Below are positions 1 to 64,000 of a DNA stretch of 64,000 nt, in pieces. The notes under the pieces are model-generated. The model saw nothing but the letters and a program-made list of their open reading frames with translations. It was not told where the DNA came from and did no database searches. The stretch comes from a virus (taxonomy: Duplodnaviria; Heunggongvirae; Uroviricota; Caudoviricetes). A program made the translations under genes and the position numbers. How positions within the stretch are numbered: the stretch's first letter is position 1; each line of letters opens with the position of its first letter. The stretch is taken from IMG/VR virus record IMGVR_UViG_3300021431_000002; one strand, written 5' to 3'.

Positions 1-21
1 AAATACAATAATTTTATTTTT

Positions 22-456
22 TTATTTTATTTTTTTTAATATTATATTATTTGTTTCGTTTTTCCTAAGAGGAAATTGTTTTACTAGTTTCAACCCTTCT
101 TGAGCTATGACCACACCATGTTTAAACCTATCTTGAATGTAGCAGAGTATAGATTTGTCTCGTTCATGTTCAGCAATTTTTATTATCTTGAAAAGTTGTT
201 TATCACCTTCTTGTCTTCTTTTTTCTGTTTTTTTGAAACTACCAGGAGAATAATATGGGAAATCGCTGCTATTCGTAAAATAACGGAATGCTTCAATATA
301 TCTAGGATAAACATCCCTCCAATTTCTAACACGAACAATATCACCAATCCTAAAAGGCAAACAATCTCTACCCCCACTAGCTTTGTAGTAAATAAACACT
401 TCTTTAGCTCTAGGGTTTGAACGTTTCACTGATTGTATCTGTGTTAATTGGCTCAT
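22..456 (-). CDS. hypothetical protein, tandem paralog A (144 aa)
   Basis: ORF in track. About 60% identical to the adjacent ORF 453..887, sharing MSQLTQIQ...GDIVRV...QEGDKQLFKII..IAEHE...GLKLVKQFPLRKNET. Confidence 0.6.
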   Translation of the reverse strand: MSQLTQIQSVKRSNPRAKEVFIYYKASGGRDCLPFRIGDIVRVRNWRDVYPRYIEAFRYFTNSSDFPYYSPGSFKKTEKRRQEGDKQLFKIIKIAEHERDKSILCYIQDRFKHGVVIAQEGLKLVKQFPLRKNETNNIILKKIK

Positions 457-887
457 AGCCCTGTTTCATTTATTTTTTTTAATACTATGTTAATTGTTTC
501 ATTTTTCCTAAGAGGAAACTGCTTTACTAGTTTTAACCCTTCTGGAGCTATGACCACACCACGTTTAAGCCTATCTTGAATATAGCAAACTATATCTCCA
601 CTCATAAGCTCATGCTCTGCAATATTTATTATCTTGAAAAGTTGTTTATCACCTTCTTGTTCTCTTTTATAAAAAGAATAATATGGGGTTTCCCTACTTC
701 CTGTTAGAAAAACGAATGCTTTTGTGTAAGAAGAGTAACAGTAACCCCAATCTGTAACACGAACAATATCGCCAACTCTAAATGGAAAATATTTTGTTCT
801 TCCATAAGAGGTTTGATACATAAAAACTTGTTCAATATTCGAGTCTAGGTGACGTTGTTGCGCTTGTATCTGTGTTAATTGGCTCAT
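453..887 (-). CDS. hypothetical protein, tandem paralog B. Start placed at the internal MSQLTQIQ Met rather than the ORF-track start at 986
   Basis: Protein and DNA similarity to 22..456. An ATG at 887 matches the start of the paralog. Confidence 0.55.
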   Translation of the reverse strand: MSQLTQIQAQQRHLDSNIEQVFMYQTSYGRTKYFPFRVGDIVRVTDWGYCYSSYTKAFVFLTGSRETPYYSFYKREQEGDKQLFKIINIAEHELMSGDIVCYIQDRLKRGVVIAPEGLKLVKQFPLRKNETINIVLKKINETGL

Positions 888-1077
888 AGTCTCTTTCCTC
901 TGTTTCTTCAACGTTACCGTATGGGTAACTCCTAGAGTTATTATAATATGGGTTATACCTATCAGTTTGGTTTTTTGATAGTTCACCCATAAAATAGCAT
1001 CCCTCTACGCAGCCACCCATTAGGCATAACAAAAGCAATGTTCTGATAATACCTCTAAATAAATCTCTAGCCATCAC
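832..1077 (-). CDS. small putative secreted protein or lipoprotein (81 aa)
   Basis: Hydrophobic N-terminus (IIRTLLLLCLMGGC). The start ATG overlaps the stop of the upstream ligase gene (ATGA), suggesting translational coupling. Confidence 0.35.
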   Translation of the reverse strand: MMARDLFRGIIRTLLLLCLMGGCVEGCYFMGELSKNQTDRYNPYYNNSRSYPYGNVEETEERDYEPINTDTSATTSPRLEY

Positions 1078-1979
1078 TCTACCTTAATGTTTTCGATATT
1101 TTCGTGATACCATGTATTAAACTCTTCAAACTCTTCGTCTGAAAACTCTTTACGCACGGTGTCATACTCAATGTAATCACAGTATTTAACTTTTACAATG
1201 ATTCTCTTACCGCTTCCATTACAGAGTGGAATTACTGGGCGAGCAACAATACCCTCCTCAATCATAGTTGGGTCAGCAGCACCCTCAAACTGAGTTGTAA
1301 AACCACTTCTAACCTTATCTTCGATTTCCTTGAGCGCCATTATACCCAAGAAAGGAACAGTGCCTAGTCCAAGACCCTTACACAATGAGTCTCTTACATC
1401 CTTTGGTGTCCACCAACCTTGCTGTTTGATGTCAAACACACGGAATGCATTACCATTCTGAATGTAACGAGAACCGCACTTCTGAATACCAGTACCAAAA
1501 TACTCTCCGTAGATATAAACTGGAACCTCTTCAAGGGTTACACGATACATATCGGAACATAATGTTTCTGCTTTATTTCCATCGAGCCTATAGTACTCTA
1601 TTTTATTTGTTTCCTTATCTTTTACTGGAGTAAATCTAGCACTCTCTTTGGGGAACATTGCGCAAAGTTGTGGCTTGATACGCTCACCAATTTCTTGCAG
1701 CATTTCGAACTGTCCATGCATAGAGCTTGATTTCTCGTTTTTACCTTCAACGCGAATCTCTTGGGTAGATGGGAAAAACGCAATCTTAGAGTTCGTGCCA
1801 TCAATCTTGCTATATGCCTCCCAAGGACAATTGAAAAGGTAACTAGCCTCAATGTTTGAGAACTCGCCCAAGATTATCTTATTTTTGAATTTAAGCCACT
1901 TCTTGTTTGGGCATTTGCTACCATCAAAAATGTACCTTTTGTACATTGTATCAATTTTTTGATAAACTTCTAGACTCAT
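1074..1979 (-). CDS. ATP-dependent RNA ligase (Rnl-like nucleotidyltransferase)
   Basis: Covalent nucleotidyltransferase motifs: KIDGTN (motif I, KxDG), EGIVARP (motif IV), KVKYCD (motif V). Size 301 aa. Confidence 0.7.
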   Translation of the reverse strand: MSLEVYQKIDTMYKRYIFDGSKCPNKKWLKFKNKIILGEFSNIEASYLFNCPWEAYSKIDGTNSKIAFFPSTQEIRVEGKNEKSSSMHGQFEMLQEIGERIKPQLCAMFPKESARFTPVKDKETNKIEYYRLDGNKAETLCSDMYRVTLEEVPVYIYGEYFGTGIQKCGSRYIQNGNAFRVFDIKQQGWWTPKDVRDSLCKGLGLGTVPFLGIMALKEIEDKVRSGFTTQFEGAADPTMIEEGIVARPVIPLCNGSGKRIIVKVKYCDYIEYDTVRKEFSDEEFEEFNTWYHENIENIKVE

Positions 1980-1998
1980 AAATTTTATTTCTAACTAA

Positions 1999-2202
1999 TT
2001 ATTCTGTTTCTCCTCTCCACAAATTATTTTCCATTTTGTCGGAATGGGAAAATTCTATAATTTCGTCAATGTTATCACATTTAATTTTTTTCAGCACATC
2101 CAATTCAATTTCTCCATTATTGATGTCCTCAACAAGAGACAGCAATGTTCTATATGGGGTTAATAAATTTCTAAGATGTGCCCCTAAAGTTTCTGTTGCC
2201 AT
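1999..2202 (-). CDS. small hypothetical protein. The start is probably internal, because the N-terminal extension of ORF 1999..2253 is the reverse complement of a tRNA
   Basis: The ORF overlaps the tRNA at 2218..2302. Confidence 0.25.
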   Translation of the reverse strand: MATETLGAHLRNLLTPYRTLLSLVEDINNGEIELDVLKKIKCDNIDEIIEFSHSDKMENNLWRGETE

Positions 2203-2217
2203 TTTTTTATTAATTAG

Positions 2218-2302
2218 TAGGACAATGTGGACTCGAACCACAGACCTCCCCATACTAGTGTTTCCACGTTCTGGTGTACTCTACCAACTGAGCTATCGTC
2301 CT
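2218..2302 (-). tRNA. tRNA of about 85 nt with an extended variable region. Anticodon not resolved by hand
   Basis: Acceptor AGGACGA/TTGTCCT, D-arm GCTCAGTTGGTAGAGT, T-arm TGTGG-TTCGAGT-CCACA. Confidence 0.5.
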
Positions 2303-2562
2303 TAATGCAATCTTCATGCGGCTAGCGTTTCCTTCTTCCGCACTCATCTAAGTAATTGCTTGATAACTGACTGTTTTACAATCTCGGTCAAACTAACTCC
2401 ATTGCAAGCATCAATCTGTTCCGAAGTCGAGACTGTTATATCTTAGCAATGTCGTGTGGCAGGACTGCCCTCACCACGTCTTTCAGTTACCGTTTTGAAG
2501 CTTCATGGTGCAAATGTACGAAATTAAATTGATATATCCAAATTTTTTTATCTTAAAAAACG

Positions 2563-3267
2563 TTAATTTTTATAGATTTTTATTGTTACTCCTGCACAAT
2601 ATACCAACAATAACCCTAACATTGTTATCAATACAGAACATCCCCACATATAGTATATAAGGCAGAACATTAAAACAAGCCCAACTACAGTAGAACCTAT
2701 TCCGAATAGGAATTGATAATACAATAACGAGTGCTTTATTGGATAAGATTTCTTACTCAAGTAATCTTCAGCATAGAAGCTTAAAAAATTAGTTATACTA
2801 CTTCTATAATTTAATTTTTCCCATTTTTTAACATCATAATTGTTTATATAAATCATTCTGCAAAGTATTTTAAGCCTTTTTATCAAATCAGAATCATTTC
2901 TCATATTATACAATGTGATGCCTTTCAAATAAATAGGAGAGTCGTCTCTTAGCGCACTTCTTTTTTGTCCTGGAGGAACGTCTTTTATCGAATATCTCAT
3001 GCGGAATAGACCAAAAACTTTTTTGTTTTTTAACGCCCTACAAAAATCTTGCACTAGTTGGTGATTTTTACTAATCCCACAGAATTCAGAATCAATATCA
3101 GCATATGGGTCTTTTTTTATTTGTTCTTCCACCTTTTTAGCTTTTTTTAGTTTTCTTTTTATTCTAAGTTGTCTTAGTTTCTTGCTTTTTCTCATCCTTT
3201 TTGAAGACTTCTTTAAATGGACTAATAATGTTTTTCCAACTAAAGATTCTGTTAAGGATTCCTTCAT
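2563..3267 (-). CDS. membrane protein with a lysine-rich N-terminal region and two C-terminal transmembrane segments
   Basis: ORF in track. C-terminal hydrophobic stretches. Start uncertain because it overlaps 3164..3427. Confidence 0.4.
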   Translation of the reverse strand: MKESLTESLVGKTLLVHLKKSSKRMRKSKKLRQLRIKRKLKKAKKVEEQIKKDPYADIDSEFCGISKNHQLVQDFCRALKNKKVFGLFRMRYSIKDVPPGQKRSALRDDSPIYLKGITLYNMRNDSDLIKRLKILCRMIYINNYDVKKWEKLNYRSSITNFLSFYAEDYLSKKSYPIKHSLLYYQFLFGIGSTVVGLVLMFCLIYYMWGCSVLITMLGLLLVYCAGVTIKIYKN

Positions 3268-3427
3268 CTTCTAAATCCATAACAAGACTTTCCAAAATGC
3301 TTAATTTCTCTTTATATATTGCTGTTTCCTTTGAAACATCAACTAGAGTTTGTTCCAATGACTTAACTTTGCTTTTCAAGTCATTATACTCTTTCATTGG
3401 TATCTCTATCCTTGCCATATTACCCAA
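3164..3427 (-). CDS. small coiled-coil protein (87 aa)
   Basis: ORF in track with heptad-like charged composition. Confidence 0.35.
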   Translation of the reverse strand: MGNMARIEIPMKEYNDLKSKVKSLEQTLVDVSKETAIYKEKLSILESLVMDLEDEGILNRIFSWKNIISPFKEVFKKDEKKQETKTT

Positions 3428-3995
3428 TATTGACTCTTTCTGAATTATTGATAAAGTTTATAACTTTTTCCTCCCCATCTTTTGTTATTGCTGGGCAAAA
3501 ATCAATAAGAACGTGGAAATTAACATTTGGAAATGCCCTTAAACCATCTTTCAATGAATCAAAAAGACACACGTCTAAAGCAATGCCAGCCAAATCAATA
3601 TCAGTTACTTTCATCATTTCACAAATATTACTAAGTAATGCATTAGACTTTTCATTCTTAAACACTGAATATTCCTCGTGGTCTTCATCGACCCCTTTAG
3701 TCAAGACAATATAGTCACTATTAATAGCGTTCAAAGCATCAATAATTGGCTGATAGATTGCTGCATCATGCGTATGTTGTACGCAATGTTCAGGCCATAC
3801 CCCACCGTTTGCCTTGAATGAACAATGTGTATGCGGATGCCAATCTGCTGTTAGAAATATCTTATCATATGCTGGACCGTTTTCACGTATAAATTCAGCA
3901 AGACGATTCATTTTATGGGTTGCACCTTCCACTGGAAGATTACCGCCCTCTAGAAAACCATATTGACAATCTATTAAAATCAAAATTTTATTCAT
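3420..3995 (-). CDS. pncA: nicotinamidase/pyrazinamidase (isochorismatase family)
   Basis: Motifs DCQYGF, ADWHPHTHCSF, EHCVQHTHDAAI, and the catalytic Cys region VTDIDLAGIALDVC. Confidence 0.7.
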   Translation of the reverse strand: MNKILILIDCQYGFLEGGNLPVEGATHKMNRLAEFIRENGPAYDKIFLTADWHPHTHCSFKANGGVWPEHCVQHTHDAAIYQPIIDALNAINSDYIVLTKGVDEDHEEYSVFKNEKSNALLSNICEMMKVTDIDLAGIALDVCLFDSLKDGLRAFPNVNFHVLIDFCPAITKDGEEKVINFINNSERVNIG

Positions 3996-4007
3996 AATTT
4001 ATTCTGT

Positions 4008-4502
4008 TTAATTATTATTATTTTCACATGCGACAGCAGCAGTGGTAAGATTTCCAACAATTTCTGCTATAGCATCATTTTTAATCTCTGCTTCTTTCTC
4101 AGCCTCTTTTGGTTTTTTGACCTCTCTTGACTTTGATGTTTTTTTGGTCTCTTTTGGTTTTTTGACCTCTCTTGACTTTGGTGCTTTTTTAACTTTAATT
4201 GTTTTTGATGTAGTCTTTTTTTGCGTTTCTTGAGTGTTTACAACATCATCAGTAGGCATTTCCACTGTTTCATTTAATGCCTCTGTATCAATAGTTTTTT
4301 CTTCATTATTGATGGTTGTTTTCTTTTCATTTGCTAACTCCTCAAGTTCTTTCATGAATTTCTCTTTTTCTTGTTTCACCTTATACTCAGTAATATCATA
4401 TGTAACACAAGAATTATGATATTTTTTCGCAAATAGGGTCATACAAGAATCAGTTTCTGTCTTAAGACCCTTGCAAGGACAGTTTTTACATAGTGTACCC
4501 AT
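4008..4502 (-). CDS. Cys-rich (CxxC) protein with a C-terminal basic KKPKE/SREVKKPK tandem repeat. Possible DNA-binding protein
   Basis: N-terminal CKNCPCKG...C...C. The C-terminal repeat is encoded by a DNA direct repeat at 4090-4200. Confidence 0.4.
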   Translation of the reverse strand: MGTLCKNCPCKGLKTETDSCMTLFAKKYHNSCVTYDITEYKVKQEKEKFMKELEELANEKKTTINNEEKTIDTEALNETVEMPTDDVVNTQETQKKTTSKTIKVKKAPKSREVKKPKETKKTSKSREVKKPKEAEKEAEIKNDAIAEIVGNLTTAAVACENNNN

Positions 4503-4624
4503 AGTTTTTCTTTTTTATGCAAATATACTAAAAATAATTTAAATATAAAAATATTATATTATATATTATATTTTATTAATATTATTTAATATATTATATT
4601 ATTATAATTAAAGAACCTAATGGG

Positions 4625-6031
4625 TCATACCGTTAGGCTCTTTAATTTATTTTCAACAATCTCAAATGCTTCATCTTTAGTCATATTAGGATTTTCAAAA
4701 TATGCTTCTTTAACAGCCTCTAAAAGTATTCCAATATTTGGTCCACTTTTTAAATGAAATTCCTTCAAAATATCGTCTCCAGAGATAGGAAGTTTAACAT
4801 TTGCTGCTTTTTCAGCATCTTCCATTTCCTCTATTCTATTGAGAATATCAAGAACTTGCCGTTTTTTCTTACCAAAGGTGCAATAAAGATTATTGGCGTT
4901 CATTAGGTCAGCAGTTGCCCCCAAATCATCACCAGTTAAGTTGATAAATTTTCTAATCTTCTTATCTGGCGGTAATACGCCATCGGCATAACTTGCAAAA
5001 CCTCTATGATGCTTAATGGCTGTTTCAACAGATTTGATGATATAATTAGGGTATTTCATGTCCTTCAAGTCGCTTGCAGCAATTTCTGCACTAAACTTAT
5101 CTGGCATCACATCCCTACGTTTCTCTGTTATAATTCTACCAACATCATGGAACAAAGCAGCCAATCTATTTTCAAGATATGGTTGAACAGTATCTAGCAC
5201 ATTCATTGTATGGTCAAATGTGCTAACCATAGGATTCCTTGACTCATAGGCGTAGGTTGTATCATAAATGTCTGGCATCACTCTATGCAAAATGCCACAG
5301 AAATACATTTTCCGAATACCGATACTTGGTTTTTCACAAAGTAGAATCTTGGATATTTCCTCACTGATTCTTTCTTGTGAAATGATTTGAATACGGTGCG
5401 CATTTTTAACCATCCCTAACCAAGTGTTTTTTTCAATATCCCAACCGAATCTAGTTGAAAAACGAATTACACGTAGGATTCTCAATGGGTCATCATTGAA
5501 CGTAACATCTGGGTCAGTTGGAGTCTTTATTACTTGATTTACTAAGTCATCTATAGAGCCGTTAAAATCATGTATTTTCTCTGTGCTGATGTTATAATAC
5601 AGAGAATTGATGGTAAGGTCACGCCTTTTTGCATCCTCTTCAAGACTTCCGAATACAGTTTCTGGGTTTCTGCTTTCCTTGTGGTACTGTTCCTTTCTAG
5701 TTTGGACACATTCAATCTCTATATCTTTGAATTCATCGTTCTTGAACAATTGGAACTTCGCAGTTCCATAGTTTTCAAACACTACTGGATTAGTATTCTG
5801 AATAAAACACTGGTGTTTTATTGCCATATATACAGCAAACAGCATTCCACCGTTTTTCATTTCAACAACGATGTCAATGTCTTTAATGGGTAATCCTAAC
5901 AATGCATCACGCACACAACCGCCAACTAAATATACTTTCCCTTCAAAATGGGTGTTTTTGATTGACGCTTGTATGAGGTCAACTAAGTGTTTGATTCTAT
6001 CATCAACTTTTTTAAATAATAGTTCGTTCAT
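4625..6031 (-). CDS. cca: CCA-adding enzyme / tRNA nucleotidyltransferase (PolyA_pol head domain plus HD domain)
   Basis: GGCVRDALLGLPIKDIDIVV head-domain signature. FHDVGR HD motif downstream. Confidence 0.75.
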   Translation of the reverse strand: MNELLFKKVDDRIKHLVDLIQASIKNTHFEGKVYLVGGCVRDALLGLPIKDIDIVVEMKNGGMLFAVYMAIKHQCFIQNTNPVVFENYGTAKFQLFKNDEFKDIEIECVQTRKEQYHKESRNPETVFGSLEEDAKRRDLTINSLYYNISTEKIHDFNGSIDDLVNQVIKTPTDPDVTFNDDPLRILRVIRFSTRFGWDIEKNTWLGMVKNAHRIQIISQERISEEISKILLCEKPSIGIRKMYFCGILHRVMPDIYDTTYAYESRNPMVSTFDHTMNVLDTVQPYLENRLAALFHDVGRIITEKRRDVMPDKFSAEIAASDLKDMKYPNYIIKSVETAIKHHRGFASYADGVLPPDKKIRKFINLTGDDLGATADLMNANNLYCTFGKKKRQVLDILNRIEEMEDAEKAANVKLPISGDDILKEFHLKSGPNIGILLEAVKEAYFENPNMTKDEAFEIVENKLKSLTV

Positions 6032-6032
6032 T

Positions 6033-6989
6033 TTATTTTATTAATTCTAACGGATACATAAATTTAGCCAATTCGTGGTCATAGTAGAAAACTAAGTCAG
6101 AATCGTTTATTTCCATCCCATTGAGTAGTTTATACACTTGTGGGTAATAAGTGTCAGGAACGCAATGTAAAGTGTGTTTCCTGCCATTTAAATAATCTTC
6201 TTTAATATATGCCGTGACAATTCTGTCAGAAACTCCACGTTTGAAGTCTTGAGACATAAGTTTAAATTTATTAACTCTAAATCGGAATCCCATAAACTCT
6301 TCGTTAGTAACAGCAAGTTTTTTAAATTCCTCTTCTGTACCCAAGAACTTGAGAATAATTTCATCAGTCTTGATAGAGTAGAGTTTCATTTTATCATCAA
6401 ATCTTTCGGCAAGTTTCTTTGCAAACTTATTAGATATTAATTTCTCAATGGCAGATGTCCTTTTACCGTTAAGTTTACCAAACAGCATTTGTCTAAGTTG
6501 TTTTGCGTGTTTGAAATACTCTATGTCAGTGAATTTCTCGATAAACTCTTCATAGGTATCACAATCCTTTACAATTGCTGGGTCTGCATAATTTAATGCT
6601 TGGAAGTTTGCCTTAATCATGTCATAAGACACAAAAAAACAATTACACTGTTCCTTCGTATAAAGCTCTGGAGAACCTACAATTGGTGTCTCTGAAGCTA
6701 TCTCACTCTTAGCACCATTAAATGCCTTGTAAGCCTCGGAGTTGAGTATATAGGCTAATATTTGGTCTTCTATATTATGCCGATACTCAAGGAATTTCTG
6801 CATATTACCGTCAAATTTATCCCTAACAGTTTCTAACAAGGTGAGATATTTTGTTTTTGCCCCACAATCATCCTCAAGTAGTGTTATATGCTCGTCAAAA
6901 TAAGGCGATTGAACTACTTGGATAGGCAAATTGAAATCTTTAACAAATTTACTTCTAAATTGTTTGAGTAACAGTGTATTTTCAGTCAT
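6033..6989 (-). CDS. hypothetical protein (318 aa)
   Basis: ORF in track. Stop codon overlaps the start of the cca gene. Confidence 0.5.
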   Translation of the reverse strand: MTENTLLLKQFRSKFVKDFNLPIQVVQSPYFDEHITLLEDDCGAKTKYLTLLETVRDKFDGNMQKFLEYRHNIEDQILAYILNSEAYKAFNGAKSEIASETPIVGSPELYTKEQCNCFFVSYDMIKANFQALNYADPAIVKDCDTYEEFIEKFTDIEYFKHAKQLRQMLFGKLNGKRTSAIEKLISNKFAKKLAERFDDKMKLYSIKTDEIILKFLGTEEEFKKLAVTNEEFMGFRFRVNKFKLMSQDFKRGVSDRIVTAYIKEDYLNGRKHTLHCVPDTYYPQVYKLLNGMEINDSDLVFYYDHELAKFMYPLELIK

Positions 6990-7070
6990 AATCAGTTTAC
7001 ATTTTACGTTAATGCAAATATATGAAAAAAACGTGAGACTGCAAAATTATCTCACGTTTTTTAATTTTTT

Positions 7071-7835
7071 TTAACCATTATTGATTGAGCATTCAAAAAT
7101 GGTAACTAAATCATTTGGTTTGAGACCTTCCACGAATCTAGAATAGAATTCATTTATCCATTCTTTTTCATCCCCAGAGGAATCTACGTCAACCCATCCA
7201 TTTTCATCTGCATAGGCATAGTTCCAATATGAAGTGCTATAGGTGACATAATCCTCTTTTGACTTGAAATTACTGAAATAGGCTTCTTTATCCTTCATTG
7301 ATTCGTAAATGGTCTTCTCTTGGTCGTTTTGCGGCTCTCTACCATCTACCACAAGTTCCCAAGCTGCTTCATATACCTCTTTGTTAGCACCATTCATTGC
7401 ATCCCAATCAATATCTTTAGCCAATGCACTATATGATTCACTGCCATCTTTTAGTTTAAGAGGAATGCAGAAATTTCTTCCAATCCTACAAGTATTATAT
7501 TTGACGTATGGGTTTTCGTCTGATAATGCATCACCATTTTCATCATAGTACATACCATCGGTAAGTTCTCTGTAGTATTCAAATGGAGATAGTTTTTTGA
7601 TGGTGTCTAGCCTATCTTCCACAGCCTCTTTGGTTATTGGTAAATCTATTTTGTCAATATTTGCTAATATGGTATCAAGTGTTTTAATTGCGGTATCTTG
7701 ATATTTTTTAGCGTTTAGGTATTTGTATTTTACATATGGTTCTGTTTTGTATTCAGAACCATATTTTTCCACTATGCTTTTAGGGTTTTCACCGACAACC
7801 ATCAACGAATAAAATTTACTATTGGTTTGTGCCAT
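7071..7835 (-). CDS. hypothetical protein (254 aa)
   Basis: ORF in track. Confidence 0.5.
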   Translation of the reverse strand: MAQTNSKFYSLMVVGENPKSIVEKYGSEYKTEPYVKYKYLNAKKYQDTAIKTLDTILANIDKIDLPITKEAVEDRLDTIKKLSPFEYYRELTDGMYYDENGDALSDENPYVKYNTCRIGRNFCIPLKLKDGSESYSALAKDIDWDAMNGANKEVYEAAWELVVDGREPQNDQEKTIYESMKDKEAYFSNFKSKEDYVTYSTSYWNYAYADENGWVDVDSSGDEKEWINEFYSRFVEGLKPNDLVTIFECSINNG

Positions 7836-9255
7836 TTTCTCCTCCTACATCTATTGTTAATGCTTCTCTAGGAACTCCAGTTATTGCGTTAAGGTCTCCT
7901 CGCAATCTTTCATAGGTCGCTTCAACAGTTGCTATATTATCTTCAGCTATAGCATAACGTCCAGGTTGTTCCCAATAATGTACCACACTAGGACCAAAAT
8001 ATGGTACTCCATTCATTTCATCAGCATTACCGCCAATCTCTTGCGCTGTTTCAATATTTGGATTTGCCATTTCAAAATCTTCCTCCACTTCTCTTTCTTC
8101 ATTATCTTCAGCAGGACCATCTTCATCAGTTTCTTCATCAGCATTGCCAAAAATAGCATCATTAGTAAAAGCATCCCTAAAATTCCCTATTGTTGATGAA
8201 ACGGTATAATAACTTTTTTTATCTATCGAAAATTCATTTTCTTTAAGCTGTTTAGAAAAGTCGATGTTAAAGTAGTCTGCTGCTGCGTTATTAAAGTTGA
8301 AAAACTGAAACGAGCACAATGACTGAAATAAAATGTCGTTAATTACGGATTGATTGGATTCATCAAACCTACTATAAGTCCAGATATAAGGTTTGCTTTT
8401 ACTTTCAATCATTCTATTATATATTTTATCCATTACCACTCTTTCATCGTTAAGGTCATTTAAAAGAGTCTTATCTTTTGTGACCCAAGGGCTTTTCTTG
8501 AAAGCGTTTGTTCCTGGATATGCGAATGATGGCGAACTAGGCGTAATAATACAAGATATTTTATATTCGGAAAGTATTTCATTTATCCCATCTTCATCAA
8601 ATCTCATACGTTCATTTACCCAAAACATTTTTTTACCTATTCTTTTTTCTTGCTCAGATTTCCAAAGCCTATCCAATGAAACTTGACCACCGATACATAA
8701 ACAGTTGAATTTGTTTAGTTTAACCACAGAATAATCTTGAATAGTTTTCACATTACTAAGATTAAGTAATTCATCCGTAAAATATTTGGGGTCATCATTA
8801 CCTCTCACAAATAGGATATGCGTGTTATTATCGGCTAACACATCATTTAGCATATTAAATTTGTCATAATAATATTTCAAATCGTTTTGACCAAATGTAT
8901 TTGAGCCATTGACAATTAACACTGCGTTATCTAAAGAATAGCCACAATATTTTGGATGTTTGCTCATTTTGTTTACACACCTTCTAATGGTATTGCCATG
9001 TTGGTCACGAGGTTGTGGAATACCGCCACCTATGCCAAATGGGTTGTGTATACCACCAAATAATGATTGGGTCTCTTCTTCTTGTTTTCTTCTAATCCTT
9101 TCTTGTCTTTCTATTTCTTTTGGGTGCTGCTCAACTTTATATTTACTTATGTTGGTTAGACTTCCAACAATCATTTTAACAAAACGGTCAACGTTCCCAT
9201 TAATGCTTCCGCATATTAAACAAGTCTTGATTTTACCATAATCATAAATTTTCAT
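7819..9255 (-). CDS. putative calcineurin-like metallophosphoesterase
   Basis: GSINGNVDRF (GDxxDRG-like) and ILFVRGNDD (GNHD/E-like) motifs. Adjacent to cca and the ligase. Confidence 0.35.
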   Translation of the reverse strand: MKIYDYGKIKTCLICGSINGNVDRFVKMIVGSLTNISKYKVEQHPKEIERQERIRRKQEEETQSLFGGIHNPFGIGGGIPQPRDQHGNTIRRCVNKMSKHPKYCGYSLDNAVLIVNGSNTFGQNDLKYYYDKFNMLNDVLADNNTHILFVRGNDDPKYFTDELLNLSNVKTIQDYSVVKLNKFNCLCIGGQVSLDRLWKSEQEKRIGKKMFWVNERMRFDEDGINEILSEYKISCIITPSSPSFAYPGTNAFKKSPWVTKDKTLLNDLNDERVVMDKIYNRMIESKSKPYIWTYSRFDESNQSVINDILFQSLCSFQFFNFNNAAADYFNIDFSKQLKENEFSIDKKSYYTVSSTIGNFRDAFTNDAIFGNADEETDEDGPAEDNEEREVEEDFEMANPNIETAQEIGGNADEMNGVPYFGPSVVHYWEQPGRYAIAEDNIATVEATYERLRGDLNAITGVPREALTIDVGGENGTNQ

Positions 9256-9299
9256 AACAAATTAGGTTTTAATTGTTTAACATAAAATTTTCTTTTTGC

Positions 9300-9332
9300 A
9301 AAGATATGTTTTTTTTTCTTAAAAAACAAATG
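9300..9332 (-). promoter_or_regulatory. Bacteroidetes-type promoter (-7 TATCTTTGCA on the minus strand)
   Basis: tgcaaagata at 9300-9309 on the plus strand, with a TTTG-containing -33 box downstream. Directly upstream of 7819..9255. Confidence 0.45.
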
Positions 9333-9399
9333 AAAAGATAAAAAAAATGAGTGATGAAATTATTTTTTTTTCTTTATTCATCACTCATTTTGATGTTAA

Positions 9400-11505
9400 T
9401 TATGCTTTTGTAAGCTCTAATTCTAATTCCTCTTCTTCTGCTAAAGCACCTACTTTCTCAGTAGTATACTTTCCGAATATTGAGTCAGTTGGCTTTATGT
9501 ATTCGTCCAAGTTAATACCGAATTCTTTTGCCAAACTTTTATCCTCTTTTCTTATTTTCAAATCTGGTCGTTGTCCAAGAACTTTAAGTGCCTCAAGGTT
9601 GTTGTTTCTGATACAATTACCAACTGCTGTGCAATCAAAATCGTTAACAACGTTTACATCAACGTTTTTATTGGAAACTAGCTCTTTTACAATCCATACC
9701 TCATTTGTGTACTCACAAGCAGTATTAAGAGCGCAATCGTTATTGATGTCTTTTGCTGCAAGATTAAAGTTTTTACTAGAAAGGATTGACTTAATCATAT
9801 TAGTCAATATCTTGTTATCCTCTTCTGAACTTGCAACCTCATCACTTCCATGCAAATAGATTAATGACTGAAGCAAAGTTTCGCCAAAACCATCCTCAAT
9901 TTGTGAGTTGAATCCATCACAATTAACAATAGTGTCAAAAAGTTTGAACATTTTGTTAGTTATTGCTGAGAAAACAGGGATTCTCTGGTTAAATTCGTAG
10001 TTAACATTAATATTACCACGTTCTTTCTCAATCAACTTGATAGCCCCAATCTCATCGTTCTCATCAATGAGTTTGTGAAGAAGGATTGATGGGTCAATTG
10101 CCTCACGATTTAGATACTTATCCGTAGAAATACCAATTTTTGATAAATATCCTTCTTTTGAAATTTCAGCACCAAAAATGTCATACATCACAGACAAAGA
10201 CAATGTGCCATACATATCCTTGCGATATTGCATTGCAATAAGTGACCTTTCATTGTTTATTGGGAGGTTAAAATCCATAAACAAATAGGTTTTGTTGTTA
10301 TTGTCAATGGAGTTGAAATTGTTGGTTTTGATGAAAGTCTTTTTAACAAAATCATTGAACACTCTAGAGTTAAGGACATTTATAATCAAACGTCCATCAC
10401 CCTCATATGCAATAGCAAATGATTCTGGAGATTTTTTGACCATTGCTATCATATCGGTAATGTTCCAAGAGAATCCTAGTTCTTTAGGCAAACGCATGAA
10501 AGTGCTCATTTTAATGCCGAAATTATCGAACACATTATAAATACTTAGATTTTCGTTGCCTTGTCTATAAGGATTAATCATTGAATAGTTATGGCAAGTT
10601 TGTGCTTCAACAATGCCAGTTCCACCCTCAACAGTAAAACCAATGTGTGCAAATGCATCACTTTCTTTTCTGCTAAAGTCGAACAAGAAATACTGACTAC
10701 GATTCGCCTTACTTGTTACATAACTCTTGAAATACGACTCTTCACGAGCGATACACCAACCAGTACGTCCATTACCGCATAGTTTATGACTAGATTGGAA
10801 CGATGGAACATAAACAACTACACAAGGACCTTCGTTGAAAACCACTTCGCAGTCTTTTGCATTGTGTTCTATATAAGCAAGAAGGTCTTCTTTACCCTCT
10901 TTCCAATCATAAGTTCTATTGAGGCAATCTAGAATTGCTTGATGGAGTGATGCAGCGTTTTTAAGAGCAGAACTACTGCTGTAGAACTTGTTCTTAATAT
11001 TCATAGGTTTTTTATTGAACGTCTTGAAAACATCATACCATTTCTTAATGTTTGCATTCTCATACGCCTCAATTGGAGTGTATTCCTTACCCAAAATAGA
11101 TTCAGTCAGAATCTTTTTCTGCTCTGTATTGAAATGAGAGATAATATTCTTAACAAAAGCAATACGCTCAAGACCCTTAATCTCTTTAAGTAATTGGGCA
11201 ACTCCACTTTTATTAGAGTATGATACAACATTCTTCTTTTCGAGCTTGTTAATCATGTTACTGTTGGTAGTAATCCAAGTGTGAATGGTTTCCAACTCTT
11301 CAAAGGTCATTGACTGAGAGAATATCATTCTAACAGCCCAAATCTGGTAGTTTGACTGACCATCGAACATTTCACATACTTTAATAAATAATTTGTTAGT
11401 CTCTGGATTGATGCCATACTTATCAATCAAAGGCTGCATCTGTTTTTTATTATAAGTCATGTTTAATAAAAGAATTAAATTTGTTTTTTCCGTTTGTTTG
11501 TGCAA
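9400..11505 (-). CDS. large hypothetical protein (701 aa). Paralog of 11823..14282 with an ankyrin-like C-terminus
   Basis: Shared core with 11823..14282: DKYGxNP, WCI, YFLFDFS...IGFT. C-terminal repeats resemble ankyrin (GNCIRNNNLEALKVL). Confidence 0.6.
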   Translation of the reverse strand: MHKQTEKTNLILLLNMTYNKKQMQPLIDKYGINPETNKLFIKVCEMFDGQSNYQIWAVRMIFSQSMTFEELETIHTWITTNSNMINKLEKKNVVSYSNKSGVAQLLKEIKGLERIAFVKNIISHFNTEQKKILTESILGKEYTPIEAYENANIKKWYDVFKTFNKKPMNIKNKFYSSSSALKNAASLHQAILDCLNRTYDWKEGKEDLLAYIEHNAKDCEVVFNEGPCVVVYVPSFQSSHKLCGNGRTGWCIAREESYFKSYVTSKANRSQYFLFDFSRKESDAFAHIGFTVEGGTGIVEAQTCHNYSMINPYRQGNENLSIYNVFDNFGIKMSTFMRLPKELGFSWNITDMIAMVKKSPESFAIAYEGDGRLIINVLNSRVFNDFVKKTFIKTNNFNSIDNNNKTYLFMDFNLPINNERSLIAMQYRKDMYGTLSLSVMYDIFGAEISKEGYLSKIGISTDKYLNREAIDPSILLHKLIDENDEIGAIKLIEKERGNINVNYEFNQRIPVFSAITNKMFKLFDTIVNCDGFNSQIEDGFGETLLQSLIYLHGSDEVASSEEDNKILTNMIKSILSSKNFNLAAKDINNDCALNTACEYTNEVWIVKELVSNKNVDVNVVNDFDCTAVGNCIRNNNLEALKVLGQRPDLKIRKEDKSLAKEFGINLDEYIKPTDSIFGKYTTEKVGALAEEEELELELTKA

Positions 11506-11553
11506 ATATATAATAATTTTTCTACTCTACAAAATTTTTTATGTTAATAAAAA

Positions 11554-11742
11554 TTAAAAGAAAGAAAAATATATTGTCCATGAGATAATGATTATTATCA
11601 TCATTATAAATGAATAAATTGCACTATTTTTTGTTTCATCTTCGTTGAAGGCGATGACCCTGACTGCTTTACTGAATTTATCGTTTATAAAAAAAACGGT
11701 AAATGCAATAGCAATAAACAACGTAAATGTTTTCATCATCAA
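11554..11742 (-). CDS. small membrane protein (62 aa)
   Basis: ORF in track with two hydrophobic helices. Confidence 0.3.
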   Translation of the reverse strand: MMMKTFTLFIAIAFTVFFINDKFSKAVRVIAFNEDETKNSAIYSFIMMIIIIISWTIYFSFF

Positions 11743-11822
11743 AATGAATTAAAAATGTGGTGTGTAAATACCTTACACACCACTTATTTTTTTTTTTTAG
11801 AATGGTGTGTCAATCACAAATG

Positions 11823-14282
11823 TTAACGGAATGTTACCGTATAGGTTGGCATAGTTACAAATGCGCTAGAAATGAAATCTTCATGCTCTTTCTTTGACTT
11901 TAAAGCACTTTCATAGACTGGTTTAATCCATTCATACTTATCAGCAAGTTTTTTAATTGCTTCTTGCATTTCTTCATCACCATATCTAACGAAATAGTTA
12001 ACGATATATGACGGTGAATCCTTTTTACTAGACATATTCAAATTATTAAGCATCATAAACATGAACTCTTTTATAAGGCCTCCACTAAGGCCTGAGTTGA
12101 AAATGTTACTCAATAATTTTACATAGGCGATATTGAAATCCATTTTGTTACTGTTGTTTTCACTACCCAAGATACGTTTTATCAAAAGATAATAGCCGAC
12201 ATAGATGACATCTTCACGATTAGGTATCTTTTCGTCATAGAACAGATGTATTCTCTCTTCACTAGGTTTTTCAAGAATCCCATTCCTATACAACTGTCTA
12301 GCAGCACTTTTCAGATAGTTAAACAAGTTCTTCAGTAATTCAGCAATATGTGAGGAATCCATATACTCTACAAGATAATGACCGTTGTCATATATCAAAT
12401 CTAGATAATCGAAAGACAAATAATCTACAAGTGACGAATTGATGTAGGAATAGTTATTTCCGATGTCAAAATATTCATGCATTGCCCTGTGCAAGCAATT
12501 TTTATCAACCTTTATGCATTCCTTTAACATCTTAGTATTAAACGATGTATAAGCATTCCTTACTTTTTTGTCAATGTCATCAGTCCTTCTGATAATATCG
12601 TAAGGTACACCAAACTCAATCAGCTTGCCATCGAAACTAGCGCGTGTCTGGGTAGATGACTCATTGAATACGTTGCTTGGGTAATCTTCCCCACAACCAC
12701 CGTCGTATATTATGGAAAACAGCAATTTATTTGAATCATATTGGCTGATAGAAAAATCGGCAAATATGATGTGCTGTAACTCATAATCATCTGACGAAAT
12801 ATTATCCATATAGGCATCACCTAACAAATATTTGATGTTCTCATCACGGACAGAGAGTACTAGTTTATCTCCATCGTGTTTGATTATGTCAACATTGTTT
12901 TTATCAACGCATTCGTAAAGGTACGACATGAAATGGTCATAATCCCACTGATATTGAGGTCTGTCATAATGTGCAACAAGTGTTATGTCAATACCACAAT
13001 TTTGTAGCACACTATATATGCTATTCCTACCGTTAAATCTAGCCAAATATGATTTGAGCATAATTGCGTTAGGATTGTTACCAGCATCCATTAGATTGTC
13101 GTTAATGAAATTATGCGCTGATGTAATGCCTTTGTTGTGCGTGGTTGTAAATCCAATAATGGATAGTTTATCATCCTCTAACTTTGAGAAATCAAATATC
13201 ATATACTGGGTAGATTTACCATGAGTGTTACCGACATATTGATTCCAATATGTTTTGTTTTTAGAAATACACCAGTTAGTAGTCTTACCCAACTGTTTTA
13301 TCGTGTCGTAGTCATCAACTTTAACCAAGACTACATAATCGTTTTCAAATATTACCTTGTAATTAATTCCCTCTACATTATTGATGAAATCCATAAAGGA
13401 ATCTTTGTTCCAGTCAAAATGAACACTTGTCACATGCCTCATCTGACGCATAAGTTCATTGAAATCATCAATCGTGGATACTTTCTTAATGAAATTTATC
13501 TTTTTTATCTCTGAAAGTTTAGAGAATCTTGCAAGGGTTTTTTTATCGGTGTCAGATAATTCGTTGTTTCTCAACAATTTTTTCTGAGCCGTGTTAAATT
13601 CGTTAATCGCATCACCAACTCTCTTCTCATTCCTTAATACTGACAGCTCTTCCATAAGGTCGTTTATATTACTCTGTGTGGTATACGCAGTTATTGTGCC
13701 CTTAGAAAGTTTCTTAGTCAATTGTTTATAGTATTCATTCCATAATAAGATATTATGTATGGTTCTCATAGAGCAATGCGCCTTGAAGTATACATCAACA
13801 GCCCACTGGAAAAAATTCTTAGAGCCATCGGTATATATGTACAATCTCTTGCATTGTATATCATTTGGGTTTAAACCATACTTATCTGAGAGGCTTTTAA
13901 TCATTTTTGCATTTTCTTTCAAAAATGCTTGATAATCCTTATCAAATGATTTTGGCAATAGAGTGATTTCAGTCAAAACATTAGCATAATCGCCAAACCC
14001 ATTTGATGTTTTACTAACCTCTAGTAACCTAGGATGGTTAATGCATTGTAAATCATTCGCAATCTCTTTCGAAAGACTAGCCAAAGCTGAAGTTCCGAAG
14101 TTGTGATTATTAAACCAATTATTGAAAATGAACATTTTTTCACCAATCTGTGAATTTGGGTTTGTCTTTAAAACCTCACAAATGTCAAAACCATGTTCTC
14201 CAGCCCTAACTAAAATCTTTCTAAGAGAGTAATCAGACACCCTAAACAAGTGTCTGATTCCTCTTATATTAGTACCTATCAT
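11823..14282 (-). CDS. large hypothetical protein (819 aa). Paralog of 9400..11505
   Basis: Shared motifs: LSDKYGLNP, TTNWCISKNKTYW, YMIFDFSKLEDDKLSIIGFTTTHNKGITSAHN. Confidence 0.6.
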   Translation of the reverse strand: MIGTNIRGIRHLFRVSDYSLRKILVRAGEHGFDICEVLKTNPNSQIGEKMFIFNNWFNNHNFGTSALASLSKEIANDLQCINHPRLLEVSKTSNGFGDYANVLTEITLLPKSFDKDYQAFLKENAKMIKSLSDKYGLNPNDIQCKRLYIYTDGSKNFFQWAVDVYFKAHCSMRTIHNILLWNEYYKQLTKKLSKGTITAYTTQSNINDLMEELSVLRNEKRVGDAINEFNTAQKKLLRNNELSDTDKKTLARFSKLSEIKKINFIKKVSTIDDFNELMRQMRHVTSVHFDWNKDSFMDFINNVEGINYKVIFENDYVVLVKVDDYDTIKQLGKTTNWCISKNKTYWNQYVGNTHGKSTQYMIFDFSKLEDDKLSIIGFTTTHNKGITSAHNFINDNLMDAGNNPNAIMLKSYLARFNGRNSIYSVLQNCGIDITLVAHYDRPQYQWDYDHFMSYLYECVDKNNVDIIKHDGDKLVLSVRDENIKYLLGDAYMDNISSDDYELQHIIFADFSISQYDSNKLLFSIIYDGGCGEDYPSNVFNESSTQTRASFDGKLIEFGVPYDIIRRTDDIDKKVRNAYTSFNTKMLKECIKVDKNCLHRAMHEYFDIGNNYSYINSSLVDYLSFDYLDLIYDNGHYLVEYMDSSHIAELLKNLFNYLKSAARQLYRNGILEKPSEERIHLFYDEKIPNREDVIYVGYYLLIKRILGSENNSNKMDFNIAYVKLLSNIFNSGLSGGLIKEFMFMMLNNLNMSSKKDSPSYIVNYFVRYGDEEMQEAIKKLADKYEWIKPVYESALKSKKEHEDFISSAFVTMPTYTVTFR

Positions 14283-14293
14283 AAATTGTTTTG

Positions 14294-15742
14294 TTAGAAT
14301 TTAATTTCATTACTAAATTTATCATTGATAACCTTTTCGAATTCACTGAATTCTACTTTAGACTTTTCGCACAAAGCCTTAACCGCCTCAAGAACATCTT
14401 CTTTGATGCCAAGGATATGTGAATCATAGCGATTAACAATATACTTGACTGTTTCAAACTTGAGTTCATCTTCTTTCTTTGTAGTGGTTGTGGTAGTTGT
14501 ACGAGTAGTCTGGCTAGCGAATCCATAATTGCTCCTACGGCAGTTATCTCCAAGGTCTCTAAGCAATTCAGTATCGTCAGTTGTGATACACTTGTATGTA
14601 CCATCAGCGTTGCGCTTGTACGTATTATTTGTACGGTTAGTCCAACTGCTAGTGCTCTTGAGTTTATGCTCTGTGCAGCCAATGTTATCAACAAGGTCAA
14701 TACCCATACCGCAAGCACTATCCATATCCTCTATAATTGTATACTCCGTAGGAGAGTGAGGATTATAGCCACCGTTACCAAAGTTCATACATATAATATC
14801 CGTTTTCTCACGAATATTCTTCACATCGGTATAAGGCTCAGAGAAGAAACATCCTTTAGTAAGACCCCAACGGTCGCATACGCTTTTCATATGCTTTGTG
14901 TAGAAATCATAGCTAAAGAGTTTAACACTGCTACATGCCCAAGCAGCACGATAAAGTTCTGGAGAGTCGAATCCAATAACGTAACCGACATTTTCAAACC
15001 ATTCTTTATCCAAATTATCAGAGCCGTGACATCCAGTTTCCTCATCCAAGAAGAAGCAAGCCTTGAGTTTATCTACATAATTGAACATGGTCAAACAGAT
15101 GCAGACACCACCCTTGTCATCAGCACCAATACCAATAGATGCTCCACCATTCGAGTCAACACTAATTTTATGGTCTCCCTCCTTAGTTCTCTCTGTTTTA
15201 ATATCAAGAGGAACGCCAGCATAGATATATGGGTCTTGTCTATCTTGAACAGTGTCCAAGTGGGAAGTTACACAAGGATAAAATTCTCCCTCTGCAAGTT
15301 CACCCTTTGTGAGGTAAATGTTACCGAAGTCATCGAATTCATAGGTAATGTTATTCTTTCTAGCCCATAACATAATGAATGTAACCATACGATACTCTTT
15401 CTTAGAATGAGTTGGTACAGCCATGCACTCATATACGAATTCTTTATCCAAGTAAAGGAGTTTCATATCATCATCCCTTGGGTCTTCTGGAAGCGTCTCC
15501 TTTACATCTTCATTGGACTTTGACTCAGTTGAGGAATTAGCATTGTTGTCGGTAGCAACAGTGTTAGAAGATGTTTTCTTTTCATCTTTATTCTCTACAT
15601 TCTCGTTAGAGTCATTTTCATTTGTTTTTACCTCTTGCGTAGGAACATTTTCCTCATAAGGTGTGTTGGCAACAACATTGCCATTCTCATTTAAAGTCTT
15701 TGAGTCAGCCATTTCTATTATTGTTTTAATAAGTTTTCGCAA
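14294..15742 (-). CDS. putative M20/M42-family zinc metallopeptidase with a low-complexity N-terminal region
   Basis: HLDTV and GADDKGG motifs. Poly-Thr linker TTRTTTTTTTKK. Confidence 0.45.
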   Translation of the reverse strand: MRKLIKTIIEMADSKTLNENGNVVANTPYEENVPTQEVKTNENDSNENVENKDEKKTSSNTVATDNNANSSTESKSNEDVKETLPEDPRDDDMKLLYLDKEFVYECMAVPTHSKKEYRMVTFIMLWARKNNITYEFDDFGNIYLTKGELAEGEFYPCVTSHLDTVQDRQDPYIYAGVPLDIKTERTKEGDHKISVDSNGGASIGIGADDKGGVCICLTMFNYVDKLKACFFLDEETGCHGSDNLDKEWFENVGYVIGFDSPELYRAAWACSSVKLFSYDFYTKHMKSVCDRWGLTKGCFFSEPYTDVKNIREKTDIICMNFGNGGYNPHSPTEYTIIEDMDSACGMGIDLVDNIGCTEHKLKSTSSWTNRTNNTYKRNADGTYKCITTDDTELLRDLGDNCRRSNYGFASQTTRTTTTTTTKKEDELKFETVKYIVNRYDSHILGIKEDVLEAVKALCEKSKVEFSEFEKVINDKFSNEIKF

Positions 15743-15772
15743 AGATATAAAAATTTTTTAATTAAACAAATT
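15738..15772 (-). promoter_or_regulatory. Bacteroidetes-type promoter
   Basis: cgcaaagata at 15738-15747, with caaatt (the rc of a TTTG box) about 20 nt downstream. Confidence 0.45.
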
Positions 15773-16044
15773 ATTGATATTAATTTTAACTTTCTTTAAC
15801 TCGGATTCATTCTATTATCGCACATCTTACTAATGGTGAATGTTTGATTTTAGGTTCAATCTGAATTCTTCTTTCTTTTCTTTTACCAATTGTAATATCC
15901 TTTTCTTTACAGTCTTTAGTGGCAACATTAACGCCTATCTTATACCCAAGTTCTTTTATGAGACTAACTCTGAATTCAATCTCTTTGACGTGGGTAATAA
16001 AATAACAAATGTCTCTAATATCTCTATTTACATTTTTTACTTTC

Positions 16045-16407
16045 TTACGCATTGTGCAACACAGAATTTAAAAGTTTCTTTTTGTCATGCGGAGAAAGTT
16101 TAAACCATTTACTTGAGAAATGAGACAAACCAAATTCTCGTTTAATTTTGGTTTTATCTACATTTGCTAAAGAGTCGTAAGTTCTAATCAATTCACCTTT
16201 AAGTAAAATATTTTTTTGCTGGTTTGTTAATCCATCAAATCTATTTGCCCAATCATTAGATGGTAAGTTGTATTTTACAAAAATGTGTTTATACTTATAA
16301 CTTGCGTGTATTCTTTCTTGTATGGTTTTTGAGTTCCACTTATCGCATGCTTTTCTCTCTATTATTGTATGAGATAGAATATTACTGACGTTTTCATTTT
16401 CATTCAT
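16045..16407 (-). CDS. hypothetical protein (120 aa)
   Basis: ORF in track. Confidence 0.4.
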   Translation of the reverse strand: MNENENVSNILSHTIIERKACDKWNSKTIQERIHASYKYKHIFVKYNLPSNDWANRFDGLTNQQKNILLKGELIRTYDSLANVDKTKIKREFGLSHFSSKWFKLSPHDKKKLLNSVLHNA

Positions 16408-16409
16408 TT

Positions 16410-16928
16410 TTAATCGTTCTTCTTTAAAACATGGAAGCAGAACTGAGTTCCATTACCTTGCAACATTGATTTGTAATAGGTTCGCCATTCCTTTTCATCA
16501 AACTCTGGAAAAAATGTATCTCCATCATCATCATCTTCCACAATAGTTAACCTTAACTCGTTGACAAGGTTTCTCTCCATAAACTGACGGTATATCTCAC
16601 CACCACCGATTACGAATAGTTCCTTATCAGAGAAAAAAGCGTTACACAATTCGATAACGTCATCAATTGAGTTTACAATGTATACGTTATCGTATTCACC
16701 ACTTACTCCAAAATCTCTAGAAGTCGTAAGAATAATGTTTATCCTATCCTTCAGAGGCACACCATTGGGAAGGGATTCGAAAGTTTTTCTACCCATAATG
16801 ACAACTCCATTATGTTTAGTCATCCTAGCAAAATTATTAATATCGTTATCTATCCGATACAATAATTTACCATTTTTTCCAATTACTTGTTTTCGATTCA
16901 TACAAGCAATAATAATAAATTTAAGCAT
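16410..16928 (-). CDS. folA: dihydrofolate reductase
   Basis: IGKNGKL, VIMGRKTFESLP, PLKDRINIILT and FVIGGGEIY signatures. Start trimmed to the Met that aligns with the DHFR N-terminus. Confidence 0.8.
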   Translation of the reverse strand: MLKFIIIACMNRKQVIGKNGKLLYRIDNDINNFARMTKHNGVVIMGRKTFESLPNGVPLKDRINIILTTSRDFGVSGEYDNVYIVNSIDDVIELCNAFFSDKELFVIGGGEIYRQFMERNLVNELRLTIVEDDDDGDTFFPEFDEKEWRTYYKSMLQGNGTQFCFHVLKKND

Positions 16929-17526
16929 ATATAATATTATTTTGGTTATAAATGTTTTTATAAATTCTATCACTAAAAATATTGTATTTTTTTACTATTG
17001 ATTCCCTAATATAATATTTTAATTTAATTCCGTGTGCTTCACAAATTTCTTTTTTTCTTAAGTCTCTTTCTATTTCGTTTTCTAAAGAACTTGTAAAAAA
17101 ACTAGATTCAATAAAATGCTGTATTCCTTGACACTCGATAGCCACATTTTCTTTATCCAAATAAAAATCCACACTTTGATTACCAAGAATACCGCCAATA
17201 TTACTATACCTTTCATTAGAAATACCCATTCCGTTTAGAATCAATAGTATTTCATTTTCTAACGTACTATTTTTACAATCTGGACACCCTTGACCTCTTA
17301 AATGTGCTGAAGGTATCTGCCAAAATTCGCCATGCTCTGGACATATTATGCACACTTTTGTCTCATTATTTATATATTCTACTTTAGAATAGTCATACTT
17401 ATCACCATGAACTTTTTTAGCATCATTAATAAAGGCATCTAATTTTTTTTTCAATTTATTTGCTGCATTTTTTCTACCGCAAATTGGACATCCTTGACCT
17501 TGAAGATGATTTATAGGCTGCTGCAT
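16921..17526 (-). CDS. putative HEF-like homing endonuclease (duplicated zinc ribbon plus a PD-(D/E)xK-like C-terminus)
   Basis: Duplicated HLQGQGCPICG / HLRGQGCPDCK motifs. VDFYLDKENVAIECQGIQH. The 3' end overlaps the DHFR start. Confidence 0.4.
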   Translation of the reverse strand: MQQPINHLQGQGCPICGRKNAANKLKKKLDAFINDAKKVHGDKYDYSKVEYINNETKVCIICPEHGEFWQIPSAHLRGQGCPDCKNSTLENEILLILNGMGISNERYSNIGGILGNQSVDFYLDKENVAIECQGIQHFIESSFFTSSLENEIERDLRKKEICEAHGIKLKYYIRESIVKKYNIFSDRIYKNIYNQNNIIYA

Positions 17527-17660
17527 AAATTCTCCATGTATAGGGCATCCTATTTTAACTTTAGTATGATTAGTTACATATTCTACTTTAGAATATAAAT
17601 TAAGTAATTTGATGCAAATGTATAAAAAAAAAATGAGAGTTCAAATAGTGAACCCCCATT

Positions 17661-17993
17661 TTAATATACTTTAACATCTAAAATCGTGCGCCATAACATT
17701 TCGCTAAAAAGTTTGTTTACAACTTTTTCATATTTATAATTTTCCAAATCTTCTAGCATTGGATATTGTTTTTTCAATGCTGTCGGTTTTTCATTAATTG
17801 GATATGCAATTTTGATTTTTATTGGTTTCAAATTATCCTCCGTATAATTATTTCCATATGGATTTATATCATATGAATAATACGCAGTAACCTCTTCAAC
17901 ATCGTAATGATTCATTGCAATAAGGTTTTCGCATTTCCAATCTTCTAATTCAATTTCGATTTTCATCTTTCCAGTAGCAATATAAACAGCCAT
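17661..17993 (-). CDS. hypothetical protein (110 aa)
   Basis: ORF in track. Confidence 0.4.
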   Translation of the reverse strand: MAVYIATGKMKIEIELEDWKCENLIAMNHYDVEEVTAYYSYDINPYGNNYTEDNLKPIKIKIAYPINEKPTALKKQYPMLEDLENYKYEKVVNKLFSEMLWRTILDVKVY

Positions 17994-18723
17994 TGTTACA
18001 TTTATGCGGCTTTATTTTTAATAATTCTTTTTTATTACTAGGGCAATGACAACTGTTTCGTTGTCCTTTACTTCCTTCCAATGTAATGTCATCAGTAAGA
18101 CCTAAAATATCAATATCTTTCTGAGAAAGACAAGGTACGCTATCAATTCCTGGCTCTCCGCAAGCCTCAACTGATTCGTAACCGCATTCTTCAGCGCAAT
18201 ATTTAATTGCTGTTAGGCATTTTCGTCTTTCTTTTAGTGGGGCATGAAATTCACCATTATATAGTTCAACCCCAATTTCTTTAAAACGCTCTCTGACGTG
18301 TTTATAATTATCCAAGAAGGAAATCCTTACCCTTTTAATCCCAAGCCCCCTAAAGAGTCTTAAAACGCTTGTAGCGGTGTTTAAACCCTTGAAGGTTGGA
18401 ACTATTGGGTCAACCCTTAATACTATATGGTCTGTTGGAAAGCCACCATCAATCAATTTTTGTAATTTTTCTAAAGTTGCTTGTGGATTAGGAACAAACG
18501 GTTCAATACGAGTTGACCCCATGCCAGTTACGGTAAGATGTAATATTATCTTATCTTTATACTCGATAAGTTTTTCTATCAATTTATCGGTTAACCTTTT
18601 TGTGATGATAATATTAGCCTTATATAGCCTATCGAAAGCATCTAGGTTATAAGCGATTTCACCTGATTCCGTGGTCCCAATTCTATTTCCTATGTCTGAA
18701 ACTGATTTTTTTGTCGAAGCCAT
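17950..18723 (-). CDS. hypothetical protein with a Cys-rich C-terminus (CHCP...C..GC.YC)
   Basis: ORF in track. Confidence 0.4.
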   Translation of the reverse strand: MASTKKSVSDIGNRIGTTESGEIAYNLDAFDRLYKANIIITKRLTDKLIEKLIEYKDKIILHLTVTGMGSTRIEPFVPNPQATLEKLQKLIDGGFPTDHIVLRVDPIVPTFKGLNTATSVLRLFRGLGIKRVRISFLDNYKHVRERFKEIGVELYNGEFHAPLKERRKCLTAIKYCAEECGYESVEACGEPGIDSVPCLSQKDIDILGLTDDITLEGSKGQRNSCHCPSNKKELLKIKPHKCNNGCLYCYWKDENRN

Positions 18724-19447
18724 GCGATTCTATATGTTGGTCGTTAGTTCTTGTATCTTCAAATTCTTTATCTCTTAGAGAAGATATGTATTCATAAAGG
18801 TTATTCCATGCTTCTTTAGCATCAATAAATTTCGGTATGTATGTGCTATAAAGTATTGGATTATACACTATCTGCTCTTTATCATCATCATATATTTTGA
18901 AAACATTTTTATATTGTCTAGTTATCGGAAGGATTGAAATTGGGGCATAAGCCACTCTATCATCTGCTTTTTCAACCCTTTCTTTTTTGATTAGACGGTA
19001 TTTTAAAATTAGTTTTTTATCATCATTATCATCTATGTATCTTTCAACTTCAAATATATAATGATAAAACCCAATTTCAAGCAAGAAATGTAGTATTTTA
19101 CCTTCCATTAAATCAACTGGTGATTTAATTGGTTTAACTCTATGTCCTTTACTCAAAAGCCTCTCCCTCTCTTTCTCTTCTTTTTCTATTGACAGTCTAG
19201 TAGCAACAGAATTAGAATTGTAAATTTTAATCGGTTTCCTTTTTATGTCATCGTAAAGTATCTCACGTCTAAACCAGCGGTCAAAATTGGCGTTAGTATA
19301 ATTGCCACAGTAAAGACCTCTATCGCATATTGGCTTGGAAACTTCAATCGGAAACGAGCCTCTTCTATCATAAACCACCAACTCATCTATGCCATAGATT
19401 CCTTGCAAATAGTCATAATAATCTTTATTTTTATCTATAATTCTCAT
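18683..19447 (-). CDS. hypothetical protein whose C-terminal tail SHGFDKKISFRHRK is shared with 44197..44820
   Basis: ORF in track. The C-terminal motif recurs 25 kb away. Confidence 0.45.
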   Translation of the reverse strand: MRIIDKNKDYYDYLQGIYGIDELVVYDRRGSFPIEVSKPICDRGLYCGNYTNANFDRWFRREILYDDIKRKPIKIYNSNSVATRLSIEKEEKERERLLSKGHRVKPIKSPVDLMEGKILHFLLEIGFYHYIFEVERYIDDNDDKKLILKYRLIKKERVEKADDRVAYAPISILPITRQYKNVFKIYDDDKEQIVYNPILYSTYIPKFIDAKEAWNNLYEYISSLRDKEFEDTRTNDQHIESHGFDKKISFRHRK

Positions 19448-19530
19448 AGTCGTAAAACAATTAAACGCTAGACAATAAACTTTGTTATCATCTAGCGTTA
19501 TTTAACATAATAATCTTTCTTCACTAAAGA

Positions 19531-19704
19531 TTACTCAGCTACCACACTGTCAGCCTCAACTACAAGAGAGTCAACAACAGTAGAATCAACTACTGCTACG
19601 CTGTCAGAGTCGTTTGCTGGAGTCTCGCACTTACTTGTTCCGCAGTTGCAAGAAGCAAATGTCATGGCAACGCTAGCCATAAACAAAAATACTAACTTTT
19701 TCAT
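19531..19704 (-). CDS. small lipoprotein (57 aa)
   Basis: MKKLVFLFMASVAMTFASC signal peptide with lipobox, found by manual translation. Acidic Ser/Val-rich mature part. Below the ORF-track size cutoff. Confidence 0.4.
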   Translation of the reverse strand: MKKLVFLFMASVAMTFASCNCGTSKCETPANDSDSVAVVDSTVVDSLVVEADSVVAE

Positions 19705-19768
19705 TTCTTTTTTTTAATTTTTTAAAATATTATTTTATCTTTAATAAATATCATATCCTCGTAATTTG

Positions 19769-19806
19769 TGCAAAGATATAAATATTTTTTTAAATTTCCA
19801 AATTTT
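19769..19806 (-). promoter_or_regulatory. Bacteroidetes-type promoter (-33 TTTG / -7 TAnnTTTG)
   Basis: tgcaaagata plus an about 19-nt spacer plus ccaaatttt. Reads AAAATTTGG-N19-TATCTTTGCA on the minus strand. Confidence 0.6.
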
Positions 19807-19985
19807 ATCCATTATTATTATTTAATTTTCAATTTTACTTCAATATTTCCATTTTTTGCATCTACAGTATAACTTGTCTCTAGCACATGATACCCCTTTT
19901 CCTCAATGTTTATTTCGGCTATCTTAATAGCTTCAAACACTGCATTTTTTTTTTCTGTATAAAATTCCATATTTTACGTCTCTTT

Positions 19986-20339
19986 TTAATGATATTTATA
20001 AGTAATTGTATGAACGTTTAACCCATATCTTTCATAATCTTCAACAATAACGTTACTGATTGGGCAATTTTCTTTTCGTTCTGCCATTCTATATCCACAC
20101 ACAGCATTATCGTATACTTCATTTGCTCTCTTTTTATTCTCTACGATATAGATGTTTCTTCTTTCATTTGAATTAGGTTTGAAACAAGTCATAAGGTGAC
20201 AGCCACAAATAGTGTTAATAGAAAAACCGCCATCACGATGATAACCACATCCAAATTCAAGCCAAATGGGAATGTGCTTTTTTTTAGAAACTCCACTTTC
20301 ATTCAGATAACTGTAATTAATTTCTTTGTTCATATACAT
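19986..20339 (-). CDS. Cys/His-rich small protein (117 aa)
   Basis: ORF in track with multiple CG.H / C..C pairs. Confidence 0.4.
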   Translation of the reverse strand: MYMNKEINYSYLNESGVSKKKHIPIWLEFGCGYHRDGGFSINTICGCHLMTCFKPNSNERRNIYIVENKKRANEVYDNAVCGYRMAERKENCPISNVIVEDYERYGLNVHTITYKYH

Positions 20340-20407
20340 TATTCTATTTAAAAGTTAAACATGAAATCCATTGAAATGATATAAATATTTTTTTAAATTT
20401 CCAAATT

Positions 20408-20746
20408 TTACCACAAAAATTTTGCTTTAATGTAGAAATTCCACCATTGTACACTCTCTTTGGTAAACTTTAAGAACTCTGAATACCAATGTATGCGTAT
20501 GAATGTGTTTCCTACATCAAGAAAACCACATGCTTGAAGCGCATTGGTTAATGCAGCCAATTCCTCGTAGTCAGAAGGGTATGGATATGTACCCCTACTG
20601 CTATAATTATAGTCCATATAAATCATGTACTCGTCAAACAGCTTGTTTCTCTTGAGATAGCGAAGCCATTTCTTGTAAACAGTACTGACAGATTTTGGCT
20701 GGTTCTTCCTAGTAGAACTATTGAGCAAGCTTACAATCTTTTTCAT
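20408..20746 (-). CDS. hypothetical protein (112 aa)
   Basis: ORF in track. Confidence 0.4.
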   Translation of the reverse strand: MKKIVSLLNSSTRKNQPKSVSTVYKKWLRYLKRNKLFDEYMIYMDYNYSSRGTYPYPSDYEELAALTNALQACGFLDVGNTFIRIHWYSEFLKFTKESVQWWNFYIKAKFLW

Positions 20747-20757
20747 AGCTGCTATGA

Positions 20758-21363
20758 TTAAACGTCCTCGTCTTCATCCCACAAACGCAACTGAAGAGAA
20801 ATCTCTTCAATGCGAGTCTTGTGGTTGAAAGCCCACTCGTAGTTGTCAATGTCCTTAATCTTGACCCACTTAATCTCGCCTACCTCTGCACCCTCATTCT
20901 TCTCTTTTGAGAACTTGAAGTCAGTGGTGATATGGTTTTCAATCTTAGCACCAAAACGGAAAGTCACATTCTGCCTATTAGCAGTAACTGGGTCATCCTC
21001 ATAACCAATGAATATCAAACTTTCAATAGGAAGTTTAACACCTGTTTCCTCAAAGCACTCACGAACCGCACATTCCTTTGTGGTCTCGTCAAAGTCAAGA
21101 TAGCCACAAGGACAATTCCACATGCCTCTGAAATCAGCAGCTTCTTCACCACGTTCAGATGCTAGAACACACCAATCACCATCAGCATCTTTACAGAATA
21201 CAAAAATGGCTGTTGCCATAGAACGGCTAAACCAACCAATAAATGCTTGGCTTAATACTACTCCAATATCTCCTTCTGAAATGCCCAAACTACTTAAATT
21301 GGCTGCAAGCAATTTTATTGCTTTTTCCATGTCTAGACAAGGACGATTTGTCATTTTCTCCAT
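20758..21363 (-). CDS. Nudix hydrolase
   Basis: Nudix box GYLDFDETTKECAVRECFEETGV (Gx5Ex7REUxEExGU). Confidence 0.75.
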   Translation of the reverse strand: MEKMTNRPCLDMEKAIKLLAANLSSLGISEGDIGVVLSQAFIGWFSRSMATAIFVFCKDADGDWCVLASERGEEAADFRGMWNCPCGYLDFDETTKECAVRECFEETGVKLPIESLIFIGYEDDPVTANRQNVTFRFGAKIENHITTDFKFSKEKNEGAEVGEIKWVKIKDIDNYEWAFNHKTRIEEISLQLRLWDEDEDV

Positions 21364-21824
21364 GCTTTTTTATTATATTTATTTTTTTCGTAACTTTTAT
21401 TATACCAAGGTTGTTCTTCTTTTTCTCTTGGGTGATAGCTACTGCTTATTTTGTTGTTAGACCTATAAAGTTTTCTAGATAACTTTCTAGATAATGTAAT
21501 TGGTGGGTGTCTTAAAGTATAAAAATTATGATATATTTGAAACCAATCTATTTTTGATGAACTGTAATAAGCAATAGTCCATTTTAAATCACGAGCAATC
21601 CTATCTATTACATATCTAAGACCTTTATCGTTTGCTACGCCAAATGAATTGATAATTGTGTCTATGTAGTCAGATTTTCCGCATAGACCAAAAATATAGC
21701 GCCTTGGATTAGGAGCGTTTTCACATGCATACGCACATAACGATAAGTCGTTTTTCCATGTGCCATATAGCTTTTTCTCATGTAGATAATCTATCCAATC
21801 TAGATATAATTCTGGGTATTCCAT
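21351..21824 (-). CDS. hypothetical protein (157 aa)
   Basis: ORF in track. Confidence 0.4.
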   Translation of the reverse strand: MEYPELYLDWIDYLHEKKLYGTWKNDLSLCAYACENAPNPRRYIFGLCGKSDYIDTIINSFGVANDKGLRYVIDRIARDLKWTIAYYSSSKIDWFQIYHNFYTLRHPPITLSRKLSRKLYRSNNKISSSYHPREKEEQPWYNKSYEKNKYNKKAWRK

Positions 21825-22411
21825 TATTTCGTAAATAACTTAAAAAAACCGTCCACTAATGTATCATATATACTTTTCTTTAGTTTACTGCTTCCGATGT
21901 ATGTAGAATGATGTTTCTCTTTTTTATCAGTCATATACAGTCTAGCACTCATAATATGGTTAATGCTTGCTTTATTCTCTTCGAACATAAATTCATCATA
22001 TACGTTTTGCCACCAACGGAATGTTCCGTTGCCACTTATGAATTCATCTATGCGTCGGCATATTTTTTTGATTGTGCCAGTGTATTCTAAACCAAAATAA
22101 CTACCGCTAAATCCTCTTCTTTGGCACATTTCATTTATTCTATTGACGTATTTTTGGAATAATTTTCTTTTTTTTAGGAAAGCGTACCATTTTCTTTCAA
22201 TATTACAATGCCACAATTTATGTCTCTTGTTATTCGCAAGAACAAGTTGTTGCGCCAAAAACTTAATTTTATTGTGTTCTGTTAGTCTTTTATTCATATA
22301 ACCATACCATTCTGCCATCCATTTTGCCATATAATGCAAAGATACTAAAAAAAAATTGAATATCCAAAATAAAACCGTTAAAAAAACAAAAAGTTGGTGC
22401 ATCTGCATCAA
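21824..22411 (-). CDS. hypothetical protein (195 aa)
   Basis: ORF in track. Stop overlaps the downstream gene's start. Confidence 0.4.
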   Translation of the reverse strand: MMQMHQLFVFLTVLFWIFNFFLVSLHYMAKWMAEWYGYMNKRLTEHNKIKFLAQQLVLANNKRHKLWHCNIERKWYAFLKKRKLFQKYVNRINEMCQRRGFSGSYFGLEYTGTIKKICRRIDEFISGNGTFRWWQNVYDEFMFEENKASINHIMSARLYMTDKKEKHHSTYIGSSKLKKSIYDTLVDGFFKLFTK

Positions 22412-22429
22412 CTTTTATTCAACTTTTTT

Positions 22430-22537
22430 TTAATAATGCCTATATGAATATTTATAATATTTCTCATTATAGCACTGTGCATACTGGTTAAAATACCATT
22501 TAATTGCTTTCTTAGCTAAATTACCAATTGTCTTCAT
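22430..22537 (-). CDS. tiny Tyr-rich ORF (35 aa) behind the conserved leader AAAGGGAAATAATTATGAAG
   Basis: Manual translation gave MKTIGNLAKKAIKWYFNQYAQCYNEKYYKYSYRHY. Shares a 20-nt leader/RBS with two neighbouring genes. Confidence 0.3.
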   Translation of the reverse strand: MKTIGNLAKKAIKWYFNQYAQCYNEKYYKYSYRHY

Positions 22538-22553
22538 AATTATTTCCCTTTCT

Positions 22554-22949
22554 TCACTTAATTAAAAATTTGTTTAACTCATAAACATCAAATCCCCTAT
22601 TAGTTAGGGTAATGTTAAGAAGCGTCAAATACTTACGATATTGTTTATCGTTCAAGATATAAGACATATATTTGATATTCTTCTTAACAGCGTTTGCAAC
22701 GATTTTCTCGCTGCTCTCTTCTGTATCCATGCAAGATGCAAAAACCAAATCTCTCTCAAGTTCTGAGATTATTTCATCCGACATTTCCATCTGGTCTTTT
22801 GACATATTCAACGCACATGCCAATTTACGATGATTTACTTTCAACTCATACTTTTCAGTATTTGCTAACTTAGTTGCATTGTTATCCTCTGCAAATGAAT
22901 ACACACTCATGGTGAGCATCATCACCATCATTAAAAAAAACTTCTTCAT
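22554..22949 (-). CDS. secreted protein (131 aa) with a signal peptide
   Basis: MKKFFLMMVMMLTMSVYSFA. Preceded by the same AAAGGGAAATAATT leader. Confidence 0.45.
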   Translation of the reverse strand: MKKFFLMMVMMLTMSVYSFAEDNNATKLANTEKYELKVNHRKLACALNMSKDQMEMSDEIISELERDLVFASCMDTEESSEKIVANAVKKNIKYMSYILNDKQYRKYLTLLNITLTNRGFDVYELNKFLIK

Positions 22950-23084
22950 AATTATTTCCCTTTTTACACTTACTTATTTACTTACTTTTTTTTTAAGGAA
23001 CTGTTAAAGGGTCTAAACCCCCAACAATTCCGCTGCACTTACTGTTCTTTTCGTTTGGCTAGGGCAAAACTTCCCAAGCTGTCA

Positions 23085-23168
23085 TTACACCAATGGAATC
23101 ATTCCAGTGGGAGTCATGCTAGCATAGTTGTTAAGCCAAGCATGTAGATAATTTGCTATCTTCTTCAT
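23085..23168 (-). CDS. tiny ORF (29 aa) behind the third copy of the conserved leader
   Basis: MKKIANYLHAWLNNYASMTPTGMIPLV. Leader cttcataattatttcccttt at 23163-23182. Confidence 0.25.
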   Translation of the reverse strand: MKKIANYLHAWLNNYASMTPTGMIPLV

Positions 23169-23551
23169 AATTATTTCCCTTTCAATTTAAATTTAACAAT
23201 CTGATATAGATATGAAAAATAACCATATAGGTCTTTGTAATACTCATCAGCCAATTTCAACTTAGACCATTTATAATACCCTAGCTTTATAAATCCTACA
23301 GATGAGAAACTTTCTTTTGCACTTCTTCCTATTATTTTTTCAAGTTCTCTACTGTTCCTTGCTTTCTAGTGATTACATAACCAAGGTTAAATTTCAAGTT
23401 TTCTATATCAACCATTATTCACTCACTTCCTATAATATATATTATATAATTTTTTTAAAACAATCATTTTATTAATCTATTTTCAAAAAACACCCTTAAT
23501 TTTGACGTAAGTCAATTATGTGTGTGCGAACACACCAATCATTTATAACAT

Positions 23552-23590
23552 TGCAAAGATATGAAAAATATAATTAATACCCAAAATTTC
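23552..23590 (-). promoter_or_regulatory. Bacteroidetes-type promoter
   Basis: tgcaaagata at 23552-23561 and ccaaaattt at 23581-23589. Confidence 0.55.
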
Positions 23591-23660
23591 CAAAGTAAAA
23601 TTGTTGTTTTTACACTTTTAATTGATATAAGTCAGTTCTTAATAATTATCTAAAAATGAA

Positions 23661-23690
23661 AAAAAGCACTCATTTCTGAGTGCTTGGATA
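23661..23690 (-). terminator. rho-independent terminator downstream of the tRNA pair (minus strand)
   Basis: Stem AAGCACTCA/TGAGTGCTT with a 4-nt loop, followed by a T7 run on the minus strand. Confidence 0.5.
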
Positions 23691-23704
23691 TAAAACAAGA
23701 AGCA

Positions 23705-23776
23705 TTAAAGGTGGGATTCGAACCCACAAAAGATAGTTTTGCAGACTATTGAGTATACCATTCCTCCACAGAGTTA
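23705..23776 (-). tRNA. tRNA-Cys(GCA) candidate. Acceptor stem poorly paired
   Basis: Anticodon arm ATAGT-CTGCAAA-ACTAT. T-arm GTGGG-TTCGAAT-CCCAC. Confidence 0.4.
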
Positions 23777-23793
23777 CTTGCTGTATGCTTCTT

Positions 23794-23878
23794 TGTAGCG
23801 AGGGTTGGTTTCGAACCAACGATGAGCCGAAGCTCCCTTCCTTATGAGAGAAGTGCGATAGACCACTCTGCCACCTCG
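23794..23878 (-). tRNA. class-II (long variable arm) tRNA with a CAU anticodon loop CTCATAA. Identity unclear
   Basis: Acceptor GGCGAGG/CCTCGCT plus A73. D-arm GCAGAGTGGTCTATCGC. Anticodon arm CTTCT-CTCATAA-GGAAG. Variable hairpin GGAGCTTCGGCTC. T-arm GTTGG-TTCGAAA-CCAAC. Confidence 0.5.
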
Positions 23879-23952
23879 CCATTAACTAGCTGCGTCACTA
23901 GAATAAATCCGTTCACTATGTTTAAGGTTGTGTACACATACCTACAGCTACT

Positions 23953-24543
23953 TTATCTTCTATCAACGAAATTTAAAAGAAGAAAACCATTTTCATTCTC
24001 ATATTTCTTGATGTAGTATCTATTTCTGAAACTAGATAGGATTGGAAGTAAACGATAAAACCAATTACTATTGCTCATATCAATAATGTTAGGAGTTCCG
24101 TTTTTCGCTTCATACTTAAAGGTATGCAACTTTTCCCCATCATATTTCCTATGACCACCTATATATTTAATGTTTGGATATATGGTTTCCATTATCCCAC
24201 ATATTTCAGAGAATTTTTTCTCAATTCTTTTGTATTCTGTGTCGTTATTCTTATCGTATAAAGACGCTTCAAAAACCACATTAAGAGTTACATCACCTTT
24301 ATCATTGAGATATTTGAGCGTTTCATAGAATGAAAACAAATTATACTCATATTTTCCATTTTTTACAATGATATGGCAATGATTATCAGCATATAAATGG
24401 AAATCAAATAGTCTCACGCCACAATATGTATACTGCTCTTTGTAGTCTGCCGATTGGCATCTTCCAAACCATTTGAAAGCCTTAGACCACCATGTAGATG
24501 GTCTAAGGTATGTTAATGAATTATTAGACCCTATAAACATCAC
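23953..24543 (-). CDS. hypothetical protein (196 aa)
   Basis: ORF in track. Confidence 0.45.
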   Translation of the reverse strand: MMFIGSNNSLTYLRPSTWWSKAFKWFGRCQSADYKEQYTYCGVRLFDFHLYADNHCHIIVKNGKYEYNLFSFYETLKYLNDKGDVTLNVVFEASLYDKNNDTEYKRIEKKFSEICGIMETIYPNIKYIGGHRKYDGEKLHTFKYEAKNGTPNIIDMSNSNWFYRLLPILSSFRNRYYIKKYENENGFLLLNFVDRR

Positions 24544-24631
24544 TTACTTACACTATTAAAATATATTATTTCTACATAAATATTTCCCTATTTTGAAAAA
24601 ATTGTTTATGATTGTATTTAATGGATTCAAA

Positions 24632-25996
24632 TTAATACAAGTCACCTTCGTTGGCAATTGTTTTATACCACTCCTCAGGATTATTATCTTTTACATACGC
24701 TTTGAATGAGGTATAGCTGCCAGTGAGTTGCTTGCGCTCCTTCATCCACTTAGTCTTAGTAGAAACTGCACACTTCTGAGTAGCTTCACCTGTTTTTGCT
24801 GTCAGTTCTGTAGAGCCAACCCTTGTTACAATTTCTAAAGCATTGCGAGTTGCAGTATTATCAGCAGGACCATAATAAATACGGAATTGAACTGGAGCCA
24901 AACCATCAACGCCACCATTAGCATTGGTATTAATCATGGTAGAAACTGGTTGACCAAACAACTCATGCACTTCCTTACCACCAATTGTCAGAGCCTTGGT
25001 ACCACCTGCTGCCCACAAAGTAATAAGAGCATAATCATAATATTTCCAGTCTACTTGACTTTGCTCTGAAATAAATGCGACATCAAATACAGCATCGTTG
25101 AAGTCCCAGTCGCTGATATTAAGATTATCGAGACTGCTGTCCTTCAAGTCCTCAACAAATACGCGCTTAGTATTAATGTACTCTGCAGGACTGATACGTA
25201 CAATCCAGTCAGTAAAGAACCAGTCGCGTTCAACATCCATGTTCTTATTACTCTCTTGTCCTGTTGGATGTGTAGCATAGAAATCGAAGCCAACATAGTA
25301 ATATCCCGCTAAAGAGGGGTCAATTTCAGAACCAGGAATAATTATATATTCATTATGGTATTTAGAATCCACTGCATTATGGTAAGCAAAATCGTATGTA
25401 CCACTATTATACATAAAAGTGTGACCTTCTATAGTACCAAAAGAAGAGTTGTGGTTACCGTTATTGAAGTCGTTTGCATGCTCCCAGTTTCCTACTAAAG
25501 CACCATCAGAGTTAATGCTACCATCACCCTTAAGAACCTGCAAGTGATTCATCTTGTCAGAGCCTAATACATTATTTCCGTCTCCATCTTTAGATGTAGA
25601 CGTACCTTTCCATACCTCAGAAATGAAGTAGTCAGTCCAAATAACGTTATTCTGGTTAACAGCTCCCTCACGTTTTACATTGAAATAGTCATAAACTAGC
25701 TGTCTTTCATTGGGAGTAACGTTTACAGGAACATTAACTGCACATTGGTCTGTTCCCCATTGATTACGGTTTACATTATGAGCACGGCGAGAGGCACTTG
25801 CATCATCTTTATCCTTTACCACATTGGTATTCATATCAGTGAAGCCCCAATTTACATTGGCGTTTACTTGTCCACCCACGAGATTCTCAAATGCAGCAGC
25901 GTACTTCTGGTCTTGAGTCTGTGGGGCAACTTCCTTGTCACTTACGCAACTTGCGAAAGCAAGGGCTACGAAACCCATCAATAAAAACTTTTTCAT
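24632..25996 (-). CDS. surface lipoprotein (454 aa)
   Basis: MKKFLLMGFVALAFASC lipobox. Bacteroidetes-like SpII signal. Confidence 0.55.
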   Translation of the reverse strand: MKKFLLMGFVALAFASCVSDKEVAPQTQDQKYAAAFENLVGGQVNANVNWGFTDMNTNVVKDKDDASASRRAHNVNRNQWGTDQCAVNVPVNVTPNERQLVYDYFNVKREGAVNQNNVIWTDYFISEVWKGTSTSKDGDGNNVLGSDKMNHLQVLKGDGSINSDGALVGNWEHANDFNNGNHNSSFGTIEGHTFMYNSGTYDFAYHNAVDSKYHNEYIIIPGSEIDPSLAGYYYVGFDFYATHPTGQESNKNMDVERDWFFTDWIVRISPAEYINTKRVFVEDLKDSSLDNLNISDWDFNDAVFDVAFISEQSQVDWKYYDYALITLWAAGGTKALTIGGKEVHELFGQPVSTMINTNANGGVDGLAPVQFRIYYGPADNTATRNALEIVTRVGSTELTAKTGEATQKCAVSTKTKWMKERKQLTGSYTSFKAYVKDNNPEEWYKTIANEGDLY

Positions 25997-26746
25997 TTTT
26001 ACTTAATTTTTATAAAATTTTTAATTAAATTATTATAACTAATGTCGGTAGTCATGGATTTGCACCACTGCTGCCTAGGTCAACATTCTCGTACAATGTA
26101 CTACTACCGTTGAGAAACAAAAAGGTTAACCCCTATGCAATAGTTAGCTACGCCATTGCTAGTTGGATTAACCTTAAAAGCCCTTGCATCCCAATCTGCC
26201 TCACGTGCTGGCTAGGTGATACAAATATAAGTCTGTTAAACCACAAGCATAATTTTCTATTAATATATAATTTATTATATTATAGTTCTATATTATATTA
26301 TAGTTCTATTTAAAGTGCTTGCATAATTATTCTATAGGGCTATTCATACCCCCTCCCATAGCATTAGGGTCTTGACCACCCATAGCGTTTGGGTCTTGAG
26401 GTATACCGCTTAATTGTCTAACAAAACTTTCCTTAAGACTTTTTAGCGTATTCTATGCCGTATTCAAAGAATTTCCTACATAACTCGCTCACTTGATTGT
26501 GCGTCATTAATGATGATTCACCAAGTAAAGCTATCCTCAATTTCTTACGAAAATAATCTTGCATTTCTTTATCCTTTGACATCATCATAATTTTATTCTT
26601 ATTTTAATAAGTTAATTTTTCAAGAAATTCATCTTCATCATCTTCTTTAACATATATTCCCATATCGAAAATACATCTAGGTCTGCGATTCGCAAATTCG
26701 CACCTAAAATATAATTGACATTTTTCATCACATGGTATCATAAATA

Positions 26747-27034
26747 TTATGTTTTAAGAAAATTATTTGAAATATCTTTTCCTTCTTTTCGTTGTTTTTT
26801 ATTCTTTATATGCGATTTTATTTTTTCATACACATAAGACCATTTTCTAGTAACAGTCTTATACTGTTTAGCTTTACTCTCTGGAGTATCTAACTCTTTC
26901 CAATTTTTCGCCTTTCTCCATTTGTTGGGAGCATTTTTATCTTCAACATCCCAATAATATAGAACTTTTTTCAGCCTAGATACATATTTCATGTGGTCTT
27001 TCCACCTTCTATATGCTTTATCCCTAGTTTTCAT
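26747..27034 (-). CDS. small lysine-rich protein (95 aa)
   Basis: ORF in track. Confidence 0.35.
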   Translation of the reverse strand: MKTRDKAYRRWKDHMKYVSRLKKVLYYWDVEDKNAPNKWRKAKNWKELDTPESKAKQYKTVTRKWSYVYEKIKSHIKNKKQRKEGKDISNNFLKT

Positions 27035-27083
27035 AATTATAAATATTCGAATACGTACAAAAATAATTAGTATCTGAAATTAG

Positions 27084-27167
27084 AACACCACATGGGATTC
27101 GAACCCATAAGACCTTTCGATACCTCTTTAGGAGAGAGGGACGCTTCCAATTACGTGCTAGTGGTGC
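27084..27167 (-). tRNA. tRNA-Arg(CCU) with an extended variable arm
   Basis: Acceptor GCACCAC/GTGGTGT. Anticodon arm CCTCT-CTCCTAA-AGAGG. Variable TATCGAAAGGTCTT. T-arm ATGGG-TTCGAAT-CCCAT. Confidence 0.55.
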
Positions 27168-27223
27168 GTTTTAATAAAAAAAAGGCTTATCATCCATTCT
27201 CCTAAATGATAAGCCTTAGTTTT

Positions 27224-27832
27224 TTAGTGTCTACCGAGTCTGAACCTACGATTCATAACGGTATCAGCACTCTCTGCCACTGGAGGATTCTTCCAAGGCT
27301 CGTTGCTTCCAAGAACATCATCTTCAATAAGTTTTTTGTCTGATGGTGTTTCATCTTTCTCTAGCTTGCGAACAAAACGTCCGTTTGCGTCTCTCTGAGC
27401 AGTGCGCTGCTCCATTGCACGATAGTTAGCTGAAGCAACTTTATCGATGCTAGGACGTGCCACACGTACCTCTGGTCTACCACACTGACTCTGCCTTGGC
27501 TGTACGCAGCCATTCAGCAACTCAGTAACAACGCAAAGCAACACAGCCGAAGCAATTTGAAGCTCTGGAGTACTGTCAATCAAGTAAACGTGTCCACTAC
27601 CACAGTCAAAGGCAAGAATCGCATGCACACCATTACGTGCCTCATTGCGGATTGTACGTGCCTCTTCACTAGTGAGAGTAAGCTGACGAACCTCGTTAGG
27701 GCCAGTTGCACACTCTACATGATTTTCAGAGAGGTGATAAATAACGAGACGGAGATTAGACTTGTCGCTGCACTGTGACAAAATCTCAGCCATAGGGCTG
27801 TTGTCAGAATGAAGTTTTGCGAATTTCCACAT
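27224..27832 (-). CDS. hypothetical protein (202 aa) in a GC-rich islet
   Basis: ORF in track. Local GC is clearly higher than the surrounding genome. Confidence 0.5.
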   Translation of the reverse strand: MWKFAKLHSDNSPMAEILSQCSDKSNLRLVIYHLSENHVECATGPNEVRQLTLTSEEARTIRNEARNGVHAILAFDCGSGHVYLIDSTPELQIASAVLLCVVTELLNGCVQPRQSQCGRPEVRVARPSIDKVASANYRAMEQRTAQRDANGRFVRKLEKDETPSDKKLIEDDVLGSNEPWKNPPVAESADTVMNRRFRLGRH

Positions 27833-27926
27833 AAAGTCTCTTATCTTTTTAAGTTAATACTTTGAAAAAAAGTAGGTAGCCATTTTGGTGGCTACCCACC
27901 TAGCTTAGATGCGCCTCTAACTTTGA

Positions 27927-28274
27927 TTACTGAGCGTCAGCAGCATCCTCATCGTCACCACCGAAGAACTCGTCATAAGTTGCCTGAGCAATCTTCAGTT
28001 CAACACCAAGCTCGTAGAGACGAGTCTTAGCATCCTGCAGGTCAGCAGCCCACTTGTTAGGATTCCAACCCTTTACACCAGGGCGCAGAGAATCAGTGGT
28101 GTCTGGAGCGAAGTCAGTCAGACCCTGAATCTGCATTTCAACATTGGTTTTCTCAATCTTGAGCTTGTGGATAATCTCCTCCTGGGCAATCTTTGCCTGA
28201 GTGTTAATTTGTGACGCACGTGCTACAAGAGCTTTCGAGTCATTCTGACTCATCATCTGTAAAAACTTTCCCAT
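27927..28274 (-). CDS. hypothetical coiled-coil protein (115 aa) in the GC-rich islet
   Basis: ORF in track. Preceded by two tandem promoters. Confidence 0.5.
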   Translation of the reverse strand: MGKFLQMMSQNDSKALVARASQINTQAKIAQEEIIHKLKIEKTNVEMQIQGLTDFAPDTTDSLRPGVKGWNPNKWAADLQDAKTRLYELGVELKIAQATYDEFFGGDDEDAADAQ

Positions 28275-28361
28275 TTTGTTTAAGTTTTAAAGTTAATAAA
28301 AATTGTGAATTGTGAAATATTTGTCTGCAACTTTCGTTGCTAGTTTGTTTTTGTTTTACAT

Positions 28362-28400
28362 TGCAAAGATATAAATTTTATTTGTAATTTCCAAATTTTT
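28362..28400 (-). promoter_or_regulatory. Bacteroidetes-type promoter, proximal copy
   Basis: tgcaaagata at 28362-28371 and ccaaatttt at 28391-28399. Confidence 0.6.
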
Positions 28401-28464
28401 TCGTGTTAAAAACATTTAAAATTTAAACCTCATTTTGTATATTGTTTTCGTTTCCGAATCACAT

Positions 28465-28503
28465 TGCAAAGATATAGAAAATTTTAGAGACTTCCAAATT
28501 TTT
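28465..28503 (-). promoter_or_regulatory. Bacteroidetes-type promoter, distal tandem copy
   Basis: tgcaaagata at 28465-28474 and ccaaatttt at 28494-28502. Confidence 0.6.
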
Positions 28504-28530
28504 TCGTATTAAAAACTGTTAATGTTTTAA

Positions 28531-29148
28531 CTACTTCCTTAAAATCAAAAGGTTACGTTTGTAATCAATAGAAATATCGTCACCTAGTTTTTTTAAAACG
28601 CTCATACCTAATAGTAAAGGAGCGTCTTGCTGTTCCATAACAACGCAAGGTATGTTATTAATCTTTATGCCTCCTACTTCTACCTCATTTATAATGATTG
28701 TATAAGACTTTACCGTATCTCCATTGGCAATTCTACATTGACCACTCTCTAGAGTTGAATCATTGAGTAATTTTTGCTTTTTTAAGAACAAATACTCAAC
28801 AACAGAAATAGAAATGTCGGTAGCACCAGTATCCAATGTCATTATCATCGGTATTCCGTTGATTTTAGTGGGAACAAGGTAGCAATTATTCTCATGCTGT
28901 AGTTTGACCGCTAATTTAAAATCATTTGGAACTTGTTTCAAAACCTTTGTGGTATCAGTCTTTGGTATTGTATCCGATTTGACAATCTGAACCACTGTGG
29001 TCGTGTCTTTTTCGATTCCTAACGCCTTGGCTTCTAATGTATCATATGCTCTAGGAAATAGTTTAGAGAACGCCCAAATGAATCCCATCACTATTATAAC
29101 CCCTAAAAAAAGTTTGGTGATACAACCAGATAATGTTATTTTTTTCAT
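28531..29148 (-). CDS. retropepsin-like (clan AA) aspartic protease with an N-terminal membrane anchor
   Basis: MTLDTGATDISIS active-site motif (D-T-G-A). N-terminal transmembrane helix. Confidence 0.6.
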   Translation of the reverse strand: MKKITLSGCITKLFLGVIIVMGFIWAFSKLFPRAYDTLEAKALGIEKDTTTVVQIVKSDTIPKTDTTKVLKQVPNDFKLAVKLQHENNCYLVPTKINGIPMIMTLDTGATDISISVVEYLFLKKQKLLNDSTLESGQCRIANGDTVKSYTIIINEVEVGGIKINNIPCVVMEQQDAPLLLGMSVLKKLGDDISIDYKRNLLILRK

Positions 29149-29158
29149 AAATTTTTAT

Positions 29159-30142
29159 TTATTTAGCAAAAGTTTCAAATGCATCATCAACCAATTGAGA
29201 AACCATGTCTATCTGGTATGTCGCTAATTCGCTCCTAAACATTCTTCCACTCATTGTTCTTCTACCTTTCTTTTTCTTAGACACGAAAACTGTTTTACCA
29301 CCTTTGTTATCTTTCGATGGTTTAAGCTGCTCGTCTTCAGTAGAATACCCAATGTGGGTGAAACCTAAAAATGAACCGTTTTTCTCAATTTTGCAGAGTT
29401 CAACATGATTTGCGCCATATTTAAACTCTCCAGTACGAACCTTAATTTGTTTAATGTACCTTGTTGAGGGGTCTTTAAGACTCATACCAACTGCAAACAT
29501 TGCATCAAAAAAATTGGTTAGTTTTTTACTACCACTTAGGCTGTTCTGCGTAAGTGGAGAACCCAAATTCCTTTTTGGTGTATGCGAGAGAACTAGAATA
29601 CTCATTCCGTATTTTTTCTTTAACGTACAGAGATTTTTCATAAGTTTTCCAGCAGTAGTTGCAGTATCTTTCATATTGACAAGCCAACTAAGGTTATCAA
29701 CAATTATAATTTTTGAATTGTATTTGTTAATGTTAGCCTCAATTCCACCAATAAGAACATCATCGAAACTTTCTTTTGTCGCATCACAATAATCTTTGAC
29801 CGCATCTGAATCAAGTTCCACTCTAATGAACTTATCACTGAAATTAAAGGTATCCTTTGTTTTCTCGTCAGTATATCTAAGCTCAAACTGTTTTTTACTC
29901 AACTCAAAATCGTAGTATAAAACAGTCTCACCGTTTTTCACTTTTTCAGCAATGGCATTACCAATCTGAACGGCAAGAATACTCTTACCTACATTTGCGT
30001 CAGCAAAAAGGCAACAGACCTCATTTTCAAACCAAAACTCTTTCCAAAGTTTCTTGGGGTCTTTCTGCTCTTTCGCTTTAACAATTGTCTCATTGGCACT
30101 CATGCCACTGAATATGTCTGCTAAAGATGGTTTATTTGCCAT
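29159..30142 (-). CDS. RecA-like / AAA_25-type P-loop ATPase
   Basis: Walker A ADANVGKS and Walker B KIIIVDNLS. Confidence 0.55.
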   Translation of the reverse strand: MANKPSLADIFSGMSANETIVKAKEQKDPKKLWKEFWFENEVCCLFADANVGKSILAVQIGNAIAEKVKNGETVLYYDFELSKKQFELRYTDEKTKDTFNFSDKFIRVELDSDAVKDYCDATKESFDDVLIGGIEANINKYNSKIIIVDNLSWLVNMKDTATTAGKLMKNLCTLKKKYGMSILVLSHTPKRNLGSPLTQNSLSGSKKLTNFFDAMFAVGMSLKDPSTRYIKQIKVRTGEFKYGANHVELCKIEKNGSFLGFTHIGYSTEDEQLKPSKDNKGGKTVFVSKKKKGRRTMSGRMFRSELATYQIDMVSQLVDDAFETFAK

Positions 30143-30435
30143 TACTTTTGTATTAAAGTTAGAGTTATTTCGTTATTATCGTAGTTATAAACCCTATTAA
30201 TTATTTTCCAATAAAGCCCACCTAATACCACAGTATCGCCTAAATCCAATACTAATGCAGTATTATTAACGTAGAAATACATGTCATGCTTTACAAGTGT
30301 CCCACATTTAAGTATTTCTTTCAATGTGCCATCTGTAAAACCATCTGGACGAGGGAAATTCCCTTTAACGATATATTCCTCAATGAAGTCTCTATCTTCT
30401 GAAATATAAAATCTAGTTCTAGTATAATAATCCAT
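30142..30435 (-). CDS. hypothetical protein. Start trimmed to MDYYTRT because the upstream extension is the rc of a tRNA-like element
   Basis: ORF in track. ATG at 30435. Confidence 0.35.
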   Translation of the reverse strand: MDYYTRTRFYISEDRDFIEEYIVKGNFPRPDGFTDGTLKEILKCGTLVKHDMYFYVNNTALVLDLGDTVVLGGLYWKIINRVYNYDNNEITLTLIQK

Positions 30436-30451
30436 AACGTTTTCTTTTAGA

Positions 30452-30559
30452 GTGCGGTAGAGGAATCGAACCTCTGTATTTGTCCTACCCATAGACGAAT
30501 CACAATGTGATGGTGGGCTCGAACCACCTTTCATGAATCCTAACCACTAGATGAACCGC
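30452..30559 (-). tRNA. 108-nt composite tRNA-like gene with an internal second T-arm-like hairpin
   Basis: Acceptor GTGCGGT/ACCGCAC spans 108 nt. T-arm AGAGG-TTCGATT-CCTCT. Internal GGTGG-TTCGAGC-CCACC and ATCAC-ATT-GTGAT hairpins. Confidence 0.3.
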
Positions 30560-30715
30560 ACATATAAAAACTGACTGCTAGGGGCAGACCCATTCTAATG
30601 TTTATCCCCTCTTAAAGTTGTACGCCCATAGGTATTATTACGTAATTATCCCCTATTGCTTTCAACGTCCTGTGGTACACCTTACTCAAATTACGTGCTC
30701 AACAGTCAGAAAAAT

Positions 30716-30795
30716 TGTGGTGACTAGAAGAATCGAACTTCTACCAAAATATACGTTATCAGCAAATTTAAATTGCGATGTCTAGGTGTTTCCTA
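30716..30795 (-). tRNA. tRNA-like element with a T-arm and a UAA-anticodon-like hairpin. 5' half not found
   Basis: AGAAG-TTCGATT-CTTCT and GCAA-TTTAAAT-TTGC. Confidence 0.25.
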
Positions 30796-30904
30796 AGTTT
30801 ATTTAAAGAGCGTTTTATACTAGGGTCTTTCGCATTCACTCTCTAGTCTGCCAATAGTTTCATTCTGTAACCGTTTGTCACCAAAGCAAAGAAACTTTAT
30901 TATT

Positions 30905-31294
30905 TCATGAGTGAAAAAATGATAAGGCTTTATCATTTTTTATTTCCATATTTTTTGTTTCCATGTTTCCAGAAATAGTAAAATATCTTTTGACCACATC
31001 TATATCTGATAAGGATGGACGAGTAAAACACTCAGTTTTTCCATTATAACATAATATATCCATATTACCAAATTTAGAATGTATTTCTTGTAGGTATTTA
31101 ATTAAATTTTCAAGGTCAAAACTTGCGCCATAATTAGTCGTTTTCACCTTTTTCCTCGTATCACGTAATTCCTTATAACAAATATTACTTACTAAAAGTG
31201 GGGAAAATGTTTTTTTCCTTTCATTGGCTTCACCAATGGTGATTTTTTCTTTTTCAACCCCATCTATTATAACACTTACAACTTTTTTATCCAT
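30905..31294 (-). CDS. hypothetical protein, with the start trimmed at the tRNA overlap
   Basis: ORF in track. Confidence 0.35.
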   Translation of the reverse strand: MDKKVVSVIIDGVEKEKITIGEANERKKTFSPLLVSNICYKELRDTRKKVKTTNYGASFDLENLIKYLQEIHSKFGNMDILCYNGKTECFTRPSLSDIDVVKRYFTISGNMETKNMEIKNDKALSFFHS

Positions 31295-31311
31295 ATTCCT
31301 AAATGTTTGTA

Positions 31312-31390
31312 CCCCCTCAAGGAATCGAACCTCGTTCTCCAGCGTCACGCTATTGTTGTCCTAACCTTTAGACGAAGGGAGTATAGCGGT
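31312..31390 (-). tRNA. tRNA-like element (T-arm CGAGG-TTCGATT-CCTTG) with an unresolved cloverleaf
   Basis: T-arm and partial acceptor only. Confidence 0.25.
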
Positions 31391-31585
31391 GGATTGATTT
31401 TGCTAGCGTTGCTCATTCCACCTAAAGCAAACAGTTGTACTCAACCAACGAGACGGTTTAGTTCCCCCGCAGACTCGAATTCCGACAACCCAGTCAGTTG
31501 CTTTAGGGCAACCACTCCACAACCTTATGCGTCATGCCATTACGCAATAGAAAAGGGAAGGTTGTGTACCCTTAGTATGTCTAGT

Positions 31586-32410
31586 TTATCGTCTGACATT
31601 CCACATTTGGCTAGCGTTACCACCAACTAGCACATCAATATTAGCGCCTTGTTTTGCAGCAATAGTTTCAATCCACTTAAGACTGATGAAATCTTGTGTA
31701 CTCAAACCAAGTTCCTCACGATATGCCTTATCAGCCTTTGCCCTCTGACGTTCAGCCTTTTCACGAGCCAACTGTACCTCTGCCTCACGCTCTTGAGTCT
31801 GCTTTGCTTGCACAGCCTTTGCAGTCTTGTTCATTTCAGCCAACTGTTCCTTATTAGGCATAGCCTTACCAATGGTAACTTGTTTTACGACAACTGGAAA
31901 CTCTTTCTCCTTGGACAACTTTGCCACATAATCTTGCATCTGCTTAAGCACCTTTGCGTCAATTTCATTGAGGATTGCACGATTACTCATAAGGTCAAAA
32001 GGACTATGCTGAGAAATATGGTCACGTACCAAGTTGCAGTAATAGTTATACAAGTTAGTATTGAACCAATCTACACCATAATTCTGCAACAGAATAGGAG
32101 ACTTACCCTTCTCAATCTGTGTGATGATAATGGTATGGAAATCCAACGGTGTGTTGTCATCAGAGAACAAATCGTCCATATCAACTTGATGTTTGAACGG
32201 AACAATCTTAAATGTCTCAGAAGACGTGCTCCACCAAACCCACGTCAAACCTGTCTGTACTGGAGTCATGTCAATACCACCATGTCCAAAAAACCAAGGC
32301 TTTTCAATGAGAACTGATTCCTCATCAGCCCCTGGACGCACACCATGACAACTTGTCATACTAGCCATTGCTACAACAGCAAGCGAAAATACTACTAAAA
32401 ATTTCTTCAT
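31586..32410 (-). CDS. lipoprotein with a possible SPFH/band-7-like C-terminus
   Basis: MKKFLVVFSLAVVAMASMTSC lipobox. C-terminal charged coiled region. Confidence 0.35.
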   Translation of the reverse strand: MKKFLVVFSLAVVAMASMTSCHGVRPGADEESVLIEKPWFFGHGGIDMTPVQTGLTWVWWSTSSETFKIVPFKHQVDMDDLFSDDNTPLDFHTIIITQIEKGKSPILLQNYGVDWFNTNLYNYYCNLVRDHISQHSPFDLMSNRAILNEIDAKVLKQMQDYVAKLSKEKEFPVVVKQVTIGKAMPNKEQLAEMNKTAKAVQAKQTQEREAEVQLAREKAERQRAKADKAYREELGLSTQDFISLKWIETIAAKQGANIDVLVGGNASQMWNVRR

Positions 32411-32445
32411 GTTTTAATATTTAAATTAATTGTTTGAAATTCGAT

Positions 32446-32482
32446 ACAAAGATATGAAAAAAAATTGGTTTAACCAAATTTG
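32446..32482 (-). promoter_or_regulatory. Bacteroidetes-type promoter
   Basis: tacaaagata plus a ccaaattt box, immediately upstream of 31586..32410. Confidence 0.5.
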
Positions 32483-32499
32483 TTAACATCATTTAAGAA

Positions 32500-32859
32500 C
32501 TAATCCTCAGTAATCGTATCTACAACCCATTGGATAAATTTATCTTGGAGTTTTGCTGCATCCGTATGGTTAAGATGATAACACCCTTCACTAGTTCCAG
32601 TGAGTTTTCTCCAACCACGAACCATAATCAGATTACCTTTTATGTATAGCTTGTCTTTCTCTACAGCTACATCTTTTTTATTGTATTTTTCAGATGGCTC
32701 ACCATTGAGAATGCCTACAATGTTAAGCATATGCGATTGCGCAACATCCCCAAACGCTGTAAACGTTTTAGTTCCGTTCTTGCTGAAACCATAAATTTTG
32801 AACCCACCAACATAAAATGGTGGCATATATACGTCTTTAAACGTTAATTCTTTATTCAT
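32500..32859 (-). CDS. hypothetical protein (119 aa)
   Basis: ORF in track. Confidence 0.4.
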   Translation of the reverse strand: MNKELTFKDVYMPPFYVGGFKIYGFSKNGTKTFTAFGDVAQSHMLNIVGILNGEPSEKYNKKDVAVEKDKLYIKGNLIMVRGWRKLTGTSEGCYHLNHTDAAKLQDKFIQWVVDTITED

Positions 32860-32877
32860 GCACTATATATTTCTTAG

Positions 32878-32950
32878 TTGCAGAAGATAGATTCGAACTA
32901 CCGACCTCCCCATTATGCGTGGGGCGAGCTACCGACTGCTCCACTCTGCG
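32878..32950 (-). tRNA. initiator-like tRNA-fMet(CAU) with a C1:A72 mismatch
   Basis: Acceptor CGCAGAG/TTCTGCA. D-arm GAGC-AGTCGGTA-GCTC. Anticodon arm CCCCA-CGCATAA-TGGGG. T-arm GGTAG-TTCGAAT-CTATC. Confidence 0.55.
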
Positions 32951-32995
32951 ATGCTATCTGTTTATATCGTCTATTATAGCAAAGACCTAAGTACC

Positions 32996-33055
32996 TAGAA
33001 TGGTATCGAACTTTCAAAAGGTAATGGCCTGTCACCTAATGACTCTGATACCATC
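32996..33055 (-). ncRNA. tRNA-like minihelix with a 7-bp acceptor-like stem and no canonical arms
   Basis: TGGTATC...GATACCA terminal stem, with an internal GGTGA-CAGGCCA-TTACC hairpin. Confidence 0.2.
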
Positions 33056-33056
33056 G

Positions 33057-33130
33057 TGGGCCTAGCAAGGCTTGAACTTGCGACCTTCAGATTATGAGTC
33101 TGCTGCTCTAACCAACTGAGCTATAGGCCC
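33057..33130 (-). tRNA. tRNA-Met(CAU), elongator or Ile2 type
   Basis: Acceptor GGGCCTA/TAGGCCC. D-arm GCTC-AGTTGGTTA-GAGC. Anticodon arm GCAGA-CTCATAA-TCTGA. T-arm GCAAG-TTCAAGC-CTTGC. Confidence 0.7.
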
Positions 33131-33426
33131 TAGTGCCAAAGGAACTTTCAAATTAATTCTATCGCATATACCGTGTTTTACGCCTAGACTATAACACATT
33201 TAAGCTAATATCCTTCCGTTTTAGCGCATATACAAATCCTACGTTAGACTCTCTTTGGCTATATCTTTATTTATTAACCCCAATCATCATCATAGTCTTC
33301 ATCGTATTCATCAGAAAGAGATTCATCGCAATCCTCTTCATAATCATCATAAAGGGATTCATCTAGATAATCGTTATACTCCTCAACCATAATTTACAAT
33401 GTTTTTTGTTTCACAATGCAAAGATA

Positions 33427-33464
33427 CGGAAAAAAAATGTAATAGCCAAATTTATTAACTTTTT
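33427..33464 (-). promoter_or_regulatory. Bacteroidetes-type promoter
   Basis: tgcaaagata and ccaaattt boxes. Upstream of a 38-aa acidic micro-ORF (33296-33391). Confidence 0.45.
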
Positions 33465-33865
33465 TTACAAATTGTAACTATTCCAATTATCACCAAAATT
33501 ATAGCGCATAAAATAAAAACGATTAAAACGATAGCTGCCATCCCAATAATAGTAACAGATAGTTTTAAAAGATTATTCGCTAAATTTTGAATGAATGCAG
33601 CAGTCTTTTTTTCTTTTTCTATTTTTTCATCTATTTTTTTCTGTTTCTCTATGGAGTCGGTTTTAGATATTATAGGAACTAACTGCAATTTGTCATTTTC
33701 ATCTATCTTGAGGCCAATATCAACTCGTCCATCATTGAAAATAAGATATTCTTTGCCATTTGCATCTTTTCCCTTTACCCCTTGAAAATAATAGGTATCA
33801 GCATATGTAAACAAAGACAACGATAACGCAATCACAATTGTCCAAATTTTTTTTTCACCAATCAT
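33455..33865 (-). CDS. membrane protein (136 aa)
   Basis: N- and C-terminal transmembrane helices. Confidence 0.4.
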   Translation of the reverse strand: MIGEKKIWTIVIALSLSLFTYADTYYFQGVKGKDANGKEYLIFNDGRVDIGLKIDENDKLQLVPIISKTDSIEKQKKIDEKIEKEKKTAAFIQNLANNLLKLSVTIIGMAAIVLIVFILCAIILVIIGIVTICKKS

Positions 33866-33866
33866 A

Positions 33867-34235
33867 TCAGTATTTTTGTTTAGATTGAATTACACCTCTC
33901 ACACCCCCTCTTGGGTCTTCGCAATCACCATTATATCTAGGTATAATGTGTATATGGCAATGCATAACGGTTTGTCCAGCAGCCTCGCCACAATTCACCC
34001 CTATGTTATAGCCATTTGGCTGGTATTTAGAATCAAGTATTTCTTTAACGTGGTCAACTGCACTAGCTAGAGCACCCAATTCCACTTGGTTTAAATCAAA
34101 ATATGTTTCACAATGCCTTTTGGGAATTAATAGGGTATGTCCTTTCGAAACTGGATAACCATCTGAAATAGCCACCCATAAAGAATCTTGATAGATTATT
34201 CTATCTTCTTTGATACCACAAAATACACAGCCCAT
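33867..34235 (-). CDS. HIT-family (histidine triad) hydrolase
   Basis: HCHIHIIPR histidine-triad motif. Confidence 0.75.
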   Translation of the reverse strand: MGCVFCGIKEDRIIYQDSLWVAISDGYPVSKGHTLLIPKRHCETYFDLNQVELGALASAVDHVKEILDSKYQPNGYNIGVNCGEAAGQTVMHCHIHIIPRYNGDCEDPRGGVRGVIQSKQKY

Positions 34236-34735
34236 TATTCTTCAGCAGTAATGCGTTTAACTTCAACTATAAGAGCGTCTAAAGCAGATTCAATTACAGT
34301 TTCAATATTTTGACCTCGCAGACCATCTACTTGTATTTTGCTATATTTAAAATCTACTTTCTTATCTGTCATTGTTGCTATACAAATCCAAACGACATTA
34401 TGAGTCTCCTCATTAAAGTCTTCCGTAGGTGATACATTACCAACCACCGCAACACAAATATCTGTATCTAACTTATAAAGACCATTTAAAGCCATTTGGC
34501 AAGCCACTTGGGAACTTACAAGCCCATTGTTTTTTATTGCGTTAGATGACACATCTAACAGTTTTTCCATGTGAGGCTGGTCAACAACAACTATTGTTCC
34601 GCAATAAACTGTATCTAGTCCACACATACTTGATATGGATGCGCCAAGTAAACCACTAGTACAATGTTCTACTGTGCCAATCGTTAAGTTTGAATTAAGT
34701 AACTCTACGCCCAATACCCTTAATTTATCCTTCAT
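34235..34735 (-). CDS. CinA C-terminal / PncC-like NMN deamidase
   Basis: TVEHCTSGLLG matches the AESCTGG motif. VAVVGNVSP matches the SISGIAGP region. Confidence 0.55.
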   Translation of the reverse strand: MKDKLRVLGVELLNSNLTIGTVEHCTSGLLGASISSMCGLDTVYCGTIVVVDQPHMEKLLDVSSNAIKNNGLVSSQVACQMALNGLYKLDTDICVAVVGNVSPTEDFNEETHNVVWICIATMTDKKVDFKYSKIQVDGLRGQNIETVIESALDALIVEVKRITAEE

Positions 34736-34740
34736 ATGTT

Positions 34741-35214
34741 TTATTTTTTATACAATTCTTTTTGGAGAGCAAGCATTTTCTTATCAACATTTCTACGCTC
34801 TTCCCTTAGTCTATTAATAACTATATTATATGCATCCTCTTTTTGAAGGTAGATGCATATATCTGCTCTACCCCTATAATACCAATGGTTTCTAACCATC
34901 GAAGATTCTCCAACTAGTTTAGTGGTGTTTCTAGGTGATGGTGTGGTAATACCATTAGGTAATATGAAGTAAGACAAATGTATAATAGTATCATAACCAG
35001 TTTGCCTACCTAGTTTATCATATTTCATTAATACTAGGCTATTGCCATAACCATTATATCTAACTTTCGCAGTTCTAGGGGTGACTTTGTTTCCACACAC
35101 CTCATAATACTGAATCATTTGTCCGTTTAATTGTTTTAAATCATTAAATGTCATTGCATAATAATTTATAATTTCATTTTGCGCAAATGTATAAAAAAAA
35201 ATTGAGAAAGACAA
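34741..35214 (-). CDS. hypothetical protein (157 aa)
   Basis: ORF in track. Confidence 0.4.
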   Translation of the reverse strand: MSFSIFFYTFAQNEIINYYAMTFNDLKQLNGQMIQYYEVCGNKVTPRTAKVRYNGYGNSLVLMKYDKLGRQTGYDTIIHLSYFILPNGITTPSPRNTTKLVGESSMVRNHWYYRGRADICIYLQKEDAYNIVINRLREERRNVDKKMLALQKELYKK

Positions 35215-35235
35215 CCATCTTCCTCAACTTTAAGC

Positions 35236-35643
35236 TTATTTAACAGTTAGTGCCTTTATTTCTATTTGTCGAGCAACATCCATCATCGTTTCGCTTGTGA
35301 TGCTGTTTTCAAAATAAGTATATATCTCTTCTTTACTTTTTAATACAGCACCCTCTTTGTGGTAGACTGTTTTCATGAGAAACCTTTCTCCATATTTCTC
35401 ATATAATGGGTCAAAACTTTTGCGAACAACCAATTTTGAAGCCGCCTCAATAGAATCACGCAGTTCATCGGCATCAACTGAATAATACCCCTCAGTATTG
35501 TATACTTTCAAGGTGTATTCTAGTTTAACGCTATCTTTAAGTGCCTCATAAGTTGTAAATGCACACTGAATGTCTAAACCAGGGGTTTCATTACATGATG
35601 CGAGACATACAATCGCTAAAATTGCTAATAAAATCTTTTTCAT
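35236..35643 (-). CDS. lipoprotein (135 aa)
   Basis: MKKILLAILAIVCLASC lipobox. Confidence 0.5.
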   Translation of the reverse strand: MKKILLAILAIVCLASCNETPGLDIQCAFTTYEALKDSVKLEYTLKVYNTEGYYSVDADELRDSIEAASKLVVRKSFDPLYEKYGERFLMKTVYHKEGAVLKSKEEIYTYFENSITSETMMDVARQIEIKALTVK

Positions 35644-35662
35644 ACTGTTTATTGTTTTATTG

Positions 35663-35735
35663 ATGCAAAGGTACGAAAAAAAGCTGAACTAGCCAAATAA
35701 TCAGTTCAACTTTAACAATCTTTAATCATTTATTA
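35663..35735. repeat. about 72-bp promoter/leader repeat, copy 1 (second copy at 36337..36410)
   Basis: gcaaaggtacgaaaaaaag..gaacta.ccaaataat.agt.caactttaacaatctttaa is nearly identical in both copies. Confidence 0.6.
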
Positions 35736-36303
35736 AACATCTTCTCTTTTTGGGCTTATAGTCATATGTGAATTCAAATCTTTTAAGCATTTGGTTGACT
35801 GTAAGCATTAAAATATCTTTAAGTTTGTTTTTAAAGAATTCTTGATAATCTTTATATGGAAAATTTTCTTTTTTTCTTTTCCAGTATTTTGTTTTATGCA
35901 GTTTGCTCAAATTAAAATAAAAATTATATCCGTCATACATTTCATCCCCTAAAGATATTGTGTTATCGTTATTTATTTTGAAATAAAATGATATAAATGA
36001 TGTTGGAGAAAAATCGTTAAAAATTGATTTTGTATTTATTAAGAAACCTTTTTGTTCTTTGCAAAATTTATAATGTCCAAATACATAATTATCATAATAA
36101 TAATATTTGCTTCCACAAGGTTTTTCATCCAAAGAACTTGTGAGAATTACGCAGTTATGTAATCCGATAAACTTTAACACTGCTGGTGCTATTGGACTTA
36201 ATGGAACAAATAAAAGATAATCACCAAACATAAAATCTACATAATCAACCCCATAAATTAATTTTTTTTTGTTTTTGTTGTACTCTTCTATAAAATTTGT
36301 CAT
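35722..36303 (-). CDS. hypothetical protein (193 aa)
   Basis: ORF in track. Confidence 0.4.
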   Translation of the reverse strand: MTNFIEEYNKNKKKLIYGVDYVDFMFGDYLLFVPLSPIAPAVLKFIGLHNCVILTSSLDEKPCGSKYYYYDNYVFGHYKFCKEQKGFLINTKSIFNDFSPTSFISFYFKINNDNTISLGDEMYDGYNFYFNLSKLHKTKYWKRKKENFPYKDYQEFFKNKLKDILMLTVNQMLKRFEFTYDYKPKKRRCLIND

Positions 36304-36336
36304 AAAAAAATATTTTTATTACTATTTTAATTTATA

Positions 36337-36410
36337 GTGCAAAGGTACGAAAAAAAGTCGAACTAACCAAATAATTAGTCCAACTTTAACAATCTTTAAC
36401 TTTACACTTG
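36337..36410. repeat. about 72-bp promoter/leader repeat, copy 2
   Basis: See 35663..35735. Confidence 0.6.
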
Positions 36411-36607
36411 TTTTGCGCCTTGTTTATCTTAGGTCAATAATATAGAATAGGTTTACCTATACCAACCATAAAGGTATCCTCTTATCCATCAAGGAACTAG
36501 GGTAAGGGGCTAATCCTCGCACCGCATTACTGCTTCACCTACCATTTCTTACGTGGTTTGTGCTGTCTTACCTATTTCAGTACTTCACTTGAGTACACCA
36601 GCCGTAG

Positions 36608-36698
36608 TGAGCATAGTAGGATTCGAACCCACGATGAACTTTCTCAAGCCCATAACGGTTTTAGGGACCGCCACAATCGACCACTCTGCCATATGCCC
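36608..36698 (-). tRNA. class-II tRNA with a CUA anticodon loop (CCCTAAA): candidate amber-suppressor tRNA
   Basis: Acceptor GGGCATA/TATGCTC plus A73. D-arm GCA-GAGTGGTCGAT-TGT. Anticodon arm GCGGT-CCCTAAA-ACCGT. Long variable arm. T-arm GTGGG-TTCGAAT-CCTAC. Confidence 0.45.
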
Positions 36699-36707
36699 AG
36701 TTAAATA

Positions 36708-37028
36708 TTAAGATTCAGATAATCTTTTTAATTTATTATTAAGAACAAGAATCATACCTTCAGCGATTAGTTTCTCATTCTCATAGTGTTTTATTCTTTT
36801 TTTCAAAGTTTCAACTAGTACTTTATTTGCTTCTTCTGTGGTGTCATATACTACACTGCCGTTAATTAGATAATCACCATTTGCTAGGTCTTTCCGTCCA
36901 ATTTTGAAAATAGGGCGTTCCCTACCATCATCAATTGGTTTACTAACTACGACACTAGTAGTTATTTCATCATCACCACTTATATATATGGCAGTATCGC
37001 CAACATTTAAATCTGCTGCTTTTTTCAT
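36708..37028 (-). CDS. hypothetical protein (106 aa)
   Basis: ORF in track. Confidence 0.4.
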   Translation of the reverse strand: MKKAADLNVGDTAIYISGDDEITTSVVVSKPIDDGRERPIFKIGRKDLANGDYLINGSVVYDTTEEANKVLVETLKKRIKHYENEKLIAEGMILVLNNKLKRLSES

Positions 37029-37129
37029 AATGCAAATATATGAAAATTATTTTAAATAACAAAATATTTTCAATAGTTTTAACAAAAAAAAGCACTATAA
37101 GCTAAAGCCCATAGTACTTTTATATCGCA

Positions 37130-37429
37130 TCAGTCTTCGGTTACTGTTTTCAAATTTTTAAATAGCTCTTCGTGTCCGAAAACCGCCAAGGCTGTTGTTT
37201 TATAGTTTAAATCTGGTTCTTTAAACTCGGTATAGTCAATGCCATACCCTTCAAGCCTTCTTTTCCACTTATCTACGTCAGCATATAGATAAATCAAATA
37301 ATCGTTACTCCATTCAAGGCTATTGGGATGCTCAATCATCCATTGAGCCACTGCATGACCTCCTTGAACACAACCATATACTGGTTTTAACGCTCTATCT
37401 ACGAGTATGTATAACTTCTTTTTAATCAT
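37130..37429 (-). CDS. possible PTH2-like peptidyl-tRNA hydrolase
   Basis: KLYILVDRALKPVYGCVQGGHAVAQW resembles the PTH2 GKGKIAAQCxHA core. Start trimmed to MIKKK. Confidence 0.3.
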   Translation of the reverse strand: MIKKKLYILVDRALKPVYGCVQGGHAVAQWMIEHPNSLEWSNDYLIYLYADVDKWKRRLEGYGIDYTEFKEPDLNYKTTALAVFGHEELFKNLKTVTED

Positions 37430-37733
37430 TGTCTTCTGCGGATGCAAATTTGTTATACTCCTCGATAACGTAATTTTTAAAAAGTGGAATTGCATAATTC
37501 TCAGTCATATCACCACCACTACCAACTATTCTACCATTGTAGAGACCTTTATGGCAACGAGTCTTAACCTCTTCATCAAGGTACTTATCACGTTCCTCAC
37601 CTTCAATACGATGCTTAAAAATGTAATATGCTACGTAAGTCCAATGAGAATGCTCTCTACTTTTGATATACTCCTTAAATTTAAGATACTGTTCTTTAGT
37701 GGTTGCGTTGTTTGTAAAAATTTTTGTATTCAT
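37422..37733 (-). CDS. hypothetical protein (103 aa)
   Basis: ORF in track. Confidence 0.4.
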   Translation of the reverse strand: MNTKIFTNNATTKEQYLKFKEYIKSREHSHWTYVAYYIFKHRIEGEERDKYLDEEVKTRCHKGLYNGRIVGSGGDMTENYAIPLFKNYVIEEYNKFASAEDND

Positions 37734-37957
37734 ATTTTTTCCTATTATTAATTCGTTATATTCTTTAAATGTTAAAAACTTTACTTCACTTTTTTTCCCT
37801 AACGAATTAATTTTAGGAGTGCCACGAACACGATTCAGCTACCAAAATTGGCTGAAAACCTACCAAAAACTGTTTTTCTTCATAATAATAATTTTTATTT
37901 TAATTAGTTAATAAAAGGAAATGATATACTTGTTGGCATAAAAAGAGTGTCATAATT

Positions 37958-38233
37958 TTAATCTTTGTGTGATTGATTATATTCATCCATAGCACGTTTT
38001 GCCTCTTCATAAGAATATGTTTTTCTATCATTTGGCAAAAACCAACACTTCTGACCGTATTCATCGATTGTTTCAATACCTCTCATTGTAATCATATCAA
38101 AGTCGTATTTTTTGGCTAATAATTTTATTTTTTCACAATCTCTGTAATTATCTCTTCCAAAGATTTTTCTTGCAGCATCACTAAGTGATGAGCAATTATC
38201 AAAAAATTCGTAATTTAAATTTTCCATATTCAT
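37958..38233 (-). CDS. hypothetical protein (91 aa)
   Basis: ORF in track. Confidence 0.4.
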   Translation of the reverse strand: MNMENLNYEFFDNCSSLSDAARKIFGRDNYRDCEKIKLLAKKYDFDMITMRGIETIDEYGQKCWFLPNDRKTYSYEEAKRAMDEYNQSHKD

Positions 38234-38284
38234 TATACCTTTTATTATAAATATAATGAAATGTGGAGAAAATTCAAGTCGAAA

Positions 38285-38356
38285 GTAAAAAAGTGGAGGC
38301 TGTGGGATTCGAACCCCTCTGTGACAGTGCAGATGTCAAGTGCTAGCCTTTACACT
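38285..38356 (-). tRNA. tRNA-Ala(UGC)-like with a G3:U70 pair and a weak T-stem
   Basis: Acceptor GGGGGCT/AGCCTCC. Anticodon arm TGACA-TCTGCAC-TGTCA. T-arm AGGGG-TTCGAAT-CCCAC has two mismatches. Confidence 0.4.
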
Positions 38357-38520
38357 ACAGCCCCCGTTTGTTAGTTTTTATACAGAACTAACAAACTGTT
38401 GCGAAAACAATGAAGATTCTCAAGATTGTTTACAGGATATTAGAGACTATTCATTTCATTGTTTCATTTGTCACCCATTATGGAGTCGAACCATAAAATA
38501 CCACTTGGGTATTGGAGAAT

Positions 38521-38847
38521 TCAAAGTATCTCCACAACTTTTCCGTAGATTTGGTTTCTACCTACCCATCCGTTCATATGTCCGTGATTGTTACCAATAA
38601 GATATTCACTATCATTTTTAATTGCATGGATTAGGTGCAGATAATGATGACCTCTAACTTTGCAAAGAACAATATTTTTCTTTTCTAGTTTTGTGTCATC
38701 TTTTACTGGTTCACATATAACCGCTTGTCTTGATTTAAGAATAGGGGCCATAGAGTTACCAATACCAGTTACTTTACACGTCTCACCTCCTCTGAGGTGA
38801 TTGCAAGTTTCTTGATTTTCGAAACCGCTATAAGTAAATTCTCTCAT
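38521..38847 (-). CDS. S24 (LexA/UmuD-like) peptidase domain protein
   Basis: GIGNSMAPIL matches the GDSM catalytic Ser motif. C-terminal region is lysine-containing. Confidence 0.5.
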   Translation of the reverse strand: MREFTYSGFENQETCNHLRGGETCKVTGIGNSMAPILKSRQAVICEPVKDDTKLEKKNIVLCKVRGHHYLHLIHAIKNDSEYLIGNNHGHMNGWVGRNQIYGKVVEIL

Positions 38848-38863
38848 ATGTTAATTGTTTAAG

Positions 38864-38973
38864 TGGAGTATTGGAGATTCGAACTCCAAGAGGTCTTATG
38901 TTTCCCGCCTCTCGTATGGTCTTCTTATGCATGAAACCGACCAGCAGGTCACCACCCAACGTGTTTATACCCC
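38864..38973 (-). tRNA. 110-nt tRNA-like gene with an internal insert (palindrome TTATGCATAA)
   Basis: Acceptor GGGGTAT/ATACTCC spans 110 nt. T-arm TGGAG-TTCGAAT-CTCCA. Confidence 0.3.
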
Positions 38974-40185
38974 ATGAGAATTACTTATTGCAGGGACTGA
39001 CGGATTCGAACCGCCATCGTTTATTAACAGTTAAAGGCACACTCTGTTCCGAGGTCGAGAGTGCTTTATTCCTTAAAGCGCAACAAATTACTTTACCATT
39101 AAGCTAAATCCCTATATAAATACAAAAGACTGAGAATGTTGTCTTATTGTTAATGCCATTTTACAAGCGTTGGAACTTGCTATTCACACGTCACCTTACG
39201 ATGAACGTAGACATCATGCACGGAAGTCTTGAGAAGACAACCAAGAATCTTACTAGTTTAAACCTTGCGGTGCAGCATCATAGCTTTCAGTTCTTCGCCA
39301 AGCTCTTGCGGATTCATAGGATGCCTCCTATTAACTCAGACGAGTACTTTTACACGCTCATTGAATTCCTTGCGAGTCCTCAATGTCTCAATATTTCATG
39401 AGAATAAGTGCATTTTAGCTGCCTAGTGTCGCACACTTTTGCTTAAATTGATTTTTGAATCATATTTATGTTCCGTAGGCGGTTTGGAAGACGAGGTGCG
39501 ACTAAGGACATCTGTAACTTTTGGCTACAGCCCATCCAATCGCCTCCCTGTGCTAGCTCACCACAAGCTATTCACTATTATACACCATCACCTCATATGA
39601 GTTCTTACACATTTCTATGTAAGACTAGTGCATAACTGAGTACAACACGCCAACTGGTGATTATTGCATCATACTCCATACAGTAATCTATCGTGTCACC
39701 ACTCATTCAAAGATTCCTCACCCTTGAAAATATACAACTTTGGTGTTACCCACATTGTATACCGTACTGTATGCTTTTCAGTGAAATACATGAGAGTTTC
39801 TCATATATCTGCAACGTTTACCGCTAGTACACGTCACATTTATCCCATCACTGGATTATCCTTCCATCTGGCTACGAAAGCTAGCCATTAGCCTCATATC
39901 TTTCGCAAGATATTTCCTCATGGAAATTGGCTTATTTCTTGAGTTTTTCATTCGTTTTCAGTTTATTATAATAGGTAAACTGCTTCCTCTTTAGAGGTGG
40001 GTTCATATCCCAAGCTCCTATTTTTTAGCCCTACATCGAATTTTTTTACCCAATACTTACTTTTTTCTAGTACACGTTCTCTAGAATATGGTTCCCGAAG
40101 TTACCATTGCTATGGATTGTTTAACCACATAAAACCCATTTTTACCGTTGTCTACGGCACGAAAAGGCATATCTCGTTGGTTAGA

Positions 40186-40320
40186 GCAGATTTGCACTGC
40201 TGAAGCTTCCGAAGAAACACATCAAGCACGAACTTGATGCCCATTTGTCTACATCGTCATTGCTGACGTTCTCCTCTGGTACTAACCAAAAGGTGGTTTT
40301 TTGACTTGTCCACCACAAGG
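40186..40320. repeat. about 135-bp direct repeat, copy 1 (copy 2 at 40481..40620)
   Basis: gatttgcact..gaag..tccgaaga..cacatcaagcacgaacttgatgcccatttgtctacatcgtcattgctgacgttctcctctggta..ccaaaaggtggtttttt. Contains the CATCAAG/CTTGATG hairpin. Confidence 0.7.
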
Positions 40321-40480
40321 TATAGTGTGTAGTATTGTAAAGGCTAATTCATTTTGCAGAACTAATTTAATGGTAAAGGACATCTGCTATGTTTCATACA
40401 GTTGTGTGTTTGTCGCAACCTCACTTTCCTCGCCAACCTTTACTGCCGATTGCACCTGAGCGTTTATACTACATTTGTTG

Positions 40481-40620
40481 GTAGAGCTAGATTTGCACTA
40501 GCGAAGACTCCGAAGAGCCACATCAAGCACGAACTTGATGCCCATTTGTCTACATCGTCATTGCTGACGTTCTCCTCTGGTATCTACCAAAAGGTGGTTT
40601 TTTAACTTGCCCACCACAAG
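40481..40620. repeat. about 135-bp direct repeat, copy 2
   Basis: See 40186..40320. Confidence 0.7.
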
Positions 40621-40625
40621 AATAG

Positions 40626-40698
40626 TTGCGGCAGTAGGAGTCGAACCCACTGTTACTAGGTTATGAGCCTAGTGTGTAAACCGTTTCACTCTGCCACG
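40626..40698 (-). tRNA. tRNA(CAU), Met or Ile2 type, with C1:A72
   Basis: Acceptor CGTGGCA/TGCCGCA. Anticodon arm CTAGG-CTCATAA-CCTAG. T-arm GTGGG-TTCGACT-CCTAC. Confidence 0.6.
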
Positions 40699-40803
40699 AT
40701 ATTATGTATTTAAATCGGAAACTTTTTCTAAACGTTTCAAAGTGACAATTTGATGTTAAGAATAGTTTGCTGTGAGTTTCCTTTATTGTTTTCAAATCAA
40801 CAA

Positions 40804-40842
40804 TGCAAAGATATGAAAAATATTTTTAATATCCAAATTTTT
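40804..40842 (-). promoter_or_regulatory. Bacteroidetes-type promoter
   Basis: tgcaaagata at 40804-40813 and ccaaatttt at 40833-40841. Confidence 0.6.
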
Positions 40843-41111
40843 TAAGATTTCTTTGCATTTTTGGCGAAATACTCTTTGAGTTTAGCCCATTCTGAAAGGA
40901 TGGTACTATATTCATCGGCACTAAGTAATACTTCCTCTTTGCCATGCTCAATACTATCTGCTTGCCCCCTAAGTTTATCAACTAAATTGATTTTAAGAGC
41001 CTCATAATATTTTACGCTAACAATATTAGTAGCTTCTCCTTTGCTATACCCAGCCTCTTGAAGGTTTTTATATAGTTCACTTCTGAAATCTTTATCTAAA
41101 ATTTTACTCAT
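40842..41111 (-). CDS. hypothetical protein (89 aa)
   Basis: ORF in track. Confidence 0.4.
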   Translation of the reverse strand: MSKILDKDFRSELYKNLQEAGYSKGEATNIVSVKYYEALKINLVDKLRGQADSIEHGKEEVLLSADEYSTILSEWAKLKEYFAKNAKKS

Positions 41112-41133
41112 TGTATGTCTTTTTCTTTAACAG

Positions 41134-41171
41134 TGCAAAAATATACAAAATTTTTGAAAGTTCCAAATTTT
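41134..41171 (-). promoter_or_regulatory. Bacteroidetes-type promoter (variant -7 TATTTTTGCA)
   Basis: tgcaaaaata and ccaaatttt boxes. Confidence 0.5.
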
Positions 41172-41191
41172 AAGCGATTTTTTTAAAGATT

Positions 41192-41452
41192 TTAACATCT
41201 TCCTTCATATAAATCATCATAATTGGTTTTACCTCTTTTGAATATTGTAATATTTTTTGCGTCTTGGAAAAGACACCAACCAATTACTGACAAACATATT
41301 CCCACGATAACGCCAATGCTTAACCATGACAATAAACCACATACAAATGCAGCAATCAAATCAGCAAGAGTTACGACTCTAAATTTTGGGCATCTAACAG
41401 CTAGTGTTAGAAAAAACGCAACAATGCATCCAATAAAATAAATACTTCCCAT
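41192..41452 (-). CDS. small membrane protein (86 aa)
   Basis: Hydrophobic helices. Confidence 0.4.
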   Translation of the reverse strand: MGSIYFIGCIVAFFLTLAVRCPKFRVVTLADLIAAFVCGLLSWLSIGVIVGICLSVIGWCLFQDAKNITIFKRGKTNYDDLYEGRC

Positions 41453-41965
41453 AACTAAATTGTTTTTTTACTTTAAAAATAATCAGCTACACGAACCTCT
41501 TCAATGTACTTATGAAAGATTCCCTTCCATACATGTTATACAGATTAACGCATGACTTATATCCTAATATAGCCTAACTTTACTGTAAAAGTTTACTTCA
41601 TCATCCAACCCTGACTGATTATTTAGTGGACTTGCGCAGAGTCGAACTGCGGTCCAAACAACCATTCCATAAGAAATTATACAAGCTTTGATTTGGAAAG
41701 TTGACAGCAAACGCTGCCCTCACCGCTACCTTATTTTGCGAAAACAAGGAAAACTATACAAAGATGACTAAAGAATAATGCTAGGGTGTTCTGTTCCTAA
41801 GAGCCTAGCCTCTCGGCTTACATTACGCAGCTATAGCGTACTCGTAAGCAGGAGAATCAACATTCTCGCCAGTTATATTTTTTGCTATTGAAGTGTATGC
41901 CCACTGCTTGTTTCTTACCAAATGCATTGCTGTCAAATCCATTACAAGCCCATGATAAAAAATTG

Positions 41966-42039
41966 TCGAGAGGGTAGGACTTGAACCTACGACCTTCATC
42001 TTATCAGGATGACAATCTAACCAACTGATATACCCCTCG
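41966..42039 (-). tRNA. tRNA-Ile(GAU)
   Basis: Acceptor CGAGGGG/CCTCTCG. Anticodon arm TCATC-CTGATAA-GATGA. T-arm GTAGG-TTCAAGT-CCTAC. Confidence 0.8.
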
Positions 42040-42179
42040 ATAAGCTAGTTTGTGGAATTCCGATTCTTCACCACACAAGTTTCACTAGACCTCCTAATGT
42101 TATATGCGTCCGTTATAGGATACCAACGTTATACGCTTGCCAATTTATTTATCGTACTGCGGAACTAGCTATATTCCTA

Positions 42180-42740
42180 TTACACGTCTTTAAATGCTTC
42201 AATAAAATGTTTCAAAATCATTGCATTTTCTATGACGCAAGTCGGAACTGCTTCTCTAAGGCTTTCAACATCCTCTTTCAAAATCATTTCTCTTACTTTC
42301 GTAGCAGAAAGACTATTATGGATAGTTCCTCTTGCATTAAGTTTGAATGATACGAAATCTCTCGTAATGAAAGGTGGAAACCACTGCATAATTATCTCAA
42401 AACCATCAGAGTAATATATTGTAAACTCTGGAGATTTTGTAAACCCAACAATGTGGCTATAGAGATAAAAACCCCAATCATGAGAATTGTCCGATTCATC
42501 TGTAAGGTCTGCTAATGGTTGTATTATAACCCTTTTAGAGTCCTCTTTAAATGCCTCTTCTATCGCCTTATTAGCGAGTTCCAATCTCATGGCAATTGGT
42601 ATTGGATTCCTTTTATTGAGTTTATCAGCAGAACCAACGAGCAGAAGAACATTTTCATTCTCGTTTAGTGCTTGCCGTATTAACTCAAGATGCCCTTTAT
42701 GTATGGGCTGTATTCTTGCAATGATAACACCTACTGCCAT
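42180..42740 (-). CDS. nadM: nicotinamide-nucleotide adenylyltransferase (NadM-like cytidylyltransferase fold)
   Basis: ARIQPIHKGHLELI matches (H/T)xGH. ISATKVRE matches the ISSTxxR motif. Confidence 0.7.
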   Translation of the reverse strand: MAVGVIIARIQPIHKGHLELIRQALNENENVLLLVGSADKLNKRNPIPIAMRLELANKAIEEAFKEDSKRVIIQPLADLTDESDNSHDWGFYLYSHIVGFTKSPEFTIYYSDGFEIIMQWFPPFITRDFVSFKLNARGTIHNSLSATKVREMILKEDVESLREAVPTCVIENAMILKHFIEAFKDV

Positions 42741-42846
42741 TATAAATATTGTTTTTTGTTAAAAAAAAATACGGAAACATGTTTTTAGAAATCAAAATTA
42801 AAAGTTTTGCTCTTAAAAATTCCTAATATTTGCTGTATGTTTCCTT

Positions 42847-42925
42847 AGTGCTTGTGATAGGATTTGAACCTACTGTACCCCACTATAAGATGGCGTGTGT
42901 CTTCCAATATATCACCCCTCAAGCA
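42847..42925 (-). tRNA. tRNA, anticodon unresolved (loop CTTATA)
   Basis: Acceptor GCTTGAG/CACAAGC. T-arm GTAGG-TTCAAAT-CCTAT. Confidence 0.35.
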
Positions 42926-43233
42926 TATTTCGCCTACTGTACCCCTTCGAGCCATCGCAGACTTGTCTTGCATTAACGTAGTTAAGACCAATATACGGCA
43001 TTCTTAATCTAAAGTATGCTTACGAGCACGTTATAAAGAATATGGAGTTGTTTAACTTGTCCTGTTTATAAACCCCTAACGTACAAAAGGTTATTTTTCA
43101 GTATATCTAAAATGAAAACCACAATGAGGGCATAAAAACACCTCACCATTCTCATCAATCGCATTGGAAACGTCAATTTTGACATGATTTCCACATCTTA
43201 CACATTCTACTTCCATAACATTTATTTTTATAA

Positions 43234-43273
43234 TGCAAAGATATGTAAAAAAAATGAAATAGCCAAATATTTT
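43234..43273 (-). promoter_or_regulatory. Bacteroidetes-type promoter
   Basis: tgcaaagata and ccaaatatttt boxes. Upstream of a 41-aa CxxC zinc-ribbon micro-ORF (43091-43217). Confidence 0.45.
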
Positions 43274-43294
43274 AACATTTTTTTTATGAAAAAG

Positions 43295-43365
43295 TAGGGT
43301 ATGACGGAATCGAACCGCCCTTCTTAGGATGTAAGCCTAATGTCCTTCCGATGAACGAATACCCT
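43295..43365 (-). tRNA. tRNA-Val(UAC)
   Basis: Acceptor AGGGTAT/ATACCCT. Anticodon arm TTAGG-CTTACAT-CCTAA. T-arm GGCGG-TTCGATT-CCGTC. Confidence 0.75.
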
Positions 43366-43556
43366 AGTTTGGCACTAACATCTTGTCATATACACATTGT
43401 ATATTACTAGACAAACTCAGTGCCTTTTCCGTAAGTTTATTAGCCTATTAGAGACCAATCTTGCCTTTGTACTTATAAGCAAACCAACCTACAACGCCAC
43501 CAATGATAAACTCAATCATAATCGTAATTTATTTAGTTAGACATTTAATTTAACAA

Positions 43557-43594
43557 TGCAAAGATATATAAAGTTTTTGAAAGTTCCAAATCTT
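43557..43594 (-). promoter_or_regulatory. Bacteroidetes-type promoter
   Basis: tgcaaagata and ccaaatctt boxes. Confidence 0.45.
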
Positions 43595-43612
43595 AATAGT
43601 TAAAATATGTTT

Positions 43613-44200
43613 TTAATCAGATAAAATATATTCACGTTCCGCATCTGTTAATGGCGCATGTTTTCCTTTGACTACTTTCTTCGTGCGTACTTTTTTATTT
43701 TCACGAGTTATAGCGTTTTTCCCATCACCCCAACGATATTGAAGCCATCCTTCATATTCACCAGTATCAAAAACATAGTCTTTAGGTATTTCGTCTTCAC
43801 CTCTAAATAATTCATCAAGCATTCTAAGGCTTACTGGTTCTGACCCCCAACTTCTTATACCATATTTATGATATTTATAGATTCCGTCACCACCAAGCTT
43901 AATAACTCTTTCTTTATCAAAATCAAGGACAAGGTAGCCCCAAAATCTACTGTTTATTTCAAATTCCCATGTTTTCTCATGGTATTTAGAACCCTCTTTC
44001 TCTACTTTATACGGTCTAGGAGTATCTGCATATACATCTTCAATTAATTCTACTTCCTCTTTCCATTCTGATTCAGTATCAAATTCGGCTTCAGAATAAG
44101 TATATTCTTTAAGATTAAACAGCCCCCTCATATCTTTTGCAGACAGAGACTTTCCCCACATAGAGAAAATGACCATAAATCGTTTTGTGTGCTTTTTCAT
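43613..44200 (-). CDS. hypothetical protein (195 aa)
   Basis: ORF in track. Confidence 0.45.
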   Translation of the reverse strand: MKKHTKRFMVIFSMWGKSLSAKDMRGLFNLKEYTYSEAEFDTESEWKEEVELIEDVYADTPRPYKVEKEGSKYHEKTWEFEINSRFWGYLVLDFDKERVIKLGGDGIYKYHKYGIRSWGSEPVSLRMLDELFRGEDEIPKDYVFDTGEYEGWLQYRWGDGKNAITRENKKVRTKKVVKGKHAPLTDAEREYILSD

Positions 44201-44820
44201 ACTTCTTTTCTTTTCCTAAATGACATTTTTAAATCAAAACCGTGAGAAAGAATCTTTCCTTCATTCGTTTGGGATTTCATTCCATCTGGAAAACCAAACA
44301 AATTTGTGAATACATCATTTTTAAACTCTGAAATCTTTTCTTTATTATATAGTTTTGTTCCATACATGAAATTAATAATATCATTCAGAACCTTTTCCAA
44401 ATCCTTTATAAAATGGTCTGGCATTCCATTACCACTTAAATCCCAAGGTCTTGTATCATGGCATATTGAAGTATTGTTGTACGAAACAAGATATTTTATT
44501 TCATACCTACCACCGTCAAAAGTGATAATATATCTCTTTCTTATACCGCATTCATCATAAGTCGTTTTATAACGTATATCGCTTTCATTTTTAAAATAAT
44601 AGAAACCTAGGGGCGATTTACATTTTATCTTACATTTCCGTCTCCCCTCTTTAGATACGATTCTATCACCGTTTATAATCTCCTTACGTTCACCAACATG
44701 AAAAAAAGATTCACTATGAGTGATTGAATATGAGTCTATTGCGTGATTATCGTATTTTTCAATAATAACATCACAATTACTGAATAGTATTTTTTTCTTT
44801 TCAATTACTTTATCATTCAT
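44197..44820 (-). CDS. hypothetical protein whose C-terminal tail SHGFDLKMSFRKRK matches 18683..19447. Start trimmed to MNDKV
   Basis: ORF in track. Shared C-terminal motif. Confidence 0.4.
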   Translation of the reverse strand: MNDKVIEKKKILFSNCDVIIEKYDNHAIDSYSITHSESFFHVGERKEIINGDRIVSKEGRRKCKIKCKSPLGFYYFKNESDIRYKTTYDECGIRKRYIITFDGGRYEIKYLVSYNNTSICHDTRPWDLSGNGMPDHFIKDLEKVLNDIINFMYGTKLYNKEKISEFKNDVFTNLFGFPDGMKSQTNEGKILSHGFDLKMSFRKRKEV

Positions 44821-45019
44821 TGTCAAAACAATTTCTAACGGCTTTAAAAGGCCAAAAAAATATAAAAAGCATGAGCAATAACGTAGCCATTGCATCTGAT
44901 GCATCACCACGTTCTTTTGCGTACTCGTATTCTGCCTTATACTCATCATTCCACCACATAAATGCTAGCGATGTTCCAATTACAAAATACAAAATAGTAA
45001 TAATATATTCAATACTCAT
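44813..45019 (-). CDS. small membrane protein (68 aa)
   Basis: Two transmembrane helices. Confidence 0.35.
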   Translation of the reverse strand: MSIEYIITILYFVIGTSLAFMWWNDEYKAEYEYAKERGDASDAMATLLLMLFIFFWPFKAVRNCFDNE

Positions 45020-45136
45020 AACAATAGAGTAGGCTTCCTCTACCTACCACGACAGTTAACGGTTTTTGTTAGTTCAAGGTACTAATAGACCAAGCGCAGT
45101 GCTCTGTTACACCGTAAACACCGATAAGGATTATAG

Positions 45137-45212
45137 CTCGCAGGGTGCGATTCGAACACACGTACAATTCATTTGGAGTGAATCAGATTAGACCACTTTC
45201 GTTTACCTGCGA
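45137..45212 (-). tRNA. tRNA-Trp(CCA)
   Basis: Acceptor TCGCAGG/CCTGCGA. Anticodon arm ATTCA-CTCCAAA-TGAAT. T-arm GTGTG-TTCGAAT-CGCAC. Confidence 0.65.
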
Positions 45213-45282
45213 GTGTATTATATTCCTAAATAATCTTTTAATTCTTTTTTACTAATTGGCAAATCATTTGGTTCGATTTTCT

Positions 45283-45780
45283 TTAAAAAACCCAGCCACT
45301 TTGGTTTGTAAATTCTATTTTCTTTCCTTTATAGACTATATAACCTTTTTTGCCTTTATAGATGATTGGACAAATTTTAGGCATTGAAATGCTGCATTTA
45401 TTGCTGTTTCTCCAACCAACAAGTGCTTTCTTCTTACCAAAAAAATCAACAATGCAAAGGTCTTTGTTTTTGTTTTTAATTAACTCAATTGGCTTGTTAA
45501 ATGTCAACGCATGTTCTGTGAGCCATGCATCTTCATCATTTGGTTTCTTATGCTTTTTATGCAGTTCCTTAAACTCCGTTTTCAATTCCTCGTCAGATGG
45601 GCATTCATCTTGCCATTCCTCGCAAATTCGTTTCCTTTCGTCTTTAAACTCTTGAAGAGTCATTAAACGAGAGGATTTTGGTTTTGTATAAGCCCCATCA
45701 ACCCTAGTTAGATATTTATAAGGAACATTCAAATAATGGCTGTCAACAGACCTATGTTTCCCAAATTTATTTACTGACAT
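45283..45780 (-). CDS. hypothetical protein (165 aa)
   Basis: ORF in track. Confidence 0.45.
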   Translation of the reverse strand: MSVNKFGKHRSVDSHYLNVPYKYLTRVDGAYTKPKSSRLMTLQEFKDERKRICEEWQDECPSDEELKTEFKELHKKHKKPNDEDAWLTEHALTFNKPIELIKNKNKDLCIVDFFGKKKALVGWRNSNKCSISMPKICPIIYKGKKGYIVYKGKKIEFTNQSGWVF

Positions 45781-45781
45781 A

Positions 45782-46429
45782 TTATTTATCTTCTACATAC
45801 ACACCACAATATTGAGGTTTGCCCAATTCAACCCATTCATCGTGAGTCATAATGTGATATGTCTTGTGTTTCGACTGTTTTTTATCACCTACCGATTTAA
45901 TGTCTCTTGTTTTAGAATCAACGGATTTGATAATATCTGGTATTCTATAATTACCAACCATTTGCTTTATTAACGATGCATAATTATTAGTGAAATACCA
46001 CTCAGAGCATGTTATCCATAAAGGTGTCTTTGAGTTACCACGTAAAATTTCAACACAATCTGGTATCTCACAATGGTATGGGTTTTTAGCAATCCCAACA
46101 ATTGATATATCTGGTCTGTTGTATTTTTCCATTAAAGCATTTGCCAAACGCATACCAATTCCAGGTGTTTTATCTTTTCCGTTTTCAGATAGCCAAACAA
46201 ATCCATCAACGATAATTGTGTCAACATCATCTAGGTCTATCATTTTTAAACACTGCATAATACATGGTAGTTCACGTTTATATAATTCTCCTGGTTTGTA
46301 CTCTGCGTCAATTGTTTCTCTTTTACTTGTAATGAAATATTTTACTTTTGTGTCTGCCCAACTTTCAAACACCCCACCAACGGTATACGAATACCCATCG
46401 TAATAATATGTATCAAACGCAATAATCAT
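45782..46429 (-). CDS. endonuclease V (Nfi)-like protein
   Basis: DTIIVDGFVW...PGIGMRLANAL...ISIVGIAKNP follows the EndoV LVDGxG...G.A.H.GV....P.IGVAK pattern. Confidence 0.45.
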   Translation of the reverse strand: MIIAFDTYYYDGYSYTVGGVFESWADTKVKYFITSKRETIDAEYKPGELYKRELPCIMQCLKMIDLDDVDTIIVDGFVWLSENGKDKTPGIGMRLANALMEKYNRPDISIVGIAKNPYHCEIPDCVEILRGNSKTPLWITCSEWYFTNNYASLIKQMVGNYRIPDIIKSVDSKTRDIKSVGDKKQSKHKTYHIMTHDEWVELGKPQYCGVYVEDK

Positions 46430-46438
46430 AAAAACTTG

Positions 46439-46720
46439 TTATTCAAGGTATCCATGCTCAATAAGGTATTTTTTACCTTTCTTTGTAGCATGATATTTTG
46501 TTCTTACTACCTCCCCATACCTATGTCTGTATTCATTTGTACGGTACTTATGCCTATCAACAATCTTCTCTATTATGTAGCCATCCTTTATCAATCTCTC
46601 AATTGAGTATGAAATACCATATTCTGAAATAGTTTTTAAATATGGCAATGCTCCTATCTCACCATACGACATCGGTATGGCATGAATACTAGCCAATATT
46701 TTTTCCGTAACTTCTAACAT
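46439..46720 (-). CDS. hypothetical protein (93 aa)
   Basis: ORF in track. Confidence 0.4.
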   Translation of the reverse strand: MLEVTEKILASIHAIPMSYGEIGALPYLKTISEYGISYSIERLIKDGYIIEKIVDRHKYRTNEYRHRYGEVVRTKYHATKKGKKYLIEHGYLE

Positions 46721-46721
46721 A

Positions 46722-47129
46722 TTATAAATACCAACTGAATATTACTTTGTAGCCATTTCTATTACATAAGCAATCAAACATACACCCACAACTTTCGACA
46801 TGTAAAGTTATATGAAAACCAAGCACATTGAATTCTTCTTTAATCATAGATTCAATAAATTTAGTTTGTTTTTCTCCATAAACTCTAAGACGCTTTGGTA
46901 TCATAATCTCAACTTTTTGCTCATCATAATTTTTGGACAATACTTTTTTTATCTCATCCTCATATGTTTTTTTCAAAAAGCCAATAATTAAATTGCCTTT
47001 ATCGTGCAATTTTTTTTCTTCTTCCATTCGGTTTAGTTCAGCCCAATATTTAGCTGACTTATTATCAAAAACTTTTTCCATATTTTTTGTGCTTTTATGG
47101 CGCAAATATATGAAAAAAAAATGAAACAA
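46722..47129 (-). CDS. hypothetical protein (135 aa)
   Basis: ORF in track. Confidence 0.4.
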   Translation of the reverse strand: MFHFFFIYLRHKSTKNMEKVFDNKSAKYWAELNRMEEEKKLHDKGNLIIGFLKKTYEDEIKKVLSKNYDEQKVEIMIPKRLRVYGEKQTKFIESMIKEEFNVLGFHITLHVESCGCMFDCLCNRNGYKVIFSWYL

Positions 47130-47425
47130 CCAAATTCATTAACTTTTTTTTAGAAAAAAAGGGTACATTAAACCAACATTTCAACCCCTCCAAATGTCAT
47201 AGCTAAAAATGCGGAGGGGGTAGGAATCGAACCTACGTTACACAAATTAACAGTCTGCTTGAAAAAAATAATTTTGCTGTGTGTACCCACTAAATATGTT
47301 TCCAAAGTAACCTTCCCTGACATCGAACCTTTGGCACATTATTACAGACTAATGCGTTCTGTTCTAGATTCCTCACCGTATAAAAATGCATCTGTATACC
47401 TAATATGCGGCTTCTCCTAGTATCG

Positions 47426-47497
47426 AGCCTACTAGTGGAATCGAACCACTCTCTCAAGATTACGAACCATGTGTAATAACCGATATACTAAATAGGC
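47426..47497 (-). tRNA. tRNA-Thr(CGU) candidate
   Basis: Acceptor GCCTATT/AGTAGGC. Anticodon arm CATGG-TTCGTAA-TCTTG with one mismatch. T-arm AGTGG-TTCGATT-CCACT. Confidence 0.4.
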
Positions 47498-47529
47498 ATT
47501 TTTCGTATTTCATGAGATTCTTTTTTTTG

Positions 47530-47601
47530 TTCCCCCAGAGAATTTTGCAATCTCGACCCCATGTTTAAGAGACACGTGCTCTACTTCTGAGCTATGAGGG
47601 A
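47530..47601 (-). tRNA. tRNA-Lys(CUU) paralog with a non-canonical T-loop (TGCAAAA)
   Basis: Acceptor TCCCTCA/TGGGGGA. D-arm GCTC-AGAAGTA-GAGC. Anticodon arm CGTGT-CTCTTAA-ACATG. Confidence 0.45.
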
Positions 47602-47611
47602 ATATGAACTG

Positions 47612-47686
47612 TACGCCTGGTGGGATTCGAACCCACGTAGTCACAGATTAAAAGTCTGGTGCATAAAGCCACTCTGCCACAAGCGC
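47612..47686 (-). tRNA. tRNA-Lys(UUU)
   Basis: Acceptor GCGCTTG/CAGGCGT. Anticodon arm CAGA-CTTTTAA-TCTG. T-arm GTGGG-TTCGAAT-CCCAC. Confidence 0.6.
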
Positions 47687-47694
47687 AAATATTG

Positions 47695-47766
47695 TGCGCC
47701 CAGAGGATTCTGCCACCTCGACTCCTAGTTTAAAAGACTAGTGCTCTACTTCTGAGCTATGAGCGC
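47695..47766 (-). tRNA. tRNA-Lys(UUU) paralog with a non-canonical T-loop (GGCAGAA)
   Basis: Acceptor GCGCTCA/TGGGCGC. D-arm GCTC-AGAAGTA-GAGC. Anticodon arm CTAGT-CTTTTAA-ACTAG. Confidence 0.45.
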
Positions 47767-48086
47767 AATTTCTACTATTTTTACCTATAGCTAAAAGAGG
47801 CCGTAGCTCTACCATTAAGCTATAGGAGCATTTCTATATCTTATCCATAACGCTCCTTGCCCAACGGTGTTGGTTGCAAACAGAGCGTTACATCTGTTTC
47901 TTACGTTTTATGTACTTAATCATAGTCTTCATATGTTAATTTTAAAATGTTTTAATATTTTTTTTAATTCCATTATAACAGTTCCACTATATTCTATTTC
48001 CGAAATAGTTGATTTGGAACTTGACAACTTTTTTTAGTTTATGTTATACCTTTTTAAGATGTAATCCAAAACCTTATTACTATCCA

Positions 48087-48332
48087 TCACTTAATTTTTA
48101 TCAGTGTGCCATTTTCGTTTGCCCTTCTAATCCACCTCATAAGGAGCAATCCCTTCTCAGTTGGTTTAAATGCAGCAGTTTCGCCAACATCTTTCTTGTC
48201 AGAAAGGTCAATCTCTAGTTGATATTTGTTACCATCCACATCAATGATGTGATATACGGCAATACCGCCAGCCATGATATACTGCAATTGAGCAATACCT
48301 TTTATCAAAGGCTTAATATCATCCAAAATCAT
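48087..48332 (-). CDS. hypothetical protein (81 aa)
   Basis: ORF in track. Confidence 0.4.
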   Translation of the reverse strand: MILDDIKPLIKGIAQLQYIMAGGIAVYHIIDVDGNKYQLEIDLSDKKDVGETAAFKPTEKGLLLMRWIRRANENGTLIKIK

Positions 48333-48724
48333 ATTATTTTAAATCTTTTTCTATCTAATTTATATTTGTATTCGGCAATTTCATTAAGAAATAACTCTCT
48401 CATATTATTCTCTTTCACGCCAAATTCTTTTTTCTGTGTTTTATATACATGATAATCAAGTAAAAGAGCAACAATGCTTAAAGCAAAAACAAACCATCTA
48501 AGTTCTATTAATGCTGCAATGCTATTAAATATTAACCCTATTATCATTAATAGCCAACCCATTAATATTTTTCTATGATTACTTCGGTATTTTTTTGCCC
48601 AAACAAAATATAGACCCAAGTATATATCAATAACACCAATAGCCCAAAAAATCCAAAAAATCCAACCTAATGCTGTACTCATAACATTAAACTCATTAAA
48701 TATGTTAGGATTCCGCTTTCCCAA
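48329..48724 (-). CDS. membrane protein (131 aa)
   Basis: Multiple transmembrane helices. Confidence 0.45.
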   Translation of the reverse strand: MGKRNPNIFNEFNVMSTALGWIFWIFWAIGVIDIYLGLYFVWAKKYRSNHRKILMGWLLMIIGLIFNSIAALIELRWFVFALSIVALLLDYHVYKTQKKEFGVKENNMRELFLNEIAEYKYKLDRKRFKII

Positions 48725-49152
48725 ATGATTGACATAATTTTTTTATGCCAAGTTACACTCCGTCAAGTTTATCCAATTTATTTTCTACTCTCCTATATAC
48801 GCAGAAGAGAAGCCCAGTCAATGGTGAATCCAAGTTCATCCCAACGGTGCTGAATGCTCTCACGTATCTGTTTTTGTGCGTTGTACTCGATATTACCAAC
48901 TACACCACTTGATAAAAATTCTTTCATAAATACTTCTGTCATACTCTACCTCTTTGTTTTAATGAAATTAAATAAATTAGATGTTGCCTACCTACACGCA
49001 TTATACTCGCTCCCAATCTCTATTTTACTAGAAGGTGAATTAGTACTGCCCTTTCAGCCCTTCACATTTCCTTTTTTCTTCCTCGATAGGACCAACATCT
49101 ACGTCTTTTGTTCGCTCAATTAAGAACAGCCCAGAGAACTAACTGGGAAATG

Positions 49153-49239
49153 CGGAGGGTAGTGGATTCGAACCACTGGTACCATTGAAGGTACACCTCT
49201 TTAGCAGAGAGGCGGTATAAGCCACTCACCCAACCCTCC
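49153..49239 (-). tRNA. tRNA-Ser(GCU), class II
   Basis: Acceptor GGAGGGT/ACCCTCC plus G73. D-stem GGT/ACC. Anticodon arm CCTCT-CTGCTAA-AGAGG. Variable hairpin GTACC-TTCAAT-GGTAC. T-arm AGTGG-TTCGAAT-CCACT. Confidence 0.85.
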
Positions 49240-49251
49240 TTATTATTGTAG

Positions 49252-49325
49252 TAGTGATGGTAGGACTTGAACCTACGACCTTCATCTTATCAGGATGACA
49301 ATCTGACCAACTGATATACACCACT
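49252..49325 (-). tRNA. tRNA-Ile(GAU), second copy with a different acceptor stem
   Basis: Acceptor AGTGGTG/CATCACT. The body is identical to the copy at 41966 (TCATC-CTGATAA-GATGA). Confidence 0.7.
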
Positions 49326-49412
49326 ATTTAAATACCTACATTCCACTATCTCGTACAACTCTACAAGGAGCGTCTTTAACATCCCACTCTTTAATTATCG
49401 ACTTGTGGTTGC

Positions 49413-49700
49413 CTACGATAACTTCTTCAAGCTATTACCCTTGATGTTTCCTTCAGTATTATATCTTGCTAATAGCCCATTATACCAATGAAGACATCTT
49501 ACGTACTTTCTGTGTATTCTATAATGAACTAATTTTCCATTCCAAGGCGTTATTCCATCAACATCAAAAAACTCTCCATTGAACTTCAAATGCCTAATGC
49601 TACACCAAGTATATTCGCCTTTATAATTTTCATAAGGTCTAATGTACCTTACCTCAAATGGTTGATGATTTTTCAACCAATCAAATTGCTTTTTAGTCAT
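49413..49700 (-). CDS. hypothetical protein (95 aa)
   Basis: ORF in track. Confidence 0.4.
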   Translation of the reverse strand: MTKKQFDWLKNHQPFEVRYIRPYENYKGEYTWCSIRHLKFNGEFFDVDGITPWNGKLVHYRIHRKYVRCLHWYNGLLARYNTEGNIKGNSLKKLS

Positions 49701-49729
49701 TTTATATCAGCCGCCACCAACTATATTTG

Positions 49730-50167
49730 TTACTCCCCTAATACTAGAAGGGATGCTTTTCTTATCATTGTCGGCAATAATTCCCCACAAGGAACAAACC
49801 CCAACTTACCATAGAATCGTCTTAAATCTTTTACCGTTTTATGTGATTCATCATAATGCCCTCTAGGCATTGGATGGCATAAAAGATAGAGATTAAAATC
49901 TTTATATATCCTAATCACCTCTTTCAGTAGTTCTGTTGCAACACCCCAACCGCAATATTCACTGTCAGTTTCAACTCTGACGATTTTGGCTAGTTTGTTT
50001 CCGTTACATAAATGCTTGTATCTTTCATACTCAACATTTTTAACGTCAACTATAACTTTGCCAAGATGCACCCAATTATGCTCTGCGTCATAGGCATTAA
50101 AACACATTATACCATCAAGACTAGCATACCATTCTATCTTAAATAAACTACTTCTATCTTCAAGCAT
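49730..50167 (-). CDS. possible GNAT-family acetyltransferase
   Basis: CGWGVATELLKEV resembles the GNAT motif A (Q/RxxGxG/A). Confidence 0.3.
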   Translation of the reverse strand: MLEDRSSLFKIEWYASLDGIMCFNAYDAEHNWVHLGKVIVDVKNVEYERYKHLCNGNKLAKIVRVETDSEYCGWGVATELLKEVIRIYKDFNLYLLCHPMPRGHYDESHKTVKDLRRFYGKLGFVPCGELLPTMIRKASLLVLGE

Positions 50168-50173
50168 AACATT

Positions 50174-51088
50174 TCATTGATTAATACTACTCAATATATG
50201 TTCTTTCCAGTAATTACGTCTTGTACTATTTTTGTTTTTAGATTTAAAAGTGTCTAGTTGACTATCACAGTTAGGGCATATCATCCTTAAATTTTCTCTT
50301 TTGTTGTTTGACGCATCACCATCAATATGGTCTAATACAAACACTAACGGTTTACCATTATGTTCTGGTTTACATCCGCATATTGCACAAACACCACCTT
50401 GCTCAGACATAAATTGTTCTCTTACAAAGCCTCTAGGCGTGTAATTTCCTCTACAATATTTTTCATTGTTCTCTATAAAATCTTTATATCTATCTTCTTT
50501 TAGTTTGTTTGATGAACATTCATTCGAACAGAATCTAGCTTTAAGATTTTTTGTTTGAAATGGTTTACCACAGAATTCACAAATTTTAGTTAGTATTTGT
50601 TTACTTCTACAATTACCTTTTCTTTGTTTGTCGTATAAAACTTTTCTACATTCATCACTACAATACTTTGTATTCTTTCCTTCTAGTTCTTTTCCACAAA
50701 CAACACAATATCTTTTAGGGTGTTCTACTTTTTTCGTAGATTCTTTTCTAAGTGCATTAGCAACCCTTTCATAAACGGATTTATCTCTATGTTCATTGTT
50801 ATACTTAGCTGAACAAGCTGAACAACAAAAATCCTTGCCCCATTTACTAGTAATTTCTTTACCGCATTGTTTGCAATATCTAATTGGTTTCTTTCGTCTC
50901 TCTTTATAAACAGACAAATCAAATCCAACTGACAATGCAATTTCTTTCAAGTATTCAGAACCTTGTTTATTATCACTAATTCCAAAATATACGTGTGCTT
51001 GATTTTTACTAGTAAAGCCATCAAGTCTTTCAAAGACCTCTTTCTTTTTCTCTTCGGTACTAATGTCAATAATTTTTCTTTTTCTCAT
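50174..51088 (-). CDS. HNH endonuclease with multiple N-terminal zinc-ribbon repeats
   Basis: C-terminal VLDHIDGDASNNKRENLRMICPNCDSQ HNH motif. Repeated C..C...C..C modules. Confidence 0.7.
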   Translation of the reverse strand: MRKRKIIDISTEEKKKEVFERLDGFTSKNQAHVYFGISDNKQGSEYLKEIALSVGFDLSVYKERRKKPIRYCKQCGKEITSKWGKDFCCSACSAKYNNEHRDKSVYERVANALRKESTKKVEHPKRYCVVCGKELEGKNTKYCSDECRKVLYDKQRKGNCRSKQILTKICEFCGKPFQTKNLKARFCSNECSSNKLKEDRYKDFIENNEKYCRGNYTPRGFVREQFMSEQGGVCAICGCKPEHNGKPLVFVLDHIDGDASNNKRENLRMICPNCDSQLDTFKSKNKNSTRRNYWKEHILSSINQ

Positions 51089-51175
51089 ATTTAAATGTAT
51101 TACCTATATAATAAATAATACATTTTTGCGGAAAATCAAGGTTTTGACTAATTTTTTTTTATAACACTGTTGTCG

Positions 51176-51264
51176 AGGAAGGAGAGGGATTCAAACCCTC
51201 GGAACGCTCATCACGTTCGCAGCTTTTCAAGAGCTGTGCAATAAATCACTCTGCCACCCTTCCA
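51176..51264 (-). tRNA. tRNA-Ser(UGA), class II
   Basis: Acceptor GGAAGGG/TCCTTCC. D-stem GCA/TGC. Anticodon arm CAGCT-CTTGAAA-AGCTG. Variable hairpin CGAACG-TGATGA-GCGTTC. T-arm GAGGG-TTTGAAT-CCCTC. Confidence 0.75.
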
Positions 51265-51277
51265 TTTTTCTACCTTG

Positions 51278-51350
51278 TGGAGCTGAAGAGAATCGAACTC
51301 TCCCACGAACCTTGCAAAGGTCCATCGCCAGCCTTGGAACATGCAACCCC
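51278..51350 (-). tRNA. tRNA-Ala(UGC) with G3:U70
   Basis: Acceptor GGGGTTG/CAGCTCC plus A73. Anticodon arm GGACC-TTTGCAA-GGTTC. T-arm GAGAG-TTCGATT-CTCTT. Confidence 0.55.
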
Positions 51351-51527
51351 TACTGCCTCATCACTATCGTAGATGAAAGGCTTGCACACGACTAGGTAAA
51401 ATGACTGCTACCTTGAACGGACGTATGGCTAACGTTGTGGGTTACTTCGTCCCACTTCACAGTTTAACAACCCTAGTCACCCATATGTACATCTTTGGAT
51501 GTTGTTTTAGGCCCACGTCTGGGATTG

Positions 51528-51600
51528 CTGGTCCACTGGGACTCGAACCCAGCCTCGCAGATTAACAGTCTGCCGTGCTAACCACTATCACTATAGACCA
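51528..51600 (-). tRNA. tRNA-Asn(GUU)
   Basis: Acceptor TGGTCTA/TGGACCA. Anticodon arm GCAGA-CTGTTAA-TCTGC. T-arm CTGGG-TTCGAGT-CCCAG. Confidence 0.75.
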
Positions 51601-51607
51601 ATATTTG

Positions 51608-51679
51608 CTGGGAAGGAGAATTTCGAAATCTCGACCTGATGATTAACAGTCATCTGCTCTGCCTCTGAGCTACTACCCA
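51608..51679 (-). tRNA. tRNA-Asn(GUU) paralog with an aberrant T-arm
   Basis: D-arm GCTC-AGAGGCA-GAGC. Anticodon arm GATGA-CTGTTAA-TCATC. T-region GAGA-TTTCGAAAT-TCTC. Confidence 0.5.
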
Positions 51680-51831
51680 ATGTAAAAAAGATGCTGTGTT
51701 GGAGGCGTAAATCTCTCGCCCACTTTAACCCAAACTAGGCGTGGAAAACACGTCTGCTCGGAAGGGTACGACTTTCCACATTTAATCTACTTCAACGCAT
51801 TTCGAACTACGTTTTTTTGAACACCTTTTGT

Positions 51832-51940
51832 GGATGCAATAGGATTCGAACCTATGATTTAATTACCATCGTCATGGGTGTAACGCCCCCCATCGCGCAA
51901 CTCAGATGGTCACTCCCCAGAGGAGTCCTTACACGCATCC
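51832..51940 (-). tRNA. 109-nt tRNA-like gene with an unresolved internal region
   Basis: Acceptor GGATGCG/TGCATCC spans 109 nt. T-arm ATAGG-TTCGAAT-CCTAT. Confidence 0.3.
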
Positions 51941-52120
51941 ATTTTTTTTATTTTGTTTAAACAGTACCTTACATTTAATTAAACTACCTTGACAGCAGTC
52001 ATTGCAAGTCCCATACCAAGGTAAAATACATTTTGTTCCTTTCCACCAAGTACAAATATTGCAAAGTTTTACGAGAATTTGATTTATTTTTTGTGGTTTT
52101 TTTATCTTTTTAAATTTCAT
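51929..52120 (-). CDS. small Cys-rich protein (63 aa)
   Basis: ORF in track. C..C......C...C. Confidence 0.3.
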   Translation of the reverse strand: MKFKKIKKPQKINQILVKLCNICTWWKGTKCILPWYGTCNDCCQGSLIKCKVLFKQNKKNGCV

Positions 52121-52280
52121 AACTCTGTTTCCAATATATATTTTAATGGTCTTACGGCTTCGTTTGGGATTTGTTTGTTAAGATGTTTAATACGTTTGTC
52201 AATATATTCTCCATTAGTAGAATCCTCTATAAATTGTTTCCCGCCATTATGCCATAATTTATAAATTTTATATTTCATTG

Positions 52281-52353
52281 CGGAACATACGAGAGTTGAA
52301 CTCGCTCCTTACTGCGTGACAGGCAGAAATCTTAACCGTTTGACCTATGTTCC
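52281..52353 (-). tRNA. tRNA-Asp(GUC)
   Basis: Acceptor GGAACAT/ATGTTCC plus G73. Anticodon loop CTGTCAC in stem CTGC/GCAG. T-arm GCGAG-TTCAACT-CTCGT. Confidence 0.75.
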
Positions 52354-52359
52354 TTTTTG

Positions 52360-52442
52360 AGCTGGAGACAGGATTCGAACCTGCGAGGGCTTTCGCCTTT
52401 GGGTTACAAAGCCAACCTATTCAACCACTCTAGCACTCCAGC
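52360..52442 (-). tRNA. class-II tRNA with an unresolved anticodon (Tyr- or Leu-like body)
   Basis: Acceptor GCTGGAG/CTCCAGC. D-stem CTA/TAG. Variable hairpin GGC-GAAA-GCC. T-arm GCAGG-TTCGAAT-CCTGT. Confidence 0.5.
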
Positions 52443-52627
52443 AATTGTTAAACTAGGTCTCCGCTCTTATCGGAAGTTACGCACAGAGTTGCTTGCTAAA
52501 TATTGGCGTTGCAACGGTCTTAGCAATTAATCTCTTCCATTCTAGAAATGGAGTCACAGAAACTCAGCGTTTACTATTCAAATGACCTTTTAAAAACCAA
52601 ATTCACGCATTGTTATTACCTAGTTTG

Positions 52628-52656
52628 TGGGGAGGGGTGGACTCGAACCACCATTA
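52628..52656 (-). other. tRNA 3' half (T-arm plus 3' acceptor) directly downstream of the HNH gene
   Basis: GGTGG-TTCGAGT-CCACC followed by CCTCCCC. The matching 5' piece GGGGAGGTAGCAAAGATGG lies at 53233-53251, beyond the HNH gene. Confidence 0.45.
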
Positions 52657-52659
52657 CCC

Positions 52660-53136
52660 TTATGTTTTATTTTTACCACAATATGTTTCTGTTTGAGAAT
52701 GGCAGTTAGGGCATAATAGTCTTAAATTTTCTATCCTATTATCTCTATTATTGCCGTTAATGTGGTCTAATTGTAAAACTATTTTTTTACCCAACCATTC
52801 ATTAATACCACATATTGCACATTTATATTCTATTAAATTTGACTTTAGAATTCTTAGTTTAAGACGAGTCATATTTGTATATATACTATCTTTTACTAAA
52901 ATTTTTTCTAAAGGAAATGTTTCATTTTTGGCTAAACCATTAGATTTACCTAAAAAATGAGAAAAACTAATATTATTCTCTCTAAGATATTTTTTCAACG
53001 GTTGATACGAGTTTCCTCTATTCGCAGTATAGCCTAGTTTTCTCATAACTTCAGCGAATGTTTTGCTATTTTGCACAATATTAGATAACTCTTCTTTATC
53101 AATTTTTTTATAATAACATTCCATTATTATTTTCAA
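52660..53136 (-). CDS. HNH homing-type endonuclease, inserted between the two halves of a Tyr-like tRNA
   Basis: LQLDHINGNNRDNRIENLRLLCPNCH HNH motif. Flanked by tRNA half sequences. Confidence 0.75.
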   Translation of the reverse strand: MKIIMECYYKKIDKEELSNIVQNSKTFAEVMRKLGYTANRGNSYQPLKKYLRENNISFSHFLGKSNGLAKNETFPLEKILVKDSIYTNMTRLKLRILKSNLIEYKCAICGINEWLGKKIVLQLDHINGNNRDNRIENLRLLCPNCHSQTETYCGKNKT

Positions 53137-53232
53137 TTAACTATGTGGGGGTTCCAGTTGCCGCCACTGGTCCTATTGATTTTCAGTCAATCGCTTCTAC
53201 TGAGTTAGCTTAACCCCCAAATTATTAAACCA

Positions 53233-53251
53233 TCTTTGCTACCTCCCCAAT
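53233..53251 (-). other. tRNA 5' fragment (acceptor plus start of the D-arm) upstream of the HNH gene
   Basis: GGGGAGG-TA-GCAAAGATGG. A near-identical motif occurs at 60071-60090. Confidence 0.4.
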
Positions 53252-53262
53252 ATTTACTTTTT

Positions 53263-53300
53263 TGCAAAGATACAAAAAAATTTTTTAATATCCAAATTTT
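53263..53300 (-). promoter_or_regulatory. Bacteroidetes-type promoter
   Basis: tgcaaagata at 53263-53272 and ccaaatttt at 53292-53300. Confidence 0.55.
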
Positions 53301-53637
53301 TGTAAATAAATTAACTTTCATTAACCCATAGCATATAAAAAAGCTGCTGATTACTTTTTTGGAGTTCATCAACAGCTTGGGAAATATATAGTGAAGTAAG
53401 TGCCTTTATATTATTCTTTTATATCATACCTCCATATCACCTTCTAGCTGTTCTAGAACCTTTGAGTTAAACACAACTGTATCATTCCATTTACTATCCG
53501 CAAATGAATTAGAAAATGTATTAGCGATATTTTTAATAGTTGCATTCATAATATAAAAGTTTAATTGATTTTTTCTATAATTATTATTTAACTCTCAAAA
53601 AGTTCTATTTTTTGTAATTTTTTTTTTATTTTTTTTT

Positions 53638-54072
53638 TTACTTTAAGTCGTTTCCGCACTTTTTACACTTGTTTTTAACGTCATCAAAGTATTTTTTTGC
53701 TTCTTGATTTGATGTGAAATCTCTTGTTTCATCATTTCTACTATTCAAGCAAGAGATTATCACCTTTGCTTTAGCATAGACTGCTTTTTCGTTCTCATTC
53801 AAAAAACTATCCCAATATTCATAATTCAGTTCATATGCTTTTTTAAGTGGTTGAAACCTAAATAAAGTGTTTCCCCAACCAACTTTATACAAATCTTCTT
53901 TTGCACGTTTCGGAATCAATGGAATTAAACCAAAAAGTTTCCAAAAAAACCATTTTCCTCTTGGAACAGCAACTTTCATTTCCTCTATTTTTTCCATTGG
54001 TATGAAAAGTATGCTTTTTATACTTTTATAGAAAGCAGTGCCTTCTACCTTAATAGGATTATAGGTTTCCAT
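53638..54072 (-). CDS. hypothetical protein (144 aa) with a C-terminal CxxC pair
   Basis: ORF in track. Confidence 0.45.
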   Translation of the reverse strand: METYNPIKVEGTAFYKSIKSILFIPMEKIEEMKVAVPRGKWFFWKLFGLIPLIPKRAKEDLYKVGWGNTLFRFQPLKKAYELNYEYWDSFLNENEKAVYAKAKVIISCLNSRNDETRDFTSNQEAKKYFDDVKNKCKKCGNDLK

Positions 54073-54099
54073 TGTATTCGTTGTTTATTGAGTTTCACA

Positions 54100-54148
54100 A
54101 TGCAAATATATAAATAATTTTTTTAATTTCCAAATTTTTAGCGAAAAA
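54100..54148 (-). promoter_or_regulatory. Bacteroidetes-type promoter (variant -7 TATATTTGCA)
   Basis: tgcaaatata and ccaaatttt boxes. Confidence 0.5.
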
Positions 54149-54151
54149 AAA

Positions 54152-54484
54152 TTATGCAGATTCTGCAATTGATATGTCTTTTTCTTCATCAGTAACATCA
54201 CTATAGCTAGTAACACTAGAAATATGTTCAACGCTTTTATCCCCAATTTGTGTAAAAACTTGGTTTATGCCTCTGATTTTTACTTTTTCTCCATTGGTAT
54301 ACCCATCAACATATCCTTTGTAGCCACCTTTTTTACCATCTTCTTTGATGTAGTCAAAACTAACAATATCTCCTTCTACCCCTTCATATTTTTTAGTGAT
54401 AGTATTATAGAGTTTTTTGTCTTTAACTATCAAATATGTTTCATCTATGTTGATTTCTATGTCAGTATTTACTTTTATTATCAT
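54152..54484 (-). CDS. hypothetical protein. Start trimmed because the N-terminal extension overlaps a tRNA
   Basis: ORF in track. Confidence 0.35.
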   Translation of the reverse strand: MIIKVNTDIEINIDETYLIVKDKKLYNTITKKYEGVEGDIVSFDYIKEDGKKGGYKGYVDGYTNGEKVKIRGINQVFTQIGDKSVEHISSVTSYSDVTDEEKDISIAESA

Positions 54485-54503
54485 ATTTGGAAATTTGATT
54501 TTG

Positions 54504-54592
54504 TATAGAGGGTGGGATTCGAACCCACAAGTACCTTTCGATACACTAGTTTCGTAGACTAGGACGGTCATCCAGTTACGTTTTACCCCTAC
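54504..54592 (-). tRNA. tRNA-Arg(ACG) with an extended variable arm (89 nt)
   Basis: Acceptor GTAGGGG/CCTCTAT. D-loop AACTGGATGA. Anticodon arm CTAGT-CTACGAA-ACTAG. Variable TGTATCGAAAGGTACT. T-arm GTGGG-TTCGAAT-CCCAC. Confidence 0.55.
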
Positions 54593-54795
54593 ATAAAGGA
54601 ACGGTCAATTTATTGCCTTGACTCGGCATTCGCTCCGAAGAGCATAGATAAGTGCCTCGCAATGATTATTTAACGCTTCTCTTATCCTTCGTCTAGTCAG
54701 ATTAATAATTAAAAATGTTTTGTAAATTAATATCAAACTGCTGTACGCTCCTACTAACACGCAAATAGATGCAACTAGGCATTCTAGATACGTTG

Positions 54796-54884
54796 TGGCC
54801 CTAGAGGGATTCGAACCCCCAACTACCTCTCAGTAGAACTGTTTAGAAGACAGTGACGGTCATCCAATTACGTTTTATAGGGTC
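54796..54884 (-). tRNA. tRNA-Arg(UCU) with an extended variable arm. Paralog of 54504
   Basis: Same D-arm (TAAAACGTAATTGGATGACCGTC). Anticodon arm ACTGT-CTTCTAA-ACAGT. T-arm GGGGG-TTCGAAT-CCCTC. Confidence 0.55.
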
Positions 54885-54892
54885 AATTAGTA

Positions 54893-54975
54893 CATCCGCT
54901 GGGACTCGAACCCAGAACCTACGGCTTCTTGCCACTCTATGTTGCCATAGCCAAGTAATGCTATTAAAGTATGTA
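54893..54975 (-). tRNA. tRNA-like element (T-arm CTGGG-TTCGAGT-CCCAG). 5' half unresolved
   Basis: T-arm and 3' acceptor CGGATGT only. Confidence 0.25.
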
Positions 54976-55500
54976 ACGAAGGCACCCGTATCCTTCTCTT
55001 AATGGGTTATTTATCACATACACATCAGTTGTTGTGGTCTAGAATACATTATTACCATATTGAAATTCTTGCAAGTAAAGAACATCAGATAACACTATTT
55101 TAGGACTGTCAGCCTCTCTCGATGACTGTATACGGGGTTGTCATCCCAAATAGGTAATGAGCCTATCGTACCATTTCTTTTGTTCTTAATTTCAACTTAG
55201 GTATCTCCTATATGCTCTCTACACATTTATGAATGTAGCATACTTAATCATTAACTTTTCTGAAGCGTATTTTCATTCTCATTAGAGATTTTTTCGCCTC
55301 TACATTCAATTTAGCACGGTATTATCCTTACACGTTATTGGTTAGTGTGACGTTCTCTTAGTGCGCTGTGCATAACCTTTGAACTATAGTAGCACGTGCC
55401 GTTTTCCAAGAAGGACTTCCACCGTTTTAGGGAGATTCTACATAGGGATTTCTCGCCTATGCATCCAATTTGGTTTAATCATTTTCGGATGTATTTATTG

Positions 55501-55581
55501 TGATGGGACTGGGACTCGAACCCAGATTCCTTTCGGAGCCAGTTTAGAAGACTGGTGCATTATCCATCCTGCCCTCCCACC
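55501..55581 (-). tRNA. tRNA-Arg(UCU)-like with a 3-bp D-stem and an extended variable arm
   Basis: Acceptor GGTGGGA/TCCCATC. D-arm GCA-GGATGGATAA-TGC. Anticodon arm CCAGT-CTTCTAA-ACTGG. T-arm CTGGG-TTCGAGT-CCCAG. Confidence 0.5.
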
Positions 55582-55979
55582 AAATAAAATTTATCTATTT
55601 TTTCATTATATCTATAAAACTTACAACCAAGTTCAGATATTATTTCTTTTTGCCTTTTGATGGGTCATAATCCCCATAAATAAAAGGCTCTTTTGGGTCA
55701 ACCTTTTTAGCGTGTTTAATCTCATAGAGAAATAATCCAAGAGATAAAACCACCATAATCCCTATAACAATAAAAATAATAGTCATAATTATTGTTTGTT
55801 TTTTATTTTGTTGGCTAAATCATCAATATCCTTTTCAAAAGTTTCTCTGTTTTCTTTTTTAGAGGTTTTATTGCCTTTTCTACCTAAGAAATCAGACACC
55901 ACCATAAATACAAGTGCCATGATTAATGCAGTGAACATAAAAAATAGTAATCTTCCCATTTGTTTTTTCGTTTTAACAA

Positions 55980-56015
55980 TGCAAATATATGAAAAAAAAT
56001 TGGAATAGCCAAATT
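55980..56015 (-). promoter_or_regulatory. Bacteroidetes-type promoter variant
   Basis: tgcaaatata and ccaaatt boxes. Confidence 0.4.
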
Positions 56016-56034
56016 ATTTCACATTTTTAAAGAA

Positions 56035-56274
56035 TTATTTTTGTTTAATGTAATTGTTCCAAGAAAGTTGTGTTGAAGGAATACCTCTCTTCAACCCCTC
56101 TTCTCTCCAAGCCTTAAATGCATCATAGGATGGATTACCCATTCTTCCTAATCCTTTAAAATTCTGTTCTCTTTCCTCTGGTGTATAAGGAGTAAACTGG
56201 TCTACATTACCAAAAGTTGCTTCTTCAATTGTTTCTCTAATGATTTGTTTTATTCTATCTTCTGAAAGTTTCAT
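56035..56274 (-). CDS. hypothetical protein (79 aa)
   Basis: ORF in track. Confidence 0.4.
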   Translation of the reverse strand: MKLSEDRIKQIIRETIEEATFGNVDQFTPYTPEEREQNFKGLGRMGNPSYDAFKAWREEGLKRGIPSTQLSWNNYIKQK

Positions 56275-56750
56275 AATATTAAAAAGTTGATACCTATTAT
56301 TTAATAATAATAAATATCAACTAAAAATAAATAGTTACAGGTGTGCTGTTACGCCAAAGACAGCGCAGTTAACTTTACGCCTCACGATTTACGTTTACTT
56401 TTGTCCAAGAGTCCAGCAGCGGCTTTAAAGGTTCTCTAGCTTGACTTCACGAGCCTCATTCGGTCTTATATTTCAGACTCTCCGACTTCGACCTCTCGTC
56501 TCTCGCCAGTTAGGGATTTGCAACTCCCAGATTATCTAGACGCACCTAGGGTTTTTGCACGAGGTGTAAACCCATAAAACATTCTACCTCACCACTTACT
56601 GAGCACTGTCACTCTTTAGCAGATGGCTGCTTCCAAGCCTACTGTCCTATACCTATTAATAAAGGCTGTTATTCAAATACCATTTAACTACAGCGTTATA
56701 CGAACTCGCCACTATCAAATTGGCTTCCTCAGTCTGTCGTAGCACCTTTG

Positions 56751-56833
56751 TGGGGCTAGTGGGAGTCGAACCCACACGCCTTTCGGCATTAGTTCCTAAG
56801 ACTAACGTGTACTACCAATTTCACCATAGCCCC
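56751..56833 (-). tRNA. tRNA-Leu(UAG), class II
   Basis: Acceptor GGGGCTA/TAGCCCC plus A73. D-stem GTG/CAC. Anticodon arm TTAGT-CTTAGGA-ACTAA. Variable hairpin GCC-GAAA-GGC. T-arm GTGGG-TTCGACT-CCCAC. Confidence 0.8.
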
Positions 56834-56860
56834 ATAAAAAAAAACAGGAAACGTGTTTTT

Positions 56861-56925
56861 ATACTGTCGCATTTAGCCACTCTGCCAACCTTCAAAGAAG
56901 GTGTGGGATTCGAACCCACGAAACC
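56861..56925 (-). other. tRNA 3' half followed immediately by a class-II tRNA 5' half (permuted or fragment arrangement)
   Basis: On the minus strand: GTGGG-TTCGAAT-CCCAC ACCTTC-TTT-GAAGGT TG GCA GAGTGGCTAAA TGC. No 5' half lies upstream of the T-arm. Confidence 0.35.
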
Positions 56926-57070
56926 ATACGGTAACGGTTTTCAGAACAAATATTGCTGCTTGTTTCCTTTGTAAAAAAACTACTGAGTAATTGTAGGGGC
57001 GATGGGTAATGCTCCCACTATCTCATGCTTATAAGGCATGTGCTTTTACTGTCTAAGCTACACCCCAATC

Positions 57071-57295
57071 TTACTTAAAACTATTCCAATATGGATAATT
57101 TCTCTTTTCAGATTCTGGTGTACCTGTCAACTCATACCTTGCACCGCAATAAGGGCAATGTGCATAAGTCACCATCGTATCGTCATCTTCATTCAATTCT
57201 TCTCCGTTGATTTCACTAAGCATAAAGTTTCCTTCTAGAATTATCTCATGCTTACAACGCATACATTTTTCCATATTGTCAGTTTTCAGTTTCAT
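57071..57295 (-). CDS. zinc-ribbon protein (about 75 aa). Start trimmed at the tRNA-like overlap
   Basis: CMRCKHE...CPYCG. Confidence 0.35.
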   Translation of the reverse strand: MKLKTDNMEKCMRCKHEIILEGNFMLSEINGEELNEDDDTMVTYAHCPYCGARYELTGTPESEKRNYPYWNSFK

Positions 57296-57437
57296 AGAGC
57301 CGTGTGCTGGATTCGAACCAACGTTAGTACTTAAACACCCCTTTACGCATATGCTGGTACCAAATTGGGGTCGCCTTGTTTGCGCTGTGCTGTCCATCTT
57401 ACACTAACACGGCATGGTGCAACTTTCTAGTCTAATG

Positions 57438-57510
57438 AGCGAGTAATGGGACTCGAACCCACAACCCTCTGTCTGGCAGGCAGATGCTCTAACCATTGAG
57501 CTATACTCGC
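57438..57510 (-). tRNA. tRNA-Gly(GCC)
   Basis: Acceptor GCGAGTA/TACTCGC. D-arm GCTC-AATGGTTA-GAGC. Anticodon loop CTGCCAG. T-arm GTGGG-TTCGAGT-CCCAT. Confidence 0.7.
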
Positions 57511-57519
57511 AATTAATTT

Positions 57520-57714
57520 TTATAGGCTATATTTCTCCGTTAGCCACTCTACAAATAAAAATGGTAAAGGGTCATCGAAAACAAAATTGCCACACACTGC
57601 ATATCTGAGACAAAAATAGATAAGCTGTAAAGGTATTAATAACGTTAAAGGTATAAATAAAATTATTATTGTCAACCTTAAAAAAATCTTTTTAATTGTA
57701 TTTTTTCCACCCAT
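57520..57714 (-). CDS. small membrane protein (64 aa)
   Basis: Hydrophobic helix. Confidence 0.3.
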   Translation of the reverse strand: MGGKNTIKKIFLRLTIIILFIPLTLLIPLQLIYFCLRYAVCGNFVFDDPLPFLFVEWLTEKYSL

Positions 57715-57756
57715 AGTTTATCCATTTAAAAAAAGGAAACGTTTGTTGTTTATTTT

Positions 57757-57880
57757 TAGTGCTCTATCCAACTGAGCTACCGCCACATTATCGTTATAAA
57801 ATTGAGTGGCGGACAGGACTCGAACCTGCGACCCCTAGCTTGGAATGCTTTTTAAACGATATACATTGCTGTACGTTTCC
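57757..57880 (-). other. circularly permuted-looking tRNA module. The T-arm plus 3' acceptor (57806-57830) is followed 15 nt downstream by a canonical 5' acceptor plus D-arm (57757-57790)
   Basis: Minus strand reads ...GCAGG-TTCGAGT-CCTGT CCGCCAC T [15 nt] GTGGCGG TA GCTC AGTTGGATA GAGC A. The two acceptor strands are perfectly complementary. Confidence 0.4.
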
Positions 57881-57886
57881 ACGTTG

Positions 57887-57959
57887 AGCGAGTGAACGGA
57901 ATCGAACCGTCATATGAACCTTGGAGGGGTCCCATTCTAACCATTGAACTACACTCGCA
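57887..57959 (-). tRNA. tRNA-Gly(UCC)
   Basis: Acceptor GCGAGTG/CACTCGC. Anticodon arm GGACC-CCTCCAA-GGTTC. T-arm GACGG-TTCGATT-CCGTT. Confidence 0.7.
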
Positions 57960-58209
57960 TGGTGAACTAACTTAGTGATGTTCCACAAATATATTTTATG
58001 AACACATATATTTAATGAAAAGGCAAGAACATCTGGTTTGGTATTAGTCCTTGAGCTGTTTACCTTATCGCAGCAACCGTTTATCTAATCACCTATAGAA
58101 TTGAAAATAAGGAGAATGTAGACAAATATTTGATGACCGATAAACTTGCGGTTTTGGACGTAGAATCACCGCCAACGCAAATCGTTTGTAATTCTCCTTA
58201 GTTGAGTTG

Positions 58210-59238
58210 TTACTGAACTGTCTTAACAACAGCAGACCTACCACTCTCGACACTTACGCCCTTGCCAGCGAAACTATTAACTTTCACTCCACGATTTGAT
58301 AGGTAATCGGCAACAACTGCTGCTCTCTTCTCAGAGAGACGCTGGTTAAACTCTTTTGAACCATCAGGACTTGCTGTTGCAGTAACATCTACAACTGCAT
58401 TATCCCCAACTTGGTTAAGAATGAACTTAGCCTCATTTGTCAATACTGAGCTTGCTGTGGCAAATGTAACAACCCAAGAGTCATTTCCATTCTTTACCAC
58501 TGCTGCATCAGTAGTTGGGGCATTCACTTCAACAATCTTCTCAACAACCTTTGGTTCACGTTTCTCACACTCATCAAGTCTTCCACGCAGATAGTTAATC
58601 TCGTTAGCCATTGCGCCAACATCGTAGGTCTTGAAATGATGTGTTCCGTTGCTAGTCTTAAAATGATATACATAAGTCAAGTTAAGTGCCAACTGTGCGC
58701 CCTTCTTATTGAACTGAATTGCGTCAATCTTATGCAAGTTCCAATACACCGCTGGTGTCAACACCAAACTATGTGCCTTATTCTTACCAATGTTAAACGC
58801 AAGGTCAAGACCAGTCTTTGCAGTTAGACTATTCTCAGATACGTTCCATGCATGAAGCCATCCAAGACCCGCAATGGCGCTAACCTCAAACACTCGTGGA
58901 GTACCCTTGTAGCCCCAAAAAAGGTTTGACAGATTCAATGCGCCATTAAGTCCGATATTAGTTGCCTTCACAGCGGTCTTAAGGTCACTGAAATGATTGT
59001 CGTTGAGTATGGCAAGACCCTCAATCTGGAATCCGATTACTGGTGTAATATCCTTAGTAATCTTCAAACCAACGTTTGTGTTCAAAGGGAACACGGAATT
59101 GAAATCAAGTGGTGTAGATACACCAGCGGTAACACCAACCCCAACGTTATCGAAAACGTTACTATTCTCTGTCGCAATCTGTGCATTTGCACTCACAACG
59201 GCACAAATAAGTGCCAACATTAAAAAAATTTTCTTCAT
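58210..59238 (-). CDS. OmpA-family outer-membrane protein with a signal peptide
   Basis: MKKIFLMLALICAVVSANAQ signal. C-terminal OmpA-like domain (SEKRAAVVADYLSNRGV...). Confidence 0.6.
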   Translation of the reverse strand: MKKIFLMLALICAVVSANAQIATENSNVFDNVGVGVTAGVSTPLDFNSVFPLNTNVGLKITKDITPVIGFQIEGLAILNDNHFSDLKTAVKATNIGLNGALNLSNLFWGYKGTPRVFEVSAIAGLGWLHAWNVSENSLTAKTGLDLAFNIGKNKAHSLVLTPAVYWNLHKIDAIQFNKKGAQLALNLTYVYHFKTSNGTHHFKTYDVGAMANEINYLRGRLDECEKREPKVVEKIVEVNAPTTDAAVVKNGNDSWVVTFATASSVLTNEAKFILNQVGDNAVVDVTATASPDGSKEFNQRLSEKRAAVVADYLSNRGVKVNSFAGKGVSVESGRSAVVKTVQ

Positions 59239-59290
59239 AACTTTTTTTATTTATTATTGTTTAAAATATGAATTAATATCAAAATTTTAA

Positions 59291-59605
59291 CTAAAATGGT
59301 AAATCATTTGCATTTGGGAGTTTAATAAGTTTCCAATTATAAGTATATATTTTCACCCCATCTTTTTTCACTAGATGAAAAGTTGGAATTCTAGTGCTAA
59401 AACCTTTTCTCTCAAATGTTCTAACAATCAGTTCAAAAGCCTCATAGCAATAAGGATGTTCTGAAGTTTCCAACTCCAATGATAATTCGTCTCCTGGATT
59501 CGTAATATCATTCTCCTCCAAACTTTCAATTATTTCTTTAATGAAAAAGAAACAATAATTAGGAAAATCAATGTCTTCTTTTGTTATTTTTTTATATTCT
59601 CCCAT
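59291..59605 (-). CDS. hypothetical protein (104 aa)
   Basis: ORF in track. Confidence 0.4.
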   Translation of the reverse strand: MGEYKKITKEDIDFPNYCFFFIKEIIESLEENDITNPGDELSLELETSEHPYCYEAFELIVRTFERKGFSTRIPTFHLVKKDGVKIYTYNWKLIKLPNANDLPF

Positions 59606-59874
59606 AATATTATCATAAAAACGGATACTTTTGTTTTAATATACCAATACCCACGAATGGGTGCTTAAACCACATGTTTAGCTTGGATTCGAACCAAGAA
59701 ATTGTAACAAAGTTACATTGCTGTAAGTATCCTTAGTTGATGGTGTGGGATTCGAACCCACGTTGCCGATAGGCTGCGTTCCTACAGAATTTATTCACCT
59801 ATCCATAGGATTCACTACTCTCTAGTTTCTTTTAGTACCGCCTTGCGCAATCCTCTTACTGAACCACCAATTTG

Positions 59875-59947
59875 TCTAGGTGAAGGGACTCGAACCCCCG
59901 ACCACAGCCGCCCAAGGGCCGCATTCTACCAACTGAACTACACCTAG
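59875..59947 (-). tRNA. tRNA-Pro(UGG)
   Basis: Acceptor CTAGGTG/CACCTAG. D-arm GTTC-AGTTGGTA-GAAT. Anticodon arm CGGCC-CTTGGGC-GGCTG with G37. T-arm GGGGG-TTCGAGT-CCCTT. Confidence 0.75.
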
Positions 59948-60070
59948 ATAAAACGATGCAAGTGATAAGCCTCGCAGTTTTTTTATTTAACGTGGAGAAC
60001 CTTGGATACTTCCTGCGTTACCAAACTCCATTCCTACCCTATGATTTTTGGAAACATTTTTTTCCATCTT

Positions 60071-60130
60071 AGCTACCTCCCCAAGTTTAATAATTTGTGG
60101 GGAGGGTTGGACTCGAACCAACGACCCTTA
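60071..60130 (-). other. Tyr-like tRNA 3' half followed by a 5' fragment (permuted arrangement). A repeat of the pieces flanking the HNH gene at 52628/53245
   Basis: GTTGG-TTCGAGT-CCAAC CCTCCCC A [16 nt] GGGGAGG TA GCTAAGATGG. Confidence 0.4.
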
Positions 60131-60373
60131 AATTATTAGTTTAATGCTATACCCTTTAATACTTGCTGTATGTTTCCTTGTATCATTTAATCATATAAAC
60201 CTCCGTGTGTTGGTTCATATTCTCCACCACTTTTATTAGTTACAGCATCCACCATGTGTTGGTTCGTACTCACCACCTCCGTAGAGGTATGGGTCTTCAT
60301 CATCGTGCATCATGAGGTTGCTATAATCATTCTTATCAACTGCTGCCATAATAATTCTTTTTTAAATTACTTT

Positions 60374-60412
60374 TGCAAAGATATATAAAATATTTCTTAT
60401 TTCAAAATTTTC
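60374..60412 (-). promoter_or_regulatory. Bacteroidetes-type promoter variant
   Basis: tgcaaagata plus a ttcaaaatttt box. Confidence 0.4.
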
Positions 60413-60425
60413 AATGAACTTTTTT

Positions 60426-60608
60426 TCAATACACCTCTATTTTGTTTCCGCAACTTGGACAAGTAATAAACTTACCAATATAGGTTTCTCCAGCATATGA
60501 CTGAACGCCATAAGAACATTCTTTTTCCTCTATGTCAGATGCCCCATATTTTATATATTGACTGCATTTGTAACATTTTACAACGTTTTTACCAAGTGTT
60601 TTTGCCAT
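60426..60608 (-). CDS. zinc-ribbon protein (60 aa)
   Basis: CYKC...CPSC. Confidence 0.35.
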   Translation of the reverse strand: MAKTLGKNVVKCYKCSQYIKYGASDIEEKECSYGVQSYAGETYIGKFITCPSCGNKIEVY

Positions 60609-60630
60609 AATATTCTCTTTTACTTTTTGG

Positions 60631-60704
60631 GGTGTTCGACAGGACTCGAACCTGCGTAAACAAGTGCCACAAACTTGCGCCTAAACCACTCGGCCACGAA
60701 CACC
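60631..60704 (-). tRNA. tRNA-His(GUG) with an encoded G-1:C73 pair
   Basis: G-1 plus acceptor GTGTTCG/CGAACAC plus C73. D-arm GCC-GAGTGGTTTA-GGC. Anticodon arm CAAGT-TTGTGGC-ACTTG. T-arm GCAGG-TTCGAGT-CCTGT. Confidence 0.8.
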
Positions 60705-60721
60705 ATATTAAAAAATTGAAC

Positions 60722-60800
60722 ATGCGTCAGGCGAGCTGGATTCAAACCAGCGAACTCTGCTATATCAAACACGGCTTAGTTGCAGACAGTGTGCCGTTTC
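60722..60800 (-). tRNA. tRNA-like element (T-arm GCTGG-TTTGAAT-CCAGC) with an unresolved cloverleaf
   Basis: Acceptor CAGGCGG/TCGCCTG. Confidence 0.3.
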
Positions 60801-60834
60801 CGCCTGAATTAAAGACTTGGACAATATATTTTAA

Positions 60835-61773
60835 CTATTTTTTTTCAAACTCTATTTCACAAACCAATGGTAAGTGGTCAGAAACACCTTTCATTTCCTT
60901 ATCAAAATAACAACTCTTGATATTCAAAGTTTTCAGTAATTCCACATTACTTATTGCATATATTCTGTCACAATCTGCAAAATTCTGTGGCACAACCTCT
61001 TGTATTGTTAAGTTATGCGTTGATTCAATTGGCTCAATTAAATTCTTCTTAAGGTTATCTACATCCCAAGAATATTGATTATAACTGTTTGTATCACCCA
61101 TGATTATTGTCAATGGATTATTCCCCTTTGAATTTTCTATTATGTCTTTTACCAATTGCTTCAATTGTGCTTCTCTAGCCTTGATGTCTTTTGGTGTCTC
61201 TGTAGTCTCAGCGGTATAGTAATTGGCATCCATATGAATCACATACACACCAATTTTTACGTTTTCTTTTATAATTTCATAAAACCTATACCCCTTATGA
61301 GTTAATGCATCATTGGCGTTGCTGAAATATCCACAATTCTTTTTCCATGATATAATGGTTTCATCAATTGTGGTAACTTTTTCTTTTTTGGTTAGCAAGT
61401 TAAGACCATCACACTTAAATCTAGGAAGTGGGAAATATGTTAACCATTCAGTGTTTGAGAATATCTTAGAAAGGTCAAAACCACCGAGATAAGTACCGCA
61501 ATTATATTTCTTATCCAACTTAGACATTAAGTTGTCATGGTAGTTAAAATCCTCTTGAACCGCAATGATGTCAGCATCAGAGGAATTTAAATAATTGGCA
61601 ATCTTATCATTATTCTCTTCTTTATTTACGTTATCATTAATTGTAATGACAGTTGTACCCTTTATTAGTTTATATATCCATACAAAAGGTTTAAACAGCC
61701 AAGGAAGGTCATTCAAATCCAATGTTTCTGGAAGTCCATCAACGTTATATGTAAGCAATTTAAGATTCGTCAT
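60835..61773 (-). CDS. endonuclease/exonuclease/phosphatase (EEP) family protein
   Basis: LKLLTYNVDGL, IIAVQE, GDTNSY and SDHLPLVCEI motifs. Confidence 0.65.
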   Translation of the reverse strand: MTNLKLLTYNVDGLPETLDLNDLPWLFKPFVWIYKLIKGTTVITINDNVNKEENNDKIANYLNSSDADIIAVQEDFNYHDNLMSKLDKKYNCGTYLGGFDLSKIFSNTEWLTYFPLPRFKCDGLNLLTKKEKVTTIDETIISWKKNCGYFSNANDALTHKGYRFYEIIKENVKIGVYVIHMDANYYTAETTETPKDIKAREAQLKQLVKDIIENSKGNNPLTIIMGDTNSYNQYSWDVDNLKKNLIEPIESTHNLTIQEVVPQNFADCDRIYAISNVELLKTLNIKSCYFDKEMKGVSDHLPLVCEIEFEKK

Positions 61774-61793
61774 AATATTACAAACAAATTATG

Positions 61794-61867
61794 GGGGTAG
61801 TGTTGGAATCAAACCAACCTAAACAAGTGCCACAAACTTGCGCCTAAATCACTCTGCCAACTATCCC
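61794..61867 (-). tRNA. tRNA-His(GUG) paralog with acceptor mismatches and a TTTGATT T-loop. Possibly a decaying copy
   Basis: Same D-loop and anticodon arm as 60631. Acceptor GGATAGT/ACTACCC with G-1:C73. Confidence 0.45.
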
Positions 61868-61963
61868 ATTTAAAAAACTTGGACAATTTACCGCCACTGA
61901 TGGATTGGGCTTGGCTTTTCAAGGTCACGCTTCCAAGTTATATGTCGGAATCATTAAAACTAA

Positions 61964-62036
61964 GGTGGTGCAGGATTCGAACCTACGTTCTCTTGGTAAA
62001 ATCCAAGGCTTTAAACCACTAAGCTAACCGTCTGGA
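61964..62036 (-). tRNA. tRNA-like gene with a 6-nt anticodon loop (CTTGG-ATTTTA-CCAAG)
   Basis: D-arm GCTT-AGTGGTTTA-AAGC. T-arm GTAGG-TTCGAAT-CCTGC. Acceptor has two mismatches. Confidence 0.3.
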
Positions 62037-62068
62037 GTTTATATCAATTGCTGTTAGATTCCTTTTTG

Positions 62069-62141
62069 TCAGGGTACTTGGACTCGAACCAAGAACAGCG
62101 TGTCTCCAAAGCACGTCGTCTACCTATTGACGTACACCCTG
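62069..62141 (-). tRNA. tRNA with a Gln-like acceptor. Anticodon loop reads TTTGGAG (UGG) or CTTTGGA (UUG) depending on register
   Basis: Acceptor CAGGGTG/TACCCTG. D-arm CGTC-AATAGGTAGA-GACG. T-arm CTTGG-TTCGAGT-CCAAG. Confidence 0.45.
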
Positions 62142-62237
62142 AGTTAAAATGCCAACACTCTAGAATTCTTGCATTATATCCTCTATCGTCTTATGCTGCT
62201 CTTAGAGAGGTTGCCTAAAGACTTGCGTTAGCATTTG

Positions 62238-62323
62238 TCGGAGGGGAGGGATTCGAACCCCCAGTGTTTCTGATGTGCTGGTTTTACAGACCAGTGCTAA
62301 TCCGCCATCTTAGCAGCCCTCCG
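62238..62323 (-). tRNA. tRNA-Tyr(GUA), class II
   Basis: Acceptor CGGAGGG/CCCTCCG plus A73. D-stem GCT/AGC. Anticodon arm CTGGT-CTGTAAA-ACCAG. Long variable arm. T-arm GGGGG-TTCGAAT-CCCTC. Confidence 0.7.
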
Positions 62324-62395
62324 ATTAAGCATAGGTTTCTCAACCACAATCCTTTCGAATTGACCACAGTGGTGAACTATGTATGCTTTAGCGTT

Positions 62396-62833
62396 TCATT
62401 TAAATTTTCCTAATCTTATACCTTCAACAAGGTAGTTATACAATATTTCCCAATCTGTTTCGGCTTCAAATCCGAACTTATCATCTATCCCTACATTGAA
62501 ATATGTTTTCTCATCGAAGCAAGACAGCGATGTGTTTTCTGTTTCAGTGTTTCGGTTAATATAATCAAACCTAATACCATTAGTTTTAAAATATTCAACA
62601 TAATCATTTATAACATTTTTATACGTTGATGTCCATAGTATGAGAGAAATCTGCTGGGCATGACTCATAATTTCCAATGCTTCTTTCGCAAAAGGATACC
62701 ACTTATACTCTTCTTTCTCGTGATAGCAAGCCTCAAATACAGTGTCGTGAATATCAACAAGCACATATATTTTCTCCCAATTACGGTCTTTCATTCGTTT
62801 GAATGCGCCATCGAAACTTTTTTCTATATTCAT
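62396..62833 (-). CDS. possible HAD-like phosphatase
   Basis: VLVDIHDTVF resembles the DxDxT motif I. Confidence 0.25.
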   Translation of the reverse strand: MNIEKSFDGAFKRMKDRNWEKIYVLVDIHDTVFEACYHEKEEYKWYPFAKEALEIMSHAQQISLILWTSTYKNVINDYVEYFKTNGIRFDYINRNTETENTSLSCFDEKTYFNVGIDDKFGFEAETDWEILYNYLVEGIRLGKFK

Positions 62834-63484
62834 AACGGCATATGTTTTTTAAATAAAGGGAAGTAGTTTCAAATCAAGCAAACAAACCAAAGTACCCTCT
62901 ATGGTTGTTATGACATTCTCATATGCCTTGGGTAATCTGCATCAAATGACATATCTCGAAAGACTTGCTTCCCAACAAGGCTTACATAGTTTGAGTGACG
63001 CTTTGCGACTCTCAGTGACTAATAAGCTCCATTCCTTAAATGGGTAAACCACACCACAAATAGATAGTCAATCATTGAGATTCGTGAAATGTGGGCTTGC
63101 ACCTTCTATACTACTCTCTAGACTCCTCATATAGACCCTTATACCCATTTTGTCAGCCAAGGCAGATTCGAACTACCACCGTTATTTCTAACGCCACCAA
63201 GCCTTCCCATATGCACTATAGCTTGAAACCTCCTAGGCAAATACTAGGTGTGCTACCATTACACCATTGACTGAAATTTGCTATGTTGGATGGATTCGAA
63301 CCATCGTAGAAAACGAAAGATTGTTTTCGAGTCATATCTAACGTGGGTCTCAATGTTTAAAGTCTCTGCTAGCAACGACTCCCTCGTTTCATTGACGGTT
63401 TCTCTCATTTGTCCCAGACATGGCATTAAAACTTGCAATTTTTTTCAAACACTCCATGTCCATTCCTCTGATACAACATAGTTG

Positions 63485-63557
63485 TTGGGATAGAGGGATT
63501 CGAACCCCCACAAACCAAGTGCCAGAAACTTGTGCGCTACCGTTACGCCATACCCCA
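63485..63557 (-). tRNA. tRNA-Gln(CUG)
   Basis: Acceptor TGGGGTA/TATCCCA. D-arm GCG-TAACGGTAG-CGC. Anticodon arm CAAGT-TTCTGGC-ACTTG. T-arm GGGGG-TTCGAAT-CCCTC. Confidence 0.75.
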
Positions 63558-63844
63558 ATGAAAACTGAAACCCTAGCTAGTAACGTATTTTAACAGCATC
63601 CTTACCTATTCTCTCAACCTCTCAGTGACGTTGGGCAATTTAGTCAATCAACGTGGTTTCAGTTTATACTGAAAGTTGAAATTCTCATGAGTATAGTCTA
63701 TCATGTCATTCACTCAAGCTTTACTGAGCCGAATCGTAGTGCTATAATTTCAACTTTATATTATAAGGGAACATTTAACTGTACTTTTAAAACCCAAATT
63801 TAATTACTTGTTAATTCAAAATACTTGCTGTGTGTTCCCACTTG

Positions 63845-63928
63845 TACCCCCAGTAGGAGTCGAACCTACAATGTCCTTTCGAACTCCACATCCTTAGTGT
63901 GGCGGCTATACCATTCGCCTATAGGGGC
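63845..63928 (-). tRNA. class-II Leu-like tRNA with anticodon loop CTAAGGA (AAG, A34)
   Basis: Acceptor GCCCCTA/TGGGGGT. D-stem GGC/GCC. Anticodon arm CCACA-CTAAGGA-TGTGG. Long variable arm. T-arm GTAGG-TTCGACT-CCTAC. Confidence 0.5.
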
Positions 63929-64000
63929 ACAGTGTTCGCTATGAACGATATTGTAAAAGGTCAGAGCACCATAGATAGTCTTGTTTTCACAATTCGGATT

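Follow-up and report, generated by a model that had tools for sequence, protein, structure and literature searches.

Genomic setting of the CUA tRNA gene

The stretch of phage DNA analysed here (64,000 nucleotides, called the window below) carries a gene for a tRNA with a CUA anticodon, which reads the amber codon UAG. Exact protein matches placed the window at record positions 118985-182984, in reversed orientation, of the ENA sequence ERZ12302815 NODE_9, which is 407,876 bp long. A second assembly of the same phage measures 407,879 bp, and further fragments of it come from sheep and cattle rumen samples. A metagenome scan added no contig to the one already identified. All genes of the window lie on the minus strand, as do the 32 RNA genes that ARAGORN predicted in it, and the GC content is about 34%. 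The CUA tRNA gene belongs to a tRNA island of about 45 kb, comprising around 40 tRNAs and a tmRNA in this rumen phage of about 408 kb. Among GenBank phages no relative of the window phage was found, the only matches being to tRNAs and to an RtcB protein with 40% identity.

The island is surrounded by genes for a CCA-adding enzyme, RtcB, an RNA ligase, IF3, a sigma factor, DnaJ, NAD-salvage proteins and a tyrosyl-tRNA synthetase (TyrRS). With the CCA-adding enzyme, RtcB, the RNA ligase, IF3, TyrRS and the tmRNA all encoded nearby, the window phage invests heavily in translation. The CCA-adding enzyme is needed because the CUA tRNA gene encodes no CCA. The tmRNA gene is located 4.5-6 kb upstream of the CUA tRNA gene in the window phage and in five relatives, and a role of the tmRNA in ribosome rescue after read-through is possible. 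The window phage also has a conserved 'tt' tRNA with an irregular loop.

The coordinates of the features considered are collected in Table 1. The promoter-like motif that lies just upstream of the 106-aa ORF and overlaps its start is the nearest such motif upstream of the CUA tRNA gene, and from these positions the tRNA is probably co-transcribed with the ORF. The next promoter-like motif, if it acts as a promoter as its sequence suggests, would bound the transcription unit of the tRNA. More than 30 intergenic copies of the motif TTTG-N19/20-TAnnTTTGCA were counted in 92 kb. We take this motif to be the Bacteroides-type promoter consensus, and it therefore points to a Bacteroidota bacterium, which is very probably the host of the window phage. 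An earlier note on this DNA, made from its letters without database searches, had mentioned large Bacteroidota phages that reassign stop codons and have suppressor tRNAs, and the promoter motifs agree with a host of that phylum.

Table 1. Features of the CUA tRNA gene and of its neighbourhood, in window coordinates
Feature	Position	Strand	Description	Source
tRNA, anticodon cta	36607..36698	-	92 nt	ARAGORN
RF00005 match	36608..36698	-	48.1 bits (gathering score 29); E = 3.4e-7 for the whole window	Rfam
Acceptor stem of CUA tRNA			GGGCAUA/UAUGCUC, with G2.U71	Infernal, ARAGORN
D-stem of CUA tRNA			GCAG/UUGU; both outer pairs (10-25, 13-22) are G.U	Infernal, ARAGORN
Anticodon stem of CUA tRNA			GCGGU/ACCGU	Infernal, ARAGORN
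Anticodon loop of CUA tRNA			7 nt: C32 C33 C34 U35 A36 A37 A38	Infernal, ARAGORN
Position C33	36665	-	G on the plus strand; replaces the near-universal U33	
Anticodon C34 U35 A36	36662..36664	-	TAG on the plus strand; invariant in 9/9 aligned copies	
Long variable arm of CUA tRNA	36634..36653	-	8-bp stem AUGGGCUU/AAGUUCAU and GAGA loop, in a variable region of 22 nt	ARAGORN drawing
T arm of CUA tRNA			GUGGG-UUCGAAU-CCUAC	Infernal, ARAGORN
3' end of CUA tRNA			discriminator A73; CCA not encoded	Infernal, ARAGORN
106-aa ORF	36708..37028	-	ends 9 nt upstream of the CUA tRNA gene	
Bacteroidota-type promoter-like motif	37031..37075	-	TTTG-N20-TATATTTGCA; repeat family D1/D3; motif at window 37040 (composite 45940)	
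Next promoter-like motif	36323..36394	-	about 250 nt downstream of the CUA tRNA gene; would serve ORF 36303..35722	
CCA-adding enzyme (tRNA nucleotidyltransferase)	4625..6031	-	PolyA_pol 1.6e-25; PHROG 2244 2.8e-64	Pfam, PHROG
tmRNA	41624..41951	-	tag peptide GENVDSPAYEYAIAA	ARAGORN, Rfam

Fold and anticodon register

ARAGORN and Rfam agree on the gene, giving it a length of 91-92 nt, and the Infernal alignment and the ARAGORN drawing place the anticodon in the same register. Neither program returned an alternative register. The label 'tRNA-Pyl' attached by ARAGORN results from the cta anticodon only. The acceptor and T stems are arranged as 7/5, and G18G19 and the T-loop UUCGAAU are both conserved. 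The window copy thus has the RF00005 cloverleaf of a canonical elongator tRNA, above threshold, but lacks U33. Folded as a single sequence, it was no better than its shuffles (z = -1.36), so that structural support must come from comparison.

These predictions can be set against the earlier note, in which the tRNA had been folded by hand with an anticodon stem GCGGT/ACCGT around the loop CCCTAAA. Both programs recover this fold with CUA at positions 34-36, and the run of ARAGORN that the note had proposed as a check for another register upheld the 7-nt loop. The C at position 33, which the note had called atypical, is also seen in the Infernal alignment. Its D-stem of 3 bp was nearly right, the aligned stem being GCAG/UUGU with two G.U pairs.

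Orthologues and selection on the fold

The CUA tRNA gene is 100% identical in six independent assemblies; these represent near-identical strains. More diverged copies were sought in IMG/VR, where a phage family related to the window phage comprises four contigs of 409.5-412.8 kb and many fragments. Anchoring on the HIT-family gene that neighbours the tRNA, we retained 10 related loci. ARAGORN detected a CUA tRNA in 8 of them, in each case 1-2.5 kb upstream of the HIT-family gene and hence in synteny with the window, the HIT proteins of these relatives being 62-88% identical to that of the window phage. An exact search of IMG/VR with the anticodon stem-loop returned no match, because the contigs with orthologues have another stem sequence, and the fragment that matches the window phage exactly stops short of the tRNA.

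The window copy and the 8 orthologues were aligned (9 copies). The CUA anticodon and A73 are invariant in all of them, and the acceptor stem is mostly invariant too. Standard pairs occupy 94.7% of the cloverleaf cells, against 36-56% when the partners are slid by 1 to 3 columns. Changes on both sides were observed in 8 cloverleaf pairs, including 3 of the 5 pairs of the anticodon stem, and the observed covariation score was reached by none of 500 shuffles. The pair 31-39 is a Watson-Crick U-A pair in 7 of the 8 distinct sequences, with a C.A mismatch in loci L044 and L045. Position 33 is occupied by U in six orthologues and by C in three copies (the window, L043 and L049), so that C33 is a tolerated variant and not a defect of the family. 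Judging from the alignment, the C33 of the window copy is a variant of a U33 ancestor. A C at this position, which takes part in the U-turn, may lower decoding efficiency, and perhaps C33 could tune it.

Taken together, an invariant CUA and covarying stems argue that the tRNA is selected both for its fold and for the reading of UAG. The pattern is unlike that of a decayed copy or of a one-off anticodon mutation. The proposal of the earlier note that the tRNA would decode UAG gains from the conservation of CUA across a diverged phage family, and a functional UAG-decoding tRNA is, on this comparison, the likely product of the gene.

Variable arm and amino-acid identity

The variable arm differs between orthologues: it measures 22 nt in three copies and about 16 nt in three others, and it is absent in the remaining three, which are class-I forms of 77 nt. 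An arm that can be present, shortened or absent is not needed for the identity of the tRNA. In the window phage long variable arms are also found on tRNAs for Arg (TCT, ACG, CCT), Thr (TGT) and Met (CAT), and in the relatives L002 and L046 on a tRNA with the Trp anticodon CCA. The class II identity of Tyr/Leu type initially proposed is not supported in view of these arms, and the closest annotated phage tRNAs are tRNA-Ser. In particular, 34 of 38 positions in the 5' half of the CUA tRNA (D-arm and anticodon stem) agree with the tRNA-Ser(UGA) of the human-gut sequence MT838243.

Over its D-arm and anticodon stem the CUA tRNA is all but identical to that tRNA-Ser(UGA), but A73 fits Tyr, Leu and Lys and does not fit Ser, for which the discriminator is G73 (A73 for Leu and Tyr). 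Under the identity rules of bacterial TyrRS, A73 together with U35-A36 would be suitable. No single parent was apparent among the other 34 tRNAs of the window phage, the best scores being spread over Met, Ser, Lys and Leu. The acceptor stem was found in no cellular tRNA among 185,579 species genomes, in which it gave only 8 chance hits. From the sequence we retain as candidates Tyr (by A73, U35-A36 and the phage TyrRS), Ser (by the 5' half), Leu, Lys and Gln.

The TyrRS of the window phage is full-length and of bacterial type (E = 6e-115 to a solved TyrRS), and its gene is conserved in all sampled relatives. It retains the D-x-D motif common to E. coli TyrRS, so that nothing suggests an adaptation of the enzyme to C34. 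Among its structure matches, the T. thermophilus TyrRS complex 1h3e ranks 26.

Use of TAG in the window genome

The recoding test was run on a composite covering record positions 100006-191911 (91.9 kb, 22.5% of the genome). Its 111 ORFs end with TAA in 75 cases, TGA in 24 and TAG in 12 (11%), and the depletion of TAG as a terminator that is expected of a phage using a code like table 15 is therefore not seen. No TAG-interrupted ORF was detected in the 91.9 kb, and the gain in ORF length with TAG as a sense codon is no larger than that with TGA as one. The median distance to the next in-frame stop is similarly short after each terminator, with 6.5 codons after TAG, 6 after TAA and 7.5 after TGA. 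The ORFs of the window had been described as intact under the standard code, and so they proved.

The TAG ending a 230-aa ORF, upstream of a 171-aa gene, has been kept in three relatives of roughly 80% identity. Another TAG ends an ORF upstream of RtcB (record positions 111778-112215) and is followed by an in-frame extension of 19 codons encoding the tail FLPMRQKDKIEKYIDKINI. This extension is conserved in one relative, where it differs by a synonymous change and an Ile->Leu replacement, and may reflect a conserved regulatory region.

Search for recoded genes in related phages

The loci of relatives fall into five parts of the genome, at roughly 0, 29-54, 100-210, 245-259 and 290-315 kb in window-phage coordinates according to our own mapping, and represent about 45% of genome-equivalents. 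Half of this sampling was obtained from the host-type promoter motif, a search of IMG/VR that yielded 119 loci, which biases the sampling as a whole towards early genes. Outside the tRNA island the loci are 69-93% coding under table 11. No TAG-specific coding gain was detected in them, TAG as sense never exceeding TGA as sense.

Within the island, where tRNA genes leave less room for ORFs and coverage is low, coding gains that seemed specific to TAG turned out spurious; that of locus L088, for instance, corresponds to a stretch of 11 tRNA genes. Candidate read-through junctions, at which a TAG lies between two in-frame pieces of some size, were also considered (L044, 151+181 aa; L047, 150+286 aa; L034/L035, 62+45 aa; L039; L045). 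All failed the homology check, being either separate genes in different frames in relatives, or alternative frames of a real gene (148-aa protein, Band_7), or ORFs lying over tRNA genes. As a result, no TAG-interrupted gene was recovered in the roughly 45% of genome-equivalents sampled via relatives. As a positive control, an ORF with 19 in-frame TAGs was detected in the unrelated IMG/VR phage L067, and the method thus does detect recoding where it is present.

Only genes of early or middle type occur in the sample. They encode NrdD, DnaB-like and other helicases, an exonuclease, thymidylate synthase, a Lon-like protease, Thg1-like and other nucleotidyltransferases, sigma factors and RNA-repair enzymes. 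Terminase, portal, capsid and tail genes were absent from the sampled 45% or so of genome-equivalents. No gene for a release factor came to notice either. A match to a PHROG 'virion structural protein' in L011 (15829-16383), traced downstream through L052, led to no structural gene region. The routes followed towards structural genes (the L011 match, the promoter-motif loci and the Lon-like protease as an anchor) returned only genes of nucleotide metabolism, replication, RNA repair and translation. Conserved genes with in-frame TAG and a gain in coding density, by which recoded phages are recognised, were thus not found in the sampled regions, the late genes lying outside the sample. The early and middle genes sampled keep TAG as an ordinary stop.

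Role of the CUA tRNA in the phage family

Given how tightly a stop-reading anticodon has been conserved, some genes of the family most likely contain in-frame UAG. A host-type promoter would drive the tRNA and the small upstream ORF together; the phage CCA-adding enzyme would complete the tRNA and a synthetase would charge it, so that it could insert its amino acid at UAG. By analogy with crAss-like phages, the genes with in-frame UAG would be late or structural ones, located in that half of the genome which the sample does not cover. Recoding is more widespread in Lak phages than in crAss-like phages. TAG-recoded phages of both groups are known from Bacteroidota hosts (bioRxiv 10.1101/2021.08.26.457843; PMC7886860), and in crAss-like phages the late genes are usually the only ones recoded (PMC7886860), which fits the clean early and middle regions observed here. 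The reading that we favour, and to which we give about half of our confidence, is that of a functional phage amber suppressor in a family which has UAG codons to be read, most likely in late genes outside the sample. That the tRNA serves a block-wise recoding of late genes we propose a little more tentatively.

Phage suppressor tRNAs have been proposed to act in gut phages as a switch, with one code used early and another late. Here the suppressor is common to a family of rumen phages of about 410 kb, while TAG is still a stop in at least the early and middle half of the genome, to which over 100 genes adjoining the tRNA belong. If the late genes are recoded, the family would be a clear example of block-wise dual coding in a megaphage, and the amino acid encoded by UAG could be read from alignments. 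Otherwise, a suppressor long conserved in a standard-code phage calls for another account, for instance sabotage of the host, programmed read-through or an interplay with tmRNA; this has been proposed but never shown. In either case, annotation pipelines should not set this genome to table 15 from the tRNA alone.

Such an account, which we consider less probable than the favoured reading although it has to be taken seriously, is that of a functional amber suppressor causing partial read-through of UAG in a family that uses the standard code throughout. Read-through might damage host protein synthesis or defence proteins, produce C-terminally extended isoforms of a few phage proteins or buffer nonsense mutations, and the neighbouring tmRNA would rescue ribosomes running off messages. 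The lack of recoded genes in the sampled 45% or so of genome-equivalents agrees with it, although the sampling leaned to regions with host-type promoters, that is to early genes. TAG is moreover an ordinary and partly conserved stop, and the tmRNA is linked to the CUA tRNA in the window phage and five relatives. The extension upstream of RtcB is a weak hint in the same direction, but its conservation, seen in one relative only, may come from a regulatory region. For crAss-like phages, suppressor tRNAs without detectable recoding have been discussed together with the idea of read-through directed against the host (PMC7886860), and the gain of a suppressor before recoding has also been described (bioRxiv 10.1101/2021.08.26.457843). 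However, an anticodon that stays invariant over deep divergence is more easily understood if it is essential for the genes of the phage itself.

A more speculative idea, which we think rather unlikely, concerns the amino acid. The phage TyrRS and the CUA tRNA could form a natural pair of synthetase and suppressor that writes UAG as tyrosine, or the tRNA could insert another amino acid that is not Gln, acting either in a small number of late genes or through programmed read-through and host sabotage assisted by tmRNA, TAG still being the stop of early genes. The reassignment reported in recoded phages is TAG->Gln (bioRxiv 10.1101/2021.08.26.457843). A TyrRS/tRNA(CUA) pair, if real, would be a reassignment unlike the one so far reported for phages of standard-code hosts.

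It is improbable that the gene specifies a tRNA-shaped RNA with no part in decoding, whether a decaying paralogue or a decoy or competitor for host nucleases that target tRNAs or for modification enzymes. C33 breaks a near-universal rule and the single-sequence fold does not rise above shuffles, and odd tRNAs occur elsewhere in this phage, with long arms on Arg, Thr and Met tRNAs and the irregular loop of the 'tt' tRNA. Against this, six orthologues have the canonical U33, an invariant anticodon with covarying stems is the signature of a working tRNA, and the acceptor stem and A73 are conserved as recognition by a synthetase would predict.

Finally, a sense-codon tRNA read in another register (with an 8- or 9-nt loop), a tRNA-Pyl or a tRNA-Sec is essentially refuted by the structure: despite the 'tRNA-Pyl' label and the C.A mismatch at 31-39 which could open the loop in L044 and L045, both programs give a 7-nt loop closed by a Watson-Crick pair in nearly all distinct sequences, the hallmarks of tRNA-Pyl (3-nt variable loop, small D-loop without GG, atypical T-loop) are absent, and a tRNA-Sec is marked by an 8/5 arrangement and by UCA as its anticodon.

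Comparison with known suppressor tRNAs

Among known systems, the nearest are the Sup-CTA tRNAs found in TAG-recoded gut phages of the crAss-like, Lak, Garnet and Amethyst clades (Borges et al. 10.1101/2021.08.26.457843; Yutin et al. PMC7886860), which are likewise phage-encoded with a CUA anticodon. The likeness extends to a low GC content, a Bacteroidota host, a gut or rumen habitat, and a gene placed amid further phage tRNAs in a standard-code region of the genome. The family of the window phage differs from them in the absence of in-frame TAG from the sampled regions, where TAG ends 11% of the ORFs of the composite, in an arm that varies among orthologues, in the C33 of the window copy, and in forming a distinct group of about 410 kb without a GenBank phage relative. 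The reassignment reported for such phages is to Gln, and the CUA tRNA lacks the classical Gln identity elements of E. coli: its discriminator is A73 in place of G73, and its G1-C72 pair is strong. Conserved as it is, this tRNA is another phage amber suppressor of a known type, and alone it is no demonstration of an altered genetic code.

With tRNA-Pyl only the CUA anticodon is shared: the window tRNA has G18G19, the T-loop UUCGAAU, a normal D-loop and a long arm, and no pylS or pylBCD gene appears in the Pfam lists of the flanks. Allo-tRNAs likewise combine a long arm with an anticodon outside the Ser/Leu/Tyr set, but their acceptor and T stems are arranged as 8/4 or 9/3 (Mukai et al. PMC5389517). 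The 7/5 arrangement of the CUA tRNA is none of those that mark the 12- or 13-bp branch of tRNA-Sec and allo-tRNAs (8/5, 9/4, 8/4, 9/3).

Finally, E. coli has class II amber suppressors, namely supF (tRNA-Tyr CUA), supD (tRNA-Ser CUA) and supP (tRNA-Leu CUA). The window tRNA resembles them in carrying CUA on a long-arm tRNA with a D-loop of Ser/Tyr type, in an A73 as in Tyr and Leu tRNAs, and in its 5' half, of which 34 of 38 positions agree with a gut tRNA-Ser(UGA). It departs from them in its acceptor stem, which occurs in no cellular tRNA of the 185,579 species genomes, and in an arm that is dispensable. Above all, supF, supD and supP are single-base laboratory mutants of cellular tRNAs, whereas the CUA tRNA of the window is a natural gene conserved in a phage family.

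Non-canonical tRNA genes and the phage tyrosyl-tRNA synthetase

The features described here are listed in the table below. ARAGORN detected a tRNA-Tyr(GUA) with several non-canonical features: its first pair is C1-G72, 3 bases separate the acceptor and D stems, and its long variable region is drawn unpaired. This gene was not reported by Rfam at the gathering threshold, and it is kept in the relatives. The phage also encodes, outside the window, a full-length tyrosyl-tRNA synthetase of the bacterial type, likewise kept in the relatives. Its HIGH signature reads GVHH rather than HLGH in this strain and in locus L131. The region of the synthetase gene is mosaic, since fragment L040, otherwise identical to this phage, carries a copy only 71% identical and with the canonical HLGH.

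Several tRNAs with anticodons of the short-arm type (Arg, Thr, Met and Trp) bear long variable arms, with a GAAA or UUCG loop at the tip. Such arms are unusual on these tRNAs and might alter their recognition by synthetases or nucleases. A tRNA-like gene with an irregular anticodon loop, for which ARAGORN reads a two-base 'tt' anticodon, occurs in loci L037, L038, L039, L040 and L050 as well and keeps its position in relatives. A similar oddity, with a 'ca' anticodon, was observed in L042, L044 and L045. Finally, a 123-nt Rfam tRNA match was not called as a tRNA by ARAGORN and may correspond to a tRNA containing an intron or interrupted in some other way. The tRNA island also includes a gap of ~1.5 kb without ORFs (window 39113-40626), inside which lies a 132-nt direct repeat whose copies are 91% identical; it may represent a non-coding RNA or tRNA copies that have degenerated.

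Location of the features (L-numbers, loci retrieved from this phage outside the window or from other phages; record, positions on the ~408-kb contig)
Feature	Location	Strand	Remark
tRNA-Tyr(GUA)	window 62237-62323	-	ARAGORN
'tt' tRNA-like gene	window 61962-62033	-	ARAGORN; Rfam 40.6 bits
Rfam tRNA match	window 38991-39113	-	42.1 bits
Long-arm tRNA, Arg	window 55500-55581, 54503-54592, 27083-27167
Long-arm tRNA, Thr	window 52359-52442
Long-arm tRNA, Met	window 23795-23880
Long-arm tRNA, Trp	L002 959-1048; L046 787-873		anticodon CCA
Direct repeat	window 40188-40319, 40489-40620
tmRNA	window 41624-41951	-	tag peptide GENVDSPAYEYAIAA
RNA-repair/cofactor genes	window 1074-1979, 4625-6031, 16410-16973, 20758-21363; flanks L011, L015
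HNH and DUF723-type endonuclease genes	window 52660-53136, 16921-17526; L019 7022-7993
Tyrosyl-tRNA synthetase	L019 7990-9270; record 107995-109275
145-aa ORF with its extension	L019 11773-12270; L030 11820-12311; record 111778-112275
Split RtcB	L027 12764-15042		relative
ORF with in-frame TAGs	L067 8940-12248		IMGVR_UViG_3300032038_001026
Promoter-like motif, examples	window 37016-37087, 36323-36394, 33402-33473, 43219-43290, 55965-56036		+ strand coordinates

tmRNA, RNA-repair and cofactor genes

In 5 relatives the phage tmRNA is kept with a slightly changed tag peptide, and the CUA tRNA invariably follows 4.5-6 kb downstream of it. RNA-repair and cofactor genes form a dense set comprising RNA ligase, CCA-adding enzyme, RtcB, NAPRTase, NADAR, NAD synthase, dihydrofolate reductase and a Nudix hydrolase, which suggests that the phage counters host defences by shielding its own translation apparatus and NAD pool.

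Directly upstream of RtcB, a 145-aa ORF ends in TAG, past which an in-frame extension of 19 codons (FLPMRQKDKIEKYIDKINI) reaches the RtcB start. Both TAG and extension are retained in one relative, whose copy of the ORF is 85% identical and whose extension differs by one synonymous change and one Ile to Leu replacement. The extension may be a target of read-through; alternatively, its conservation may reflect a regulatory function. In one relative, a LAGLIDADG endonuclease ORF (intron or intein) divides the RtcB gene into two ORFs. Genes for HNH and DUF723-type endonucleases occur at various places in the tRNA island.

Promoter-like motif and a TAG-recoded phage used as positive control

A motif of ~50 nt, TTTG-N19/20-TAnnTTTGCA, is repeated on the gene strand between the genes of the window, with more than 30 copies in 92 kb, and is kept in all relatives. 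Scanning for this motif also retrieved a contig of 31% GC from an unrelated phage (L067), used here as a positive control only. With 19 in-frame TAGs in an ORF of ~1100 codons, this phage is clearly TAG-recoded and of Bacteroidota type. The motif resembles the consensus of housekeeping promoters in Bacteroidota; it suggests transcription of the region by the host polymerase and a host belonging to this phylum.

What the first reader, a model, noticed from the sequence alone, without database searches (positions are those of the whole stretch)
38285..63928. Very large minus-strand tRNA array with paralogs, decaying copies and tRNA halves
About 26 kb is dominated by tRNA genes. Hand-folded isotypes are Ala x2, Arg (ACG, UCU x2, CCU), Asn x2, Asp, Cys, Gln, Gly x2, His x2, Ile x2, Leu (UAG and an AAG-like), Lys x3, Met/fMet/Ile2 (CAU x3), Pro, Ser x2, Thr, Trp, Tyr and Val, plus at least 10 T-arm or acceptor fragments. 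All are on the minus strand. Bacteroidetes promoters are interspersed, and there is a terminator at 23661. Several isotypes occur as pairs, with one canonical copy and one with a degenerate T-loop (Lys 47530/47695, Asn 51608, His 61794). This points to ongoing duplication and decay.
Basis: seen in the sequence. Interest (0 to 1): 0.6.

Follow-up and report, generated by a model that had tools for sequence, protein, structure and literature searches.

The report
Megaphage tRNA island with tRNA-mimic RNAs
This 26-kb stretch of a very large phage genome does carry about 33 tRNA genes, but most of the apparently broken copies are conserved structured RNAs (a GOLLD-class giant RNA, a tmRNA and a widespread unannotated family of tRNA mimics), and the array changes mainly by swapping whole tRNA genes rather than by decay.

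Summary
In 38285-63928, ARAGORN and Rfam together tRNA-shaped genes plus a tmRNA, all on the minus strand. There are 53 canonical T-arms on the minus strand of the window and none on the plus strand. Bacteroidota-type promoters are interspersed.

The interpretation of duplication and decay is mostly not supported.
- The 38.9-40.6 kb gap holds a divergent GOLLD-class RNA. It is conserved in at least 9 related contigs of 100-410 kb (one is only 13 kb), lies downstream of tRNA-Met, and ends in a structured tRNA-like unit.
- Most "T-arm or acceptor fragments" belong to helix-closed modules (GGAAAC-NN-ACAGCAA...GUUUCC). Many enclose a circularly permuted tRNA mimic with YrlA architecture. There are 10 in the window and 47 strong matches in large-phage loci, with heavy covariation. 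The family is absent from Rfam 15.
- "Degenerate T-loop" copies keep intact stems through compensatory changes. The Asn form is conserved in relatives.

Real flux exists. A sibling contig that is 99-99.7% identical carries different alleles of single tRNA genes (Leu-UAG, Trp, Ser-UGA), and some differences lie next to HNH endonuclease genes.

The kind is known: a huge-phage tRNA island with GOLLD. The module family and the tRNAs with expanded variable arms are the new part.

The parts
63844..63928 (-). tRNA-Leu(AAG), class II
   Evidence: ARAGORN; Rfam 53.2 bits
63767..63839 (-). short ACAGCAA helix module (GGGAAC...GTTCCC)
   Evidence: CM R1 41.4 bits, E 8e-6
63484..63557 (-). tRNA-Gln(CUG)
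63282..63480 (-). expanded tRNA-like unit, 199 nt: perfect 7-bp acceptor stem and T-arm, packed 3 nt after tRNA-Gln
63154..63273 (-). expanded tRNA-like unit, 120 nt: acceptor, D-arm, 5-bp stem with UAUUUGC loop, about 52-nt variable region, T-arm
62237..62323 (-). tRNA-Tyr(GUA), class II
   Evidence: parse
62068..62141 (-). tRNA-Pro(UGG)
61947..62062 (-). ACAGCAA module (GGAATC...GATTCC) enclosing a standard-order tRNA-like element (61962-62033) with a 6-nt loop AUUUUA and a mismatched acceptor stem
   Evidence: (compensatory GGAATC/GATTCC versus GGAGTC/GACTCC)
61793..61866 (-). tRNA-His(GUG) variant: T-loop UUUGAUU, A3.C70
   Evidence: paralog of 60628 at 80% identity
60835..61773 (-). ORF, 312 aa, endonuclease/exonuclease/phosphatase family; used as anchor for finding relatives
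60628..60703 (-). tRNA-His(GUG); the only tRNA among the 53 canonical T-arm elements with an encoded CCA
60050..60177 (-). ACAGCAA module with a circularly permuted tRNA mimic: anticodon-like arm, T-arm, CCUCCCC, loop, GGGGAGG, D-arm 5' part
   Evidence: CM R1 103.7 bits; 79% identical to L002
59874..59947 (-). tRNA-Pro(UGG)
59738..59869 (-). expanded tRNA-like unit, 132 nt
59623..59732 (-). ACAGCAA module (GGATAC...GTATCC) containing a T-arm only
   Evidence: CM R1 44.9 bits
57886..57958 (-). tRNA-Gly(UCC)
57735..57880 (-). ACAGCAA module with a permuted tRNA mimic (T-arm, CCGCCAC, 19-nt loop, GUGGCGG, full D-arm). Best YrlA-like hit. Absent from the sibling contig.
   Evidence: Rfam YrlA 41.4 bits (below gathering 69); CM R1 141 bits
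57437..57510 (-). tRNA-Gly(GCC)
57299..57413 (-). expanded tRNA-like unit, 115 nt (ARAGORN intron mode calls it 'Cys')
56993..57067 (-). tRNA-Ile(UAU) with non-canonical T-loop AGCAUUA; replaced in the sibling contig
   Evidence: Rfam 50.6 bits
56845..56969 (-). module variant (GCAGCAA instead of ACAGCAA) with a T-arm; lies just upstream of tRNA-Leu(UAG), as in L017
   Evidence: CM R1 65.2 bits, E 7e-11; 88% identical to L017
56750..56833 (-). tRNA-Leu(UAG). 100% identical to the allele of distant L017; 25 of 84 positions differ from the sibling contig.
55500..55581 (-). tRNA-Arg(UCU) with a GAAA-capped variable-arm hairpin
54795..54884 (-). tRNA-Arg(UCU) paralog with a long variable arm and one acceptor mismatch
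   Evidence: family D20, 79% to 54503; Rfam 27.7 bits (below gathering 29)
54503..54592 (-). tRNA-Arg(ACG) with a long variable arm and unusual D region; 87% identical in L009
53146..53218 (-). tRNA-Phe(GAA) with non-canonical T-loop GGCGGCA
   Evidence: Rfam 40.6 bits; parse
52629..53248 (-). tRNA-like gene split in its D/anticodon region (5' piece GGGGAGG-UA-GCAA..., 3' piece T-arm-CCUCCCC) by a cassette holding tRNA-Phe and an HNH endonuclease ORF (52660-53136). A promoter lies at 53264-53296.
52359..52442 (-). tRNA-Thr(UGU) with a GAAA-capped variable-arm hairpin; 97% identical in L028 and 88% in L017
52280..52353 (-). tRNA-Asp(GUC)
51832..51940 (-). expanded tRNA-like unit, 109 nt
51607..51679 (-). 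tRNA-Asn(GUU) of the U53.U61 scaffold (GAGAU-UUCGAAA-UUCUC, D-loop without GG)
51527..51600 (-). tRNA-Asn(GUU), canonical
51277..51350 (-). tRNA-Ala(UGC)-like with an enlarged anticodon loop
51175..51263 (-). tRNA-Ser(UGA); a different allele in the sibling contig
50174..51088 (-). HNH endonuclease ORF, 304 aa; absent from the sibling contig
49251..49325 (-). tRNA-Ile(GAU)
49152..49239 (-). tRNA-Ser(GCU)
47695..47766 (-). tRNA-Lys(UUU) variant: T-loop GGCAGAA, U53.U61
   Evidence: Rfam 50.6 bits
47611..47686 (-). tRNA-Lys(UUU), canonical T-arm; 97-98% identical in L017
47530..47601 (-). tRNA-Lys(CUU) variant: T-loop UGCAAAA, U53.U61
   Evidence: Rfam 48.5 bits
47425..47497 (-). tRNA-Thr(CGU)
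47161..47288 (-). ACAGCAA module (GGGUAC...GUACCC) with a permuted tRNA-Asn-like mimic; 85% identical in L028
   Evidence: CM R1 108 bits
45136..45212 (-). tRNA-Trp(CCA) with an aberrant D region. 100% identical in L018 and 96-98% in L017; 31 of 77 positions differ from the sibling, whose allele has a long variable arm.
43294..43365 (-). tRNA-Val(UAC)
42848..42924 (-). tRNA-like element with an 8-nt (alternatively 6-nt) anticodon loop UCUUAUAG; 96-97% identical in L017 and L026
42773..42844 (-). short ACAGCAA module
   Evidence: CM R1 39.7 bits
41965..42039 (-). tRNA-Ile(GAU)
41626..41951 (-). tmRNA, tag GENVDSPAYEYAIAA
   Evidence: ARAGORN; Rfam 78.8 bits (above gathering 47); conserved in L018 and L022
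40717..40781 (-). short ACAGCAA module between the promoter (40805-40837) and tRNA-Met; the same order is kept in L017, L018, L022, L024, L025, L027 and L028
40627..40697 (-). tRNA-Met(CAU) heading the GOLLD unit
39127..40620 (-). GOLLD-class RNA. Two 132-nt tRNA-like modules (40620-40489 and 40319-40188, 91% identical), a variable 5' region, and the conserved 3' domain at 39127-39548.
   Evidence: Rfam RF02032 85.7 bits, E 3.5e-22, full model (below gathering 150); relatives; 36 of 105 pairs with compensatory changes; repeat D13
38992..39113 (-). tRNA-like unit 13 nt after the GOLLD 3' domain. The anticodon arm is replaced by a conserved branched 63-nt domain.
   Evidence: Rfam tRNA 42.1 bits; 73-95% identical in 8 relatives with compensatory changes
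38865..38973 (-). expanded tRNA-like unit, 109 nt; 81% identical in L025
38293..38365 (-). tRNA-Ala(UGC): G3.U70 present, T-stem only 3 bp
   Evidence: Rfam 35.8 bits
36607..36698 (-). amber-suppressor tRNA(CUA) with a 22-nt variable arm (outside the stated range, same array)
23698..23792 (-). ACAGCAA module (AGAAGC...GCTTCT) with a T-arm, directly after the long-variable-arm tRNA(CAU) at 23795-23880 (outside the stated range)
4625..6031 (-). CCA-adding enzyme (tRNA nucleotidyltransferase), needed because 52 of the 53 canonical T-arm elements lack an encoded CCA
   Evidence: Pfam; PHROG
1074..1979 (-). RNA ligase

Best explanation
The region is the tRNA and non-coding-RNA island of a very large phage with Bacteroidota-type promoters. 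Its relatives are contigs of about 100-410 kb.

How it works (inferred except where noted). Repeated -33 TTTG / -7 TAnnTTTG promoters drive co-directional polycistronic transcripts. In these, tRNAs, tRNA-like units and small ORFs lie head to tail. Host RNase P and RNase Z would cut at the tRNA-shaped units, which would also release the intervening structured RNAs. The phage's own CCA-adding enzyme would complete the 3' ends, because 52 of the 53 canonical T-arm elements end in N73-C-W-A rather than CCA.

Contents (shown):
(a) about 33 decoding tRNAs in the stated range, skewed to the phage's A/U-rich preferred codons;
(b) a tmRNA and an amber suppressor;
(c) a divergent GOLLD-class RNA transcribed behind tRNA-Met and ending in a tRNA-like unit;
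(d) ten copies of a helix-closed module (GGAAAC-NN-ACAGCAA...GUUUCC, followed by a U-rich tail) whose cargo ranges from a hairpin to a circularly permuted tRNA mimic of YrlA architecture;
(e) tRNAs with non-standard bodies, either hairpins inserted in the variable loop or a U53.U61 elbow variant.

Conclusion. The odd-looking elements are maintained structures, not debris. The array evolves mainly by three routes: replacement of single tRNA genes through recombination with co-circulating relatives, HNH homing-endonuclease insertions, and duplication followed by anticodon change.

Status of the claims. Shown here: presence, structure, conservation, covariation and allele swapping. Inferred: the processing route, codon supply, and any anti-defence or decoy role.
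For: - tRNA and T-arm counts and strand bias.
- Promoters.
- Phage context (CCA-adding enzyme, RNA ligase, HNH endonucleases, PHROG hits).
- Relatives on contigs of 308-413 kb.
- GOLLD: Rfam E-values of 1e-18 to 1e-22 in four phages. A core of about 900 nt is 78-87% identical in eight of the relatives, while the anchor protein used to retrieve L017 and L022 is only 44-51% identical. 36 of 105 pairs show compensatory changes. The position downstream of tRNA-Met matches published GOLLD (PMC12286853).
- Module family: 9 closed ACAGCA sites in the window against 0.9 expected. 63 members were found in the window plus relatives, 16 of them permuted and each with a different complementary acceptor-like helix. 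CM R1 finds 47 full-length hits with E below 1e-6, including in loci not used to build it. 93.6% of cells are paired against 69.2% in shuffles and 42-52% in slid controls, and 22 of 23 pairs show compensatory changes. The exact-pattern scan hits 42 viral stretches, almost all on contigs of 95-412 kb with many same-strand T-arms.
- Variant tRNAs: intact stems and compensatory changes among paralogs; the scaffold is conserved in L009, L022 and L028; the long-variable-arm Thr, Arg and suppressor tRNAs are conserved.
- Cassette swapping: 20 of 22 canonical RNA genes are identical to the sibling, but Leu-UAG differs at 25 of 84 positions and Trp at 31 of 77. Both alleles are well formed, and the window's alleles are identical to those of distant phages.
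- HNH-linked insertions and deletions.
- Codon match.
Against: - There are no expression, processing or aminoacylation data.
- High identity of some odd elements to distant phages (42848, Leu, Trp, 61962) can reflect recent transfer rather than purifying selection, so function rests on covariation only where diverged copies exist.
- Several expanded tRNA-like units (63282, 63154, 59738, 57299, 51832) could be compared only with a near-identical sibling.
- The T-loops of Lys 47530 and 47695 deviate from the UUCGAAA of their homologues in relatives and could be partly impaired.
- A few genes look damaged: the split gene at 53248/52629, the 3-bp T-stem of Ala 38293, and the acceptor mismatch in Arg 54795.
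- GOLLD and YrlA matches are below Rfam gathering scores.
- The host phylum is inferred only from promoter motifs.
Confidence: 0.75

Rival explanations
1. The array grows by tandem duplication, and the non-canonical copies, T-arm pieces and acceptor pieces are pseudogenes and tRNA halves in the course of decay.
For: Paralog families exist. Some elements look damaged: a tRNA-like gene is split by an HNH cassette, Ala 38293 has a 3-bp T-stem, and Arg 54795 and His 61793 have acceptor mismatches. The T-loops of Lys 47530 and 47695 differ from the consensus of their homologues. Gene content differs between relatives.
Against: The stems of the 'degenerate' copies are intact and show compensatory changes. 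The 'fragments' form a family with strong covariation and conserved flanks in many unrelated large-phage contigs. The tRNA-like unit after GOLLD is conserved with compensatory changes in 8 relatives. Short-term change is allele replacement, not point decay: 20 of 22 canonical RNA genes have no differences from the sibling.
Confidence: 0.12
2. The expanded tRNA-like units (109-199 nt, and the 600-nt candidates) are intron-containing tRNA genes. They would be spliced into ordinary decoding tRNAs, as with group I introns in bacterial tRNA anticodon loops.
For: ARAGORN in intron mode calls several of them: Asn i(32,53) at 38990, Cys i(34,24) at 57297, Leu i(32,37) at 63152, Thr i(33,23) at 30450, and Pro i(34,531) at 52627. 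Acceptor stems are perfect. One 'insert' carries an HNH gene.
Against: No group I or group II intron model matches at E of 1 or below across 22-64 kb. The inserts are too short for self-splicing introns, and from established knowledge bacteria lack the bulge-helix-bulge splicing endonuclease. In 38992-39113 the insert replaces the anticodon arm and is itself a conserved, covarying branched structure. The ARAGORN intron positions do not restore a credible anticodon stem.
Confidence: 0.07
3. The ACAGCAA helix modules are not RNAs with a function of their own. They would be DNA-level or transcription-level signals: recombination or homing sites that delimit tRNA cassettes (attC-like), or unusual intrinsic terminators or processing spacers.
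For: The outer helix ends in ...AAC / GTT..., as attC sites do. 63% of modules are followed by at least 5 T in the next 10 nt. 42% of modules with a downstream tRNA end 15 nt or less before it. The array does evolve by cassette replacement.
Against: Replaced segments (Trp, Leu) are not bounded by modules. No integron integrase was seen. The cargo is a covarying tRNA-shaped fold with T-arm, acceptor-like helix and D-arm, which a DNA site or a simple terminator does not need. The sequences do not fit the attC core RYYYAAC/GTTRRRY. A terminator or processing role for the outer helix is still compatible with the main explanation.
Confidence: 0.15
4. The window is not phage. It would be a horizontally acquired chromosomal or plasmid tRNA array of a bacterium, like the Mycobacterium tRNA arrays that carry GOLLD and HNH genes.
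For: Such bacterial arrays with GOLLD plus an HNH gene are documented (PMC6582537). Similar modules occur on contigs binned into bacterial MAGs (L039-L041).
Against: Near-identical and related sequences are IMG/VR viral contigs of up to 413 kb. All genes run in one direction with repeated promoters. PHROG hits include tRNA nucleotidyltransferase, RNA ligase, primase/helicase and HNH. There are no ribosomal or housekeeping bacterial genes in 64 kb.
Confidence: 0.04

Closest known systems
tRNA islands of huge phages (Al-Shayeb et al. 2020, 'Clades of huge phages', PMC7162821; the figure of up to about 67 tRNAs plus tmRNAs is from my own knowledge of that paper)
   Same: Dozens of co-oriented tRNA genes, a tmRNA, a suppressor tRNA and tRNA-processing enzymes in genomes of 300-400 kb.
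   Different: Here the island is interleaved with three other classes of structured RNA. Many tRNAs have inserted variable-arm hairpins or an altered elbow. Gene-by-gene allele replacement between near-identical genomes is documented directly.
GOLLD RNA (Rfam RF02032; Weinberg et al. 2009; cryo-EM 14-mer nanocage, PMC12286853) and Mycobacterium tRNA arrays with GOLLD plus an HNH gene (PMC6582537)
   Same: A large RNA in a phage tRNA island, downstream of tRNA-Met, with a conserved 3' domain and a variable 5' region, tRNA-like elements within or next to it, and HNH genes nearby. The match covers the full Rfam model, with E-values of 1e-18 to 1e-22.
   Different: It scores 78-86 bits, below the curated gathering score of 150, so it is a divergent subgroup. 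It carries one or two 132-nt tRNA-like 5' modules and a fixed 3' tRNA-like unit whose anticodon arm is replaced by a branched domain. Oligomerisation is untested.
YrlA / bacterial Y RNA-like RNAs (Rfam RF02553; Chen et al. 2014, PMC4201824)
   Same: The 5' and 3' ends pair. The interior is a tRNA mimic in the order T-arm, acceptor-like stem-loop, D-arm. A 7-bp acceptor-like helix is present, as in M. smegmatis YrlA, which RNase P cleaves. YrlA RNAs are known from 22 phages.
   Different: The Ro60-binding motif GNCGAAN0-1G is absent and is replaced by an invariant ACAGCAA. No TROVE/Ro60 gene was detected among the 40 ORFs scanned. There are up to 9-10 copies per island. The cargo varies (hairpin only, T-arm only, permuted mimic, or a complete tRNA). 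The Rfam score of 36-41 bits is below the gathering score of 69.
tRNA regions of T4 and T5 with free-standing homing endonucleases, e.g. T4 SegB (my own knowledge)
   Same: Homing endonuclease genes sit among phage tRNA genes and are associated with preferential inheritance or replacement of neighbouring tRNA genes.
   Different: The endonucleases here are of HNH type, and the array is far larger. Swaps also occur at tRNAs with no adjacent endonuclease (Trp, Leu).
Circularly permuted tRNA genes of Cyanidioschyzon merolae (Soma et al. 2007; my own knowledge)
   Same: The 3' half of a tRNA precedes the 5' half in the gene.
   Different: Those are matured through a circular intermediate into normal tRNAs. 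Here the ends are locked in an outer helix with a conserved motif, and no anticodon arm is rebuilt in most members. They are best read as mimics, not as tRNA precursors.

Membership tests
tRNA (RF00005) | Cloverleaf scoring at or above the Rfam gathering score (29 bits) and/or called by ARAGORN with a 7-nt anticodon loop | tested here: met
   29 Rfam hits and 26 ARAGORN calls in the range, union 32. Exceptions that are tRNA-like only: 61962 (6-nt loop), 42848 (8-nt loop), 38991 (63-nt replacement).
tRNA (RF00005) | Canonical elbow: G18G19 in the D-loop, T54-Psi55-C56 in the T-loop, G53-C61 | tested here: not met
   Not met for Lys 47530, Lys 47695, Asn 51607, Phe 53146 and Ile-UAU 56993. Met for the others.
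tRNA (RF00005) | Aminoacylation and use in decoding | not testable with these tools
   Would need tRNA sequencing or charging assays.
tmRNA (RF00023) | tRNA-like domain plus a tag reading frame, scoring above the gathering score | tested here: met
   78.8 bits against a gathering score of 47; tag GENVDSPAYEYAIAA.
GOLLD RNA (RF02032) | Score at or above the Rfam gathering threshold (150 bits) | tested here: not met
   85.7 bits in the window and 78-86 bits in L017, L018 and L022.
GOLLD RNA (RF02032) | Statistically significant match over the full conserved 3' domain, including signature motifs | tested here: met
   Model positions 1-416 of 416, E 3.5e-22. GGGAGNCG, AAGCAAAAGU and CUCGCAAGG all align.
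GOLLD RNA (RF02032) | Conserved, covarying secondary structure | tested here: met
   10 phages, 105 predicted pairs, 36 with double compensatory changes, and few broken pairs. This used the RNAalifold structure, not the Rfam structure.
GOLLD RNA (RF02032) | Large size with a variable 5' region; encoded in a phage or prophage near tRNAs, often after tRNA-Met | tested here: met
   An ORF-free stretch of 1.5 kb. It lies behind tRNA-Met in all relatives.
GOLLD RNA (RF02032) | Homo-oligomeric (14-mer) nanocage | not testable with these tools
   Needs cryo-EM or native gels.
YrlA / Y RNA-like (RF02553) | tRNA-like core in the order T-arm, acceptor-like stem-loop, D-arm, closed by pairing of the 5' and 3' ends | tested here: met
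   Covariation in all four helices.
YrlA / Y RNA-like (RF02553) | Score at or above the gathering threshold (69 bits) | tested here: not met
   41.4 bits (57728-57853) and 24.4 bits (56838-56941); 36-37 bits in L018 and L022.
YrlA / Y RNA-like (RF02553) | GNCGAAN0-1G motif (Ro60/Rsr-binding region) near the 5' end | tested here: not met
   The 5' region does not align to the model. The consensus here is AAGGAAAC-NN-ACAGCAA. The motif definition is from PMC4201824.
YrlA / Y RNA-like (RF02553) | Ro60 (TROVE-domain) gene within about 4 kb on the same strand | tested here: not met
   No TROVE hit among the 40 ORFs of the window scanned against Pfam. The rest of the genome, which would total about 300-400 kb judging by related contigs, was not available.
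Group I intron in a tRNA gene | Match to the RF00028 core, with the insert at the anticodon loop | tested here: not met
   No intron family at E of 1 or below in 22-64 kb.
Integron attC site (considered for the modules) | RYYYAAC ... GTTRRRY cores and an integron integrase nearby | tested here: not met
   The cores are GGAAAC/GTTTCC (purine-rich left arm). No integrase was found among the scanned ORFs.
Stop-codon-recoded phage (TAG reassigned) | A suppressor tRNA plus in-frame TAG codons in genes | tested here: inconclusive
   tRNA(CUA) is present and conserved. TAG is rare as a stop (4 of 50). Reassigning TAG does not lengthen the ORFs of this window. Late genes are not in the window.

The most novel reading that the evidence does not exclude
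The ACAGCAA helix modules would be a new, widespread class of phage-encoded tRNA-mimic RNAs. They are cut out of tRNA-island transcripts by the tRNA-processing machinery. They would act as decoys or scaffolds for host factors that recognise the tRNA elbow and acceptor, such as tRNA-targeting defence nucleases, RNase P or Z, modification enzymes, or an unknown Ro60-like partner. Together with the tRNAs that have expanded variable arms or an altered elbow, the GOLLD cage RNA, the RNA ligase and the CCA-adding enzyme, the island would then be a counter-defence toolkit that keeps translation running when the host attacks its own tRNA pool.
Probability: 0.2. Interest if true: 0.85.

Novelty: new variant of a known kind. 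Interest (0 to 1): 0.62.

Why it matters
Large tRNA islands in huge phages, and GOLLD RNAs next to them, are already known. The array itself is therefore a new member of a known kind.

What is new:
1. A strongly covarying family of helix-closed modules that is not in Rfam. Many members carry a circularly permuted tRNA mimic. The family recurs up to 9-10 times per island in many unrelated contigs of 95-412 kb. This turns the 'junk' between phage tRNAs into a defined RNA class that can be tested.
2. A divergent GOLLD subgroup with a fixed gene order: promoter, short module, tRNA-Met, tRNA-like module(s), GOLLD, tRNA-like unit. This gives the unsolved question of GOLLD function a conserved operon context.
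3. Direct evidence that single tRNA genes are exchanged as cassettes between co-circulating huge phages.
4. A clade-wide habit of inserting hairpins into the variable loop of tRNAs that are normally class I, including an amber suppressor. This bears on tRNA identity and on evasion of tRNA-targeting defences.

Tried and rejected
- Megablast of 24 kb against INPHARED phages gave only short tRNA matches, so there is no close cultured relative.
- Stop-codon recoding: ORF lengths do not improve when TAG or TGA is reassigned in this window.
- The search for related loci with the 819-aa protein found nothing, because the window extends beyond the IMG/VR sibling contig. With the 250-aa protein it returned only the sibling.
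- ARAGORN long-intron calls (tRNA-Pro with a 531-nt intron; tRNA-Arg with a 352-nt intron) were examined. The first is a tRNA-like gene split by an HNH cassette. The second is two adjacent Arg paralogs.
- I first read the high identity of odd elements to distant phages as purifying selection. I withdrew this after the sibling comparison showed allele swapping (versus 67, 68). Claims of function now rest on compensatory changes.
- The genome-contig scan with the module pattern gave 48 hits against about 34 expected by chance. Only L039, L040 and L041 were real clusters.
- The first MAFFT alignment of 15 permuted modules misregistered the acceptor-like helix. I rebuilt the seed from 8 members with long loops.
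- I checked the Jug phage papers for a link. They contain nothing about tRNAs and report a different GC content, so no membership is claimed.
- An attC-like reading of the modules was rejected (see the rival explanations).
- Literature searches for tRNAs with long variable arms in phages, and for the module motif, found no description. A catalogue of 8,495 IMG/VR candidate RNAs (PMC10690425) might list it without describing it.

Full report
CHECK OF THE OBSERVATION.

ARAGORN finds 31 tRNAs and one tmRNA in the window, all on the minus strand. Of these, 26 tRNAs and the tmRNA lie in 38285-63928. Rfam's tRNA model at gathering score finds 29 in that range, including six that ARAGORN misses. Three more appear at relaxed thresholds.

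A simple census of canonical T-arms gives 53 on the minus strand and none on the plus strand.

- No canonical Cys tRNA was found.
- A Phe-GAA tRNA was overlooked.
- Arg-CCU and two of the CAU tRNAs lie outside the stated range.

'Dominated by tRNA genes' overstates the case. tRNAs cover 10% of the range, all RNA features 24%, and 24 ORFs of at least 60 aa cover 43%. The Bacteroidota-type promoters are real and highly repeated. The terminator near 23661 is also there.

WHAT THE WINDOW IS.

All genes run in one direction, and GC content is about 0.35. The window encodes a CCA-adding enzyme, an RNA ligase, two HNH endonucleases, a primase/helicase-like ATPase and an NAD-salvage-like set of genes. 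No close record exists among deposited phages.

An IMG/VR contig of 95 kb is 99-99.7% identical over 22 kb. More distant relatives with the same gene order are a 308-kb ENA scaffold, a 71-kb NCBI metagenome contig, and IMG/VR contigs of 105-413 kb. This is therefore the RNA island of a huge phage.

A Bacteroidota host is inferred from the -33 TTTG / -7 TAnnTTTG promoters only. The array continues beyond the window end, with Glu-CUC and Arg-UCG in the sibling.

THE GOLLD-CLASS RNA.

The ORF-free stretch at 38.9-40.6 kb matches the full Rfam GOLLD model. The score is 85.7 bits with E 3.5e-22, which is below the curated threshold of 150 bits. The same match is found at the same place in L017, L018 and L022.

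A core of about 900 nt is 78-87% identical in eight of the relatives. By contrast, the anchor protein used to retrieve L017 and L022 is only 44-51% identical. An alignment of the 3' domain from ten phages gives 105 pairs, 36 of them with double compensatory changes.

In every relative where the upstream region was recovered, the unit has the same layout:
1. a promoter;
2. a short ACAGCAA module;
3. tRNA-Met(CAU);
4. one or two 132-nt tRNA-like modules;
5. the GOLLD RNA;
6. 13 nt later, a tRNA-like unit whose anticodon arm is replaced by a conserved, covarying branched domain.

Published work places GOLLD in phage tRNA islands, downstream of tRNA-Met, sometimes with tRNAs in its linker. It also reports tRNA arrays in mycobacteria that contain GOLLD and an HNH gene (PMC12286853 and PMC6582537). 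This part is therefore a divergent member of a known class.

THE 'FRAGMENTS'.

Three unassigned T-arms (60106, 57813, 47220) are followed, after a loop of 16-21 nt, by the exact complement of their 3' acceptor strand and then by a D-arm. This is a circularly permuted tRNA. Each is enclosed by an outer helix whose 5' strand is followed by an invariant ACAGCAA.

Evidence that these modules form a family:
- The window has nine such helix-closed ACAGCA sites against 0.9 expected by chance. A tenth, with GCAGCAA, was found by the covariance model.
- Across the window and its relatives I collected 63 members: 35 short ones with a hairpin cargo, 16 permuted, 5 with a standard-order tRNA-like cargo, and 7 with a T-arm only. 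The permuted ones have acceptor-like helices of entirely different sequence that are always complementary.
- The flanks, which were not part of the search, are conserved: cAAGGAAAC-NN-ACAGCAA ... aAAAAnGUUUCC-G, followed by a U-rich tail.
- A covariance model built from eight members finds 47 full-length matches with E below 1e-6 in 497 kb of large-phage loci, including loci fetched with a different, short-module pattern.
- On 135 distinct rows, 93.6% of cells pair, against 69.2% in shuffles and 42-52% when partners are slid. 22 of 23 pairs show compensatory changes. This alignment is fitted to the model, which favours the structure, but the margin is large.
- The exact-pattern scan hits 42 viral stretches, almost all on contigs of 95-412 kb whose loci are full of same-strand T-arms, with up to nine modules per 12 kb. 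The same scan of 596 Gb of prokaryotic genomes gives about the number of hits expected by chance, plus three real clusters. In one of these a module encloses a bona fide tRNA-Thr.
- Of the modules that have a downstream tRNA, 42% end 15 nt or less before it.

Rfam 15 has no family for these modules. Its YrlA model aligns only to the T-arm, acceptor-like stem-loop and D-arm core, at 41 bits against a threshold of 69. The Ro60-binding motif does not align (motif from PMC4201824). No TROVE protein was found among the 40 ORFs scanned.

The modules therefore resemble YrlA as tRNA mimics, but membership in that family is not established.

THE 'DEGENERATE' COPIES.

Lys-CUU 47530, Lys-UUU 47695 and Asn 51607 are paralogs, 71-83% identical. 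They share a D-loop without GG and a U53.U61 T-stem closure. Their acceptor, anticodon and T stems differ by at least five double compensatory changes, with no broken pair.

The Asn version (GAGAU-UUCGAAA-UUCUC) recurs in Asn, Lys and His tRNAs of L009, L022 and L028. It is a conserved scaffold, not a decaying copy. The T-loops of the two Lys copies do deviate from that scaffold, so some loss of function cannot be excluded for them.

Separately, many tRNAs that are normally class I carry a hairpin in the variable loop, often capped by GAAA. These are Arg CCU, ACG and UCU x2, Thr-UGU, one tRNA-CAU, and the amber suppressor. The Thr, Arg-ACG and suppressor forms are conserved in relatives. In the suppressor, the same tRNA body has a variable loop of 5, 16 or 22 nt in different phages. 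These insertions therefore appear to be tolerated add-ons.

Seven further units of 109-199 nt have perfect 7-bp acceptor stems and T-arms and are packed head to tail with tRNAs. Eight such closures with at most one G-U pair are seen, against about 1.6 expected by my own estimate. Apart from 38992 and 38865, these units could not be tested in diverged relatives.

HOW THE ARRAY CHANGES.

Against the sibling contig there are 22,100 aligned positions and 154 substitutions. Twenty of 22 canonical RNA genes are identical. In contrast, tRNA-Leu(UAG) differs at 25 of 84 positions and tRNA-Trp at 31 of 77. Ile-UAU, Gly-GCC and Ser-UGA are replaced or unalignable.

Both alleles are well formed in each case. 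The window's Leu and Trp alleles are 100% identical to those of L017 and L018 respectively, phages whose proteins are otherwise about 51% and 85% identical. Single tRNA genes are therefore exchanged between co-circulating phages.

Other differences between the window and its sibling:
- The Ser-UGA swap is accompanied by an HNH ORF that the sibling lacks.
- One permuted module is absent from the sibling.
- A tRNA-like gene is split by a cassette made of tRNA-Phe and an HNH ORF.

This finding also means that high identity of an odd element to a distant phage cannot by itself be read as purifying selection.

HOW IT PROBABLY WORKS (inference).

Promoters feed polycistronic transcripts. RNase P and RNase Z excise every tRNA-shaped unit and so also release the modules and the GOLLD unit. 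The phage CCA-adding enzyme completes the 3' ends, since only His 60628 among the 53 canonical T-arm elements encodes CCA, and by my own reading of the list about 41 of the 53 T-arm units end in N73-C-W-A.

The decoding tRNAs match the phage's preferred A/U-ending codons. These include AGA at 48% of Arg codons (two UCU tRNAs), AUA at 34% of Ile codons (UAU plus a likely lysidine CAU tRNA), and AAA at 72% of Lys codons (two UUU tRNAs).

Whether the mimics and the tRNAs with altered bodies serve to evade or absorb host tRNA-targeting defences is a hypothesis, not a result.

VERDICT.

The phage tRNA-array reading is right. The 'decay and halves' reading is mostly wrong. The object is a known kind, a huge-phage tRNA island with GOLLD. 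It contains what appears to be an undescribed, widespread family of helix-closed tRNA-mimic modules, and it shows clear cassette-style exchange of tRNA genes.

Noticed in passing
window 36607-36698 (-): An amber-suppressor tRNA(CUA) with a 22-nt variable arm. The same tRNA body occurs in 6 relatives with variable loops of 5, 16 or 22 nt. TAG is the stop codon of only 4 of 50 ORFs, but reassigning TAG does not lengthen ORFs in this window.
   Followed up: partly
window 52629-53248 (-): A tRNA-like gene (GGGGAGG...CCUCCCC, paralog of the permuted module at 60050-60177) is interrupted by a cassette made of tRNA-Phe(GAA) and an HNH endonuclease ORF. The cassette lies directly behind a promoter at 53264-53296.
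   Followed up: partly
window 40489-40620 and 40188-40319 (-): Two 91%-identical 132-nt units lie upstream of the GOLLD core. Each has an 8-bp acceptor-like helix (UUGGUAGA/UCUACCAA), three hairpins (GCAA and UUCG loops) and a T-arm-like hairpin with loop UGCAAAU. One copy is present in L018 and L022, and two in L017 and L025.
   Followed up: partly
window, all T-arm units (list): By my own reading of the list, about 48 of the 53 units have C after the discriminator and about 41 read N73-C-(A/U)-A. Only tRNA-His 60628-60703 encodes CCA. This is a conserved 3' trailer that may be a processing signal.
   Followed up: no
window 42848-42924 (-): A tRNA-like gene with an 8-nt (or, with an extra U.G pair, 6-nt) anticodon loop UCUUAUAG. 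It is 96-97% identical in L017 and L026. It may be a frameshift-type or non-decoding tRNA.
   Followed up: partly
window 1074-1979, 4625-6031 (-): An RNA ligase and a CCA-adding enzyme are encoded upstream of the array. Together they form a tRNA repair and maturation set.
   Followed up: partly
window 3420-3995, 20758-21363, 34235-34735, 42180-42740 (-): A set of NAD-salvage-like genes is scattered through the island: isochorismatase/nicotinamidase-like, NUDIX, CinA, and a cytidylyltransferase/NMNAT-like gene. CinA, HIT and the NMNAT-like gene are syntenic in L017 and L022.
   Followed up: no
window 46430-46720 (-): A 93-aa ORF (46439-46720) is present in the window but missing from the otherwise 99% identical sibling contig. 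This is another presence/absence difference.
   Followed up: no
window 23795-23880 and 27083-27167 (-): Further tRNAs with a class II-like body outside the stated range: a tRNA(CAU) with a UUCG-capped variable arm, and Arg(CCU) with a GAAA-capped variable arm.
   Followed up: partly
window 38472-38555, 30719-30830, 30452-30561, 31309-31382, 2217-2302 (-): Additional T-arm-bearing tRNA-like elements that were not resolved. Two overlap predicted ORF ends. 31309 is 80% identical in L025 and L029.
   Followed up: no
L017 2701-2780 (+): An 80-nt stretch in the tRNA island of the 308-kb relative matches the archaeal LSU rRNA model at positions 2208-2287 (46.8 bits, E 2e-10).
   Followed up: no
L007 (sibling) tRNA-Trp; L002 7329-7420, 9778-9861, 17046-17129; L022 19154-19236: Relatives carry long-variable-arm versions of Trp, Glu(UUC), His and Cys tRNAs. 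Variable-loop hairpin insertion is therefore a clade-wide habit and not a peculiarity of this genome.
   Followed up: partly
L039 5858-5977 (+), Chroococcidiopsis MAG contig: An ACAGCAA module encloses a bona fide tRNA-Thr(UGU) of 57.5 bits. Next to it lie a permuted-mimic module and two short modules. The family therefore extends beyond the Bacteroidota-type phages.
   Followed up: partly
L022 1-146 (+): A TnpB/Cas12f-like (TNB domain) gene fragment lies at the edge of the tRNA island of a relative.
   Followed up: no

Follow-up and report, generated by a model that had tools for sequence, protein, structure and literature searches.

A tRNA-Phe gene apparently interrupted by a putative homing-endonuclease cassette, and a family of tRNA-like small RNAs, in a giant rumen phage

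The DNA analyzed is a 64-kb window (64,000 nt) of the approximately 400-kb genome of a giant rumen phage, and all parts of the first locus described here (site A) lie on its minus strand. The locus begins with a Bacteroidetes-type promoter (TTTG-N20-TATCTTTGC, 53296-53264), one of 24 such motifs in the window, every one of them on the minus strand (0.83 expected), and the only candidate promoter 5' of the features that follow. These are a tRNA 5' remnant (GGGGAGGTAGCAAAGATGGT, 53248-53229), a divergent tRNA-Phe(GAA) (53218-53146) with its leader (TTAATAATTT, 53228-53219), an HNH endonuclease gene (53124-52660, stop codon included), and, 1 nt after the stop codon, a tRNA 3' remnant (52658-52628) that comprises the variable loop, the T arm, the 3' strand of the acceptor stem and the discriminator A. 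The leader marks the left end of the inserted cassette, and is present in all HNH-bearing alleles but not in the intact allele of related phages (see below).

The first-pass annotation had noticed two tRNA pieces directly adjoining an HNH ORF and had read them as the halves of a Tyr-like tRNA. Both strings are present far beyond chance, with GGTTCGAGTCCANCCCTCCCCA occurring twice (52628-52649 and 60098-60119, minus strand; 0.00 expected) and likewise GGGGAGGTAGCWAAGATGG (53230-53248 and 60064-60082; 0.01 expected), although the coordinates given for the 5' piece were 3 nt off. The ORF is real, and the 3' piece does follow its stop codon directly, but the 5' piece is not directly upstream of the HNH start, since the complete tRNA-Phe(GAA) at 53218-53146, which had been overlooked, intervenes. 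The likeness to the tRNA-Tyr of the window (62323-62237) is confined to a common D-arm string (GCTAAGATGG), and the Tyr-like identity was dropped once an intact tRNA-Phe gene turned up.

At the orthologous site, at least six related metagenomic contigs (L098, L107, L108, L117, L118 and L119) carry an uninterrupted, 73-nt tRNA-Phe gene. This intact allele (GGGGAGGTAGCAAAGATGGTCAATGCACCAGACTGAAAATCTGGCAATGGTGGTTCGAGTCCACCCCTCCCCA) was found in ten contigs, is predicted to fold as a cloverleaf, and was called tRNA-Phe(GAA) by ARAGORN in all four of the ten that were scanned. The 5' remnant matches its positions 1-20 at 20 of 20 nt and the 3' remnant its positions 43-73 at 30 of 31 nt; by this alignment, the pieces at site A are the exact ends of a canonical 73-nt tRNA-Phe(GAA). 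In the window, about 570 nt stand in place of positions 21-42 (22 nt, spanning the last part of the D arm and the greater part of the anticodon arm), with the breaks in the D loop and the variable loop and not in the anticodon loop. The upstream flanks of L098, L107, L108, L118 and L119 correspond to the window up to position 53250/53251 (84–88% identity), L117 matches the window on both sides of the locus, and the flank 3' of the 3' remnant (CAAACTAGGTAATAAC) is shared with the intact alleles of L115, L117 and L120. Comparison with phages lacking the HNH gene, as proposed in the first-pass annotation, also placed the promoter, which had been credited to the insert: since L098, L107, L108 and L118 have the same promoter ahead of the intact gene, that at 53296-53264 is a property of the resident tRNA gene and lies outside the insert.

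The HNH ORF has its own start and stop codons and encodes a protein of 154 aa, which exceeds the Pfam cut-offs for HNH_3 (26.4 bits, cut-off 24.8) and HNH (22.6 bits, cut-off 21.4), matches phrog_10822 at 1e-52, and has 2865 homologues. Among 79 more distant homologues from IMG/VR, 33 have a tRNA within 260 nt upstream. The tRNA of the cassette scores 40.6 bits over the full Rfam tRNA model and differs from the resident tRNA-Phe almost everywhere except in the anticodon loop. Its T loop reads GGCGGCA, its D loop is without GG, its minimum-free-energy fold is not a cloverleaf, and it was not called by ARAGORN. The left end of the cassette and the linker of a second element (site B, see later) share a 17-nt inverted match, which was taken as chance (E=0.34).

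The cassette is found in the window, in L001 and in L088–L091, and the HNH-bearing allele is identical in L001, L088, L089 and L090. The 3' remnant is retained in L091, the 5' fragment of which is neither matching nor complementary, while L094 retains a longer 5' fragment and no 3' remnant; with one piece altered or missing in each, the two pieces are not kept as a pair. In L083–L087, HNH homologues (82% identity) each follow a tRNA-Phe(GAA)-like gene with a covarying acceptor stem and have no flanking remnants, and L083 is syntenic with the window. A third nuclease-like ORF occupies the locus in L092–L095; the 383-aa ORF of this third allele gave only a sub-threshold match, to phage endonuclease I. 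Fragments of tRNA are stacked at the locus in L092 and L094 and look like illegitimate joins. Searching the INPHARED phage collection with positions 51000-56000 returned only a 49-nt tRNA match, and scans of IMG/VR with the 5' piece and the junction pattern returned only two contigs, both of this clade. Elsewhere on the minus strand of the window (50174-51263) is a second cassette of the same kind, consisting of a tRNA-Ser(TGA) (51263-51175) and a 304-aa HNH gene (51088-50174, Pfam HNH_3); at this spot L001, a relative of 98–99% identity, lacks the HNH gene and carries another tRNA-Ser(TGA) allele. The window also encodes a standard tmRNA (41951-41626), a CCA-adding enzyme and an RNA ligase.

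Judged from these alignments, site A is a resident tRNA-Phe(GAA) gene disrupted by a mobile cassette, in which a divergent tRNA-Phe(GAA) precedes a free-standing gene for an HNH homing endonuclease. As expected of such a cassette, the nuclease ORF is intact and is not housed in a self-splicing intron or an intein, and it is polymorphic for presence and absence, with an uninterrupted target in relatives that lack it; a homing-endonuclease insertion that split a tRNA gene was one of the two readings offered in the first-pass annotation. In a mixed infection, the HNH enzyme would cleave a related phage's intact tRNA-Phe allele, within or close to the segment replaced by the insert, and repair from the donor would then copy in both the nuclease gene and the tRNA linked to it. 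The putative target site is deduced from the position of the insert only. Given its divergence outside the anticodon loop, the cassette tRNA should escape cutting and could replace the tRNA that was lost, although with aberrant T and D loops and a non-cloverleaf fold it can be considered only a candidate replacement, and a further tRNA-Phe may lie outside the window. The cassette, without a promoter of its own, would presumably be transcribed from that of the resident tRNA, after which the cassette tRNA would be cut out by RNase P and 3' processing, leaving the HNH mRNA. The two remnants are scars and not a working pair. They imply untidy repair, by microhomology or illegitimate joining, instead of clean gene conversion, and in that case the nuclease could be a passenger of another recombination event.

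Such nuclease-independent arrival, for example by illegitimate exchange of tRNA paralogues in a repetitive array, is nevertheless improbable. The remnants and the stacked tRNA fragments of L092 and L094 do resemble illegitimate joins, and short common motifs such as GGTTCGA are abundant in tRNA arrays, but two independent presence/absence polymorphisms of a tRNA-plus-HNH unit in one window are too regular for this, and a third nuclease-like ORF at the same locus, the adjoining tRNA in 33 of 79 homologues, and the known targeting of phage tRNA clusters by homing endonucleases (T4 SegB, PMC2330249) all weigh against it. The remnants might instead cooperate in the RNA, with a 7-bp acceptor/T-arm minihelix bracketing the HNH mRNA and providing defined ends, CCA addition or stability, and indeed the pieces are perfectly complementary, retain the D-loop GG and the T loop of the tRNA elbow, and share the window with a gene for a CCA-adding enzyme. 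Such a minihelix can be likened to the tRNA-like domain of tmRNA or to viral tRNA-like 3' ends. This role is very improbable, however, since the 20/20 and 30/31 matches to the intact allele fit a recent insertion and do not require selection, excision of the cassette tRNA would part the 5' piece from the mRNA, the pair is dispensable to judge from L091 and L094, and HNH homologues elsewhere are without such flanks. Group I introns occur in bacterial tRNA genes, and tRNA ends bracket the HNH gene here as they do with intron-encoded homing endonucleases, but the other reading of the first-pass annotation, an intron-like sequence (group I, group II or other) of about 570 nt that is spliced out to restore a working tRNA, is refuted: a cmscan of 52400-53500 with all Rfam families found no group I, group II or other intron family even at E<=10, the breaks lie elsewhere than in the anticodon loop, L091 and L094 have one matching piece each, and with 22 nt including the anticodon missing, the joined pieces would form a 51-nt RNA without an anticodon arm, which no splicing could turn back into a tRNA.

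Near 60.1 kb, where the first-pass annotation had seen duplicated copies of both tRNA halves, the strings do recur but in reversed order, the 3' piece preceding the 5' piece; they belong to a separate gene for a permuted small RNA (site B, 60177-60050, minus strand, 128 nt), which is unrelated to the insertion at site A. This Ile-like element opens with the 5' strand of a terminal helix (60177-60170) and the motif ACAGCAA (60169-60163), followed by an anticodon arm (60144-60128, loop CTAATAA), a T arm (60122-60106), the 3' strand of the acceptor stem (60105-60099), A73 (60098), a 15-nt linker (60097-60083), the acceptor 5' strand (60082-60076), a D region (60075-60058) and the 3' strand of the terminal helix (60057-60050). 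The acceptor stem is closed by a loop of 15–18 nt, and the ends are clamped by a helix of 7–8 bp beside ACAGCAA. The Rfam tRNA model matches only in part (model positions 7-64, 28.7 bits), while a covariance model (R1) gives 122.8 bits. An AGCAAG...TAGC stretch was considered as a second D arm and rejected, as paralogues show ACAGCAA to be a family motif.

Homologues of site B occur in different flanks, as a discrete unit in phages that are 85–93% identical, and in some relatives the element has its own promoter and a T-run. Compensatory changes are seen in an unbiased alignment; taken with the pair counts described next, they fall in the anticodon stem, the T stem and the terminal helix. Because MAFFT misaligned the 3' strand of the terminal helix, pairs were counted on parsed and concatenated segments, which were chosen partly for pairing, so that the percentages for the T stem and acceptor are biased; both partners have changed in 15 of 25 pairs, and pairing holds in 97% of cells, compared with 40–56% when partners are slid. 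No change breaks a pair within the stems, and unpaired cells are confined to the two terminal pairs of the closing helix. The minimum-free-energy fold is no better than that of shuffled sequence (z=0.19), and the structure therefore rests on covariation and not on energy. The probability that site A is a cassette inserted into tRNA-Phe and that site B is a real, conserved structured RNA is put at about 85%; this is a joint figure, and the function of site B stands outside it.

About ten small RNAs of the window, site B among them, have the terminal helix and ACAGCAA in common and form a previously undescribed family. A scan for this scaffold gave 11 examples on the minus strand, compared with about 1.3 expected on both strands. 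Another permuted tRNA-like member (57735-57880, minus strand; R1, 100.2 bits) has a weak anticodon stem, a full D arm in its downstream piece, a T-run beyond the terminal helix, and an alignment over the whole length of the Rfam YrlA model (E=3e-8 in a 201-nt search; 41.4 bits against a gathering score of 69). A third (47161-47288, minus strand; R1, 108.4 bits) is permuted and Asn-like, with the anticodon loop CTGTTAA, a T-run after it, and covariation of the acceptor and T stem in relatives. The fourth (56846-56968, minus strand; R1, 40.8 bits), also recovered in the scaffold scan, has GCAGCAA as its motif, a T-run after it, and a 6-bp acceptor-like stem with a 3-nt loop, in which ACCTTC/GAAGGT and ACTTTC/GAAAGT (L088, L092) represent a compensatory change. 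Among the members other than the Ile-like and Asn-like elements, the anticodon stem may be weak or replaced by a tetraloop, or the acceptor may be closed by only 3 nt, and some are without any tRNA-like part. Between orthologues that are near-identical, the anticodon loop varies (CTGATAA, CTAATAA or TTGATAA; CTGTTAA or CTGTCAA), which argues against decoding. Scans of six related loci at Rfam gathering scores returned only ordinary tRNAs, and no Rfam model detects the family at its gathering score. Reverse-transcriptase and TROVE domains were absent from 30 minus-strand ORFs of at least 180 aa, which are all those listed in the window at this length except two plus-strand overlaps, and on this ground a retron-like reading (a terminal stem plus AGC branch site) and a reading as Ro60 partners were both rejected.

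Site B is most probably a tRNA-mimicking RNA in the manner of a Y RNA, perhaps after RNase P has opened the acceptor loop. It is rather unlikely that site B and the related elements are genuine permuted tRNA genes, in which RNase P, 3' trimming and CCA addition open the acceptor loop and the product is charged and used in translation. The product envisaged would be a tRNA in two pieces that the terminal helix keeps together, or a one-piece tRNA if joined by the phage RNA ligase. The 7-bp acceptor stems, the T at -1 and the normal CA(A) trailer all agree with such maturation, the anticodon loops are identical to the loops of tRNA-Ile and tRNA-Asn in the same phage, genes for a CCA-adding enzyme and an RNA ligase lie in the window, and the YrlA of M. 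smegmatis, with its closed 7-bp acceptor, is cut by RNase P and CCA-tailed in vivo (PMC4201824). Against this stand the changes of anticodon loop among orthologues that are otherwise near-identical, and the members with a weak anticodon stem, a tetraloop, a 3-nt acceptor loop or no tRNA-like part at all. To our knowledge, moreover, no bacterial enzyme removes a terminal helix of this kind. It is quite improbable that site B is a functionless scar at the junction of two decayed tandem tRNA genes. The element does resemble the 3' portion of a tRNA joined to the 5' portion of a different one, and tandem normal tRNAs weakly match the same covariance model (the same warning is given in PMC4201824), but it has been kept as a discrete unit within differing flanks, its stems show compensatory changes with no internal pair broken, it has a promoter and T-run of its own in some relatives, and its terminal helix and ACAGCAA recur about ten times in the window.

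That phage tRNA clusters harbour homing endonucleases is already known. What site A would add is a selfish element that can destroy a resident tRNA gene and yet import a very different tRNA with the same anticodon, a pattern that would explain how selfish nucleases can reshuffle and diversify tRNA sets and still keep them complete, and that may account for the odd T and D loops of some tRNAs in such arrays. The locus has at least four alleles, some with stacked tRNA fragments, and would be a record of repeated invasions. Phage tRNAs counter anticodon-nuclease defences (PMC13096335). Through site B, giant rumen phages turn out to have, in multiple copies, a covarying family of tRNA-derived small RNAs, which would enlarge the small class of tRNA mimics (tmRNA, YrlA) and offers a testable case for whether bacterial viruses have permuted tRNAs or Y-RNA-like decoys. 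A bolder and distinctly speculative proposal is that these RNAs constitute a new phage class, defined by the terminal helix and ACAGCAA and carrying mostly tRNA or permuted-tRNA cargo, in which (in the boldest form) members with a 7-bp acceptor are matured by RNase P, the CCA-adding enzyme and perhaps the RNA ligase into chargeable two-piece or religated tRNAs; if true, permuted tRNA genes would be known for the first time beyond archaea and eukaryotes.

Among known systems, site A is similar to T4 SegB, a homing endonuclease in a phage tRNA cluster (PMC2330249; PMC13096335), in that a nuclease gene lies among phage tRNA genes, is present or absent among close relatives, and is apparently inherited with flanking tRNA DNA. 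SegB, however, is a GIY-YIG enzyme encoded between intact tRNA genes, whereas at site A a gene for an HNH enzyme with a putative homing role interrupts a tRNA gene, the two ends of which are left, and a very divergent tRNA with the same anticodon is brought in. In Aeromonas phage Aeh1, the free-standing HNH gene mobE is inserted in nrdA, and the two protein halves reassemble with function kept. Site A likewise has a free-standing HNH gene within a gene and two pieces left, but 22 nt were lost and the pieces cannot work, so that any function must come from the imported tRNA.

For site B, the two-piece tmRNA (RF04321) offers a T arm and acceptor 3' strand followed by a loop and the acceptor 5' strand, but it matches only at model positions 36-95 (20.2 bits against a gathering score of 47), and site B is without a tag reading frame, pseudoknots or the G3:U70 pair, with only 32 nt after its acceptor 5' strand. 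The circularly permuted tRNA genes reported from red and green algae and Thermofilum (Soma 2007, Maruyama 2010 and Chan 2011, cited in 10.1101/312249) also have the 3' part upstream of the 5' part, an acceptor stem closed by a linker, and paired transcript ends. Site B and the Asn-like element contain all tRNA parts in permuted order (anticodon arm, variable loop, T arm, acceptor 3' strand, linker, acceptor 5' strand and D region). In the algal and archaeal genes a bulge-helix-bulge is cut by a splicing endonuclease and the ends are ligated, whereas the termini in the window are a plain helix of 7–8 bp followed by ACAGCAA, which is without counterpart there, and no bulge-helix-bulge was evident by eye; we know of no such splicing endonuclease in bacteria or phages. 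YrlA Y RNAs (RF02553; PMC4201824; bioRxiv 10.1101/312249) have been likened by their authors to a circularly permuted tRNA, and consist of the 5' strand of a terminal helix with a short motif, a stem-loop, a T arm, a closed acceptor-like stem, a D arm and the 3' strand of the helix. Their GNCGAAN0-1G motif (PMC4201824) is replaced in window members by ACAGCAA or GCAGCAA, with GTCGAAG seen only in two unrelated phage loci (L030, L043), and the gathering score of 69 is not reached by the best window element (41.4 bits) or by site B (13.5 bits). No Ro60/Rsr (TROVE) gene, which for YrlA lies on the same strand within about 4 kb, was found at that distance or among the 30 minus-strand window ORFs of at least 180 aa. 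The window elements differ further in being multi-copy, in lying within tRNA arrays and, in several cases, in keeping a full anticodon arm with a true anticodon loop besides the terminal helix. Although these defining features fail, the YrlA RNAs are the closest known relatives of the family, which has the same order of modules, a T arm, a closed acceptor-like stem and a D arm within an end helix.

The window is AT-rich (35% G+C), and every feature discussed here lies on its minus strand. It is part of the tRNA region of a phage of approximately 400 kb, as follows from its content of about 38 tRNA genes, a tmRNA and an amber-suppressor tRNA (ARAGORN and Rfam), the presence of an identical HNH protein on contigs as long as 407,879 bp, its relatives, which come from rumen and bovine metagenomes, and its promoter motif. 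There are 24 occurrences of the Bacteroidetes-type motif TTTG-N18-22-TAnnTTTGC where 0.83 would be expected, and all are on the minus strand. A promoter of this type indicates that the host is probably a Bacteroidota bacterium. The suppressor tRNA (36607-36698) has a CTA anticodon and the tmRNA (41624-41951) is of the standard type, while domain searches identified an RNA ligase (PF09414, 1979-1074) and, at 6031-4625, a CCA-adding enzyme with a PolyA_pol head and an HD domain.

The first-pass annotation described an HNH endonuclease gene between two halves of a tRNA, with a duplicate of the halves elsewhere, an observation that is real but was incompletely read. Both pieces exist, and each has one near-identical copy near 60.1 kb, against a chance expectation of none. 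Position 52628 is the end of the 3' piece, GGTGG-TTCGAGT-CCACC-CCTCCCC-A, and the 5' piece, GGGGAGG-TA-GCAAAGATGG, has the sequence originally reported but is located at 53248-53230, a shift of 3 nt. The ORF between them does encode an HNH endonuclease, but the stretch separating it from the 5' piece also holds an entire tRNA-Phe(GAA), at 53218-53146, that had been overlooked. A scan of metagenome contigs for the 5' piece revealed ten in which it continues into an ordinary 73-nt gene, GGGGAGG-TA-GCAAAGATGGTCAATGC-A-CCAGA-CTGAAAA-TCTGG-CAAT-GGTGG-TTCGAGT-CCACC-CCTCCCC-A, which folds as a cloverleaf and was called tRNA-Phe(GAA) by ARAGORN in the four of these contigs that were scanned. In the related contigs L098, L107, L108, L118 and L119, an upstream stretch of 200-470 nt is 84-88% identical to the window, and this similarity stops at 53250/53251, adjoining the 5' piece. 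In L117 both sides of the locus match the window, and the window's downstream flank, CAAACTAGGTAATAACAATGC, is also found in L115, L117 and L120. The intact gene and matching flanks in these relatives indicate that the window holds a disrupted allele of this tRNA-Phe gene.

Positions 1-20 of the gene are retained at 53248-53229 and positions 43-73, with one C-to-T change, at 52658-52628, while 22 nt of the intact gene, CAATGCACCAGACTGAAAATCT, are replaced by about 570 nt made up, in order, of TTAATAATTT, a divergent tRNA-Phe, 21 nt of spacer, the ORF for the HNH enzyme and a single additional G. The earlier proposal of a homing-endonuclease insertion was therefore right in substance, a tRNA-Phe gene having been disrupted by a tRNA-plus-HNH cassette. 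The intron also considered there is refuted, since the anticodon arm is gone, so that splicing could not restore a tRNA, and an Rfam search across the disrupted locus found no match to an intron model. The cassette tRNA-Phe (Rfam, 40.6 bits) escapes ARAGORN, probably because of its T loop (GGCGGCA) and a D loop without GG; it has aberrant elbow motifs and does not fold as a cloverleaf at minimum free energy.

The relative L001, identical to the window throughout the locus (100%), shares this disrupted allele, as do L088-L090. L091 carries the same cassette and 3' remnant, and has a different 5' fragment, GGGAACTTTGACAGAGATGG, that is not complementary to the 3' remnant and stands after another tRNA. 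In a third allele (L092-L095; L092:10650-12200 and L094:10640-12200), the same promoter is followed by stacked fragments and a new gene. These open with a 5' fragment, which is X(1-28) in L094 and the unrelated GGGGCTGTAGCTCAAGAGGC in L092. Next come 18 nt from the start of a further tRNA-Phe type, a third full-length tRNA-Phe(GAA) and finally an ORF of 383 aa that resembles phage endonuclease I below threshold. The 3' remnant is absent from this allele. Remnants that differ in this way are scars of repeated invasions rather than a conserved pair. HNH homologues of 82% identity occur in L083-L087 (L083 is syntenic with the window), each preceded at a distance of about 15 nt by a tRNA-Phe(GAA)-like gene that has a markedly different sequence and a covarying acceptor stem (GGGCAA/TTGCCC vs GGGGGA/TCCCCC), and no flanking remnants were found at these loci. 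ARAGORN places a tRNA no more than 260 nt upstream of 33 out of 79 more distant HNH homologues in IMG/VR. The window itself contains a second tRNA-plus-HNH cassette, with a tRNA-Ser(TGA) at 51263-51175 and a 304-aa HNH gene at 51088-50174, at a place where L001, otherwise 98-99% identical, has a different, lone tRNA-Ser(TGA) allele and no HNH gene.

The insertion itself, its polymorphism and the linkage of tRNA and nuclease are demonstrated; we infer the rest of the mechanism from what has been established for free-standing homing endonucleases such as SegB, which is encoded in the tRNA cluster of phage T4 (PMC2330249). The HNH enzyme would cut the intact tRNA-Phe allele of a co-infecting relative, and repair would copy the nuclease gene and the neighbouring tRNA from the donor. 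The imported tRNA should be immune to cutting because it differs from the resident almost everywhere outside the anticodon loop. Since both ends of the resident gene persist, the joins made in repair appear to lie in short homologies (left, GATGGT; right, GG) and not in long flanks. The cassette brings no promoter motif with it and directly follows the promoter of the resident tRNA.

Several other tRNAs in the window are unusual. A subset of five (47601-47530, 47766-47695, 51679-51607, 57067-56994 and the cassette tRNA at 53218-53146) has the non-canonical T loops TGCAAAA, GGCAGAA, TTCGAAA, AGCATTA and GGCGGCA together with D loops without GG, e.g., AGCTCAGAAGTAGAGC, and four of the five are missed by ARAGORN. 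Arg, Thr and Met tRNAs (27167-27083, 54592-54503, 55581-55500, 52442-52359 and 23880-23795) have long variable arms capped by CGAAAG-type loops, which is unusual for these tRNAs. A 123-nt match to the tRNA model (38991-39113, 42.1 bits), not called by ARAGORN, has roughly 50 extra nucleotides inserted behind its anticodon-arm region.

The copies near 60.1 kb stand in the order 3' piece, 15-nt linker, 5' piece, and are not duplicated halves. The element containing them (site B, 60177-60050) is unrelated to the event at the tRNA-Phe locus and belongs to a new family of small RNAs derived from tRNA, the more novel of the two findings. It consists of the 5' strand of a terminal helix, GGAAACAT, followed by ACAGCAA and 18 nt ending in TAGCA; an anticodon arm, TTAAA-CTAATAA-TTTAA, and GGGTC; a T arm, GTTGG-TTCGAGT-CCAAC, and CCTCCCC-A; the linker, CAAATTATTAAACTT; and GGGGAGG-TA-GCTA-AGATGG, AAAAAA and the 3' strand of the terminal helix, ATGTTTCC. 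Its body matches positions 7-64 of the Rfam tRNA model (28.7 bits), the junction is weakly matched by the permuted-tmRNA model, and the anticodon loop, variable loop and T arm are similar to those of the phage's own tRNA-Ile(GAT). At least ten further contigs contain homologues, with different flanking sequence, and some of these have their own promoter and T-run. The loop is CTGATAA (TTGATAA in L112), i.e., the Ile GAT anticodon, in every relative that lies outside the window's own lineage. Between the window type and that of L088/L092/L094, the anticodon stem changes from TTAAA/TTTAA to TTTGA/TCAAA or TTTGT/ACAAA, and the T stem from GTTGG/CCAAC to GTGAG/CTCAC, both changes being seen in an unbiased MAFFT alignment. 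Every linker has CA at its start and T at -1 at its end, around a freely variable middle.

In every relative seen, the acceptor stem GGGGAGG/CCTCCCC, discriminator and CAAA trailer are identical in the permuted Ile-like element and tRNA-Phe. In the window type, the D-arm start is also common to both (60064-60082 and 53230-53248), ending after GATGG, one base before the tRNA-Phe break. Upstream of site B (60187-60349), two short overlapping ORFs repeat the peptide GGEYEPTHGG, and L001 has a 24-nt deletion in this region.

A structural scan detected two further permuted elements with the site B layout and ACAGCAA after the terminal helix, one at 57880-57735 and one, Asn-like with the loop CTGTTAA, at 47288-47161. 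In the concatenated parsed segments of 12 distinct sequences, 97% of cells are paired (40-56% with partners slid) and both sides change in 15 of the 25 pairs, including three in the terminal helix, with the caveat that the segments had been chosen partly for pairing in the T stem and acceptor. A covariance model of the core gave family members 97-127 bits and revealed a fourth (56968-56846) with a 6-bp acceptor-like stem, which covaries (ACCTTC/GAAGGT vs ACTTTC/GAAAGT), and a closing loop of only 3-6 nt. The pattern of helix, CAGCAA and complementary strand had 11 minus-strand and two plus-strand matches, against about 1.3 on both strands together in shuffles. Other members have a T arm and a degenerate closed acceptor (59732-59623), enclose an ARAGORN 'tRNA-???' (62062-61947) or have a tRNA core without an acceptor stem (23792-23698), and three further scaffolds (63839-63767, 42844-42773 and 40781-40717) are hairpin forms of 65-73 nt. 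The approximately ten scaffolds in the window have a terminal helix of 6-8 bp, ACAGCAA directly after its 5' strand, a variable interior (permuted tRNA, tRNA core or plain hairpin) and often a T-run; many begin 2-6 nt past a normal tRNA, and a scan of the window gave them no Rfam family at gathering score.

Within near-identical orthologues the anticodon loop varies, the T loop and acceptor stem never do, and some family members have no anticodon arm or a tightly capped acceptor. The variable loops, missing arms and tight caps favour, as the most likely reading, a tRNA-mimicking RNA that would bind a protein via the helix and ACAGCAA, over a tRNA used in decoding, which we consider unlikely. 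Maturation of those members with 7-bp acceptor stems is possible, as the window encodes both a CCA-adding enzyme and an RNA ligase.

These putative tRNA mimics have the same gene order as the permuted tRNA genes of algae and archaea, but the latter depend on a splicing endonuclease that, to our knowledge, is not known in bacteria. A full-text search of a limited literature set found no paper on permuted tRNA or tRNA-like genes in phage tRNA arrays. The closest known family is YrlA, a Y RNA of bacteria and phages, with a tRNA-like module whose acceptor stem is closed and which 'resembles circularly permuted tRNAs'; in M. smegmatis this RNA has a 7-bp stem, undergoes RNase P cleavage and has CCA added (PMC4201824; 10.1101/312249). 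The YrlA model gives one element of the window 41.4 bits; however, the gathering score is not reached, ACAGCAA takes the place of the Ro60-binding motif GNCGAAN0-1G, and several members retain a genuine anticodon arm. Domain searches of the window's 30 minus-strand ORFs of 180 aa or more found no TROVE gene. Permuted tRNA-like elements with a terminal helix and other conserved motifs are also present at unrelated phage loci, none of them reaching the Rfam YrlA gathering score: L076 has four (e.g., at 3050, 7057 and 8177, minus strand; motif CGCCTAGAGA..TTTCATC), one of which lacks an anticodon arm, L086 has one (1700-1826), and those of L030 (1117-1226) and L043 (506-622) carry GTCGAAG, which fits the YrlA motif.
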